DNA from: Azolla caroliniana
Taxonomy: Eukaryota; Plantae; Polypodiophyta
Direction of reading: 5' to 3'
Assembly (NCBI GenBank): GCA_043228905.1
Contig: JBHGNT010000012.1
Location: 17,050,001 to 17,114,000 of the forward strand
Length of the DNA: 64,000 nucleotides
The stretch's first letter is position 1. Every line of letters begins with the position of its first letter. The translations under genes were made by a program, and so were the position numbers. Below the pieces are notes generated by a model. That model was given only the letters and a program-made list of their open reading frames with translations, was not told the DNA's origin and ran no database searches. This document shows positions 1 to 64,000 of the stretch, piece by piece.

Positions 1-2810
1 GTTAGTTTGCATTTTACTAAAGCAAAATACATTTTAAATGTGTTTGAAGCTCCAAATAACACTACGTTATAAGTGTATTGCTTTGATTTCATTTTTCTTA
101 GGGACGCCTTTGTGCAACACGTTCTTATAATGTGCTTCATGAAAAGATAGTAACTCATAAAGCAATGTGGACTGAATGTCTTAGAAATAATCTTACAAGT
201 GCTCTTCTTTTCGGTGGAAGAATGTAAGCCTTCCTTTAAACACTAAAAGTAGCTTTAATTATACAATGATTTAACACAAAAAACAGAGTACTTTTTACAT
301 AGTGTTGATCACAATTGCAATGTTTTTATCGATTGTATATTTATGTCCATTGTGTATATGACTTTTTGAAAAACTAAAAAAACTCCAGGAGGTACTGCCA
401 CTTACAACTACATCTATATGAGCCAATACAAGTTAACAACATCAACGTGTCTTATAACACAAGAATATGATTTTTGTATCTTACCACACCACACCAACAT
501 CAATCACCACATAATTTAGATGATGTGAGTTACAACAATATATCTTTTGAAATCATACTGCTATACTTCCATTCATTTAACTTCACCACATGTTGTTTGT
601 GTATCGAAAATATGGTGTCGTAATTATTACATCTAGTTGCAATGTTGCTTGAAATATTACCAAGCATTGATCCTTGGTATACATTAACAAAATCTCTATT
701 TATACTACATATCCACACAATCATTAGTATGGTAAATCCCCAACCTAGTCATGCTATCCTTTGATTAACATCAACTTGACACACATTTCATGTTGACATG
801 ATCACACTTTATTATGCATTGGGAGGAAACACTTATATTAAGATGTACAAAGTTTAAGAGGAAGTCTTATCAATGTTTTTGGGGATCCTTAACAAAATAC
901 TTGAAAGCAAAGATATTGTTGTGGCCATTTAGAAACATGTGGAGATGACTAGAAAACCAGGGGAAAACAAGAGATTGTATGCTTAATGCTAAGCACGATA
1001 AAAACAACATTGTCTTTACACGTAATGTTAGAGACTAATTTCAACATTCTTACGTGACAAACTATTTGAACTTTGCAACGTTATGCGGTATGAAACTTAT
1101 GCAATTTAAGCATTAAAAAGAACACAAGAAAGTTCAAAGAAAATGTGAAGAGTAATGGTAAATCCATGTGAATGTTAGAATAGATCAAAATGTGTTGTCT
1201 TTTATTTTCTTGCAGTCTAAAGAGAGCAAATTATGAATATCAAATTCAACTTACATTATCGAGTGTTTTAGCTTCATGCTATAACATGTGATTAGCATCA
1301 TAACTACAATGATTAAAGATATAATAATTCTAATTAGAGTGTGATTAATGTTGATGTACTTAATGATAATACAATCCTACATGTGTCATGTCTCTCTCTC
1401 TCAATACATTATGCATGAAGAATGCCCCAAGATAAGAATATATGAAATGGTAAGACTCCCCTAGTGGAATAATGTAAGGTTATAAGGTTCAACTCTCCAA
1501 TAATGTGTTATATCATTAAAAAAAGTTAATGTTTTTAGCTTGAAATAATGCACTATATATGGTTTTTGTAAATTCATTGTCCATAACCCAATGGTTGAAA
1601 CTTGACAACAATACTAGCTAGTAAAAACCATAGAATTGTAAATACAAATGCCCATAATATTTGTCATTTTTGAACCATAGGGACAAAAAAACATATGTTG
1701 TTATTTCATAGGTGTGAAATGACTCTACATCGGAGATATGGCTTGAATGCATCAAAAGTAGAGTTGTGATGATAAAACAAAATGCTCACTTTTATTTATT
1801 GACCCTCTCGTTATTTCTCTTACTTTCTTGTACACAAGAGCCATGTTGAATCCTATCATTATTTCAACCATATTTAGGAATCAAAAGAAAAGCAGAGTGA
1901 ACCTTTAGTAGTTGGGTCATATACATCATACCATTTTGATGTGTTATTTTTTCGTAGAAAACTCATATTTACTATGTAGACCGAACTAGAAAATCTATTG
2001 GAAATAGTGTCACACATATGTATAAGATAAATGCACATCGAGCTGATGCCCCATGTTATTTCATTTGTCCCATATACCTACCATCATAGCCAAAGGTGGA
2101 AGATAACAAAAGGCTCAACTTTTTCTAGCAAGTACTACCACGTACTAGGCAAGACACAATAACCATTGACGGTATGGTTGCATCAACCTTCTGACAATTT
2201 TGTTTATAAATCCTTTTTCTTTTCAATAAATGATCGTTAGCAGGACGAGACACTTCTCTTATATTTGATTAATGAAGTGGATGATGCAACATTCATTTAC
2301 ATGTTGACTCAACCATCATTTGATTTATGGAGACCTAATTAGTATATCTCATTAGCAAACCAATCAGGTTACTTAATGAAAGAGACGATCATGTCTAAAG
2401 AGAAAGTAATACAGAAAACAATACGGAAAAAGTTGTAAATTATATTGACTTTTTTAGAAAAGGACAGAGTGCAATGAATAAATATTGGTTACATGCTAAT
2501 AATTAGACAACTTAAATCCTTCATTAAGAATTTTAAATACACAACATTTAAGACATACAAAAATGGTTTGCATCGGCAAATGAGGTTTGATTATATAATA
2601 GAGCTCATGTAGGTAAACATTTTACAACTTCTTTTCTATGTAGATTGTAAATAAAGAGCTCCTTTAATGTAAACCCAATTCCTAAACATTAACATACACA
2701 TTTGATAAATGAACCTTTTCAACAAAAATGATAGAATAAGTTCACTTTTTTAGCATATAAACAAACATTAAATTTTTTTTTATAGCAACAGATACCTCAA
2801 CATATTCAAC

Positions 2811-5734
2811 TTTTTTTTTGAAAAGATACCAAATTAGTATTAAGGAACACCATGAGGTTATACAAGAAATTATATACATGCATGCAATTTCCCTTTTTTT
2901 AAGCCGAGGTTAAGTTCTAGCTATCGGTCTAAATAAATTTGTATAGCTACACTTTTTTACCAAATAAGAATATACTCCATTAGTTAAAATGACATTCAAT
3001 ACACAACTTTAGTCCCTTTAACGGGTAGTCATTACCTACTTCTATATGGGTTACATCACTTATTTATCTTACACTCAATAACCCACATGTTTGTTCTCTA
3101 GGTTTCTCATGTCATTCACGCCCCTCTTTCATCTAATGGGAGGGGGGAACAACCATCTAGGTACTACGTACTACTAATGTATATCCACTCCAGTTTCTGT
3201 AGCCATCGGTGTAGTACACCATCATTTCTGAAATTCAGCCTCATTAATTCTGAAGCATTATCTTTTCCATAAGTCTGCTCATATTGGGCCCTCAATTTAG
3301 TTATTAATGTGTGCCATATTAGCTTAATAGATTCTGATGGAGGCCGTTTGTTTGCTGAAAATACCCTGGTACATCTTGTTGTCCATATGCTCCATATGAT
3401 AATGGATGCAAGCAACATCCATAGATCTCCAATTTTCTGCTTCTGGGCATTAATTGTAGTTGCCTTGTTATCAGTGATCAATCGAATAGTTCCGTTCTCC
3501 CCTCTGTACATTGCTTTGCATCTGCTATCAAATTTGTCCACATCATCATCAAGACAGTTCCAACAAGCATGTCCCCATTTGAGGGTAAATGATCTAGAGG
3601 CATAGCATAACAATCGTAATGCCCTTCCCCATACAACCGTTGCCTCATGACATTCCCATAAACAATGGGAAATGCTTTCTAGTTGTCCACATGCACTACA
3701 TCTAGGGTCTACATTGGGGCCTTTAGCTCACGCCCCTACCGGCAAGGCTCTATGCACAATAAGACATAAGCACATCATTATCTTGCGGTCACCACCGTCA
3801 TGCCATATCATTTTCCAGAATTTAGCTAATCTCCTTTCACTAATGCCCTCTTGTATCCAAAATTTACGAGCAACAATATCTTTGTGTTCTTGTTTTAGAA
3901 TAATTTGCCTCCCGATTTTCGTGTTGTACTTGAAAAATTGAACCAACTTGACACCATCAATTTGTCCTTGAGTTCTCTAGAAATACATCGTTGGGTCCCA
4001 TGATAGCTGATTTGAATGCCCTTCTATCAGCCAACACATTGTTGTTGGTTTGATCTCACTCGGCTTGGGGACAACCATCATATCCTTTCCATTTTTTGCA
4101 AGCCACCTAATCGGCCTTTCAGTTTGATAGGCTGGTTGCTCACATGTTACCATTCCATGCTCTATTTTGTAGTAGCAAGCCTTGTTAGATCCTGCTTTCA
4201 ATCCCTTAATTCCAATTAGATAATTTTCAACATCTATAAGTCCCGTCCATTCAATTTCGGAGGGACTCATAGCTTCATCTTCCAAGGTTTGCCTGATGTG
4301 TGCAATGGCATCTGTAATCCTCATTACCATATTCTAGCCTTTTGAGTGCCCACATCATTAGACAGAAATTTCTCCCAATTTGCCAATGCATTCCCTTGGG
4401 CATTGATTAAGTTGGCCCATTTGAAGCCTGCTTTTTGTCCTATCATCAACCCATCCACATCTCTGATGAGTGGGTTCCAAACAATAGGCATGTACATTTG
4501 GGCATATGCATCATTTCTCCACCTACAAATGATTCCCTTTCTGATTCCTTGCCATGCCTTCATAATTCCAACAACACATATACTCTGTGTACATCCCCGG
4601 TATTTGCGTCGCATTTCTGGCACAAACCCCCAAAAAGCACTACTTCGCCAACTTCCACCTTGTCTTGGCAACCACATCCTCCATTTGTGTCTCCAAAGAA
4701 TTTTCCAAGGTGCCTCAAGTGGTTGCAAGCTCCTGACCACCAATTTTCCTAGCAAGGCCTTTGTTTGCACCACAGGATCTATTAGTCCCACCCCACCATC
4801 ACTTTTATCTTTTATAAGTGTGGTCCATGCAACCTTTGCACAAGCATGTTTTTCCTGTGTCCTCCCATAAGAAATTTCTGATAAGCCTTTTTATCACTTT
4901 CATCGACTTGGGCATGATTATCCAACATGCTGTAGTATGCCATATTGTGGCCATTAGAACTTGATTTGCAATCACAATCTTGCCTGCAAAGGATAATTTT
5001 CTTGCATTCCACCATATTAGCTTCGATTTTATTTTGTCCACAAGTAGATTGTAGTATTCTGAATGATCAATGTCCATACCGATTTTGAAACCCAAGTATC
5101 TAGTAGCTTCTCCTCTCCTCGGCCATCTGAAATTGGGGTCTGGAGCCCAATTTACCACAGGCTTATCGCTAATCCAAATGCCCACTGATTTATTCTAGTT
5201 TATTTTAGCACTCGATCCCCTACAAAACTCATTTATTGCCCTTTGTAGTCTGTCCAAGTTGTTTGCATCCCCCTTAACATAAGTTGTTGAATCATCAACA
5301 TATTTTGTATCAAGCATCATTCCTGCATCCTCGGGTAGGGGAAGGCCTTGTATTTGCCAATATCTATCAACAATATGATAATGCAAAGCTTTTGCTGCAA
5401 TAATGAATGTGCATCCTTGGCGAACCGATCGTGTCATCCTAAAGCTCTTCCCAAAGCTTCCAGACATTAAAACCTGGCTGGAAGCATCCCTATGAAAGGC
5501 AGCCGTTCCAAGGATCCATTGTTGCCCGAAGCCTAGGGCATCCATCACTACTTCTAGGAATTCCCATGAGATCCTGTCATATGCTTTTTCGAAGTCGAGT
5601 AACATTACTGCTAGGTCCACTTCTTGCTCCTCCACCCATGCTAAATTCTCCCAGAAAGTTATCACATTGTCAACAATGCTCTGGTTTTCTAGGAAGCCAG
5701 TTTGTGTTGTATGTATAATGTCCCCTAGTACCGT
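2811..5734 (-). mobile_element. L1-clade LINE, 3' half (decayed ORF2: RT, C-terminal zinc-finger region, 3' UTR, poly(A))
   Basis: Minus-strand ORF fragments contain QTGF, LLDFEKAYDRISWEFL, SVRQGC, YVDDST, RYLGF, GKIVIANQVL and a C-x2-C...HCLWEC zinc finger (~3650-3720). A T9 tract at 2811-2819 is the poly(A) tail. Many stops and frameshifts. Confidence 0.92.
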
Positions 5735-6372
5735 TGTCGTGAAGAAAACCGTCCACAAGCGGAATCGGTGTACCGGAGCGTAGAAACTGACTCTTCATGC
5801 ACGTGCGCCTTAAGTTGTACATAGGAGATCCTAGGTAAATTCGGTAGGTAGGGAGTAAAGGGGGGAAACGGCTCCTTCCTTGCCTATAAAAGGAGGGAGA
5901 CGAGGAGAGTAAGGGGATCGCGGAGAGTCGAGGACGAAGTGCTGTCGGTTTGCGTGCGAAGGCTTCTCTCTGTCTCTCTTTCCGGTTGCAAACGCCATAG
6001 CTTCCTTCTGTGCAGGTTTCGGGAGGCTCGCGCTGCTCTGAGGAATGCCCGAGTGCTTCCGGCAGCACCTCCAACCTACTCTTTCCCCTCTGTGCGTTTA
6101 TGAGCAGGTATCGGCATCTGTTCGCCGGCCTGTTCGGTTGTAACCGACTTCGTGTTTGTTGTCTTCGTGTTCTTGTTGTTTGTCTTGTCAATACATACAT
6201 ACTTTCGTGTCTTTCTGTGTCGCTGTTCCATTCGCGTCTTTGCGTCAAAGGGCCGTGTCCCTGTGAATCTACACTCGCACGTAGTGGGTCCCTTCTCTCT
6301 CTCTCTTACTCTTCGGTACAGGACCCCCGAGGTCCCGCCTCACTCCACGCATCTGCGAGGAATACCTCGACA
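5735..6372 (+). repeat. Family A Ty3/gypsy 5' LTR (copy A1)
   Basis: TGTCGTGAAG...CCTCGACA termini, TATAAAA at ~5885, near-identical to 32619-33238 (reverse complement), followed by a PBS and gag. Confidence 0.95.
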
Positions 6373-6376
6373 TATT

Positions 6377-6394
6377 TGGTGAACCCGACGTGAA
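6377..6394 (+). promoter_or_regulatory. Primer-binding site complementary to the tRNA-Trp 3' end
   Basis: TGGTGAACCCGACGTGAA, 4 nt after the LTR, is the reverse complement of the plant cytosolic tRNA-Trp 3' end (...TTCACGTCGGGTTCACCA, recalled from memory). Confidence 0.85.
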
Positions 6395-6416
6395 AGAGGC
6401 GGCAGAAGAGCAGAAG

Positions 6417-7142
6417 ATGAGGGGGTCGGATCTTGCAGAGGCCATGGCTTCGGCCGTGGATCGGATATTGAGCACACGCGAGGGCACCGGTGCCCTCGAC
6501 AGAGCCATTGAGGCGGTTGTCGGTACGATCGGCCGTTTCAGCGGAAAGGATGCTACGAGGTATTTGGCGTCCTACGGGGCGGAAATGCTGATGTGGGACA
6601 TTCCGGAAGAGAGGCGTCTTGCTGGGTTCCCTCGAGTGGCGATGCCGAGCATCCATGCGGAGGTGCTCGAGGTACGGGCGGAGAGCCGTACCTGGGAGGA
6701 GTTCGAAGGCCGACTCCTAGAGAAATATGGGCTGGACGACGTGCTCCGGCTTTCGAAACGGGACTTCATGGAATGGGTGGAGTCCCCCGGCAAAGGAAGA
6801 AACGCGTCGGCACTCCTCCGGGAGTTCGAAGAACGCTTTGCGCGCCTTTCGGCGCTTGACCGAACTATCCTGGATACGAGCCGGGTCCTACTGTTCGTCA
6901 AGTCGGTGGACGAGCGGGACCGGGATCAAGTCGGCTCCTTGCTGGAAACTGAAGACGGGTTGATGACCGACTGGGCTGCGGTTAAGAGAGTCTGTGGCCG
7001 TTTCGACAAACGGCGAGAATGGGCTGACAACGGGGCGGCCGGTGCGGGCTCTGTTACAAAGGACTGCGGCGATTTCGCAGAGGCGTTGAGAAACAGGGTG
7101 GTGTACCTGTGGGAAGGCCGGGTGCACGCTAGCGACACCCGG
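6417..7142 (+). pseudogene. gag: Family A gag, N-terminal part (internally deleted and truncated)
   Basis: ORF directly after the PBS (GRFSGKDATRYL...LLETEDGLMTDWAAVKRVC), homologous to 16281-17012 and to the element I ORF. Confidence 0.85.
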
Positions 7143-7506
7143 CATACGAAAGATATTATTTTCATTTAAGTTTTACTATAGAAAATTGATGTATATTCCA
7201 GATTTCTCTGGAACATTCTAGAAACTTCAGGAGTACTCCTTAGAACACTATAAAAGGAGGCACAAAACATTATTTCGAACCAAATCGGTTCAACGCCAGT
7301 CTTAAGCCTTCGAGCTACTATTGTATATTTTCTTAACATAATATATATCTTTTGTTATCATCATTCTCTCTCTCTCTCTCACGCTTTCCTTCTCTCGAGA
7401 GTTCTACACCTCCCTTAGTACTAATCCTCATCTTTTAGTACTAATTCCTTCTCTGTCTTAGTATTGTTCCTGACAATACTTCTTTGTCTTAGTATTGTTC
7501 CTGACA
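7143..7506 (+). repeat. Truncated LTR of an unassigned family
   Basis: AT-rich, TATAAAAGG at ~7249, (CT)n tract, ends in TGACA with a duplicated terminal ~25-mer (GTCTTAGTATTGTTCCTGACA x2). The 5' end is missing. Confidence 0.55.
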
Positions 7507-10500
7507 CAAAGAACCTGTGGTCAATATCATTACGACCGAAGTTCAACACGTCACAACTAGGACCAAGGCACACTCCACGCAATGGGATACCCAGGATGAT
7601 GTCTCTCAATCCGCAAAGGAAGGGATCGAGAAAGCAATGCAGACGTCGACCGTATGCATACCGAGATGAAAGATATAACTGTTGGCACGTCGGCCTCCTC
7701 ACAACCCACCAGGTTGCTAGATGAAGATCCCATTTGGCAGGCACTCACTAGCTGCCAAGTATCCATGCCCTTAAACAAGCTTCTGCAACTACTTCCACGG
7801 TTTAAGGACACGGTGGCATCCTTAACTACCGGAAAAGAGTAGACAACTATGCCTGTGCACCTTGCCAAGCCGAGGGAAGGCCCACCACTAATGGACTCCC
7901 AGAATCCGGTTGTAAAGCTCATTATTAAAGGGCGGGATGTTCACGGTTGCATTATCAATGGGGGATCCGGGGTTAATGTCATTAATGAAACCATGTGTCG
8001 TGATCTTGGCATTACCCAATGGGAATCATGCTTGTTTTGGCTTCGTATGGTGGATACACGATTTGTCCGGCCAATGGGGTTAATTTGCCACTTCAACTTT
8101 ATTCGGGGAGGCCACATTTTCACAATTTCGGTGGTGGTGTTATGCCTTGATGCTCCTGGAGCTTACCCAATGTTGCTCGGTCATCCTTGGTTATGCACGG
8201 CCAACATTAAGCAGCATTGGCAGCGCGGGAAAACCAAGGTATGTGTCACCACAGAGGAGCGCATCTATACCCCACAAGTCACCACTCCATTACATGTGGA
8301 ATCCATTCACATGCTCGATGGACTTGTTGACGAGGAAGTGGACCACTTCCTAGAGAACCACCCAACGATTGTCCTGATGTTCGATATCGACATTGTAACC
8401 GTCGTCAGCCCTTATGTTTCCGAGCCGGCCAAAGAAGACAAAGATATCGACCGAGAACCCAATCCGAACTTGGTCGAAGAATTACGTTGTGCACGCGAAG
8501 CGCTCGAATGGGAGCTTGCCATATCTCAATGTGTGAAGGCATCAACATTGGACGAGATTAACCTCGGCACCACCACTAATCCACGAACTCTGAAAATAGC
8601 AAAAGAACTGACTCCCAATGAACACTTAGCGTTGGTCGAGTTGCTCACGGAATACCACGAATGTTTTTGCATGGTCGTACAATGACATGAAGGGGTTAGA
8701 CCCGCAATACTATCAGCACTAGATCCATCTATAGCATGATGCACGACCTGTACAACAACGTCGCTACAAAAGGAATTCCAATTATGCGGCAAAAGTGGAG
8801 GAAATCGACAAACTCCTCAGGGTGGGCTTCATTCGGCCAGTAAAAAAGGCAACATGGTTAAGCCCTATCGTGGTCGTCCCAAAGAAAAACGGACAAATCA
8901 GGGTTTGCATCCACTATCGAAAGTTGAACGCCGTGACCATCACCGATGTATTTCCTCTCATGTTTATGGATGGTGTGCTCGATGTTGTGGCAGGGCATGA
9001 GTGCTATATTTTTTTGGACAGATTTAGCGGGTATAATCAGATCCGCATGCACCCCGACGACAAAGAGAAGACAACATTTGTCACAGAATGGGGTGTGTTT
9101 GTGGCAGTTGTAATGATGTTTGGCTTGAAGACGAGACCAACCACTTTTCAACGTATCATCGCCGAAATTTTTGACAACTACATTTCAGCTTTCATGTAAG
9201 TCTTTCTCGACGATTTAGCCATGTATGGCTGGCATATAAAGCATCTCGACCAGTTATGCCTTTGCCTCGATCATTGTCACCAAGCTCGGCTAAGTCTAAA
9301 CCCCACAAAATGTGCATTTTACATCTCTAGCGGCACCCTGTTAGGGCACATTATTAGCCATGAAGGAATTTCTATGGACCCCGAAAAAGTGCAGGCCATC
9401 TTGAATGCCCCGACTCCACACATGGCAAAAGCCCTCGGCCGATTTTTGGGGCAAATCAGGTGCCACAGTCGAATGCTACGATACCTGGCCGAGTTCGCGA
9501 CAACGTTACACGCGGCGATGCATCGAGTACCTTTTTGATGGATGGAAACAAAAGAAGAAGCCTACAAATCCCTCAAGGTCATCCTCCCGCACGCACCGGT
9601 GGTGCAATCGTCCAACTGGTCACAACCTTTCCACCTTTTCGTCGACGCATCCAACGTGGACATCGAGAGTGCTCTCATGCAAATGACACCTCCAAACCGG
9701 TATCGACCAGTGTACTATGCTAGTAGAAGACTTTCGATAGCCAAAAAGAATTTTTCAAAAAATGGAACGTGAAGCACTTGGAATGATATACAACATCACA
9801 AAGTTTCGGCACTATCTGCTCAGCCAAAAATTTACGTTCCGCCTCGATCACTCGGCCTTATTGTATTTAGTCACCAAGCAGGCACTAACAAGCCGACTGG
9901 CACGATGGATGTTGGTTCTACAAGAATTCGAATTTGACATACACCATCGGCCAGTGGTACAACACACGATCACAGACTATCTGAGTCGGCTTGAATCGAG
10001 GGAACTAGCCGTAACCATATACGACAATCTCCCCGACGCCAACATTTTCAGTATTGACCTTGCCATACAACCGGCCGAATCCGAGGATTCGTGGATTAAC
10101 GAAATGATTCACTTCCTTAGCACGGGACTCCCAGTCGAACACTTGCCCCTTGATGCCAACAAGTAGTTAGTAGTTCGAAGCCAAAATTTTTGTCTCTTCG
10201 CGAATATGCTCTATCACAAGGGTTCGGACGGCATTTGGCGACAAGCGGTGAGACAGTTCGAAAAGGACGCAATTCTCTAAGAAGCTCATTATGGGATAGC
10301 TGGTGGGCACTATGCTAGCCACGCCATGACTTGGAAAATTTGGCAAAACAGCTTATGGTGGCTAACAATGCAAAAAGACACCCACGAATTCTGTCGAGAA
10401 TGCAATTTATGCCAGCGCATGGGCTAGCCCACTAAGCAAGCAGGAATGCCTCACCAGTCGATTCTTCCGCTAGAGCCTTTCTAGAAGTGGGGCCTGGATT

Positions 10501-11438
10501 TCGTTGACCCATTCAAACCAGCCGCAGCTCGCATAGGACATAAATATATAATAGTCGCGACCGATTATTGCACCAAATGGATCGAAGCGAAGGCACTTCG
10601 TGATAGCACGACCATGTCTACTACGAAATTTGTTTACGAATACTTATGGTGTTGATTTGGCTACCCGATCAAGCTCGTCAGCAACCAAGGAGGTCATTTC
10701 CTCAATCGACTTATTCGAGATCTCACGACACACTACGTGGTGGTTCATAAGAAAAGCACGTCATACTATCCGCAAGCAAATGGCCTGGCCAAGTCAACAA
10801 ATAAGACTCTACATAACATTCTCAAAAAACTCTTGAATGAACATCGAACTGATTGGGATGATAAGCTTCATAGTGCACTCTGGAAGTATCAGACGACGTT
10901 AAAAACAAGCATCAAATCAACACCTTTTCGTCTGGCTTTCAGGTTGGAAGCGGTCATGCCTATAGAATTCCAGGTATTGAGCCTACGAGTACAAATCACC
11001 GAATGACTTCCTGAGGCCAAGTTAGAGCAGGAACGACTCGAACAATTACTAGAAATCGGAGAACATCGGATCGCCAGTTTGACCAAATTAGAACACAACC
11101 AACGGCAACGGAGAGCCTTCGTCGACCGCTATCGAAAGGGCTCAGAGAAATCATTCAAAATTGGTAAACCGGTTCTCATTTTTAAAACTCGGCTCGGCTC
11201 GATGCCAAGGGAGCTCCGTTTCCGATGGACAGGGCCCTTTTGGGTCACTAACGAATTTATTAGGACATTCCAGCTCGGGACAGTAGCCGGTGACATCATG
11301 CCAAAATGGGTCAATCGGTTTTGGTTAAAACCGTATCTCAGCCATCCAAACCCTTTTGCCGATAAGCAACACGAACATGATCAACCCACGGTAGGTGAAA
11401 TGGAGGATCACGGGGGCCAGTCGCCCCGATCACGGTAA
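7507..11438 (+). mobile_element. pol: Family E non-chromovirus Ty3/gypsy (copy E1): decayed gag end-protease-RT-RNase H-integrase
   Basis: Motifs IINGGSGVNVI (PR), WLSPIVVVPKKNG...FSGYNQI (RT), FVDASN...EREALGMIY (RH), KWGLDFV...YPQANGLAKSTNK...GPFWV (INT), in gypsy PR-RT-RH-INT order. Many stops. Confidence 0.93.
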
Positions 11439-11899
11439 CGACCCTACCTACCCGAAAGTATATCTGAAATTGTATACTATGTATTTAAAAATAAACAATT
11501 TAAAATAAAATAAAATAAAAGAGACCCACTAAGTATTTAAGAAGCATGCACGACATACGAGAAAAGAAAGAGAAAAGAAAGTACAAATGGTTTCGACGTG
11601 TGATCTTTAAACCTTATTATGGCAGGCAAGATTTTGAATCTAGGGCACAAGGCCACGTCTCGAGAACCAAGGTGAATACATAAAGCAGGGAATCTGAGGC
11701 ATAACCCTCACACATGCACAGACGCACATAGTCTTCAAGCTCTCTCGCTCTCTCCCTTAGCACACTACTTATCTGTGCTTTACCCCCACCCAATCCACTA
11801 CCACACCCCGCCGAACCCTCACTTTCCCCGCCCCAACCACTCAGGTGAAACCACAACGACCTTTATAGTTAGCTCAAGAAGAATGGCAAGGTGATACAC

Positions 11900-12594
11900 C
11901 TGCCCGAACTCCAACCTCACCACGACTAAACAAAGATGTTAAGGCCCAGGAGCCTAAAGACAGTATCACCATAAGAGGGCACCAAAAACCTAAGTCATCT
12001 ACACTGATGGAAAAACCGAAACTAAAATTGGCCAGCCTGCGACAAGACCACCGGGAGGAGACTCGGGCAACCACCAGCATTAGCAAACAATCCTCCCGGG
12101 AGTAACCAAAACAGTTTCGAGAAGAATCAGCAGACACACAGAGGAGCCCCGCCAAGAAACACCGCAGGTTGCAATGCCATAGTGAAGAAAGAAATCAAGG
12201 GGACTCTTCGGCCGTGAATCTGCAACTAGTCGTCACTCCCAAAAAAACCATCATTATCATCACGGACAAGGCCTTGTCCTTAACAGGAAATACCCAATTC
12301 TCAGAGGAAGAAGTGTTGACCTTTAGGGACATGCCCGCCGAATCCTATGAGCTCGGCACAATCTTATAGCACGGCATGACGTACGAGCTAATCGACTTCC
12401 TCGCTCGTCTCCAGGTTGCTGCAATAACATGTATGGCCCAGGAACATTTCGAGCAACAGATGGTCCAGCGGCTGCTCACCAATGAGCTTGAATTGGGCAA
12501 GGAGGCACAACTTCAGAAAATCGGCTGGAAGTGGGTAATTGAAACCCATCGTGCAAGAATTCAGCCACCTGAAAAAGATTATGTGCGGAAGCAA
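11900..12594 (+). pseudogene. Family E additional 3' ORF downstream of integrase (decayed)
   Basis: Sense ORF fragments 12169-12369 and 12376-12597. The QKIGWKWVIETHRARIQPP segment is homologous to 63225-63300 (-). Confidence 0.55.
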
Positions 12595-12970
12595 TAGAAA
12601 ACCGAACATAGAAAATACGCAGGTTTAATGGGGAGCTTGAATATACACAATACGCGGGAGAGACAGAGAGAGAGAACACACAGAAACTCAATACAGAATA
12701 ATACTCAATCTATACATACACTGTGCTCAATGAGCACCTTTTATACAAGCCCTGGCAATAGGGCTGACACAAGTACTGACAGTACTTGATCACTCATAAA
12801 TGAGCCTACTACACTAACTCCCAAAATTATTCCTTACTAGGAATATCTTCCCAATGGCCTCGCGGTTTTCACACCGATACGGCCATGTTGTGCGTACTGA
12901 TTTACGCACCCAATCTACGCACTGGGTTACGCATCGTATTATGCACGAATGTTGAGCTTGTCTCTCAACA
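12595..12970 (-). repeat. Family F copia 3' LTR (copy F1)
   Basis: Preceded in sense by PPT CTTGAGGGGGAG (12971-12984). Starts TGTTGAGAGACAAG and is highly similar to 63355-63705. Confidence 0.88.
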
Positions 12971-15900
12971 CTCCCCCTCAAGCTCAACTTGAGGTTCCAC
13001 CTGCTTCGCCGGATCTACTTTTCGGTTCCTTCTGGCTTCACGCCTCGTTCGCGTTCCTCGACCCGTTCGATTTCGCGCACCTCGACCCTTCCGGTCGGCT
13101 TGTCTGCTTACACGGCCCTTCTCAGCTTCCTTACTGTTGCGGTGTTGGCGCCTCTTCTGCTGCCTTCTCTTCTGCTTGGCCCTTGGTTGATTCAGCGTAT
13201 CTGAATCAAACATCTGAACCGACTCGGTTTCCTCCGATCAGTTTTCGCTCTCGTCTGAGTTGGTTGTCTCTAACTCATCTTCGGTCTTCTCACCCTTGAT
13301 GGCTTCGTCTCCCACACGCTTGGTTGGATTTGGCTCTTTCTTTCGACTGCTCCCTTTATGTCCGCTTTCAGACTCTTCCGTGGATCTGCACTCGGCTTCT
13401 TCAACCGATCCGAAATTGAATTCGTCATCCAACTCGGTGTCACGGTCTTTTCCACTCCTTTCCCGCTCCCTTCCGTGGTCATCATGGACGTCTCTCCCCC
13501 TCAAGTTCAGCACGTCGAGGTGACGCAACCCAAGCGCACCCGAGAATTGCCGCAACTTGTCCAGACCAAGAGGCTTGGTGAAGATGTCATTGTTTTGCCG
13601 ATCCATCAGAACATACTGAAGTTCGACTTCACCGGAGAGGACACGCTCACGGACGAAATGGTAGTGACCTCAATGTGCTTGGTTCGGGCGTGGAAGACGG
13701 GGGTTCTTAGCTAGCTGAATGTTGCTGAGGTTGTCGTTGGATCGGATACCTCCACCTGCAGATCCTTAAGTAGCCGCTTCAACCATATGGCTTCGCATGT
13801 CGCGACAGCCGCTCCTCTATACTCGGCTTCGGTGCTTGACAGTGCAACTGTCAGCTGCTTCTTGCTACTCCACGCGATCGCGGCACTCCCAAGAGAGAAC
13901 ACGAAACTGGATGTGGATCGGCGATCGTCGGCATTTCTGGCCCAATCAGCATTGGTGTAACCGACTAGTTGCATGGAAGTATCGGTCCAATATAGTAGCC
14001 CCCGATCCTTAGTGCCACTGACATACCGGAGTACGCGTTGTGCGCACTAAAGGTGCTCCTCGGTCGGTCGCGCCATGAACTGACTAATCACCCCGACCAG
14101 GTAGCTGAGATCTAGTCAGGTGATGGTCAAGTATATAAGGCTTCCAACTATCTGTCAGAACCTCGTCAGGTCGCATACCTTTCCGGAATCGAGGTGAAGC
14201 TTGCTGCTTCTATCCAGAGGAGCCGAGACGGACTTACAGTTGGCCATCTCGAATTTGAAGAGCATACTCAACACGTAATGTCGTTGGCTGATCAATATGC
14301 CTTTGGGGGTGCGAATCACTTCGATCCCGAGGAAGTAATGAAGGTCCCCCAGATCCTTCATGTCAAATGATGCCGCAAGTTGGAGCTTCACGTGGTCAAT
14401 CTCACCTAGGTCGGCGCCGGTGATGACCAAGTCATCAACATAAAGTAAAATGCTAACCAGTTCGAGTGGACCTTTCCGGATGAACAGTGAGGAGACTGAT
14501 TTTGACGTCGGAAAGCCCAACCGACACAATCGTTGCGTGATCTTTGCGTTCCAGGCACGCGGGCTTGCTTTAGTCCATAAAGGGACTTCTTCAATCAGCA
14601 CACCGCCGAAGTGTTCGTTCCAGAGTGAAATCCGGGGGGTTGTACCATGTACACCTACTCCTCAAGCTCACCTTGCAGGAACGCATTCTTTACATCCATC
14701 TAATGTATGTGCCACCCCTTTGCCGCAGCTACTGCGAGGAAAACACGGTTGGTCGTCATCTTCGTGACCGGCGCAAACGTCTCATCGTAGTCGATGTCCT
14801 GTTTCTGTGCATAGCCTTTCGCTACTAACCGAGCCTTGTATCGGTTGACCGAGCCGTCAGTGTTGTACTTGACCTTGTAAACCCACCTACATCCGATTGG
14901 CTTCACACCTTTCAGTGCGTCAACCAGGTCCCAGGTTTCATTCTCCGCTAATGCGCGCATCTCTTCCTCCATTGCGGCGCACCAATTTGTGTCCTTCACC
15001 GCTTTTGCGTAGCTCTCTGGCTCACGCACTTCAGCTACACAGGTCATGTACACATAGTGATGCACCATGTACCCATTCTATCCGAACCGCACAACAGGGT
15101 TCTTCTGGTGGGTAGATCGACGTAATTCGTGATTACCCGATTTCCTGACTTTTTCGGCTACCGTCGACCTCTTCTGTGGAGGTTCCTTCTCGATTCGCTC
15201 GAGGTCAGATTCGCTTTGAACTGACTCGGCACTACCGAAATCGTATTCCGACGTCTTCTTCTTCCCCTTCTCCTAGCGCGTAGACTTTCTCCTCGGTTTT
15301 TTATGCGGGGACTGCACGGGCGAGTCTCCACTACTCGCCGGCTCTTCATCGAACTCTCTTCGCGGGTCCCAATTTCAGGCTCATCCGGAGGCATCTCGGC
15401 CTCGTTGACCTCATTGTCAAAACTCGGATTAGAGGTGAGGTCCAGAGTCGGAGGCAAGTACCAAGACGCGGACTCGTCAAACACAACGTCGGGGCTCACG
15501 CGCGCGTGTTTGGTGCGAGGGTTATAACACTTATAACCCTTCTGCTCGTCCGAATAGCCAACCAAGATACACTTCTCGGCTTTCATGTCCAACTTCCTCC
15601 ATTTCTCCTTCGGTACATGCACATACGCAATGCTACCAAAAACTCTCAAGTGTCGCAGATTCGGCTTCCTTTCGAAATACAGCTCATGCGCCGACACTTT
15701 GTCTCCGATCCAATTCTAAATGTACACCGCGGTTCATACCGCCTCGGCCCAATAGAACTTGGGCAAACTCTTCTCCTCCAGCATTGCCTGTGCCGCTTCT
15801 ACAATTGACCGATTCTTCCTCTCAGCCACGCCATTTTGCTCCAGCGTGTATCTACAACTGAATTTGTGCCGAATTCCCATCTATTGTAGATAGTCGTTGA

Positions 15901-16270
15901 ATTGACCGGAAAAGTACTCTTTTCCGCCATCCAACCACAAGCACTTGATCTTTTGTCCTGTTTCCGTTTCCACAAATAGTCGAAGACTTCACTCTTCTTC
16001 TCGATGAGATAGGTCCACGTGTGCCGCGTATAGTCGTCGATGAAGGAGACAAAATATCGACTCCCGCCAAGACTAACGTTCTGTGCCAGCCCCCATACAT
16101 CGGAATGTATCAAATCGAGCTTGTTCCGGCTCCGGTTACGCTCGTTAGGGAAGGGAAGTCGGTGTTGCTTCCTTAGCTGGCAGGCTTCACAAATTTGCGC
16201 CTTCCGGCCACTAAAATTGGGCAATCCAAACACCACCTGTTTCGATGGTAGGTCCTGAAGCCGTTGATCG
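12965..16270 (-). mobile_element. pol: Family F Ty1/copia pol (integrase-RT-RNase H plus C-terminal tail), 5' part lost
   Basis: Motifs [62 protein letters not shown] and DIFTKPL, in copia INT-RT-RH order. Confidence 0.95.
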
Positions 16271-16280
16271 TCGTGTCTAC

Positions 16281-17012
16281 GCACCACATGCACCTGTTCC
16301 CCACTGCCGGCTGTCGGTCTCGAGCCGGTTCGCCGCCTTCCCTTCGAGCCTGGGCGATCTGGAGATCCTTTATCGCCCGCGTCAACTCCTCCAGCGTTGC
16401 TCCTCCGGACGAGCCATTGACCATGCCGGTCGAAGCCGGACCGGTTTCGAGCCATTCCCGGGTCTCTTCCCTTCGCACTTGCGGTGCCGATTCAAGTCTC
16501 CTTGCTGTGACAGAGCCCGCACCGGCCGCACCGGCCGCCCCGTTGTCAGCCCATTCTCGCCGTTTGTCGAAACGGCCACAGACTCTCTTAACCGCAGCCC
16601 AGTCGGTTGTCAGCCCGTCTTCGGTTTCTAGCAAGGAGCCGACTTGATCCCTGTCTCGCTCGTCCACCGACTTGACGAACAGTAGGACCCGGCTCGTATC
16701 CAGAACGGTTCGGTCAAGCGCCGAAAGGCGCGCAAAGCGTTCTTCGAACTCCCGGAGGAGTGCCGATGCGTTTCTTCCCTTACCGGGGGACTCCACCCAT
16801 TCCATGAAGTCTCGTTTCGAAAGCTGGAGCGCGTCGTCCAGCCCGTATTTTTCCAGGAGTCGGCCTTCGAACTCCTCCCAGGTACGGCTCTCCGCCCGCA
16901 CCTCGAGCACCTCCGCATGGATGCTCGGCATCGCCACTCGAGGAAACCCGGCAAGACGCCTCTCTTGCGGAATGTCCCGCATCAGCATTTCTGCCCCGTA
17001 GGACGCCAAATA
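16281..17012 (-). pseudogene. gag: Family A gag fragment (displaced)
   Basis: YLASYGAEML...RCMWC, near-identical to 6560-7057 and extending further. Confidence 0.88.
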
Positions 17013-17029
17013 CTCTTCCGGTGTCTACA

Positions 17030-17527
17030 CACAATCTCTTCCGGTGAGAATGCGAAGGCTTTCCCGTGCCTTCCGAGCATCCTCCGAAACCGGTCTTCCT
17101 CCGCCGGCAGTAAGAACCCGCCCCCACCGATTTTGAGCTCCCGGAGCGTCCCGTCGGTGAAGGTGTGTCCTATGCAGGCCGGATCTCGTAAACTGGGGTC
17201 CGACGCAACCCCTCTGATCTGGGACTCGCTGCCCTCCGGTAAGGGTGCCACGACTGGCCTTACCTTCCGGTCCACAGTCTTGTACTTTGTGCTAACTCGG
17301 GCCGTCCGATCCGACCCGAGCCCCCGACTGAAGTTCGCGATGACTTCGTACATCTCTTCGGAACATACCGGTATCGTCCGGTCTTCGTTAAGGTCTTCTC
17401 CGGCAACCTTCCTCAGCATCCCTAAGGTGTCGTCGAAGGAGACCGCCTCCACAGCTCCGCTGATTTCCTCGTCCGGGCCAAGAACTCCGCACACTCGAAG
17501 TCGCTCTTCCGCCCTTGTCTTTTCTCG
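17030..17527 (-). pseudogene. pol: Family A pol N-terminus (pre-RT region)
   Basis: STKYKTVDRKVRPV...AFAFSPEEI, a duplicate of 22909-23240. Confidence 0.85.
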
Positions 17528-18862
17528 GCAGAGGCGTTGAGAAACCGGGTGGTGTACCTGTGGGAAGGCCGGGTGCACGATGGCGACACCAGGAGGGCCC
17601 TGAGCCGAAACGACGGGCGAGGAGGTATGAAGAGACTGATGGAAGAGGCAGCGGCCCGACACGTGGAGGCCATCCACTACTCGGCGTCGGCCGGTATTCG
17701 GGTTGGGGGCAGCGAGGCCCGAAAGGAGAGTAAAGACGGTTTCTGGTCGGCAATGCTGGAAGGCCTCGCCGGTGCGCAGCTGAGAAAAGATGAAACGGAC
17801 CGCGCTGAGAGACGGGTCCGGGAAATAACCGGGTGGAGTGATCCGGTCGAGGAGAAGACGGGCTTCGTAGAAGCCGCTTGCCGGAACTACGAGGCTCTGG
17901 TAGAAGATAAGCGAGTAGGGAAAGCCAGAGCGGCCGGGCCCTCACAACGGTACAAGACCCGATTCGGGCAACGACGGAACGATGCCGGTGGGCCCGGCCC
18001 GAAAGATAACCCCAGGAAGGGCGGGTACCGATTGGGGACAGAAATAGAAAGGACTACGGACCTACGAAAGGTCCTAGAAGAACGGATCCTCGACAACAAA
18101 GTGGAGCTGTCATTACGGGAGGTGCTAGGGATCGCCAAGAAGGAGTTCCACGACTCCATTGTAGACTTGGTGAAACGGAAGAGACTGTCGACGGAGACGG
18201 AACCGGAAAGACTGGTGGAGGTGCGGACGACGCACATTGACGACTCGGCGCTGGAAGATGAGTGGGCGGAGAGCCACTATTCGAGGCCACACTGGGCCCG
18301 AGCGACCACGGAGACCCCGGTAAAGATCGGAGATGTTCAGGAACCGGTGGTGGCGTTGGTGGACCACGGTTTGGAAATAAACCTAATGTCCATGGACTTC
18401 TATAAGAAGGGAAAGTGGCCGATCAACACCAGGCACGGGTGGAAGATACGGGCGGCGACGCGCGCCACCGAGGAACTGCACGGGGCCTGCCCGAATGTGC
18501 GAGTAAAGATCGGCGACGTCGAGATTGACCAACACTTCTTCGTACAGGAGACGTCCTCGCATCCGGTCATATTAGGGGAACCATACATCACGGCGGCGAG
18601 AATGGAGACCAAGGTGCTGGACAACGGTTCGGCCTACGCGAGGGTCAAAAGCCAGGACGGGCGCCATTCGGTGCAATTTTTGACGGTGCGGCCGAACCAC
18701 GAGAGAAACCGCGAGTCCCTCGGTGGCGAGAGCCGGGAGGATTTTTAGAGAGGGCTGCCAAGGCGTGGGGCCGAGACAGTCCGGATACTCGGGAAAGACC
18801 CCACGATTGTATGATAGGCAGGAGATTTTGCTTCTCCGACAGCGGAGGGTGTATGGTGGTCG
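17528..18862 (+). pseudogene. Family A gag C-terminus and aspartic protease, then the start of the -1 frame pol
   Basis: ORF 17537-18748 with ALVDHG(L/S)EINLM and VILGEP protease motifs, ending REDF-stop at G GAT TTT TAG. Confidence 0.88.
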
Positions 18863-19380
18863 GTGTGAACCGGATGAGGAGTACCCGGCTACGGAGAGCC
18901 GGATGGTGCAGAACCGGTGAGAACCGGAGGAAGAGACATATTCGTAAATATGTTTCTGAGGGCCCATCGAGGCTATATTTGTAAATAGCCGAAAAGTGAT
19001 ATTAGTATAAATATGACTTAGGGCAAACTTTTAGTTGTTGTTGTCATTTTTCTGTTTTGCACGAGATCAGTGTGCGTAACTGTACAGAGAGAGAGAGAGA
19101 GAGAAAGAGGTCGTTGCCTCTGTTGTAACCGCCGCCTGTGGCGAAGATTTGTGAGCACTAGGTCGGTGCCTCAGTGAACTCACTGTTGTATATTTCTACA
19201 TAGTGACAGTTTGCAGCCTGTGGGCTGCCGTGGTTTTTCCCCTAGTTTGGGGTTTTCCACGTAAACCTCCTGTGTATTCTCTCCTTCTTTGTGTCTCGTT
19301 TTATTTCCCGTGTTTTTGTGTATCATTCTAAGCTCGGTTGTGGCCGAGCGTCGCGCATAAGGAACATTGGGTTCCCGACA
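18863..19380 (+). repeat. Family G copia 5' LTR (5'-truncated)
   Basis: Ends TTCCCGACA, followed by the tRNA-iMet PBS TGGTATCAGAGC (19383-19394). Homologous to solo LTR 36950-37779. Confidence 0.9.
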
Positions 19381-19410
19381 AGTGGTATCAGAGCAAAACA
19401 ACACAGAAAT

Positions 19411-19720
19411 ATGGACGAATCGTTTGGTGGCATGTTCAAGCTCACCGGCTCCAACTATTCGGTATGGAAGTCGAAGATGAGGGACATGCTCGTGGTTAAA
19501 GACCTCTGGCTGCCGGTTCAGTTCGGGGACAAGAGACTGGACAAAATCGACGCCGCGATATGGGAGGTGATGCACATGAAGACAACGGCGTACATACGGT
19601 GCTTCATCGACATGAGCTTGTACAACAACTTCAATGAAGAGAGCAAGGCTCATGAGCTCTGGGAGAAGATCGACATAATGTTTCAGAACAAAAATGTTGT
19701 TAACCAGGTGTCAGTATTCC
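19411..19720 (+). pseudogene. gag: Family G copia gag N-terminus (Tnt1/Tork-like)
   Basis: MDESFGGMFKLTGSNYSVWKSKMRDML...AHELWEK. Truncated by a junction to family A RNase H. Confidence 0.88.
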
Positions 19721-21558
19721 CCCGGTATACATAACGGTGGACACGAGTCCGACCGGGATCGGATGGGTCGTCAACCAAGAAGACAAGGACGGCATTCGGT
19801 TCCCGATCTGATTCGGCGCGAAGGTCCTCAGTGAGCGACAACGAGGGTACGCCCAGGTTAAACACGAACTCTGGGGCATCGTTTCGGCAGTAAAGGCCGA
19901 CAAAGACCACCTGATCGGGACAGAAGTGATTATCGAGACGGATTGCCTGCCAATTCTCGGCATGGTTTCCGGATGCGCGACACCGGACTTGGCAATGCTC
20001 AGGTGGATAGCGTACATCAAGTCCCTGGATCCGGAAATACGACACATTTCCGGAAAGGACAACGCCATGGCCGACATGCTTTCGAGGGCGAGGTTTGATG
20101 ACGAGGAAGGCATGGTTTCGGAGGACGAGGAAGTCGGCGTGGACTTCTTCGAGGCGGCGTACGTGACGACCGATGGGACAAGCACTCCGGCACTTAACGA
20201 CTTCGACGAGAGCAAGTACGACGACAAGTGGCTCCAGATCGGTGGATTCTTGAGGACAATGACGCCGGATGCGTCATGGACGAAGGACGAGGCCAACCGG
20301 ATCCGGAAGAAAGCTTACCGATTCTTTCTCCGGGACGGATACTTATGGAAGCACCCGAAGAAGAGGGACGGCGTTCCGCTCCGGGTGGTGGTGATGAAGG
20401 AAGAACAGGAGGAGCTGCTGACGGCCTACCACGACAGCCCTTGGGCCGGACACCGTGGAACCTGGGCCACGTTCGAGAAGATAAAGGGGAAAAACTGGTG
20501 GCCGGGACTGTACCGGGACGTGCATCGATTCGTGACAACTTGCGAGAGCTGTCAGATGCACTCCATAGTCCGACACCGGGACGAACTTCACCCTACGTAC
20601 CCTCCGACCATCCACTTCAAATGGATGGTAGACCTGGTAACGATGCCGATAGGAGTAGGACAGATGCGGTATTTGGTCCTGGCTCGGGAAGATCTGACGA
20701 ACCAGGTGGAAGGTCGGGCCCTTCAGAACAAAACGACTGCAGCCGTATGTCGGTTCCTGCTCGAGGACGTAATATGCCGGTACGGGTGTGTCGGGAAGAT
20801 CGTGGCTGATCGCGGGGAGTTGGACGCCGAAGAGGCCGAGGACCTGTTCGACCGGTTAGGGGTCAAGCTCTCGCTTACCACTGCGTACAATCCGGAGGCA
20901 AATGGGAAGGTGGAGCACGTACACGGACCGATCGTCAAGGCGTTAGTGCGGAGGGCAAGTCGGGAACTGGCCACGGCTGCTGCCTTACGCGTTGTGGGCT
21001 GACCGAACTACGCACAGTTCGGTAACCGGATTCATGCCGGCAGAGCTCATGTTTGGGCAAAAGCCGGTCATGCCGATGGAACGTACGATCTCCTCATGGG
21101 CAACCGTGGATTGGAGAGACGAGATGAGCCGGGAGGAACTGTTGGCGGCGCACATACGACAGCTCGAGCGAAGACCGGAGGACGTGGAGCAGGCTGCGGA
21201 AAAGCTTCGGGAAGCAAGGATGAGGAACAAAGCCCGGTTCGACCGAACGCACCGGCTCCGACCGAAGAAGATCGAGGAAGGCGACTGGGTGCTAGTCTAT
21301 GACAACAGGCTTGACAACCAGCACTAAGCGACACGGAAGTTCGCAAGAAGGTGGTTCGTGCCTTACGTGGTACAAAGCGCCAACGACAACGGGACGTACC
21401 ATCTGGCGGAACTCGATGGTACGAGAATGGCGATACCGGTAGCGGGGAAGCGGATCAAAGCGTTCAAGAAGCGTCACGACGACGAGCCGGATCCGGTTGA
21501 CCTGGACCGCGACGACGAACGATCCGAAACCGAGGAAGAACCGACGAGCGGGGAATGA
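19721..21558 (+). mobile_element. pol: Family A (copy A2) RNase H-integrase
   Basis: ITVDTS, ETDCLP, ADMLSR; HHCC H-x6-H...CESC; catalytic VDLV...ADRGE...NGKVE; GPY-like WFVPY. PPT at ~21618-21631. Confidence 0.93.
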
Positions 21559-21631
21559 AGGCTGGACCGGTTTTCTCCGTCCCAACTCAATTTGGCGCAT
21601 GCCGGTGGATGCGCGGTTAGGTGGGGGCGGA

Positions 21632-22253
21632 TGTCGTGAAGAAAACCGTCCACAAGCGGAATCGGTGCACAGGAGCGTAGGAACCGGCTCTTCTCGAATG
21701 TTGTCCATAGAAGATCCTAGGCAGGTAGATTTAGTGGGTAGGAAGTAAAGGGGAAACGACGCCTTCCTTGGCTATAAAAGGAGGGAGACGCGAAGGGGGA
21801 GGGGATCGCGGAGAGTCGAGGACGAAGTGTTGTCGGTTTAGGTGCGAAGGCTTTTCTCCCTCTCTCTCTCTCTCTCTGGTTCGCAAGCTCCATAGCTTCC
21901 CTCTGTGTAGGTTTCGGGAGGCTCGCGCTGCTCTGAGGAATGCCCGAGTGCTTTCGGCAGCACCTCCAACCTACTCCTTCCTTCCTGTGTGTTTACGAAC
22001 AGGTATCAGCATCTGTTCGCCGGCCTGTTTGGTTTTAATCGACTTCCCGTTTTGTCGTTTGTCTTTGTTAGTACATACATACCTTCGTGTCTCTCTGTGT
22101 CGCTGTCCCACTCGCGTCTTTGTGTCGAAGGGCCGTGTCCCTGTGAATCTACTCTCGCACGTAGTGGGTCTCTTCTCTTTTCTCTCTTGCTCTTCGGTAT
22201 AGGACCCCCGAGGTCCCGCCTCATTCCACGCATCCGCGAGGAATACCTCGACA
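21632..22253 (+). repeat. Family A 3' LTR (copy A2)
   Basis: TGTCGTGAAG...CCTCGACA after PPT TTAGGTGGGGGCGGA. Downstream flank is GCGG. Confidence 0.95.
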
Positions 22254-22550
22254 GCGGCAAGTGAAGAAGAGTTGATGCTCATCACCGAGGAGTGTGAGAT
22301 AAACCTTGCCGGCGACGAGATGACCTGGGTGGTAGACTCCGGAGCGTCGTTCCACCTTACCCCGGACCGGAAATGCTTCTCATCCTACTCAGCCGGTGAT
22401 CACGGCTGTGTCCGGATGGGAAATGAAGGGACATGCTGAATTGTCGGCATAGGAGACGTGTGGCTGTCAACACCAACCGGATGCAAGTTGCTGCTGAAGG
22501 ATGTCTGACACGTTCCGGAGGTTCGTCTGAACCTGATATTAGCCGGTCAG
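22254..22550 (+). pseudogene. Family G copia protease region
   Basis: AASEEELMLI...WVVDSGASFHLTP. Continues the G gag end found at 25015-25043 (-). Confidence 0.88.
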
Positions 22551-22908
22551 TGACGAGAACCCAACGTTCCTTATGTCCAACACTTGGCCACAACCGAGAT
22601 TCTTTTCATACACAGAAAAACAGGTAATAAAACACGACACAAAGGAGAGGAAGATACACACACACTACACAGGAGGTTTACGTGGAAAACCCCAAACTAA
22701 GGGAAAAACCACGACAGTCCACAGGCTGCAAACTGTCACTATGTAAGAATGTACAAAACAGTGAGTCCACGGAGGCAACGACCTCGTGCTCACGATCTTC
22801 GCCACAGGCGGCGGTTACAACAGAGGCAACAACCTCGTTCTCTCTCTCTCTCTGTACAGTTTCACACTCTGATTTCGTGCAAAACAGAAAATGACAACAA
22901 CAACTAAC
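22551..22908 (-). repeat. Partial G-type LTR
   Basis: Reverse-complement homology to 19030-19380. Confidence 0.85.
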
Positions 22909-24436
22909 TGGCGTCCGATGCAACCCCTCTGATTCGGGACTCGCTGCCCTCCGGTAAGGGTGCCGCGACTGGCCTTACCTTCCGGTCCACATTCTTGTAC
23001 TTCGTGCTAACTCGGGCCGTCCGATCCGACCCGAGCCCCTGACTGAAGCTCGCGATGACTTCGTACATCTCTTCGGAACATACCGGTATCGTTCGGTCTT
23101 CGTTAAGGTCTTCTTCGGCTACCTTCCTCAGCATTCCCAAGGTGTCGTCGAAGGAGACCGCCTCCACGGCTCCACTGATTTCCTCGTCCGGGCCGAGAAC
23201 TCCGCACGCTCGAAGTCGCACTTCCGCCCTTGTCTTTTCTCGGCCGACGATGCCGACTATCATACACCCCCTGTTGTTGGAGAAGCAAAATTTCCTACCT
23301 ATCGTACAGTCGTGGGGTCTTTTCCGAGTGTCCGGGCTGTCTCGGCCCCACACCTTCGCAACCCTCTCTAAAAATCCTCCCGGCTCTCGCCATCGAGGGA
23401 TTCGCGGTTTCTCTCGTGGTTCGGCCGCACCGTCAGAAATTGCACCGAATGGCGCCCGTCCTGGCTTTTGACCCTCGCGTAGGCCGAACCGTTGTCCAAC
23501 ACCTTGGTCTCCATTCTCGCCGCCGTGATGTATGGTTCCCCTAATATGACCGGATGCGAGGACGTCTCCTGTACGAAGAAGTGCTGGTCAATCTCGACGT
23601 CGCCGATCTTTACTCGCACATTCGGGCAGGCCCCGTGCAGTTCCTCAGTGGCGCGCGTTGCCGCCCGTATCTTCCACCCGTGCCTGGTGTTGATCGACCA
23701 CTTTCCCTTCTTATAGAAGTCCATGGACATTAGGTCTATTTCCGAACCGTGGTCCACCAACGCCACCACCGGTTCCTGAACATCTCCGATCTTTACCGGG
23801 GTCTCCGTGGTCGCTTGGGCCCAGTGTGGTCTCGAATAGTGGCTCTCCGCCCACTCATCTTCCAGCGCCGAGTCGTCGATGTGCGACGTCCGCAACTCCA
23901 CCGGTCTTTCCGGTTCCGTCTCCGTCGACAGTCTCTTCCGTTTCACCAAGTCTACAATGGAGTCGTGGAACTCCTTCTTGGCGATCCCTAGCACCTCCCG
24001 TAATGACAACTCCACTTTGCTGTCTAGGACCTTTCGTAGGTCCGTAGTCCTTTCTATTTCCGTCCCCAGTCGGTACCCGCCCTTCCTGGGGTTATCTTGC
24101 GAGCTGGACCCACCGACATCGTTCCGTCGTTGCCCGAATCGGGTCTCGTACCGTTGTGAGGGCCCGGCCGCTCCGGCTTTCCCCACTCGTTTTTCTTCTA
24201 CCAGAGCCTCGTAGTTCCGGCAGGCGGCTTCTACGAAGCCCGTCTTCTCCTCGACCGGATCGCTCCACCCGGTTATTTCCCGGACCCGTCTCTCAGCGCG
24301 GTCCGTTTCGTCTTTCCTCAGTCGTGCGCCGGCGAGGCCTTCCAGCATTGCCGACCAGAACCCGTCTTTGCTCTCCTTTCGGGCCTCGCTGCCCCCGACC
24401 TGAATACCGGCTGACGCCGAGTAGTGGATGGCCTCC
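22909..24436 (-). pseudogene. Family A (copy A2) gag C-terminus, protease and pol N-terminus
   Basis: ORF 23368-24474 with LVDHGSEID, and ORF 22904-23353 with KYKNVDRKVRPV in the -1 frame. Confidence 0.9.
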
Positions 24437-24484
24437 CTCTGCACCCTTGCATTGTCGTAGTGTAATTTGCACACTCACCAAAGA

Positions 24485-25014
24485 TGTCGAGGTATTCCTC
24501 GCGGATGCGTGGAATGAGGCGGGACCTCGGGGGTCCTGTACCGAAGAGCAAGAGAGAAAAGAGAAGAGACCCACTACGTGCGAGAGTAGATTCACAGGGA
24601 CACGGCCCTTCGACACAAAGATGCGAGTGGGACAGCGACACAGAGAGACACGAAGGTATGTATGTACTAACAAAGACAAACGACAAAACGCGAATTCGAT
24701 TACAACCGAACAGGCCGGCGAACAGATGCCGAAACCTGCACAGAGGGAAGCTATGGAGCTTGCGAACCAGAGAGAGAGAGAGAGAGGGAGAAAAGCCTTC
24801 GCACCTAAACCGACAACACTTCGTCCTCGACTCTCCGCGATCCCCTCCCCCTTCGCGTCTCCCTCCTTTTATAGCCAAGGAAGGAGCCGTTTCCCCTTTA
24901 CTTCCTACCCACTAAATCTACCTGCCTAGGATCTTCTATGGACAACATTCAAGAAGAGCCGGTTCCTACGCTCCTGTGCACCGATTCCGCTTGTGGACGG
25001 TTTTCTTCATGACA
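24485..25014 (-). repeat. Family A 5' LTR (copy A2, internally deleted)
   Basis: Same LTR subtype as 21632-22253. Followed in sense by a TCTTTGGTGA PBS remnant. Upstream flank in element sense is GCGG. Confidence 0.92.
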
Positions 25015-25043
25015 CCGCGATTGCCGTCGTCCCCTTCCGGTCA

Positions 25044-25752
25044 GGCACGCATTGAAGGTGCTCCACGGTCGGCTTCTACATAAACTGACTGATCACCCCG
25101 ACTGGATAACTGATGTCGGGTCGGGTGATCGTCAAGTATATAAGGCTTCCGACAATTTGTCGGAACCGTTTCTAATTGCAGGCTGGGCTAGAGTCGGGAC
25201 GTAGCTTCAGGTTCTAGTCTAGGGGTGTGGAGATCGATCGTCATTCCTTCATGCCGAACTTGTACACCATATTCAGCACATAATGTCTTTGTGAGAGCAA
25301 TATGCCATCGGGGGTTCAGATCACCTCGATCCCAAGAAAATAATGAAGGTCCCCTAGGTCCTTCATTTCAAATGCGTCCGACAACTGGGATTTCACTCTG
25401 TTGATTTCATCTAGTCCGGGTCCGGTGCAGACTAAATCATCAACATATAGCAGGATACAAACCGGACCGTCCGGACCTTTCCGGATGAACAGTGACGAGT
25501 CGGACTTTGAGGCTGCAAACCCCATCTTACGCAACCGGTGCGTGATCTTCGCATTCCAAGCTCGGGGGGCTTGCTTTAGACCGTAAAGCGACTTCTTGAG
25601 TCGGCACACTGTCGACTTGTTCATCTTTGATTGGAAATTGGGGGGTTGGACCATATAGACCCGTTCTTCAAGGTCACCTTGAAGAAACGCATTCTTCACG
25701 TCCATTTGGTGAAGATGCGGCATCCCCTTTGCCACTAATCGGGCCTTGTACC
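25044..25752 (-). pseudogene. pol: Family F copia RT fragment (copy F2)
   Basis: HQMDVKNAFLQGDL, KSLYGLKQAPRAW and LLYVDDL. Ends at KPTVEHLQC and continues at ~35660 (+). Confidence 0.92.
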
Positions 25753-26518
25753 AGTCAGTTTGACACTGCCGACAAATTGTAAGTCAAGCGGAAGTCAATG
25801 TCCGAAATAAAAAACCGAGAAGGTTGAGATGAGCAAGGTCCCATACACCTTAGCAGTCAGGAGCCTGATGTATGCAATGGTTTGCATCAGGCCAAACATC
25901 GCGTATGCAGTCAACGTGGTTAGCTGATATATGAGCAATCCCAAAAGAGAGCATTGGGCAGCGATGAAATGGATACTTCGGTACCTGAAAGGCACCTCAA
26001 GCGTGTGTCTTCAATTCAGCTCAAGTAAACCCCTATTAGAAGGCTTTACTGATTCAAAAATGTCGGCTAATGTGGATACCAGCCGATCCACATCTAGATA
26101 CGTGATGACTTATGCAGAGGGAGTTGTTTCATGGCAGTCAAGGTTGTAGAAGGTCGTGGCGCTGTCAACAATGGAAACCGAGTGTATGGCCGCAGTGTAA
26201 GCCGGCAAGGAGATAATTTGAATGAAGGAATTCATCAAAGAGTTGGGGATTCAGCAAGAGGAATTCTGACTCCATTGTGATAACCAGAGTGTCATCCACC
26301 TTGCGAAAATGCCACCTACCACTCGAGGACCAAGCACATCCAAAGAAGATATCATTGGCTCCGAGTGCTAGTAAAAGAAAATGAGTTTGTTTTAGTAAAG
26401 ATCCACCTGAACGACAACGGGTCAGACATGCTGACGAAGGTGTTATCGGCAGAGAGGCTGGACGCATGCCAATAGAGAGTCGGATTGATGTACCCCATAC
26501 CAAAGTGAAAGGGGAGTT
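25753..26518 (+). pseudogene. pol: Family H copia RT end and RNase H
   Basis: SLMYAMVC.RP, WILRYLKGT, VSWQSRL and DMLTK. PPT GTGAAAGGGGAG at ~26505-26516. Confidence 0.9.
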
Positions 26519-27083
26519 TGTTGGGAAACATGTCCCTCCGAATGGGAAGAGCAAGAGTTGAATCGTATGGACTCGATGGGTAATTCAAAAATTGGCAAAT
26601 CGAAAAATCAACTTAATAGCCGATTTGAGAGACGAATTTTGTAAACAATCTTAATGTACCCCGGTGGGCCATATTTGTAAATAGCGCAGAAAGTTGTATT
26701 AGTATAAATACAACTATGGCAAACTTTATGGTTGTGGGGTGAATCATTAGTAGTTGATCATTATTGTATAGTGACTAACGAGGTCGTTGCCTCTGTAACT
26801 AGTAAGAGTGAGAGAGTGAGGGCAGTAACTCTATCGTCGTTTGTTAGACGAAGACGAGCTTGAGGTTGCTGCCTGAGAGTCTCCTTGTACTCCCCTCCCT
26901 ACACTTAGTGATTCGTTTTCTTGGGGTTTGTGGAACCTGTGGTTTTTTCCCATTCGGGTTTTCCACGCTAAACATTCAGTGTCTTTGTTCTCTATTTTTT
27001 GTTTTGTGTGTGTACTGTCGACTTGTTCCTTGCACCCGAATTCGAATATGAGAAAAAGGTTGTGGCCGGTCACAATACTAACA
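26519..27083 (+). repeat. Family H 3' LTR
   Basis: TGTTGGG...CTAACA, homologous to 38996-39557 (-). Flank TGCTT versus CGCTT is a 5-bp TSD with one transition. Confidence 0.85.
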
Positions 27084-28140
27084 TGCTTCTCGAGCAGGAC
27101 ATAATTCCTCCACAAATTTAGGCTCCGGTTCCCTTAAGGTCTCCTCCGCCTTGGTGTCACCCACGGATACGTACGGGTTGACTGCTTAGACGGCGTCAAT
27201 TTTGAATAGCAGTATGATCTTCGAGGTTTTGTCGAGGTATTGGTCGACTTTGTCCTTGGCCAACCCATCGAGCATATGCACTCCCTCGGCGTAGAGCGGT
27301 GTTGTCTCCTTGGTAGTCATTGTCCCCTCTTCATTCAGGACACGAATCTTTGTCTTACCTCTTCGGAAGGTTATGATATTTTGTTGCCAATTCTACTTGA
27401 TGTCGATTGTCCTTAGCCGAGGTCCTCCGAGTAGAATCGGGTAGGCGCCTGGGGAGTCCATGCATAAGACCACTACTGAAATTGAGAGCCTGTGACTGCC
27501 AATTATGATTTCAAGGTTCCAAATTAACCCAAGGGGTTTTACGGAACGTGTGTCCACCATCCTTAGTCAAAATGGGCAAGCTTCCCATTGGTTAATTCCG
27601 AGTCGGTCGCAGGTGGCTTTACTTATTACATTGACTCTAGAACCGCCATCGATTATGCAACCAGGTATTTCCTATCCTTCGACGATAAGTTTCACGGCTG
27701 CATTTTGTGCATCGAGGACTGTGGGTTCGTCACTAGTCACAATGAAATTAACTAGCGCACTCGGTTGATCTTCGTTTCTTGTGAGTGTTGCCACTGTCTC
27801 CTTGAAGCGAGGGATGAGATTTAGTAACTTACTTAGTGCCATCGAAATTTGGCATCCTACCAAGGCTTGCCAAATCGGATCCTCTCCTAGTGGTTCCTCA
27901 TCCTTCGAAGGTGGTTGCTACATGGGGTTTTTGCTACTTGTGATGCTTTGAATTTCATCTTGCATGCATTCGGCGTTGGCATTGTTCGTCTTTTCAATCC
28001 ATACCTTGGTTGTTTGCCGGATCTCGTCTTGAGTACTCGAACTGCTTTGCCTTGCTGCGGGTGGTCACCAATTGAACCTCCATTGTTTTTGTATTGACTA
28101 CTAGGGCTTTCCCCCGATCATTTTCTGGCCATCACATGGC
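27084..28140 (-). pseudogene. Family E (copy E2) gag end and protease, 5' half
   Basis: CQISMALSKLLNLIPRFKETV, IIDGGS.VNVI and ...FVEELCPAREA. Continues at 39558 (+). Confidence 0.88.
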
Positions 28141-28155
28141 ATAGTTCCATGGCTT

Positions 28156-28935
28156 GTGACAGTACATCAATATATGTGTGAGGTCTCTATTTATGCTTCT
28201 GAGTTTCGGCAACTTGCATGCGGTGTTCAATGGGATGGCCATGCCTTGTGCAACTACTTCCATCGAGGCCTCCAAAGTGAAGTCGAGAATCTTTTGTTGA
28301 ACTTTCCAAAGCCCACATCCTTTTCACAAGCAGTTTGTTATGACAATTAACTTTTTAAACTTCGCTAAGAAAAGCACACTACACAAGAGTTTATCTTTCC
28401 AACGATATATAGCGCCGATCTCAACCTCACCTTCCTCTTCCTCATTGAGCTCACCATTTTTCGAGATATCTGATACCCACGTCCCAATGGAGATCCACAA
28501 AGCTCGATTCAAATCTCTTATTGATGCACAACGTCAATATCAACCAAACAATTGTTGATATTGTGGTAAATCCAACCATCTTATTCCCCACTGTCCACCA
28601 AAGGGCCCCCGACAACAAATCTACCAAGCAAGCACAATTCAAAGCTCCCACCAACAAGAAAATGACAATATCCGGCCATAATAGGAGCCCTGCAACTAGA
28701 TAACTCTAAGTATTCGCCTTTAATGTGCTCCTATCATTTGTCTACATCTCCTCGAGGTTTTTTATTCAAGGTAAGTTTTTGTTTGATAAATTCACTAGCC
28801 TTACTAGAGTCTAAAGCAACAACTTGTTTCATTGACATCGCCTTTGCCTAAAAACACAAGATCCTAGTTGTTTGAATATTGAAACTAATATTGGTCGAAA
28901 TTATCGATAGGTGAATGCTTTCATCAAGTGTAGCT
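28156..28935 (+). pseudogene. gag: Old chromovirus-like (Tcn1/Tf-type) gag-protease relic
   Basis: YASEFRQLAC..QW...L...FHRGL, VPMEI, a C-x2-C-x4-H-x4-C knuckle (C.YCGKSNHLIPHCP) and a degenerate ALLES.ATTCFID protease motif. Confidence 0.75.
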
Positions 28936-28949
28936 ATACAAACAAAAGA

Positions 28950-31900
28950 AATACAACAAACCATCCTGAGAAGAGCAACACGAAAGTGTTCTGTAGAGGC
29001 TGAACGGTGGATGGGGATGGCGGGGATGAGAGGAGCGACGGCAATAGAGAGATCATCAAACATCATTTCGAAAGCATCGGAGGTTGCACGAACAACGGCA
29101 TGAAACCCTCTTGCCAACAAGGGGACGCAAGTATGTGAGGATCGAAAGTCTAATGGTTATGATGATGATCTAGAACAGGGGATAAATGGGATGAATAGTC
29201 TGAGTGGTAGCTCAATGCAAGCTATGGGAGCCTTTGTTCTCTTCCCAGAAGAAGAATGCATCATGGAGAGTGAAATAATAAGACTTAGAGAGGAATCATT
29301 TGTGGTGAAAGTGGTGGGTAGTCAACCGAATCGACCGTTGTTGCGTAACTGGTTGCAAAGCTGCCTGCAAGAAACCTTGGAAGAATGAAGGACATCACAT
29401 TTATGGGAAAGGGGTTTTACCATGTCACTATGATGCCTAAAATGAATGTATGCAAAATTATCGAGAGCAGCCCGTTGACATGGCACAATGCAAGAGCATA
29501 TGTATTCAAATGGGATGTAGACTTTGACATGTGTAAAGCAAATGCTTGTGTAGGCAATCCTAGAGTAATAACGACCTTTTTCCCTAGTTTACCTAAGCAA
29601 TGGGAGTCCTTTCTCCCGGCCATTGGTAAAAGTATGGGAGGGCAATGCCTGGAAAAAAACATTAGTAGAGAGAATAAGTGAAACGCTGACGATGAAATTA
29701 ATTTTCTCTGATGTAAAGGTCCTACCACAATCAATGGTGCTTAGCAGCAAACTAATGCTCGACCATGTACAGCCAATGGAATATGCCAAACTCCCAGGGC
29801 AATGCTTTGTATGTAGACAAATGGGGCATATGGCCCGAGAATGCCCTAGGGGTAAGGAGACCATGCATCATAGAAATGGGAAGCATGGATGGAAAATCCC
29901 AACAAGTCTGACACAACAGAACAATATGAGAATAAACCATTTAATGCGTATGAATGAAGATGGATGGAAATATATGAACAATAAAGGAAAACAAAAAATT
30001 ATGGTCGGACAAGAATGTCTTCCACTTGGCAACAAATATGAACTCTTAACCTTAGAGGACAATGAAAACATAGCTAATGCAAGGAAGCAAGATCAACGTT
30101 CGAAGAGCAACTTTGTGAGTGCTAGTAATGATACGCAGACATTACAGTAGGAAGACGGCTTGTTAGTGGTTGAAACTTATCAGATGCATCCGGAATGTAT
30201 GGATGAGGTAGGAGAAATAGGTATTGGAAAGGTTGTAAGACCCTTGAAAGAGCAAGATAAGTCATTAGTGACAATCCAACATATTAAGGGGATAGCAAAA
30301 ATGAAAAGGCACATGTGTGCTAGAAAAGAGGAAGAGAATATGATGGATAAAAATAAAGGTATGCGTAAATGGTCAAGAGTGAAAGGGAATCCTCAATACA
30401 AAGAGACACCCCTATCGAATACCGGGTAACAAATCAAACTGAAACTGATAGGCAAAAAGAGGTTCAAGGAAATGTGTGGAACTGAGATGAAGAAGGACAA
30501 CATGGGTAGAATCAATATCTATAGTAATTGTGATGACGAAGGTCAAATCGTTGGACTGTCCTATATGTTGGTCACTGGAAATAAGGAGCCCCACAACATA
30601 GAAGAAGCACTCGGATGGTTGGAGCAACAAATGGGTGCTCATGTAGATTCAACATATGGTATTGCAATAGGTGTGAAAATGAAAAGACAATGGAAAGATG
30701 CCATGATATGGAGCTCGGGCAAGGCGAATGAGCAAGGCATATGCTATATAAATGTGAAATTTAGGAAGCCTCCTAGAATGATCACGGAATTCATGGTATA
30801 CCACCTTGAAATGGTAACACTAGAAGAGGATAATCTCTAAGATACAATCTTAGTGAACCTAGTGGAAGCTGAAAATGCATTGGTTGGGCCACTAAAGATG
30901 CACGGTATATGTTGTAATGAATATTAGCTTGCCAACATGGAATATACAAGGAATTGGTGGCGCCCAATTCCACATGAAGAAGAATGTATTAGTTGCTGAA
31001 ATTTAACGATGCACTGAGGCAATAGTGCCGGATGTTATCATGGTGCAAGAGCACCATCTAGATGGGGATAAGCTCGACAAAATTGGAAACGTTTGCCCTA
31101 GGAGTTGGACAAATACATGGTCGATAGCTACAGGGGATAGACGGATTCATGGGGGAGTACTTATAGCCATGAAAGCTAAGTATAATGCATCATTCATTGG
31201 TAGGGGGTGTTTAATAGAGGGTCGTGTTGTCTATATAAGGATAAAACACAGATATGGGCACTTGGGCATACTGAACATATATGCCCCAAATTCAGCTGCC
31301 GAAAGAAAGGAATTCTGGTTGCAACTAGTGGACAAGAAACTGGATGCAGAGTTGTGGATCATTGGAGGAGATTTTAATATGGTGGAGCAACAAGAAGATA
31401 GAAACAAAAATGCAAATGCACGGTGCAAGGGGCAGAAAAAGATGCATGGGATAAGTTTTGTTTAGCATATAATGTGATAGACTGTTGGAATGCACCTAAC
31501 ATTAAGATGCAAAAAGAAAAATCTCTTCTATACTCTAGAGTAGGAGGAAGTGTGCATGGGAGGACAATGTCCATGCTGGACAGATGGTATTTGGACCCTT
31601 GGCTCATCGATAGGAAAGGCAAATGCATAATTTGTCCTGGAACGATGTTCTCAGACCATGCACCAGTTCTGTTGCATATAAAAGAAAATAATCGATGCAA
31701 GCCACATAATGTGAAGGTGAGCAAGGAGTTGGTTATGGACAATAAATGGACTAATGATATAAGAAGACTATGGTCTAATGTCAAATGGATGTATCATGAT
31801 CCCCCTCATAGGCTAGCTGGGAAAATTGAGGAATGTGCATGCTTCTTTCGGAAGAAAGCAATTGAAATTAGAAAAGAGATGAAGGAGAAACTGCAGAGAA

Positions 31901-32618
31901 TGCAATGGACACTTGCTTCTATGTAGTGACTAAGAGAAAAATACCCGAATAATGTATGGATTGAGGCCTGACTAGAGGAGGCAAAATGCAAATTGGATAT
32001 GTATCATAAACTAAGGACTACCAATGCCTATCAAAGTAAGGCATCAAGCTGGATGAGGGTAGGAGACCGTGTTACAAAAGGTTTTTTTGAAGCTGTAAAA
32101 TGTAGAGGCTCTGGGACTCAACCTTCATGTTTGAAAAAGACAAATGGCACAATGACCACGTGCGAGGAGAAATGCTTGAAATGGCCACGAGCTATTATAT
32201 GCAACTACTAAATGTATGCAACGAGGAACAGATTGATCAGGATGCATTTAGAAATATAATAAACAGGATATCGAAGAGAGTTACGGCTCAAATGATGGAC
32301 CGACTAAATCCTATATATGTATGCAGGAATTGTGGGATGCAATTTTAGATATGAACAAACAAAGGTGTGCAGGCATTGATGGACTCCCTATATATTTTTA
32401 CATCAAATATTGGGATCTAATTAAGGATGACATGTTGGAAGGGATGCAATACATTATGGCAAAAGGCGTAATGCCTCCAACAATGTGTAGAGGAATGATT
32501 TATTTAATTCCCAAGGATGGAAAAGATCTAACAATACTTTATAATTGGCGACCATTGGCAATTCTTACTAATGCCTATAAGATCATGGCTAAAGTTGTAA
32601 GTAGTCAATTGAAAACGG
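28950..32618 (+). mobile_element. L1-clade LINE, 5' half (ORF1, endonuclease, start of RT)
   Basis: ORF1: VVKVVG, MGKGFY and the knuckle CFVCRQMGHMARECP. ORF2 APE motifs: TWNIQG, VQEHH, NIYAPN, GGDFN, LDRWY, SDHAPV. RT: GIDGLP, WRPLAIL..AYKIMAKV. The 5' boundary is approximate. Confidence 0.92.
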
Positions 32619-33238
32619 TGTCGAGGTATTCCTCGCGGATGCGTGGAGTGAGGCGGGACCTCGGGGGTCCTGTACCGAAGAGTAAGAGAGAGAGAGAAGG
32701 GACCCACTACGTGCGAGTGTAGATTCACAGGGACACGGCCCTTCGACGCAAAGACGCGAATGGAACAACGACACAGAAAGACACGAAAGTATGTACGTAT
32801 TGACAAGACAAACAACAAGAACACGAAGACAACAAACACGAAGTCGGTTACAACCGAACAGGCCGGCGAACAGATGCCGATACCTGCTCGTAAACGCACA
32901 GAGGGGAAAGAGTAGGTTGGAGGTGCTGCCGGAAGCACTCGGGCATTCCTCAGAGCAGCGCGAGCCTCCCGAAACCTGCACAGAAGGAAGCTATGGCGTT
33001 TGCAACCGGAAAGAGAGAGAGAGAGAAGCCTTCGCACGCAAACCGACAACACTTCGTCCTCGACTCTCCTCATCTCCCTCCTTTTATAGGCAAGGAAGGA
33101 GCCGTTTCCCCCCTTTACTCCCTACCTACCGAATTTACCTAGGATCTCCTATGTACAACTTAAGGCGCACGTGCATGAAGAGTCGGTTTCTACGCTCCGG
33201 TACACCGATTCCGCTTGTGGACGGTTTTCTTCACGACA
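32619..33238 (-). repeat. Family A 3' LTR (copy A1)
   Basis: Reverse complement of 5735-6372. PPT at 33239-33256. Flank ACGG. Confidence 0.95.
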
Positions 33239-33311
33239 TCCGCCCCCACCTAACCGCGCATCCACTGGCATGCGCCAGATTGTGTTGGGACGGAGAAAAC
33301 CGGTCCAGCCT

Positions 33312-35629
33312 TCATTCCCCGCCCGTCGGTTCTTCCTCGGTTTCGGATCGCTCGACGTGACGCTTCTTGAACGTCTTGATCCGCTTCCCAGCTACCGGTA
33401 TCGCCATTCTCGTACCGTCGAGTTCCGCCAGATGGTACGTCCCGTTGTCGTTGGCGCTTTGTACCACGTAAGGCCCGAACCACCTTCTTGCGAACTTCCG
33501 CGTCGCTCGGTGCTGGTTGTCGAGGCTACTGTCGTAGACTAGCACTCAATCGCCTTCCTCGATCTTCTTCAGTCGAAGCCGGTGCGTTCGGTCGAACCGG
33601 GCTTTGTTCCTCATCCTTGCTTCCCGAAGCTTTTCCGCAGCCTGCTTCACGTCCTCCGGTCTCCGCTCGAGCTGTCGTATGCGCGCCGTCAACAGTTCCT
33701 CCCGGCTCATCTCGTCTCTCCAGTCCACGGTTGCCCATGAGGAGACCGTACGTTCGATCGGCATGATCGGCTTCTGCCCAAACATGAGCTTTGCCGGCAT
33801 GAATCCGGTTACCGAACTGTGCGTAGTCCGGTCAGCCCACAACGCGTAAGGCAGTAACCGCGGCCAGTTCCCGACTTGACCTCCGCATGCCCGAACTAAC
33901 GCCTTGACGATCGGTCCGTGTTCGCGCTCTACCTTCCCATTTGCCTCTGGATTGTACGCAGTGGTAAGCGAGAGCTTGACCCCTAACCGGTCGAACAGCT
34001 CCTCGGCCTCTTCGGCGTCCAACTCCCCGCGATTAGCCACGATCTTCCCGACGCACCCGTACCGGCATATTACGTCCTCGAGCAGGAACCGACATACGGC
34101 TGCAGTCGTTTTGTTCTGAAGGGCCCGGCCTTCCACCTGGTTCGTTAGATCTTCCCGAGCCAGGACCAAATACCGCATCTGTCCTACTCCTATCGGCATC
34201 GTTACCAGGTCTACCATCCATTTGAAGTGGACGGTCGGAGGGTACGTAGGGTGAAGTTCGTCCCGGTGTCGGACTATGGAGTGCATCTGACAGCTCTCGC
34301 AAGTTTTCACGAATCGATGCACGTCCCGGTACAGTCCCGGCCACCAGTACTTCCCCTTTATCTTCTCGAACGTGGCCCAGGTTCCACGGTGTCCGGCCCA
34401 AGGGCTGTCGTGGTAGGCCGTCAGCAGCTCCTCCTATTCTTCCTTCATCGCCACCACCCGGAGCGGAGCGCCGTCCCTCTTCTTCGGGTGCTTCCATAAG
34501 TATCCGTCCCGGAGAAAGAATCGGTAAGCTTTCTTCCGGATCCGGTTGGCCTCGTCCTTCGTCCATGACGCATCCGGCGTCATTGTCCTCAAGAATCCAC
34601 CGATCTGGAGCCACTCGCCGTCGTACTTGCTCTCGTCGAAGTCGTTAAGTGCCGGAGTGCTCATCCCATTGGTCGTCACGTACGCCGCCTCGAAGAAGTC
34701 CACGCCGACTTCTTCGTCCTCCAAAACCATGTCGCCCTCGTCATCAAACCTCGCCCTCGAAAGCATGTCGGCCATGGCGTTGTCCTTTCCGGAAATGTGT
34801 CGTATCTCTGGGTCCTGCGACTTGATGTACGCTATCCACCTGAGCATCGCCAGGTCCGGTGTCGCGCATCCGGAAACCATGCCAAGAATCGGCAGGCAAT
34901 CCGTCTCGATAATCACTTCTGTCCCGATCAGGTAGTCTTTGTCCGCCTTTACTGCCGAAACGATACCCCAGAGTTCGCGTTTAACCTGGGCGTACCCTTG
35001 CTGTCGCTCACTGAGGACCTTAGCGCCGAATCGGATCGGGAACCGGGTGTCGTCCTCGTCTTCTTGGTTGACGACCCATCCGATCCCGGTCGGGCTCGTA
35101 TCCACCGTTATGTATACCGGGGTACCTTTCTCGTAGACAGCCTTCCGGAGCGCCGGTGCTGCCGTAAGAGCTTCCTTCAGCTTCCGGACCGACCCCGTGT
35201 GCTCATCTCGCCACTCGAATTTTCGCCCTTTCTTCAGCAACCCGTATAGCGGCTCTGCAACGTGGGCGTAATGCGGGATCCATATGTGGTAGAATGCGCA
35301 TGCCCCCAGGAACCTCCGAACTTCCGTAACCGAGCTACAGTCGGTCTTCATCGCGGAGATGGCTTCTACCTTTGCCGGAGACGGCTTCCGACCATAAGGT
35401 TCGCATAGGTGTCCGACCACCAGGATTTCTGATTGCCTGAAGGCCGATTTCTCCCCGGAGAAGGTGAGCCTCGCATCCTCCAGCCTTTGTAGCACCTTCT
35501 CGCAGTCGTCGATGTGTGTCGCCACGAATCGCCGGCATCCGTCCGGCCTGACTGTCTCGTCCTTCTCCTCCACCGGGCACCCTTTGATAGGGATGTCGTC
35601 TAGAAACGGCATGGTGCAATCCCGGACAT
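33312..35629 (-). mobile_element. pol: Family A (copy A1) RT C-terminus, RNase H and integrase
   Basis: PFLDDIPIKG, VRRFLG, ITVDTS, KRELWG, HHCC, D-D-E core and WFGPY. Confidence 0.94.
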
Positions 35630-35659
35630 CACCATGCCGTTTCTAGACGACATCCCTAT
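35587..35659. repeat. Perfect 30-bp inverted repeat (fold-back) at a rearrangement junction
   Basis: ATAGGGATGTCGTCTAGAAACGGCATGGTG (35587-35616), a 13-nt loop, then the exact reverse complement at 35630-35659. Confidence 0.95.
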
Positions 35660-36816
35660 TGCGATATGTGAGCAGCACGAAGGACCGGGGACTGTTATAC
35701 CGACACGGTATAGCTGGGAAGCTGGTCGGATATACCGATGCTGACTGGGTTGGTGATGCATCGGATTGCCGATCCACCTTCGATTACATGTTTTCTCTTG
35801 GTAGCGCAGTTGTTGCATGAAGCAACAAAAAGCAACCAATAGTGGCTCTATCGAGCACTGAGGCTAAGTACTAGGGCGCTAACATTGCCACCTATGAAGC
35901 CATCTAGCTTCGGCGACTGCTGCGAGACCTCCGGATCAAGGTGCGGACCCCGATCCTGATTTATTGTGACAATGTAAGCATCATACAGCTCGCCAAGAAC
36001 CCTGTATTCCATGCTTGGACAAAGCACATAGAAATGCATTATCACTTTGTTCGTGAGCGGGTCCTGAGCGGTGAAGTTGAACTTCGGTATGTTCACACAG
36101 ATCGGCAGGTTGCCGACATTTTCATCAAGACTCTCGGTTCGGACATGTTGCAGCATTTTTCAGAGATGCTCGACATTCAGCATTTCGATGTGCTGCACTT
36201 GAGGGGGAGAACAGGAACGGGAACGAATGGCACTAGACAAGGAGTCGGAGAGGATGAAAGAACCAAGGGGGGAGATGAGTAGATAAAGGAAGCCGAGCCG
36301 ACCGAAGGAGTTGGCACATCCGAACAAGTCAGAGCAAGCGATAGCAACGATAGAGTCAAGAAGGACAAAGTCGACCGGAAGAAGGCCAAGTCCCGAACGT
36401 GGTCCGATGTGGTGAAGGGCCTAAAAATGTAAGACAAGTTGGAGACTACCAACGCGGACAAGAGTTGGAACAAATCGGAGGAAGCCGATTTGGTTCAACA
36501 GTTGGATTCGGAAGAGCCGGATCAACTAAAGTCCAAGCGAACAAGAAGGCAGCGGAAGCCGACACTGCCACGAAGGGACCAATGGGTCGACAAGCGCCGG
36601 AGTCATAGCAATGAAGGAGCTGAAATGGGCATGCTGAGCAGATAAACCGAACAGGGAGGACGGGGTGCGCAAAACCAGATGGGTCGTGGGAAGTAGAACT
36701 GGACCGGACGAGGAGCGCGAGGAAGGCGGGAGGACCTCAAAAGGAGCCGGAGGAAAGGACCGGCTATTGTAGACACTGACACCACAATCCGACCTCAAGT
36801 TGAGCTTGAGGGGGAG
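35660..36816 (+). pseudogene. pol: Family F (copy F2) RT end, RNase H and C-terminal tail
   Basis: LRYV..TKDRGLLY, GYTDADW, IYCDN, TKHIE.HYHFVRE and ADIF, then a tail ending PQVELEGEC. PPT just before 36817. Confidence 0.9.
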
Positions 36817-36949
36817 TGTTGAGCGAGCAAGCTCAACCGGATCCGGATCGGTATTCGGAACGGAGAACTAGATCGGTGTCCGGATGATGTCCGGAACCAG
36901 GAGCCAGATCGGATTGAAACCGGTAGGCCATTAGAGGCCTACGGATATA

Positions 36950-37779
36950 TGTCGGGAACTAAAACGCTCCTTATGCGCAATGCTCGGCCACAACCGAGCT
37001 TAGAATCATGCACAGAAAACGGTGAAAGAATGCATGACACGAAGAAGAGAAGAGTACACAGGATGTTTACGTGGAAAACCCAAACCAAGGGAAAAACCAC
37101 GGCAACCCACAGGCTGCAAACTATCACTATGTTAGAATGTACAACAGTGAGTTCACGGAGGCAACGACCTCGTGCTCACGACCTTCGTCACAGGCGGCGG
37201 TTACAACAGAGGCAACAACCTCTTCCTCTCTCTCTCTCTCTCTCTCTCTTTGTACACAGTTACGCGCTTTGATCTCGCGTAGACAAGAATAACAACAACA
37301 ACTCTAAAAGTTTGCCCTAAGTCATATTTATACTAATATGACTTTACGGCTATTTACGAATATAGCCTCGATGGGCTCTCAGAAACATATTTACGAGTAT
37401 GTCTCTTCATCCGGTGAGCACTCCTCACCGGGTCTTCACCATCCGGCTCTCCATAGCCGGGTACTCCTCATCCGGTTCTCACCGGGTCTGCACTATCCGA
37501 CTCTCCGTAGCCGGGTACTCCTCATCCGGTTCTCATGGGGTCTGCACCATTTGACTCTCTGTAGCTGGGTACTCCTCATCCGGTTCTCACCGGGTTTGCA
37601 CCATCCGGCTCTCCGTAGCCGGGTACTCCTCATCCGGTTCTCACCGGGCCTGCACCATCCAGCTCTCCGTAGCCGGGTACTCCTCATCCGGTTTCAGCCG
37701 AGGCCGATAGGATGAGGCCGAGTTTGTTCATCAGCACTGTTCTTCTCCCTTCCCATCCGGAGGGACCTGTCTCCCAACA
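36950..37779 (-). mobile_element. Family G solo LTR with 5-bp TSD ATATA
   Basis: TG...CA termini. ATATA at 36945-36949 and 37780-37784. Confidence 0.93.
37424..37693. repeat. 54-bp tandem repeat x5 inside the G LTR
   Basis: Unit CTCACCGGGTCTGCACCATCCGGCTCTCCGTAGCCGGGTACTCCTCATCCGGTT. Confidence 0.93.
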
Positions 37780-37991
37780 ATATAGCCTAGTACGTAAGCA
37801 TATTTTTGGGAGTCAGTGACAGTCGCTCGTATGAGCATTGAAGTACCTATCAGTACTTCTTTCAGTCCTTTATGGACTTGTATAAAAGTGCTCTTTGAGC
37901 ACATTCTATGTACACACAGAGGATTATTATTTTACAATAGAGTTTTATGTTTTCACACCGGTTTTGTGAAGCTTCCGCACGCTAACTTCTA

Positions 37992-38980
37992 CACCATCTT
38001 TATAGATCCCAGATCTTCAACTCTGTAAGATGAAAATCATTTTCCGTCGGGGGTTAGGTGGAATGACACTCCCGAATCGACCACCCATGTTGATTCATCG
38101 CCAACAAGGTTCACTTCATTTTGCTCATTGATGAGCAACAACTCCTCCTCACTTGTCTTGATCGTCGAGGTGCTCTTGTTTTCCGATATCTTCTTCGTCT
38201 ACACATTATCGGTTCCTACCTTTTCCTTTTGGAGGTGTAGGAAATTCTTTTGAAAGTGCCCCGACTTGCCGCAATAAAAGCACGTGGGCCTTCCCCTCGA
38301 CTTTGACCTTGTCCCCAACTTATCTCGATTCTGGGGACTTCGATTTCGGCCTCTTCCTCCATTCATGTCACTTTCCGTGACTAAGGTCTTTGGGTCAGCA
38401 ATGGACTTCCTGTCCTTGCGGCGAGCTTCATCGTTTAGTAAGCTCGACTTCACCTACTCTAGGGATAGATGCTTCCTTTCTGGTCTGGCGTTGCCCAAAG
38501 TGAGAACGAGCGTCTCCTAGCTATCCAGATGAGATCCCAACAACAACAGTGCTAATACCTTGTCGAAAAGAGGTACTTCTAGAGAGGTGGTTTGATTCAT
38601 TAGTCCTTGGAAGGCATTAATATGCTCCGCCATGTTGGTACCGTCTTGATACCAGAGTCGCATGATTTTTCTGAAAACTGAGACTCTGTTCATGGTGTTC
38701 TGTTCTCAAACTTTACGCCAATATTCTTCCGAAGGATGTCAACACTTGTCTCTTCATCAAAGTTGTTGTATAGACTCATGTCTATAAAACACCTTATGTA
38801 TGTTGCCGCCTTCAAATGCAACACTTCCCAAGTCGATGCATCGATTTTTTCTGGCTTGGTCTTGTCATATTGCACCGACAATCACAGGTCTTTGCACACG
38901 AGCATATCCCGCATCTTCGACTTCCACACTGAGTAGTTGGAGCCGGTTAACTTGAACATTCCATCGAAATGTTCGTCCAT
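37992..38980 (-). pseudogene. gag: Family H copia gag-protease
   Basis: KSSLLNDEARR, CFYCGKSGHF and WVVDSG.SFH. Degenerate iMet PBS at 38982-38993. Confidence 0.88.
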
Positions 38981-38995
38981 CACTCTGATTCCACT

Positions 38996-39557
38996 TGTCT
39001 AGATCGTAACCATCCACAACTGGTTTCCCGTATACGAAATCGGGTGCAAGGAACAAGTCGACAATACACAGACAAAACAGAAAATAGAGAACAGAGACAC
39101 AAAATGTTTAACGTGGAAAACCCAAAAGGGAAAAAACCACGGGGGTCCAGAAACCACAAGAAAACGAATCACTAAGTGTATGGAGAGGAGTACAAGGAGA
39201 CTCGCAGGCAGCAACCTCGAGCTCGTCTTCGTCTAACAGACGACGGTAGAGTTACTACTCTCTCTCTCTCTCTCTCTCTTACTAGTTATAGAGGCAACAA
39301 GCTCGTCATTCAGTATACAATAATGATCAACTACTAATGATTCACCCCATAGCCATAAAGTTTGGCCTAGTTGTATTTATACTAATACAACTTTCTGGGC
39401 TATTTACAAATATGGCTCACTGGGGTACATTAAGACAAGTTACAAAATTAGTCTCTCGAATTGGTTATTAAATAGATTTTTCGATTTTCGAATTACTCAT
39501 CGACTCCATCCAATTTGACTCTCGCTCTTCCCATCTGGAGGGACTTTTTTCCCAACA
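38996..39557 (-). repeat. Family H 5' LTR
   Basis: Homologous to 26519-27083 and adjacent to the PBS. Confidence 0.85.
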
Positions 39558-40939
39558 AAGCGCTCGAGTGGGAAATGGCTATTTCCCAATGTGTGAAAAC
39601 ATCCACAATTGAAGAAGTCGATTTAGGAACAATCAACGACCCTAGGATGATTAACATCCGAAGGAGTTGGCGTCGACTGAGAAATCAACGATGATAGATC
39701 TATTAAAAGAATACAAAGACGTATTCGTATGGTCATATAGTGATATGTATGGCCTCAATCCTAGGTTCTATCCGCATCAAATACATCTCCATACAAATAC
39801 AAAACCAGTACAATAGAGGTGGTATGAACCCAAACTATGCGGCTACAATGAAGGAAGAAATCGACAAGATGCTCCAAGCCGGTTTCATTCGGCCGGTGAA
39901 ACAAGCCACATGGCTTAGTCCAATTGTGGTAGTGTTGAAGAAGAACGACCAAAATCCGATTTGCGTCAACTACCGGAAACTCAACACTACCACCATCACA
40001 AAGGCTTTCCCCCGCTTTTTACTGATGGCATATTGGATGCTGTTGCAGGCCACGAAATCTACAACTTCCTGAACGGGTTTAGTGACTACCACCAAATTCG
40101 GATGCACCTGGACGACTAGGTGGAGACATCTTTTGTCACGGTGTCGTGAAGAATTTCGGCCAGAGGCGGAAACCGGGAAACATTGGCTACATCGGCGGGG
40201 TGCAGTGTGTGTACGCACCCATGTACATTTAGTGTGAATATCGAGGGCGCCTTTATGGCGCCGAAGAGTAGTCAGGACCAGGCAGACGATCCCATGGAAG
40301 GCGGGATTTGTCCCACATTGTAACGCATCCCCTTCCTTGTTCTATAAAAGGAAGGGAACGCCCTTTGGAAAAGGGTTGCCCATTTTGCATTAGAGGGTAT
40401 ACCGTTAGGTTTAGAGTTAGTTTCTTGATCTTCTCCTTCGTGTTCGCTTAGGGTTTGTTGCAGCTTATCTCCTGTGCAAGACCCCGCTCGGTGCGACGAG
40501 CCCGAGAGCTCCCCGACGGCGGCTTGACAGCAGATGACTATTGTAACCTACCTCAGCTTGGCTCGACGCCGGGAATGTATTCTTCTATTTATATATATAT
40601 ATATATATACGTTTGTCTGTGTATATTCGCGTCGTTGTTGGCGTCGGGTGCTTAACCTCTCCTGCGTTTTCTTTACATAAGGCGTGAGTCGGGTTGGGCT
40701 GTGTGAGCGTGTGCGTGTGCGTGTGCATGTGTGCGTGAGTCGGTGTTAAGCACGCTCTCTCTCTCTCTCCCTTCGGGGGCTTCCGGGGTGCTTTCGGGAT
40801 GCCCCAGAAACAGTGAAGCACGACTTCCTACGCTCCGTCTCTCCCTAGTCCAAGACCCCCGTGGTCCCGCCTTTCTCCACGCACGCGCGTAACAACGCGA
40901 CATCTTTGGTGAACCCGATCTGAAAGGCGGCAAGGGAGG

Positions 40940-42220
40940 ATGGAGTCGGAAGGCGACGACCTTGCGGAGATGGTGGCCGAAGTGGTGTTGGAGTCGGCAC
41001 GAGTGGTGATGAGGCGAGAAGCAGCGCAACAGGCGGTTGAGCGAGTGGTCGAAAGAGTCGGCCGTTTCAACGGGGACAAAGTCCCATCTTACTTGGAGGA
41101 GCGTGGCGTAGATGAGGCGTTGAGGCTGGAGTTCTTCTGTCGGGTCGTGGCTGTCCGGATGCATGCGGAAATAAAGGAGCTCCGTGAGGCTCATAGTTCG
41201 TGGGAGGCCTTCGAAGAGGCGCTCCTGAAGGCATACGGAGGACGGCGGAAGAGCCGGGGACGACATGACTTTGACCAGTGGGTAGCATCGGCAAAGACCC
41301 ACCGGGGCGCGACCAAGGCGTTCCGAGAGTTCGAGCGACGGCTTGCTCGGCTCCTGGAGCGGGAACAAGGTTTGGTGGGGGCGGACAAAGTCCTTTTGTT
41401 CGTCAGGTCGATCGACCGAGCGGAACGGGAAGCCATCGGGATTGAGCTCGAAGATGATGACGGAGCGAATGGGCTTACGGAGGACTGGTCAAAGGTCGGA
41501 AGTGTGTGCCAACGGCTAGACAACGAGCGAGCCGAGAAGGCTAAGAGGAAGGTACGCGACGGCGTGCCATCACAGCGGGAAGAGGCCGAACGGCAAAGAG
41601 AGTCGGCAAGGGTCGGCGTTGGGGCCAGGATTGCGGAGGTGTACGCAGCGCTCAAAGCGATGCTCGAGGAAGAGGGAGGATCGAGGCCAGAAGCTGAGAC
41701 CGAGGAAACGGACTTGCCCCACGCAACGGCGGAAGATCGGTACGGCGGTATCACGGGAGAGGGTGTGGAACAAAACGCACTCTCGGCTTGCGGAGATAGA
41801 ATGGCCAAGGACGAGGCCAAGATACAGATCGCGGAACCAGAACGTTGGGACCAGCGGTTTCGGGCATGTCAGCCCGAGATCCCGGTCATTGAAGAAGCAA
41901 GCCCAGACGGGGCTTGCGCGATCAGTAAGAAGTCGACCACCGACCACGGAGAGCCGGTGGCTACGGACAAGGGCGTAAAACGGACGGGCGATTCCTTGTG
42001 TCTTCCCACACTTGCTCCCGAGACGATGGCAATCGGGCCCGAGTGCCCACGTGAGTCCCAAGCGGAGGAAGGCGGTGGTGAAGGGCCAAGAATCACCGGC
42101 GAGACGATACGGGGAAGGAGTGGACGAAAGCCCACGGACCCGATTCCGGAGAACTCGGCATTTGGGCCCGTATGCCCATATAAGACCGAGGAGATGGATG
42201 GCGGTACCGAGGAGTCCTAG
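40940..42220 (+). CDS. gag: Gag-like protein with a low-complexity C-terminal extension (426 aa)
   Basis: VGRFNGDKV, VLLFVRSID...GLTEDWSKV align by eye to family A gag (IGRFSGKDA, VLLFVKSVD...GLTTDWAAV). Confidence 0.8.
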   Translation: MESEGDDLAEMVAEVVLESARVVMRREAAQQAVERVVERVGRFNGDKVPSYLEERGVDEALRLEFFCRVVAVRMHAEIKELREAHSSWEAFEEALLKAYGGRRKSRGRHDFDQWVASAKTHRGATKAFREFERRLARLLEREQGLVGADKVLLFVRSIDRAEREAIGIELEDDDGANGLTEDWSKVGSVCQRLDNERAEKAKRKVRDGVPSQREEAERQRESARVGVGARIAEVYAALKAMLEEEGGSRPEAETEETDLPHATAEDRYGGITGEGVEQNALSACGDRMAKDEAKIQIAEPERWDQRFRACQPEIPVIEEASPDGACAISKKSTTDHGEPVATDKGVKRTGDSLCLPTLAPETMAIGPECPRESQAEEGGGEGPRITGETIRGRSGRKPTDPIPENSAFGPVCPYKTEEMDGGTEES

Positions 42221-42602
42221 CACGATGCCAGCGAAGACGGATGGGAAACGCCCTGTGGGAAGGCCGAGGACGGACACGACACGTGGAGATCGGCATTCCG
42301 ATAAGGGTGGAGTGTGATCCGGTCGTGGGTCGTTCGATCGAGGCCGGGCTCGGCCTAAAGGCGCCGATACGGGAAGGGGTGCGGGACGAGCCGCCCTCTT
42401 TTACATGGGGAGAAAGACCGATCGGGCGAAGGTCGAGATTATGAACGAGAATGAAAGCCGGTCCTATGGGATTCCTTACACCGAACCGGCTGCAGGCCCG
42501 AGTGCCGGCGTGAGTCCTATAAGAGAGATCGGTGGCGACAGGAGAACGGGACTCGGAAATCCGAAAAAGGACGACCCGGGACAGGGTCAAGAAGGCGACG
42601 AA

Positions 42603-43137
42603 GGTCTACGGAGGATCCTTCACACCGGTTCTAGAGACTTCGGCGGTCAGCAACGCGGCCGACGTAAGACCAAGATACTGACGGTGGCGGCGAGGTGACG
42701 AAGGCAAGGGCTACGGATGGGCGGTCTACGGAGGATCCTTCACACCGGTTCTAGAGACTTCGGCGGTCGGCAACGCGGCCAACGTAAGACCAAGATACTG
42801 ACGGTGGCGGCGAGGTGACGAAGACAATGGGCGTAGGGAAGTCCGGTCCTGCGAGATCCCCACACTTAACTAGAGACTCCGGCAGTTCGGCCAACGTGGC
42901 AACATGAGACCGAGAGAGAAGGTTGGTGGCAGCGGGAAATGGGACCCGACTACGCGGACGACACGAGGAGAGTCCGGGAGGGACTCAAACAAAAGACACC
43001 CTAGTTTCGGCAAGCATAGAAACAGAGTCCGGTCCTATGGGACCCTCACACCGATCCGGAGACTCCGGCAGTTCGGCCAACGTGGCAACGTGAGACTGAG
43101 GGAGAAGGACGGTGGCAGCAGGGAACGGGACCCGACG
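42603..43137 (+). repeat. Internal tandem duplications of element I (~120-bp pair and a related ~110-bp pair)
   Basis: GGTCTACGGAGGATCCTTCACACC...GAGGTGACGAAG at 42603 and 42723. GAGACTCCGGCAGTTCGGCCAACGTGGCAAC at ~42873 and ~43060. Confidence 0.85.
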
Positions 43138-45081
43138 ACACGAGGTATCGGAAGAAGCCGGTAGGGGTGAACACGGGGAGGTGTGTCAGGCCGGAAAGGC
43201 ACACCTTGGACAGAACAAGAGTCTCGCAAGTGGCCATCGCGGGCCGGATCGAAGCGTGACTACGGGACGGTGTTCGGCACGGGCGGGCCGAACGAAGGAA
43301 GTGGAAGACTCAAGACCTATCGCGGCAGCACGAAGACGGGGAGGGCCAAGCGGGCTACTACGGGGTGTTCCTCGGATGCAAAGGACATCGGTATGCGGGT
43401 GAGCGGCGATGCACGATCTGCCTGGGAAGGGGGCCGACGAGGCGTGCAATGAACCGGAGTACGGCACAGGCGGTGCCAAACAACGGACGAGGGTATGTGG
43501 CACATGGAGGTGCCGGAGCGGAAAGGTGAGCGCGGAGATAGGTTGCACGGTTCGGAGGTATCGCGGAGAAGACCGGAAAGGGATCCTCCACACTGTTCCG
43601 GAGACCATGGCGGTTCGAGCCGACACGGCGATGTAAGACCATGGAGAAGGAAGGTGGCGGCGAAAGGACGAAGCCAACTCGAAACAACATCAGGACATCA
43701 CGGTTGGTCAATGGGGGCCAAGCGGGCCACTACGGGCATGCCTCAAGCGGAGGACATCGGGCCTACGGCGGGAAGCAGGGCGTTCATATGGCCGAACAAG
43801 GGCCAACGGAAGTACGCGTACTACGGAGATCGCGGCAGAGGACCCATCAACGGGTCGAACGAGCCTACGGGGAGACGAGCGCGAAGGAAGACTCGGAGCC
43901 GACGGATCAAACCGGCAGCGAGCCGAGATGCGGATCACGGGAGACCGGTTTCTCACCGGCCGAAATCTCTCACCCTTCAACCAGATTTGGCACGTACCGG
44001 TGGACGTGCAGTTAGGTGGGGGCGGATGTCATGAAGAATTTCGGCCAGAGGCGGAAACCGGGAAACATTGGCTACATCGGCGGGGTGCAGTGTGTGTACG
44101 CATCCATCTACATTTAGTGTGAATATCGAGGGCGCCTTTATGGCGCTGAAGAGTAGTCAGGACCAGGCAGACGATCCCATGGAAGGCGGGATTTGTCCCA
44201 CATTGTAACGCATCCCCTTCCTTGTTCTATAAAAGGAAGGGAACACCCTTTGGAAAAGGGTTGCCCATTTTGCATTAGAGGGTATATCGTTAGGTTTAGA
44301 GTTAGTTTCTTGATCTTCTCCTTCGTGTTCGCTTAGGGTTTGTTGCAGCTTATCTCCTGTGCAAGACCCCACTCGACGCGACGAGCCCGAGAGCTCCCCG
44401 ACGACGGCTTGACAGCAGACGACTATTGTAACCTACCTCAGCCCAGCTCGACGCCGGGAATGTATTCTTCTATTTATATATATATATATATATATATACG
44501 TTTGTCTGTGTATATTCGCGTCGTTGTTGGCGTTGAGTGGTTAACCTCTCCTGCATTTTCTGTACATAAGGCGTGAGTCGGGTTGGGTTGTGTGAGCGTG
44601 TGCGTGTGCGTGTGCGTGTGCGTGTGTGCGTGAGTCTGTGTTAAGCACGCTCTCTCTCTCTCTCCCTTCGGGGGCTTCCGGGATGCCCCAGAAACAGTGA
44701 AGCACGACTTCCTACGCTCCGTCTCTCCCTAGTCCAAGACCCCCGTGGTCCCGCCTTTCTCCACGCACGCGCGTAACAACGCGACAACGGAATGGGGTGT
44801 TTTTGCGGCAGTAGTCATGATGTTTAGTCTATAAACAGCGCCGACAACATTCCAGCGGATCATCGTGGAAATATTTGGCGATTACATTATAACATTTATG
44901 CAGGTCTTTTTAAATGATTTTGTTGTATATAGCCGATGACTCGAACATCTAGAGCACCTCCGCCTTTGCTTGGATAGATGTTGCGCAACTTGTCTAAGCT
45001 TGAATCCCACGAAATGTGCCTTTGGTGTTGCCAACATAGCGTTACTAGGTCATATCGTCAGTGGGGAAGGCATCGTGGTTG

Positions 45082-45595
45082 TGTTGTCTCCTTCTCGAGG
45101 ATACACCTTCGATTACTCCCCTGAGCAATCAGGTCAAGGGATTGTGGTTATGTAGGATGGTACAATAGGGCCGAGTATGCCGATCAACTATACGATAACA
45201 AGCCACAACTGGTATTCTACTTACGACTTAAGAGTAGCCGAATCGACAATACAAATTACAGAATAGACACAGAGATGATCCAATAAGTATGTGTATTGAT
45301 TATGGAATAAAATCGATTACAAGGCAACATAGGCCATTTATATTAGTCACTCTCTCTCTTATATCATAAAATATGCATATATATTTGTTCCCCTTTTCCT
45401 TTTATTGTTCCACGATTTATATAGCCTTTGTCCTCCAACTACTTCCCCTAATTCACGACCTTTATTCTCAGTTGCATATATTTCGTTCTCCTTCCTCAGT
45501 TATGAGTGCTCGACCGATTCCCTTTTTACCTACTCGACCTAGTCATCTCTTTAGATTCATTTCACACCTTGTGTCCTTTTGTCCTACGGATAACA
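45082..45595 (-). repeat. Lone LTR (family J) without a TSD
   Basis: TGTTGTC...GATAACA inverted termini, a TATA-like box on the minus strand, and unmatched flanks GGTTG / CCTGG. Confidence 0.65.
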
Positions 45596-45628
45596 CCTGG
45601 CATGCCCCTGGGACAGTGCCTTGCACAT

Positions 45629-47829
45629 TGTCGTGAAGATTTTCGGCAACGGTGTGAAAATTGCATGGAACATACAAAATCAAGTGTGTTTTTTCACACA
45701 CGATATGAAACAATAGTAAGAAGAAACTATTTTAGATTAGTTTAATATCTTGGTACGAAAAGATGGATGTCTTCAAGAGCTTCCGAATGCATTTTACTAT
45801 ATATTAAATGGACAACTAAGTGTCAAGTTATGTGAATGTGAAGTTTGAGAAGAAGAAGAGGAAAACAAACATAGATAGGACAACATTAGGATCCCAGAGT
45901 ATATAAGCAGACCCATACCTCTTTATATTATATTTATGTGTTTGGAGCACAAAAAGGTTGGGTTTTATAACTTAGATGAATGGATGTGACCATAGATTGA
46001 CATATTCGCATTCGTGGGGGTTACCATACAAATACATACGAATATGCATAAGAATACATGAAAAAATGTTCGTTAAAAAAAAGAAAAAAAAAGAGTTCCT
46101 ACTTTTTAGTTTGTAATATGTATCATATAACAAAGAGACTTTCACATTAAATATGGGATATTTAACTTGACATTAAAAAGGAGGCTTACACTAAATAATA
46201 TTTTTATACAATAAATGGAAAACTTAAAAGTTAAAAGTATTTGTTTTATTTTTAATAAATATAAAAAAATAAAAAATAAAAAATAAAAGGTTCATTAATT
46301 TCCCACTTTACTCTCCCACAAAAATCGATATTTTTATTTTTTATTAAAAGGGAACCTCATACTAATAATATTTTTATAATATATATAAAACTTAAATGTA
46401 TTTATTTTATTTTTTAATGAAACGAAAAATAAATAAATATATGTAAATAAATAAACTAAATAAAAGGTTCCCATAAATTTCATATTTTTATTTCACATTA
46501 AAAAGGGGAACTCACACTAATAATATTTTTATAATATTTAGCAAACTTAGATGTATATGTTTTAATTTTTAATAAAACAAAAAATGAATAAAATATATGT
46601 AAATAAATAGAATAAATAAAAGGTTCTCACAAAATTTTATATTTTTATCTCAAGTTAAAAAGGGGACCTCACACTAATAATATTCTTATAATAGATCAAA
46701 AACTTTAAAGTATTTGTTTTATTTTTAATAAAAAAATAAAAAATAAAAAAAGGTTCATTAATTCCCCACTTTTTACTCTCTTGACATTAAAAAAGGGACC
46801 TTAGGCTAATAATATTTTTATATATAATATATAATTTTAAAAAAAATAATAAATAAATAAACGAATGGTTCTGTAATATTCTTGGGGTCATTTTGTATTC
46901 TCGAATTTTATGGATGTCGAATATTACGAATTTCACGCATGGGTCAATCTATGGATGTGACCAAACTTCCTAGATGAACGGATGCGGCAAAGTTGATCAA
47001 ATTGGCTTTTGGACGGATCCGGACGGCCGACACGAGACCGGATCGGATGTGGACCGGACTGGTAGGGTCGGACGGGACAAGACCAGACATGGATCAAACG
47101 GACAGATCGAATGGGTCAGTTGGATAGCTTGATCACGATGCATAGTGTTGTGAAGATTTTCGGTGTGAAACGAAGAAAATCGTCTATGGGTTCCATCGGT
47201 TCTTTGGAGGTCAACTAAAGGTGTAATATGCAGTTAAACATTTGTAAATACAAGGCTAAAGCCTTGTAAAATTTTGTGCTTACGACGAGGAGTAAGTAAG
47301 AATTTGAACCTTACACCTCCTAGATAAGAGCCAAAAGACTTACCACTAAGCCAAGTCATGGCTTTAGAGTGTTGCTTTTATCATTGTAGTTTTCATATGT
47401 AAAATCTCATACATGAGGGTTTCGATGAGTGACATGGTCATCATGCATCAGAAGTGATGCATGAATGCCAAATAGCAAACATGCATCGCATGCATTCCAT
47501 GCGTTGTATGCATGTCTTGTACCTTCACATGCATCATATGCATGCCCGGGGCATCTATAAAAGAGTGGAGGAATCTAGCAAGCAGGGGGGACGAATGAAG
47601 AAATTGGAAAAATAAGGAAACTTGTTATCCTATTGATGATGTATCTTCGCCCTCAAATCTAAAGTCAAGGGTTCAATCTTTATCTCAATCTCTCTCTCTC
47701 CATATCAATCTCTCTCAATCTATCTTAAATAATTTCTCGCTAAAGCTAGTGCAAACTTCGAATCCTTCTGGTCCAGGACCTCGGCGGTTCTGCCTCATGA
47801 TCCGCACATAGTGACGGATTTTCACGACA
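45629..47829. mobile_element. Element K: non-coding insertion with family A-like TGTCGTGAA termini at both ends
   Basis: TGTCGTGAAGAT... / ...ATTTTCACGACA. Flanks ACAT / ACGT. Internal copy of the left terminus at 47146. LTR-like TATA and (CT)n at 47550-47720. Confidence 0.75.
46171..46860. repeat. Degenerate AT-rich tandem repeat (~130-170 bp, 5 units) inside K
   Basis: Motif TTAAAAAGGG..CTCACACTAATAATATTTTTATA at about 46171, 46343, 46496, 46654 and 46785. Confidence 0.8.
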
Positions 47830-49734
47830 ACGTCGAACCCAAAAAACAAAATCGCTCCAAAATATCAAAATCGAGAAGTTGTGAAAGTTGTTATGTTGAA
47901 AGAGCTGAAAAATGCTACTGTACACTCAGTCTTCTTCAAAAATTGATGTGATGCCCTCCGATTGCTCTGATTCCCCCGGTTTGAGATCTTCCCTTTACTT
48001 TGTCGGCACTTGAGTCGCCTCCTCCTGTTTTAGCTCGTCTGTCTGTAGCTCGGTCAACAAATCGAGCTATTGTTCTGTAATTTCCGTCGTGATTTCCATA
48101 GCCCCTTTGTCCTTCTTTGTCTCCGTGGTTTGTTCAACCACTTGTTGCCTTTCTGGTCTCAGGCGCGGCCCCTCTTCTTCTTTCAGCTCCTAGGATTCTT
48201 CTTCTTTCTGCTACTGGAGTGCGTCCTTGGTCATTTGACCTGGTGAGGCCTGTGGTGCGGCTTCTGCTTCCTTTTCAGCTCAGAGGCATTCACGTTCATA
48301 GCCTTCTGTTTCAATGATGAGCAATAGTTGATCATTGTTAAATTCTTCGAGGAGGTTTCCAATGGCCGTGGTGCGTTTTTGGGCCAAGGCGTGGAATTCC
48401 TTGGTGAGGTTTTCGCGAAGGATCTAAATGCTGTTTTTGTCCATTTTATAAAATCCATGACATTCTTTTCTTCAGTTTTCAGCATTCGCTTGGAAGACCT
48501 GTAACTCGGCTGCTTGAGCCGACCATTCATTCCATCCGTGAGCGGGTGCTTCGTCAACTTTTTGATTCAGCTTTAGCCGGTGCTTCGCCACTAGTGCCTT
48601 CACTCGGGTTTGTTGAGAATTGAACTCAACTTCCCAGAGAGATAATGTTCACACTAGTCAGTGGACATCATACTAGGCTAGTTTTGTAATTAGTAGAAAG
48701 GGCGTTTGCCCTTAGATCAGTTGGATGTAATTTATCTTTTTACTAATACAACTTTTTGTTCAAGCTCTCCCTCTCTCTCTCTTTGTCTTGGCTTACGAGC
48801 ACTCTCTCTCACACACACATAGCTCGCTTCCATTACACAACACCACCTACGTCTCTCACTATGTACAGGGTTTTGCCCATTTCATATTTGGCACAGAGGG
48901 TGTCCAGTTCTTCTTTGGCAGTTGCGGCTTCCCGTTTGAGCTTGGCTTTGAGGATCTCGCACGATACGGAAACTCCAACGAGCTTTTCCTCCATCTCCTT
49001 CGTATGTAGGTCGTAACGTCGGAGGAGTCAATCTGAATTATCCGCTAACTCCTGCAGATATTGGTCACGCTGTTGTTTGAGTTCTAGTGTCACGGAGATT
49101 TTCAATTGGTGGAGGGACTCTGATAATGTATTTTTCTCCTACTCAACTTCGTCTAACATTTGAAGGTGCCAACTGGAGCGAATTTGGAGTTCCGAGAGTT
49201 CGTTTTGTAGAGTTGGAAGTTCTTCGGATTGTCGACTGTATGCCCTTTGATGCTCTTCCTCAACTTCGACTAATTTTGCTGTTGATGCCTCGTTTGCCGC
49301 CTGAAGGGCCGACGTGACATTTTCTTTAGTTTCCCGGAGCTTGGCCGTCTGTGCATCAAGCCGTTCTTTCAATTCGGCTTCACGTTTTGCTGCGTGCTCC
49401 CGGAGTTGGTCGGCTTCTGCTTTGGCCACGAGCTCCTCTTCGTGGTTGGGTGGAGAGATCTCGGTCGTTTTGGTGGCCAACACTGAGTAAGTTGTGTCCT
49501 TGGTTTGTGTGGACACATCCACATGGTTGGTAATAGGGGGTGGAAGGGTGAGATTCTTTGCTTGCTCATTTTCTTTGAGGTGTTGCTGAAGCTCGGCTCT
49601 CTGGCATTCCGAAGCCTGCCACAGTTCTGTAGTCGTCTTGGCTTGTTTGTGCGCATGTTTGCTACTGACCACCATATCTTTAGCTGTGCGGGTCTTCTTG
49701 TCCAGTTCTTAGTAAACTTTGACCAGGCCTGTGT
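47830..49734 (-). mobile_element. Family E-type 3' region (copy E3) with decayed, E/K/Q/A-rich extra ORF
   Basis: ORF 49139-49675 (EELVAKAEADQLREHAAKREAELKERLDAQTAKLRE). Contiguous across element C with 63223-63354, which is homologous to E1 12510-12570. Confidence 0.6.
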
Positions 49735-52700
49735 TGAAGCGAAATATCGCTCGACCACAGAAATGGGAAGTGGAGAGTACACAAGAAAATGACACAGGAT
49801 GTTTACGTGGAAAAACCCTAATAGGGAAAAATCACGAGAGCCCACAGACTCCGAACTATCACTATGAAGAGAAGGGGTACAATCAGAGACTCGGAGGCAA
49901 CGACCTCAAGCTCTGTTTCTTCGCACAATGGCGGTTACAACAGAGTATCGCTCTGTATCTCTCTCTCTCCCTCTCTCTCTGTACAACAGTTACAACAATA
50001 TGACAACAACACAATCACATACACCTAAAGTGATTGCCCTAAGTCATATTTATAGTTATATGAACTTAGGGCTATTTACAAATATAGCCTCAATGGGCTT
50101 ATTTAAGACATATTTACAAATCTGTTTTCTCTTTCGGTTCTCACCGGGTCCTCTTTATTCATCACCGGATCCCATCCAGAGAGACCAATTTCCCAACAAT
50201 CTCCCCCTTCACTCCGGTATGGGATGTCTTGTAAGTCCGATCTGCTTCTGGCATGCGTCCAACTTGTTGGGTGTCAGCACCTTGGTCAGCATATCCGGCC
50301 CGTTCTCCTCCGTGTGGATCTTCGTCAACATGAACTCTCGATCTTCAACTCGCTCTCGAATCTAGTGGTACTTGCGCTGGATGTGTTTCGTTCTGGAATG
50401 GTATGCCGCGTTCTTTGCAAGGTGGATGGCACTTTGACTGTCGCAATAGAGCCGGTATTCCTCTTACTGGATCCCTAGCTCTCCGATGAAGTCCTTCATC
50501 CATAATATTTCCTTGCCGGCTTCCACAACTGCCATGTACTCTGCCTCCGTGGTTGACAATGCAACCGTCTTCTACAGCCTCGACTGCCACGAAACGGCTC
50601 CCCCTGCATAGGTCATGACATATCCGGAAGTTGACCGGCTAGTGTCCACATCAGCCGACATATCCAAATCGGTAAAGCCTTCCATGAGGGGTTTACCGGA
50701 GCCGAATTAGAGGCACATACTCGAAATGCCCTTCAAGTACCGGAGTATCCATTTTACCGCATTCCAGTGCTCTTTTCCGGGGTTGGTCATGAACCGACTC
50801 ACCACTCCGACTGCGTATCCAATATCCGGTCGAGTACACACCATTGCGTACATCAAACTCCCGACCGCAGAGGCATATGGAATCTTCATCATATCCGCCT
50901 TCTCTGCCTTTGTCTTCGGGCTTTGCTTATCGGATAATTGCAGTTTGCCGGGAGTGTTGATCCGACCGGTTTTGCTTCTGACATGTTAAACCGCTGAAGC
51001 ACCTTTGTCACATACTTTTCCTATGACAACCACAATTGCTTCTTTGACCGATCCCGAATGATGTGCATCCCAAGTATCTGTCTTGTCGGGCCCAAGTCTT
51101 TCATTGAGAAGGTCCGGTTAAGGGCCTTCTTCAGCATCCGTATCTTGACTTGGTCTCGTCTGACGATCAACATGTCGTCCACGTACAGGAGCAATATTAG
51201 GAAATCTCCTCCATCAAATTTCTTCACAAACACGTAGTGATCAGCCTGCGTCTTGTGGTACCCTTGATCGGTCATGAAGGAATCAAACTTCTGGTACCAT
51301 TGATGGGGAGCTTGCTTCAGTCTGTATAAGCTCTTCTTCAGCCGGCACACTAGGTGCTCCTTCCCCTTCTTCTCAAATCCTTCCGGTTGATGCATGTAGA
51401 TCTCTTCTTTGAGGTCTCCGTGTAGGAATGCCGTCTTGACGTCCAATTGCTCTACCTCGAGGTCCATGCTTGCCGCTATGCCCAATATCGTCCGGATGGA
51501 TGTCATCTTTACTACCAGGGCAAAGATCTCATCAAAGTCCACTCCTTTCTTCTGTTGGAAGCCCTTCACCATGATTCAGGCCTTATACCTTGGTGGATTT
51601 CTGGCGTTTCCCGGTTTCAGCTTGTACACCCACTCTTTTCGGAGTGCCCTCTTTCCTTTCGGCAACTCCACTAATTCGTATGTGTGGTTCTCATGCAAGG
51701 AATCCATCTTATCTTGCATGGCACTCAACCACTTGCGGCTGTGGGTGTCTCCCCTTGCTTCTTCAAAGCTTTTTGGCTCCCCCTCATCGGTTAGCAACAC
51801 ATGCTCTGCATCCGGAAATCTTCGGGGGGCTCTCCTCTCCCGGAGAGGATATCTCCATCCTTGGTTTTTGACTACTGGTTCCTCCGTTTGATCCTCATCC
51901 AAATCCGATTCGGGATCTTGTCCGGTTCTAGTGTCTTCTTCTTCTTCTTCTTCGGTCGGTTCGGTTTCCTGTCCGTATCCGGCCGGTTCGTCGAGTGTCA
52001 TCCGGTTATCGACTAACATCCGGTTTTCAACCGAGTATATCCTTTTGTCCTCAAGCCGGTTTTCAATGGATGATATGGAGTTCGTTACCTTCTTCTCCGA
52101 CTCCCAATCGGCAATGGTCCTGTCTTCCATGAAGACTATGTCTCGACTCCGGAACACCTTTTTGTCAACCAAATCCCACACCCAGTAATTGAACTCATCA
52201 TCTCCATATCCAAGGAAGATGCAGGGCTTTGCTCTCTTGTCCTTCGCTACATCCACGTATGTGAGACACCCGAACACCTTCAGATGCTAGTAAGACACAT
52301 CCTTACTGGTCCATACTTTCTGCGGTGAGTCTCCATCCAAGGGTACTAAGGGTGATCTGTTTATCACATAGGTTGCCTTCGTCAGCGCCTCAGCCCAAAA
52401 CGTCTTGGGTAACTTGGCATGTGCGAGCATGTTTTGGACTCTCTCCATTATATGGTCTGGTTCATCCTTTCGGCCAACCCATTTAGTTCCGGCATCTTCG
52501 GCACAATAAACTCGAGCCAGATTCCCTTCGACCGACAATACTCCTCGAACTGCCCTCAGTATTCTCCTCTGTTATCTGCTCGAACCGCCTTCAGCTTCCG
52601 GCCGTTTCTCTTTTCACTCTCGCATGGAGCTCCTTGAAGACGGATAACACTTGGTCCTTCATCTTCAACAGTGAGACCCACAACTTTTGGTTGTGGTCGT

Positions 52701-52839
52701 CTATGAACATTACGAAGTACTGCAATCCAGCATGTGACTTCGTGTCGACTTGACACACATCGGTATGCACCAGCTCTAGTGGTGCATTCCGTCTCATCGG
52801 TGGTCTTGACTGGAAGGAGGTGCGGTTTTGCTTGCCATC

Positions 52840-53563
52840 TGTTGGGATTACGGTCCCTCTGGATGGGATGGTCGAATATCCGGGAATCGAGAATGAAGAC
52901 CCGGCTACGGAGCCGGATGATGAAGACCCTGGCTACGGAGCCGGATGATGAAGACCCCGGTTATGGAGCCGGATGATAAAGACCCCGGTTACGGAGCCGG
53001 ATGATGAAGACCCCGGCTACGGAGCCGGATGATGAAGACCCCGGTTACGGAGACGGATGATGAAGACCCCGGCTACGGATCCGGATGACGAATGTACCCG
53101 GAGAGAGATCCGGATGCGGGGACATATTTGTGAATATGTTTGCCAAGGGCCCTTGAGGCTATATTTGTAAATAGCCCGAAAGTCATATGTGTATAAATAT
53201 GACTTAGGGCAAACAGTTTGTAGTTGTTGCTCATCGTTCTGTTTTCATTTTTAGAGGGAGCTAGGTGAGCAGCCGAGAGAGAGAGAGAGAGAGAGAGACG
53301 AAGAGGTCGTGGCCTCTGTGTATTACCGCCGCCTATGGCGAAGACAGTGAGCTCAGGGTTGTTGCCTTGTAGCTTCACCATTGTACATCTCTGTTTATAG
53401 GGATAGTTGGAGTTTGAGGACTCCCGTGGTTTTTCCCACTTAGGGTTTTCCACGTAAAACATCCTGTGTACTCTTCTCTCTATTGTCTTCGTGCATTTTG
53501 TATTTCCTGTTTTCGGTAAGTTGATCCTATTCCTCGGTGGGTGGCCGAGCGCTGTGTTCAACA
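52840..53563 (+). repeat. Family B copia 5' LTR
   Basis: TGTTGGGATT...TTCAACA followed by PBS TGGTATCGGAGC (53567-53578). Homologous to 63706-64000. Confidence 0.93.
52894..53088 (+). repeat. 28-bp tandem repeat x7 in the B LTR
   Basis: Unit TGAAGACCCCGG(C/T)TACGGAGCCGGATGA. About 3.7 units in the second B LTR (63775-63880). Confidence 0.93.
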
Positions 53564-53594
53564 AAGTGGTATCGGAGCGACGGTAACGCAGAAA

Positions 53595-55554
53595 ATGGAA
53601 GGCGGCAGCAGCGGGCAGCCGGGGATGATGGTGCTGAATGCGCAGAACTACGCCGATTGGAAGATAAAGATGGAGGATCTGCTCATTGTTCGGGACCTGT
53701 ATGAACCGATCGACAGGTCGGAAATACCCAAGGGTGTACTTGAGACGGAATGGAGGCTTCTGAACAGGAAAGCCGTTGCAACCATTCGGCAATACGTCGA
53801 CGTGAGCGTTCTACAACACGTGGCGAACGACACCAATGCATATGAGATGTGGCGGAAGCTGTGGGGCCTCTACGAGAGGAAGAATGCGTTGAACCGGACC
53901 TCCCTGATGAGGAAGATAGTGAACCTCAAGTACCGGGACGGCGAGAGCATGGTGGAACACGTAAGCACGTTCATGGGATTCCTGAACCAGCTTGCGGCGA
54001 TCAAGTTCCCGTTGGAGGATGCAATGCAAGCCATCATCCTGATGTGTACATTGCCGGAAAGCTGGGAGAACTTGGTGGTGACTCTCAGCACCTCCTGCAC
54101 CGAAGATAACTTGTCCCTACAAACGGTAAAGACAAGTATTTTGAACGAAGAAGCGCGTCGGAGAGATAAAGAACCGGCCTCCGACTCGAAGTCGCTGCTT
54201 ACCGAATCGGAACGGGGAAGACAACGGAACCGGAGTCCGCAAAGACGGGAGAAGTCGGGGACCCGGTCGCAGTCAAGAGGAAGGCCCACATGCTTCCACT
54301 GTGGGAAGCCGGGGCACTTCCGGAAGAATTGTCGGCATTACCGAAAAGACAACGGAGCCGACGACACCGATTCGAAGAAGTCACCGGAGCGAAACGGTGC
54401 ATACTGGGGAGCCACGGACCGGAGAGGTCCGGATCGGCGAGGGCAGGAGCGGAAAGGAACGACGGCACTCGCGGCAAGTGAAGAAGAGATAATGCTCATT
54501 ACCGAAGAGAGGGAGCTGAACCTTGCCGGTGAAGAGATGACCTGGGTGGTCGATTCCGGAGCGTCGTTCCACCTGACCCCGGAGAAGAAATACTTCTCAT
54601 CCTACACAGCCGGTGAGCACGGCTGTGTCCGGATGGGAAATGAAGGTACATGCCGGATTGCCGGCATAGGAGACGTGTGGCTGATGACATCAACTGGATG
54701 CAAGATGCTGCTGAAGGATGTTCGACACGTTCCGGAGGTTCGATTGAACCTGATTTCGGCCGGGAGGCTAGACGATGAAGGCTACACGGGTAGCATCCGA
54801 AACGGTGTCATGAAGTTCAGCAAAGGGAGCCTGATACTGGCTCGGGCCCGGAAGATCAACACACTGTACCTGATGAATTCCCGGCTATGTCCGGAGGAGC
54901 TGAACGTGGCAGCTAACACTGCCGGTGAGCTGTGGCACAAGAGACTGTGCCACATGAGCGAGAAGGGGATGAAGAGGCTTGCAGAAGACAACCTTATTCC
55001 GGTGAAGCATGTGCATCTGGAGAAGTGCACCGATTGCCTGGCCGGTAAGCAGAACCGAGCCTCCTTCCACTCAAGGCCACCGACGAGACGTAGCGCACCA
55101 TTGGAGTTGGTGCACACTAACGTGTGTCAAGTAGAAACGAAGTCACATGGCGGAGCCCAGTACTTCGTGACATTCATTGATGACCACAGCCGGAAGCTGT
55201 GGACGGCACCGTTGAAGACAAAGGACCAAGTGTTGTGCGTCTTCAAAGAACTCTACGCGAGAGTGGAAAGGGAATCCGGCAAGAAGCTGAAAGCGATACG
55301 AGCGGATAACGGAGGGGAATACCGGGGGCAGTTCGCGGAGTACTGTCGCTCAAAGGGAATCCGGCTCGAGTTTACTGTGCCGAAGACGCCGGAACTGAAC
55401 GGGTTGGCCGAGAGGATGAACCGGACCATAATGGAGAGGGTCCGGAGTATGCTGGCGCATGCGAAATTACCCAAGGTGTTTTGGGCTGAGGCAATATCGA
55501 CGGCGACATACGTGATAAACAGATCACCCTCAGTACCTTTGGACGGAGACACGC
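53595..55554 (+). CDS. gag-pol: Family B copia gag-protease-integrase polyprotein, truncated by element D
   Basis: Uninterrupted ORF: NYADWKIKM, CFHCGKPGHFRKNC, WVVDSGAS, LWHKRLCHMS, IRADNGGEY and NGLAERMNRTI. Confidence 0.95.
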
Positions 55555-58500
55555 TATTATAGATCATAGCACTAATGTAAGCTTAAGATAAGGATAATGA
55601 AAAGATAGATAGAAAGGAGAAAGAGAAAGAAGGGTGCCGATCCACCCGACCACCCCCGAGCGAAGGGATCGAGACGGACTCGAGCCTCGATCGGTGTCCC
55701 ATACCACCGCCGTGGCGTCGAGTCGTACCTGGTGCTGGCGCGCTCGCTACAAGAGTTGACCCACCACACGAGCAGAGTCTCGATGTAGTCAAAAGATGAT
55801 CAAATGAGGGTAGCTAGGCCTCTTATTTATAGCGATACCCAAGGCCCCCAGGCATGTTCACACTTGACCTAATGGGTTGTCTCAATCCCGAGGATAAAAG
55901 TAATCCTCCCCTTCTTTACACTCTCATTTAACCCTCACACTTATCCACGTGTATAGATTACTACGGTAAATTCTTACCACGGGATATTATATGGTCATGC
56001 TCGTAACATACTCCCCCTCTTTAAAACATTGCACTCTTGCAATGGAAAGTTAGGGAAGTTAGTTCTAAGAGTAGTTTCGCGTTCCCATGTGGCATCTTTT
56101 ATTGATTTATCCAGCCATTTTATTTTAAATTCTCGGATTTCTTTAGTACGTAATTTTTTTGTTTTAACATCGAGAATTCTTTCTGGTAGATGTGGTTTAG
56201 AAGATAATTCTTCAGAAGTAACCAGAGTTTCAGTCGTAACTGTATTGTCGCCAGAACCTAGAAGTTCTTTTAGACGACTCACATGAAAGACTGGATGAAT
56301 TCCGACACCATCGGGAAGAGCGAGACGATAGGCTGATGACCCAATGCATTTGAGGACTGTAAAAGGTCCACAAAACCGTGGGGCTAACTTAGCGCACTTA
56401 CCCGTAGACAATGTCTTGGAATTGTGAGGTACACGTAAAAATACCTTCTTTCCAGGGTTGAATACACGAGGTTGCCTATGATGATCGGCATAAAAACGCG
56501 CTCTATCTTGAGCTGTTTTTATATTATCTCGTGCAATATGCAACATATCTTGCATATCCCGAAGGAAGTTTTGCGTACTTCGCAACTCATCATGATGTAT
56601 AGTAACATCAATCGGGGCTCGTGGCTGAAAACCATACATCAACATAAAAGGACTATATCCCGTCGACGTATGCTTGGAGCTGTTATAAGCAAACTCCAAA
56701 ATTGGGAGATAACGTTCCCATTTTGTTGGTTTTGCACCAACGTATGCTCGAAGCATGTCCTCAATAATTTGATTTACTCGTTCTGTCTGTCCATCGGATT
56801 GAGGATGATCCGTGGAGCTCATGCTCAACGTAGTTTCTAACTTCTTAAAGACTTGTGTCCAGAAGTCACTAGTAAACTTTGGATCTCGATCACTCACGAT
56901 ATCCATCGGTAACCCATAAAAACGAAACAATTCGTCAACGAATTGGTAAGCCAATTCAGGAGTTGTTACCGTGGTTTTAGTAGCAATAAATCTGGCCATT
57001 TTAGTTAGTCGATCAACGACAACCCAGATGGCATCATGACCTTTTTGGGTGCGAGGAAGGCTAACAATAAAATCCATGGATATACTTTCCCACTTATTAT
57101 TGGGAATGTCCAAGGGATGTAAAAGTCCTGCGGCTTTAAGTCGCTCGGCTTTGTTAACCTGACACTAGTGACATTTAGTCACATAGCTATGTATGTCAGG
57201 ACGCATCTTAGGCCAATAAAATTGAGTGGAGATGAGAACGAGTGTACGATGTATTCCAGGGTGCCCTGCTGAGGGTGCATCATGGCATTCAAAAAGAATC
57301 CTCTTTTTGACCTCGGGTAAATCTGGAACACAAACCTTCCCATTACGGTAGAGCAAACCGTTAGCAATGTGGAAGTATTCCTTCGAGGATGTGGTGGTGT
57401 CTGTTCCAGACTCAACTCTTGCCCAGTATTTTGCAAAATAACTGTCATCAGGATACTTTCCTCGAAGGTGATCATAAAGATCTGATGATATTTCAGTGAA
57501 GCTAAGCGTGTTAACTTCACGGATGCGACTTAGTGCATCAGCGACAATGTTCATGGAACCTTTACGATATCGTATGGAAAAATCAAAGTCCTGGATGAGA
57601 TCAGCCCATCGTGCCTTACGACCTTTCAGGTCTTGTTGGTCACAAAAATATTTCAAGGACTCATGGTCCGTAGTTACCACAAAGTGATTTCCATAAAGAT
57701 AATGGCGCCATGTTTTGAGCGCATGTATAACTGCAAATAATTCCTTTTCTTGAACGGTATACCGACATTGAGCAGAATCAAGTTTCTTACTCTCGAATGC
57801 TATTGGTTTACCATCTTGATACAAGACAGCACCTATAGCATAATCGCTTGCATCGGTTTCAACCTCAAAAGGTTTTGAAGGATCGGGTAAAAGAAGTGAA
57901 GGAGCCTTGCAAACCAGGTCCTTGAGTTCCTTAAAGGCAAGGTCTAGTGTAGCATTCCACACAATAGGTTTTGTAGACTTACGCGTTTGACCTTTTAAAA
58001 GATCAGTAAACGGCATCGTCAATTGGGAGTAATTACGAAGAGACTTTCGCAAAAACCCCACAAAACCAAGGAATGATCGAACTTCTCGAATATTCCGAAG
58101 AGTGGGCCAAAGCTTGATTTTCTCAATGCGAGAAGGATCAATTTCAACTCCTCGTTCGGTTATGAGATGTCCTAGATAAGTAATTGATTTCTTGAAGAAC
58201 TCACATTTTGAGATCTTCGCATAAAACTGTTTGTCACGCAATGTTTGTAAAACAAAGCGGACATGTCTAGCATGTTCTTGTAATGTACGGCTATAAACTA
58301 AAATATCATCCAAGAAAATAACGACAAATTTTCCAAGTTGTTCTCGGAAAATGTCATTCATTTCTTGTTGAAAAGTAGCCGGAGCATTGGTCAAACCAAA
58401 AGGCATAACCAAAAACTCGTAATGGCCATAGCGCGTACGAAATGCCGTTTTAGGAACATCGTCCTCACTTATTCGTATTTGATTGTAGCCAGTACGGAGA

Positions 58501-61500
58501 TCAAGTTTCGTAAAATACCGAGCTCCCTGGAGGCGGTCAATTAGATCGTCAACCCGGGGCAATGGATACGAATTCTTGATCGTCACTTTATTCAAGCGTC
58601 GGTAATTAATACACATACGCCATGTGCCCTCTTTCTTTTTAACCAAGAGAACTGGTGCACCCCATGGAGATTTACTATAACGTATATAACCCATTCATAA
58701 ATAGTCCTTGAGTTGCTTAGATACCTCATCTTCTTCGGATCGACTTAAGCGATACGGAGGTATACTTATTGGTGCAACACCAGGTACAATATCTATACGA
58801 TGGTCTATATTACGTTTAGGAGGTAACCCATCAGGTAGTTCACTTGGAAAAACATCATGAAAATCATTTATGATTTCATCAAGTTGTTGTTGTTCAAAAT
58901 ATGTTAATTGAATCGGGACATTATCGATATTGTAAACGTGAATGTCCGGATCAAGTACACAATAAAATAACGTAGAACAAGACAACTCGAATATTGATGG
59001 ACACGAGGAAACAATCGAGAGGGATTGTTTTTTTACACATTGAATAAAATGCGTACAATCGTTCAGTACAAAAGAAATGGAATGACGAACCCAATCAATC
59101 AATAAAGAAGAGTTTTTATTATAAAACCAGGGATAACCCAGTATTACATCGGTGGTACAAAGATTCATTACATGGAAGTCTACTTCCTCTATATAAGTAT
59201 CAATAGGAATTCCTAATGAATGAATCGCCCCGTTGATGTATTGTACTCTTCCATCAGCCAAGTGCACCGTGTAGGTGTGATCACTTACGGTGGGTTGGAT
59301 TCCCCATATCTGAACCAAACGATCATTCACAAAATTGTGTGAGCTTCCCGAATCAAATAAAAATTGTACGGGAGATCCATTGATATACCCGTTTGCACGT
59401 AGTAAATCATTGGGACCCAATACATAGTGAGGGAAAGAACATTGACAATTACTTAAATGATGTGTATAGACCTGAAGGACATTAGGAATCTGACCTTTAT
59501 GGTCTGCAGCTTTAGCTTTGTTGTCGTGCTCTTTCCGTTGGAGCTTTCGACATTGATCTTTTGTATGACCCTTCTTTTTGCAGAATACACAAAAAGGATG
59601 TTGTCGCTTACAATCGCGATCCAGGAATTCGTTGGGTGTCTTGCGTTTCCCAACAAATTGCGACTGCTTAGTCCCGGGCGCTTCGTTGGGTTTGTTATGG
59701 TCCTTCTTCGAAGTGCGTTGATAGCGAAGAACTATTTCAACGGCCTCTTCGAAGGATTTTGGATCCTTATCGTGCACTATCCAGTGATAGTCCGAATTGG
59801 GGATGCCATTGACAAAACAAGCTATCAACCAATTGTCCCCTTCTAGACCCGATTTTTGGATTTGGGTTCTAGCATGGTGAACATAGTCTTCTAGCGAGGA
59901 AAATTTCCTGCTAGAGAGGTTCATTAAAGCTTGTGCTGCCTCGGTTCGAGAGGGAGGTTGCAGAAATTGGCCCTTAAAAACCGTGACAAAATCAGTCCAG
60001 GTATCGGGCAATTTCCCCATAGTACGGAGGCCACGCCACCAGGCGGCGGCCTTACCCCCGAGTTCTCGACCGACATATGCAATCTTCGTACTATCTGGCG
60101 TGGGATAGAGCTCAAAATGAGACTCCCATTGTCCCAGCCATGTGCAGATTGCTTCTTCGGTTCTTTCCTTTTTGTCTCCCGTAAATGGCTTAACGACAAA
60201 TGATGGTTCACCTTGTCGCTCATCAGGTCTATTAGTCTCACGTTGTAGACTAATGACACGTGCTTCAAGAGCACTCTGAGATTGCCGAAGTTCGGTCATC
60301 TGTTGAGCGGTGAAACTAAGGTATTGGGTTATTTGTGCCAAATACATCTCAGTGGACATTTGTCCAGGAGGATTCCCTTGAGTTCCTTCCGCTTGAGCGG
60401 ATGACATCAGGTCGTTAATTTGAGCCATTAAAGATTATTTCTGGAAAAGAAATAGGATAAGGTCAGAGATATAGTCATAACATCATGTCGTGATGTAAAC
60501 ATATCATGGGCGAGCATTAATCGATATCATTATCTCACGTCAATACCCCTCTAGACGTATGAGATAAGGTTCAAGATCAGGTTACTATGGTAACACAAAG
60601 GTGTCTTAAAAACCATGGGGGTGACAAATAAATGTCTTTCCCTGATCTCTATATCAATTTTTTCATGGTGGCTCCCCGAGGCTCAACCATGTATGTTCGC
60701 GTCATGAATAGTTTATACACGAAAAAAATGTTAACAATAAACTATGTTTCGGTGCCCACATAAGTGGTTTCGGCTCTTTAAGTCCTATTACGAGGACCCC
60801 GAGGTGCACTTAGACCTTAAGTCTAAACATGTGTTATAGTCATATGTATCAAGGATGTTGTATGGTCTTGGTCATATTTGAACTCGAGACCTCGAGAACA
60901 AATACATTAAACACTTGAGCCAACCAAGTAAGTTGGTCTTCTCGAATGTTTAATGTTTGATGCGTATAAGAGATATGCGAGGCAATTGATCATATATGTT
61001 TTTTTAAAAGAACATATATGTCAAGGGTCCTTATTTCGCCCTCATTTACCAAAACTATGTTGGTACGTTACCTAACCTCAAGTCTCGTAATTACGATGGC
61101 ATACGCCAAAGTGCAACCTAATGGTCAAGCCAAATGAGCCCTCGTTTCGTAGTAGGCTCATGTGGGCCATCACATGGTCACGTCATTACGAATGCCTCTC
61201 GTAAGAACGAGCTCATGGTGGCATCGTATCCATGTAACGAGGGAGGGATGTTGGATACGTGCGTCATTGGAGCGACCTCACTTGAAGTGGGTCAAGCCCT
61301 ACGTACTCAACATCATTATGGCTATTGCGTTTCTTTACGTAACGAAATCGAGGTCATCAACGGGGTTGTCAACAATAAAAAATTGTTGAAAATGGGATGG
61401 TGACAACGCCATTCTCACAAAAATGTGAGGACGGCCACCAACATCCTTTTCCCGACCATGACAACTTTCGATATAATCACGTAATAACGAATATACACAT

Positions 61501-62569
61501 ATGTTTACTTATCACATATATACGATCAAATACGTATATATGTGACCACATATGCCTATATTAAACATATCGTTATATTAAATAGCCACAAATGATGTGA
61601 TCGAGATACGTAATCGAGGTATATACCTCTACGCACACGAAACATCCACAAATAAGAGATCATCGTAATACGCAATGGAGGTATTGACCTCTTACGCATA
61701 CGAGACCAAACGCATATCGTTTACAACAAATCAAGGTATTAAACTCATACGCAAACGTAACATATGTTCGTGAACGTAATACGTAATTGAGGTATTAACC
61801 TCGTACGCATACGACACTCATCACATATTATTAATATGTCAAACGAGGTATTGACCTCGTGCACATATGTAAACGTTTTAGATAATCAATTAAAGACCAC
61901 TACAACATCATTGACTTAATGAAAAAAAATTACATATAAACTAAACACATGATTAGATGGGAGAAGAGAGAATAGAAAGAAAATTATGGAAAGAGTTACC
62001 GAAGTTCTTTGTTGATCGTTGTCTGGATCAAGGCCAACCGCACAACGATCGATCAGCATCAATCAAAAGACAAATGAAAAACAAAGAAACATTAGTACAA
62101 AAATCTGATACCAAATATTATAGATCATAGCACTAATGTAAGCTTAAGATAAGGATAATGAAAAGATAGATAGAAAGGAGAAAGAGAAAGAAGGGTGCCG
62201 ATCCACCCGACCACCCCCGAGCGAAGGGATCGAGACGGACTCGAGCCTCGATCGGCGTCCCATACCACCGCCGTGGCGTCGAGTCGTACCTGGTGCTGGC
62301 GCGCTCGCTACAAGAGTTTACCCACCACACGAGCAGAGTCTCGATGTAGTCAAAAGATGATCAAATGAGGGTAGCTAGGCCTCTTATTTATAGCGATACC
62401 CAAGGCCCCCAGGCATGTTCACACTTGACCTAATGGGTTGTCTCAATCCCGAGGATAAAAGTAATCCTCCCCTTCTTTACACTCTCATTTAACCCTCACA
62501 CTTATCCACGTGTATAGATTACTACGGTAAATTCTTACCACGGGATATTATATGGTCATGCTCGTAACA
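55555..62569 (-). mobile_element. Element D: near-intact young chromovirus (Ty3/gypsy)
   Basis: 454-bp LTRs 55555-56008 and 62116-62569 (2 mismatches seen). PBS TGGTATCAGA at 62104-62113. PPT AAAGAGGGGGAG next to 56009. Confidence 0.96.
55995..60428 (-). pseudogene. gag-pol: Element D gag-PR-RT-RH-INT-chromodomain polyprotein with two in-frame stops
   Basis: Single frame: CVFCKKKGHTKDQC, LFDSGSSHNF, FLDDIL, ETDASD, ISMDFI...DRDP...GQTERVN, and chromodomain PERIL...FKIKW...ATWE. Stops are TGA 58695-58697 and TAG 57165-57167. Confidence 0.95.
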
Positions 62570-63354
62570 ATGTCCCTCATCTTCGACTTCCACAGTGAGT
62601 AGTTGGAGCCGGTGAGCTTGAACATGCAGCCGAAGTATTCTTCCATTTTCTATGTTGTTGGCTCTGATACCAGTTTGAAGCGAAATGCGCAAAATATCGC
62701 TTGGCCACAAGTGGGTAGTAAATCAATTCTATAAGAATCAAACACAACAATGGGAAGTGGAGAGTACACAAGAAAATGACACAGGATGTTTACGTGGAAA
62801 AACCCTAATAGGGAAAATTCACAAGAGCCCACAGACTCTGAACTATCACTATGAAGAGAAGGGGTACAATCAGAGACTTGGAGGCAATGACCTCAAGCTC
62901 TGTTTCTTCGCACAATGGCGGTTACAACAGAGTATCACTCTGTATCTCTCTCTCCCCCTCTCTCTGTGTACAACAGTTACAACAATATGACAACAACACA
63001 ATCACATACACCTAAAGTGATTGCCCTAAGTCATATTTATAGTTATATGAACTTAGGGCTATTTACAAATATAGCCTCAATGGGCTTATTCAAGACATAT
63101 TTACAAATCTATTTTCTCTTCCGGTTCTCACCGGGTCTCCTCCAGTTTCCGGATCTCTTCCGATTCTCATTGGGTCCTCTTTATTCATCACCGAATCCCA
63201 TCCGGAGAGACCAATTTCCCAATGTCACGTTTTTAGGTCAGGTAGCTCAATTCTTGCACGATGGGTTTTGGTTACCCACTTCTGACCGATTTTCTGTACC
63301 TGTGGCTCCTCGTTCTCCGTAAACTTTGACCAGGGCCGTGTTGAGGTTAGGTAG

Positions 63355-63647
63355 TGTTGAGAGACAAGCTCAACATTCGTGCGTAATACGATGCGTAACC
63401 TAGTGCATAGACTGGGTGCGTAAATCGGTACGCACAACATGGCTGTATCGGTGTGAAAATCGCGAGGCCGTTGGGAAGATATTCCTCGTAAGGAATAATT
63501 TTGGGAGTTAGTGTAGTAGGCTCATTTATGAGTGGTCAAGTACTGTTAGTACTTGTGTCAGCCCTATTGTCAGGGCTTGTATAAAAGGTGCTCATTGAGC
63601 ACGGTGTATGTACAGATTGAGTATTATTTTGAATTGAGTTTCTGTGT

Positions 63648-63691
<44 letters not shown>

Positions 63692-63705
63692 GCGTACTAT
63701 GTATA
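63355..63705 (+). repeat. Family F LTR (copy F3), interrupted by a B LTR
   Basis: Reverse complement of 12640-12970. Confidence 0.9.
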
Positions 63706-64000
63706 TGTTGGGATTACGGTCCCTCCGGATGGGATGGTCGGATGTCCGGAGGTGAATAACGGCAAGCCTGGTTCCGGTTACGGAGCCGGATGATGAAGAT
63801 CCCGGTTACGGAGCCGGATGATGAAGACCCCGGTTACGGAGCCGGATGATGAAGACCCCGGTTACGGAGCCGGATGATGAATGTACCCGGAGAGAGATCC
63901 GGATGCGGGGACATATTTGTGAATATGTTTGCCAAGGGTCCTTGAGGCCATATTTGTAAATAGTCCGAAAGTCATATGTGTATAAATATGACTTAGGGCA
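63706..64000 (+). repeat. Family B LTR (runs off the window)
   Basis: TGTTGGGATTACGGTCCCTC start and 28-bp repeats as in 52840-53563. Confidence 0.92.

What the first reader, a model, noticed from the sequence alone, without database searches (positions are those of the whole stretch)
5731..47833. LTR retrotransposon group with CpG-centred 4-bp target sites (Ginger1-like specificity)
Seen: all four insertions with TGTCG...CGACA-type ends have 4-bp TSDs with a central CG. A1 is CCGT (5731-5734 and 32615-32618; removing one copy restores the LINE frame LKT-VLG). A2 is GCGG (22254-22257 and the reverse complement of 25015-25018). Element I is ACGG (40138-40141 and 44787-44790; restores FVT-EWG). 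Element K is ACAT/ACGT (45625-45628 and 47830-47833; one CpG transition). The scorable copia insertions here have ordinary 5-bp TSDs (ATATA, [T/C]GCTT). A1 hit a CG in a visibly CpG-poor LINE. Established: most plant LTR elements make 5-bp, weakly specific TSDs, while Ginger1 DNA transposons (gypsy-integrase derived) were described with CCGG/CCGT-specific 4-bp TSDs. Inference: the A integrase reads CpG (possibly methylated CpG), steering the family into old repeats, and may be close to the Ginger1 integrase lineage. n is only 4.
Basis: partly seen in the sequence, partly recalled or inferred. Interest (0 to 1): 0.82.

Follow-up and report, generated by a model that had tools for sequence, protein, structure and literature searches.

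The report
Known CpG-targeting Phygy retrotransposons
These jumping genes really do sit in four-base target sites with CG in the middle, but this habit is already published for the Phygy group of moss retrotransposons, to which they likely belong, so the finding is ordinary and the proposed links to DNA methylation and to Ginger1 transposons remain untested.

Summary
A1, A2 and I have exact 4-bp duplications (CCGT, GCGG, ACGG); K has ACAT/ACGT. Removing one copy restores the host reading frame at A1, A2 and I. Three of three further scorable junctions from relatives are also NCGN, and contigs from public runs join the A LTR mostly through CG-bearing flanks. It is not new: REXdb reports 4-bp NCGN duplications in all 186 Phygy elements of Physcomitrella (PMC6317226). 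Family A fits Phygy: gypsy domain order, tRNA-Trp primer site, no chromodomain, no extra RNase H. A tree with Phygy references could not be built. I is a non-autonomous derivative; K is most likely a long solo LTR. The Ginger1 link is weak: only 2 of 7 sites fit Ginger1's CCGG/CCGT/ACGG, and 0 of 30 scanned integrase neighbours carry its OTU/Ulp1 domains. Nothing here shows that methylation is read; three of four hosts are not CpG-depleted. Likely mechanism: a 4-bp-stagger integrase kinks its target at a central CG step. Ordinary; low interest.

The parts
5731..5734 (+). A1 target-site copy CCGT, inside a LINE reverse-transcriptase frame
5735..6372 (+). A1 5' LTR (638 bp)
   Evidence: 95.8% to 32619-33238 by BLAST; K2P 0.015
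6377..6394 (+). A1 primer-binding site, tRNA-Trp type
   Evidence: 16 of 18 to the complement of a published human tRNA-Trp 3' end
6373..7142 (+). A1 gag start, broken off
16282..18863 (.). scrambled A-family gag, protease and pol-start fragments on both strands
   Evidence: DUF4100 hit in 17426-18748
19720..21560 (+). A2 RNase H and integrase (HHCC, DDE, degenerate GPY region, acidic tail, no chromodomain)
21617..21631 (+). A2 polypurine tract region, identical in A1 and I
21632..22253 (+). A2 3' LTR
22254..22257 (+). A2 target-site copy GCGG, inside a copia gag-pol frame
22906..24436 (-). A2 gag-protease and pol start
24485..25014 (-). A2 5' LTR with an internal deletion
25015..25018 (-). 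A2 second target-site copy (reads GCGG on the minus strand)
32615..32618 (-). A1 second target-site copy (reads CCGT on the minus strand)
32619..33238 (-). A1 3' LTR
33352..35642 (-). A1 pol: RT end, RNase H, integrase with GPY motif
40138..40141 (+). element I target-site copy ACGG, inside a gypsy RT frame
40142..44786 (+). element I: non-autonomous relative, two 760-bp LTRs (K2P 0.030), Trp-type PBS (14 of 18), same PPT as A, gag-like ORF only
44787..44790 (+). element I second target-site copy ACGG
45625..45628 (+). K left target-site copy ACAT
45629..47829 (+). element K: LTR-derived 2.2-kb unit (likely long solo LTR); 5' start like I, 3' 80 bp homologous to the A/I LTR 3' end, AT-rich tandem array inside, no coding match
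47830..47833 (+). K right target-site copy ACGT

Best explanation
A1, A2, I and K are insertions flanked by 4-bp CG-centred target sites, made by non-chromovirus Ty3/gypsy retrotransposons that likely belong to the Phygy clade, whose integrase is predicted to cut the host DNA four bases apart and kink it at a central CG step. Shown: the duplications, the gypsy RT-RNase H-integrase order, the Trp-type primer site, the lack of a chromodomain and of an extra RNase H, and shared LTR ends and PPT across A and I. Inferred: family A supplied the integrase; I (gag-like only) moved in trans; K is what LTR-LTR recombination left of a long-LTR relative. Inferred from retroviral work: a 4-bp stagger needs a sharp central bend that favours pyrimidine-purine steps; choosing CG over TA, CA and TG would need added base contacts in the integrase. 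Methylation of the CG is not required by this model. After insertion the elements and their target sites decay at CpG, which explains ACAT/ACGT at K.
For: Four of four window sites NCGN, three exact and frame-validated. Three of three scorable one-sided junctions in metagenome loci NCGN: L007 ACGT, L004 GCGT, L001-L003 TCGC (one site in three assemblies); L005 and L006 not scorable. Public runs laid on the A1 junction: loose ends with unrelated flanks join at 5732 or further left in 107 contigs in the rows shown (14, 22, 51, 20 in X1, X2, X4, X5), 56 join at 5735 with a PPT-like consensus, no row shown at 5733 or 5734; without preference joins at 5733-5734 should be about 22 times commoner than at 5732 or left. 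REXdb: Phygy 4 bp 100% NCGN, n=186, tRNA-Trp 81%, no extra domain; the only plant lineage with a sequence preference. PBS 16/18 and 14/18 to tRNA-Trp. Named homologues are from liverworts and a fern (Riccia, Calypogeia, Adiantum). Integrase groups with Riccia elements (SH-like 0.998), 25% and 24% identical to the window's other two gypsy integrases. Bend rule for 4-bp integrases: PMC4422553. 21 of 33 LTR-pair transitions lie at CpG (6/8, 4/7, 11/18).
Against: No Physcomitrium-named protein appeared among the listed hits of three homologue searches (best 120 of 177, 178 and 414), and the REXdb sequence file could not be read, so the defining tree placement is untested. Rough intact length about 7.0 kb (my arithmetic) is just under the Phygy range of 7.7-10.0 kb. 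In one search, 42 loose-end rows are hidden, X1 and X2 are one sample, the aligner's end scoring is unknown, and only one LTR end is seen. The bend rule explains YR, not CG alone. K's second copy is imperfect and no other K copy was examined.
Confidence: 0.85

Rival explanations
1. The integrase reads methylated CpG directly, so the family is steered into already silenced repeats without a chromodomain.
For: All four hosts are repeats; A1 hit one of only 2 CGs in the 200 bp on either side in a CpG-depleted LINE (o/e 0.35-0.42). CpG decay in the LTR pairs suggests that repeats in this genome are CG-methylated (inference). The integrase has no chromodomain.
Against: Three of four hosts are not CpG-depleted (o/e 0.73-1.05). 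The window is almost all repeats, so landing in a repeat carries no information. A strict CG requirement explains A1 without methylation. No methylation data were available.
Confidence: 0.1
2. The CG-centred preference is inherited from a common ancestor with Ginger1 transposases; this lineage is the retrotransposon sister of Ginger1.
For: Both make 4-bp CG-centred duplications and have TGT-type ends; the A integrase has the GPY motif. In the published NJ tree Ginger1 lies beside Athila/Tat, a Physcomitrella element and Ylt1-like fungal elements (PMC2836005 supplement), and A's wider neighbours include fungal integrases.
Against: That paper states that no Gypsy lineage clusters with Ginger1 with significant support. 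Only 2 of 7 sites fit the Ginger1 set. Of the 150 nearest integrase representatives, 93 carry RT or RNase H by my profiles; of 30 picked as the likeliest stand-alone or long-tailed ones, 0 hit OTU or Ulp1; the other 120 were not scanned against Pfam. GPY is general to gypsy integrases.
Confidence: 0.15
3. A separate non-seed-plant gypsy clade, not Phygy itself, that shares the 4-bp NCGN target and the Trp primer.
For: No Physcomitrium-named hit; estimated length slightly below the Phygy range; REXdb defined Phygy from one species.
Against: Four diagnostic features match Phygy together; TatI (extra RNase H) and Selgy (tRNA-Ala, 5 kb) are excluded.
Confidence: 0.1
4. K is a terminal-inverted-repeat DNA element (Ginger-like MITE) rather than an LTR remnant.
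For: Its two ends are inverted repeats at 11 of the first 12 bases, longer than in A or I; no LTR pair, no ORF.
Against: Its last 80 bp, terminal 9 bases left out, align to the LTR 3' ends of A, I and five loci better than shuffles (0 to 3 of 2000 reach the score in each of 9 comparisons); the ends do not mirror each other beyond about 12 bp, whereas Ginger1 TIRs are 40-270 bp.
Confidence: 0.1

Closest known systems
Phygy clade, non-chromovirus Ty3/gypsy (Neumann et al. 2019, PMC6317226; passages and supplements MOESM5, MOESM6 read; MOESM1 and MOESM3 not readable)
   Same: 4-bp NCGN duplication, tRNA-Trp primer site, no chromodomain, no extra RNase H, compact coding region, non-seed-plant hosts.
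   Different: Defined from Physcomitrella patens; this host is another, unidentified non-seed plant. Estimated length about 7.0 kb against 7.7-10.0 kb. Here accompanied by a non-autonomous family (I) and a 2.2-kb LTR-derived unit (K).
Ginger1 DNA transposons (Bao et al. 2010, PMC2836005; passages, part of Results, Discussion, supplement S2 read)
   Same: Gypsy-type integrase with HHCC, DDE and GPY; 4-bp duplication with central CG; TGT ends.
   Different: Ginger1 has 40-270-bp TIRs, no RT, OTU/Ulp1 tail, animal hosts, and a narrower target (CCGG 75%, CCGT/ACGG 24%). A has LTRs, PBS, PPT, RT and RNase H; 5 of 7 sites lie outside the Ginger1 set.
TatI and Selgy (PMC6317226 supplement MOESM5)
   Same: 4-bp duplications; TatI also uses tRNA-Trp.
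   Different: TatI carries an extra RNase H (absent here); Selgy uses tRNA-Ala and averages 5 kb; no NCGN preference reported for either.
Retroviral integrases with 4-bp stagger such as prototype foamy virus (PMC4422553; abstract and passages read)
   Same: Works like them: 4-bp stagger with a pyrimidine-purine step at the centre.
   Different: Their preference is weak and accepts any YR step; here it appears close to strict CG.
GingerRoot (Cerbin et al. 2019, PMC6839031; passages read)
   Same: Integrase-related element in a non-seed plant.
   Different: 6-bp duplication, mostly TA ends, 100-150-bp TIRs, no sequence-specific target.

Membership tests
Phygy (REXdb) | Ty3/gypsy domain order RT-RNase H-integrase between LTRs | tested here: met
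Phygy (REXdb) | No chromodomain and no extra (archaeal-type) RNase H | tested here: met
   Integrase ends in a short acidic tail about 70 bp before the LTR; about 50 residues between RNase H and integrase; no Chromo family on the listed full-length relatives
Phygy (REXdb) | 4-bp target-site duplication | tested here: met
   exact for A1, A2, I; one mismatch for K
Phygy (REXdb) | NCGN target motif | tested here: met
   4 of 4 in the window, 3 of 3 scorable in loci; pile-up
Phygy (REXdb) | tRNA-Trp primer-binding site | tested here: met
   16/18 (A1) and 14/18 (I) to the complement of a human tRNA-Trp 3' end printed in 10.1101/400127; the host's own tRNA was not available (searches found nothing)
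Phygy (REXdb) | Length 7.7-10.0 kb | tested here: inconclusive
   no intact copy; rough estimate 7.0 kb from L007 and P0121
Phygy (REXdb) | RT/RH/INT cluster with the Physcomitrella Phygy references | not testable with these tools
   REXdb FASTA too large to read; no Physcomitrium-named hit listed
TatI | Extra archaeal-type RNase H | tested here: not met
   no room for it in A pol or P0121
Selgy | tRNA-Ala primer site, about 5 kb | tested here: not met
   Trp-type site
Ginger1 | DNA transposon with 40-270-bp TIRs and no reverse transcriptase | tested here: not met
   A has LTRs, PBS, PPT, RT end and RNase H; K's inverted ends are about 12 bp
Ginger1 | Target CCGG or CCGT/ACGG (99%) | tested here: not met
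   2 of 7 sites
Ginger1 | C-terminal OTU or Ulp1 domain | tested here: not met
   absent from A; 0 of 30 scanned neighbours
Ginger1 | GPY/F motif | tested here: met
   WFGPY in A1; shared with gypsy integrases generally
Ginger1 | YPYY motif | tested here: inconclusive
   a degenerate stretch lies at that place; the reference alignment could not be read
Ginger1 | Integrase clusters with Ginger1 transposases | not testable with these tools
   no Ginger1 sequence could be fetched; tree has none

The most novel reading that the evidence does not exclude
Phygy-type integrases read 5-methyl-CpG itself, giving a chromodomain-free route that aims a retrotransposon at DNA the host has already silenced, and this CG-centred readout is an old trait shared with fungal relatives and Ginger1 transposases.
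Probability: 0.1. Interest if true: 0.65.

Novelty: new member of a known kind. Interest (0 to 1): 0.17.

Why it matters
As it stands it extends a published trait (Phygy NCGN targeting) to another non-seed plant, to a non-autonomous family and to a long solo LTR. One practical point: CG-centred duplications decay by CpG mutation (K), so LTR finders that demand a perfect duplication would under-count older copies (inference). The mechanism of the CG preference was not addressed in the papers my searches returned. If the integrase read methyl-CpG, it would be a new way for a mobile element to find heterochromatin, and testable in Physcomitrium.

Tried and rejected
No whole genome is held, so no genome-wide logo could be built. 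Laying runs on 32400-35700 showed very high depth over the element but no usable junction rows. The LTR 3'-end pattern found 7 metagenome loci and nothing in genome or viral contigs; P0121 found nothing in viral contigs. A search for the primer tRNA in genome and viral contigs found nothing. The ESM Atlas returned only generic integrase clusters. Cluster look-ups gave no Physcomitrium names (10 clusters) and named Smittium, Chara and Agrocybe for 5 of 20 further proteins. A group of 540-650-residue 'stand-alone' integrases looked like possible transposases, but 3 of the 7 inspected begin with an RNase H tail and two others sit in clusters with 1299- and 1343-residue members, so they are read as truncated pols. 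Papers on Ylt1 gave no target-site motif in the passages seen, so whether fungal relatives share NCGN is open. Vendrell-Mir 2020 and the tandem-LTR paper do not mention Phygy. Rejected: wrong pairing of the inverted A1/A2 ends; K as a Ginger-like TIR element; GingerRoot.
Full report
Observation. The eight junctions are as described. The duplication is exactly 4 bp at A1 (CCGT), A2 (GCGG) and I (ACGG); K has ACAT/ACGT. One retained copy restores the host frames (LINE, copia, gypsy RT), and paralogues in the window without the insertion carry a single copy. A1 and A2 are each split by an inversion, so their two LTRs face opposite ways. The pairing is still secure: partner LTRs differ by K2P 0.015 and 0.021, cross pairs by 0.10-0.12. 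The chance of four CG centres is 1.5e-6 from local CpG frequencies, or 2.7e-4 for any shared dinucleotide, with the caveat that A1 and A2 are one family. The two copia controls are 5 bp.

More sites. No genome is held. A pattern from the LTR 3' end found 7 metagenome loci. Three are one site assembled three times; two have no host junction (L005 lacks the LTR start, L006 is a PPT-LTR-PBS tandem junction). The three scorable one-sided junctions read ACGT (L007), GCGT (L004) and TCGC (L001-L003), all NCGN; their duplication length cannot be checked. Contigs of four public runs (three samples) laid on the A1 left junction give loose ends with unrelated flanks that join at 5732 or further left in 107 contigs in the rows shown, 56 at 5735 with a PPT-like consensus, and no row at 5733 or 5734; 42 rows are hidden. 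None of the 32 listed pieces starts at 5733 or 5734, though that list favours long pieces. With no preference, joins at 5733-5734 would be about 25% and at 5732 or left about 1%. This is indirect support for a genome-wide preference.

What the elements are. Family A is a Ty3/gypsy LTR retrotransposon: 620-640-bp LTRs, gag with DUF4100, protease, RT, RNase H, integrase with HHCC, DDE and GPY, then a short acidic tail and the PPT. There is no chromodomain and no extra RNase H. The primer site matches tRNA-Trp: 16 of 18 (A1) and 14 of 18 (I) to the complement of a human tRNA-Trp end printed in 10.1101/400127 (one passage read). Element I (4.6 kb) shares the LTR 3' end, PBS type and PPT with A and encodes only a gag-like protein (25-29% to A-type gags), so it is non-autonomous. 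K (2.2 kb) has no LTR pair and no coding match; its start matches I at 18 of 19 bases and its last 80 bp are homologous to the A/I LTR 3' end (0-3 of 2000 shuffles in each of 9 comparisons). It is most simply a long solo LTR. Named homologues come from liverworts (Riccia, Calypogeia) and a fern (Adiantum), then Chara and the fungi Smittium and Agrocybe. In a FastTree integrase tree (96 sequences: 93 of 164 candidates with a full integrase plus three from the window; 410 columns; rooted on the window's chromovirus) A1 lies in a clade with Riccia elements (SH-like 0.998) inside that wider radiation, apart from the window's other gypsy elements. The host is a non-seed plant; I did not identify it.

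What is known. Neumann et al. 2019 (PMC6317226; passages, supplements MOESM5 and MOESM6) state that Phygy elements are the one plant lineage with an insertion preference, NCGN, and tabulate 186 elements, 4 bp 100% NCGN, tRNA-Trp 81%, 7.7-10.0 kb, no extra domain. Jedlicka et al. 2019 (PMC6911290; passages; author name recalled) also report 4-bp duplications as commonest in Phygy and GC-rich centres in 4-bp sites. Phygy is reported in the liverwort Apopellia (PMC12885004; passages). Family A meets every Phygy feature I could test except length, which is inconclusive. The defining tree placement could not be run: the REXdb sequence file and element table were too large to read, and they would bear directly on membership. 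TatI and Selgy are excluded. So: works like Phygy, shown; is Phygy, likely (0.85).

Mechanism. For retroviral integrases with a 4-bp stagger, the target is sharply bent and unstacked at the central dinucleotide, which favours pyrimidine-purine steps (PMC4422553; abstract and passages). CG is such a step. I infer the same geometry here, with extra base contacts to narrow the choice to CG; neither is shown for this protein. Post-insertion CpG decay is visible: 21 of 33 transitions between partner LTRs are at CpG, and K's left copy lost its CG.

The two bolder ideas. Methyl-CpG reading: only the LINE host is CpG-depleted; the other three are not, the window is nearly all repeats, and a strict CG need explains A1 alone. 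No methylation data were at hand, so it is not excluded (0.1). Ginger1 kinship: Ginger1 uses CCGG 75% and CCGT/ACGG 24% (PMC2836005); here 0 of 7 sites are CCGG and 2 of 7 fit that set, as expected for any NCGN (22%). Among the 150 nearest integrase representatives, 93 carry RT or RNase H and 0 of the 30 scanned carry OTU or Ulp1. The Ginger paper itself finds no gypsy lineage clustering with Ginger1 with support, although its NJ tree lists Ginger1 next to Athila/Tat, a Physcomitrella element and Ylt1-like fungal elements with low values. I had no Ginger1 sequence, so the link stays open (0.15). Searches for Ginger1 + target site duplication + CCGG, REXdb + Selgy + Phygy + TSD, Phygy + retrotransposon + moss and NCGN + retrotransposon returned no listing that ties Phygy targeting to methylation or to Ginger1; I read only passages of those papers.

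Verdict. Real feature, already described for its likely clade. New member of a known kind; interest 0.17.

Noticed in passing
window 5731-39559: At least three target-site pairs are split by inversions (A1, A2, and the copia TGCTT/CGCTT pair at 27084 and beside 39559), and A gag/pol pieces at 16282-18863 are scrambled on both strands. Real repeated rearrangement or assembly error was not resolved.
   Followed up: partly
window 35587-35659: A 73-bp, 90% fold-back palindrome sits exactly where A1 pol breaks off, as expected of a template-switch breakpoint.
   Followed up: no
window 36950-37779: A copia solo LTR also starts TGTCG but has a 5-bp ATATA duplication; it carries 54-bp tandem repeats.
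   Followed up: yes
window 46161-46822 and 47146: K holds an AT-rich array of about 155-bp units and a second, decayed copy of its own 5' terminus 684 bp before its end, about one ordinary LTR length.
   Followed up: partly
L006:2658-3930: A relative of element I with one LTR between a PPT and a PBS, i.e. a tandem or circular junction (could be an assembly collapse).
   Followed up: no
window 55555-62569: A chromodomain-bearing gypsy element with 99.6% identical LTRs ending in TA rather than CA, a primer site of Met type (label recalled), and no target duplication; its two flanks belong to different copia regions.
   Followed up: partly
window about 9080: The uninterrupted RT paralogue of element I's host reads ACAG where the target was ACGG, i.e. 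the CG is absent at the empty paralogous site.
   Followed up: no
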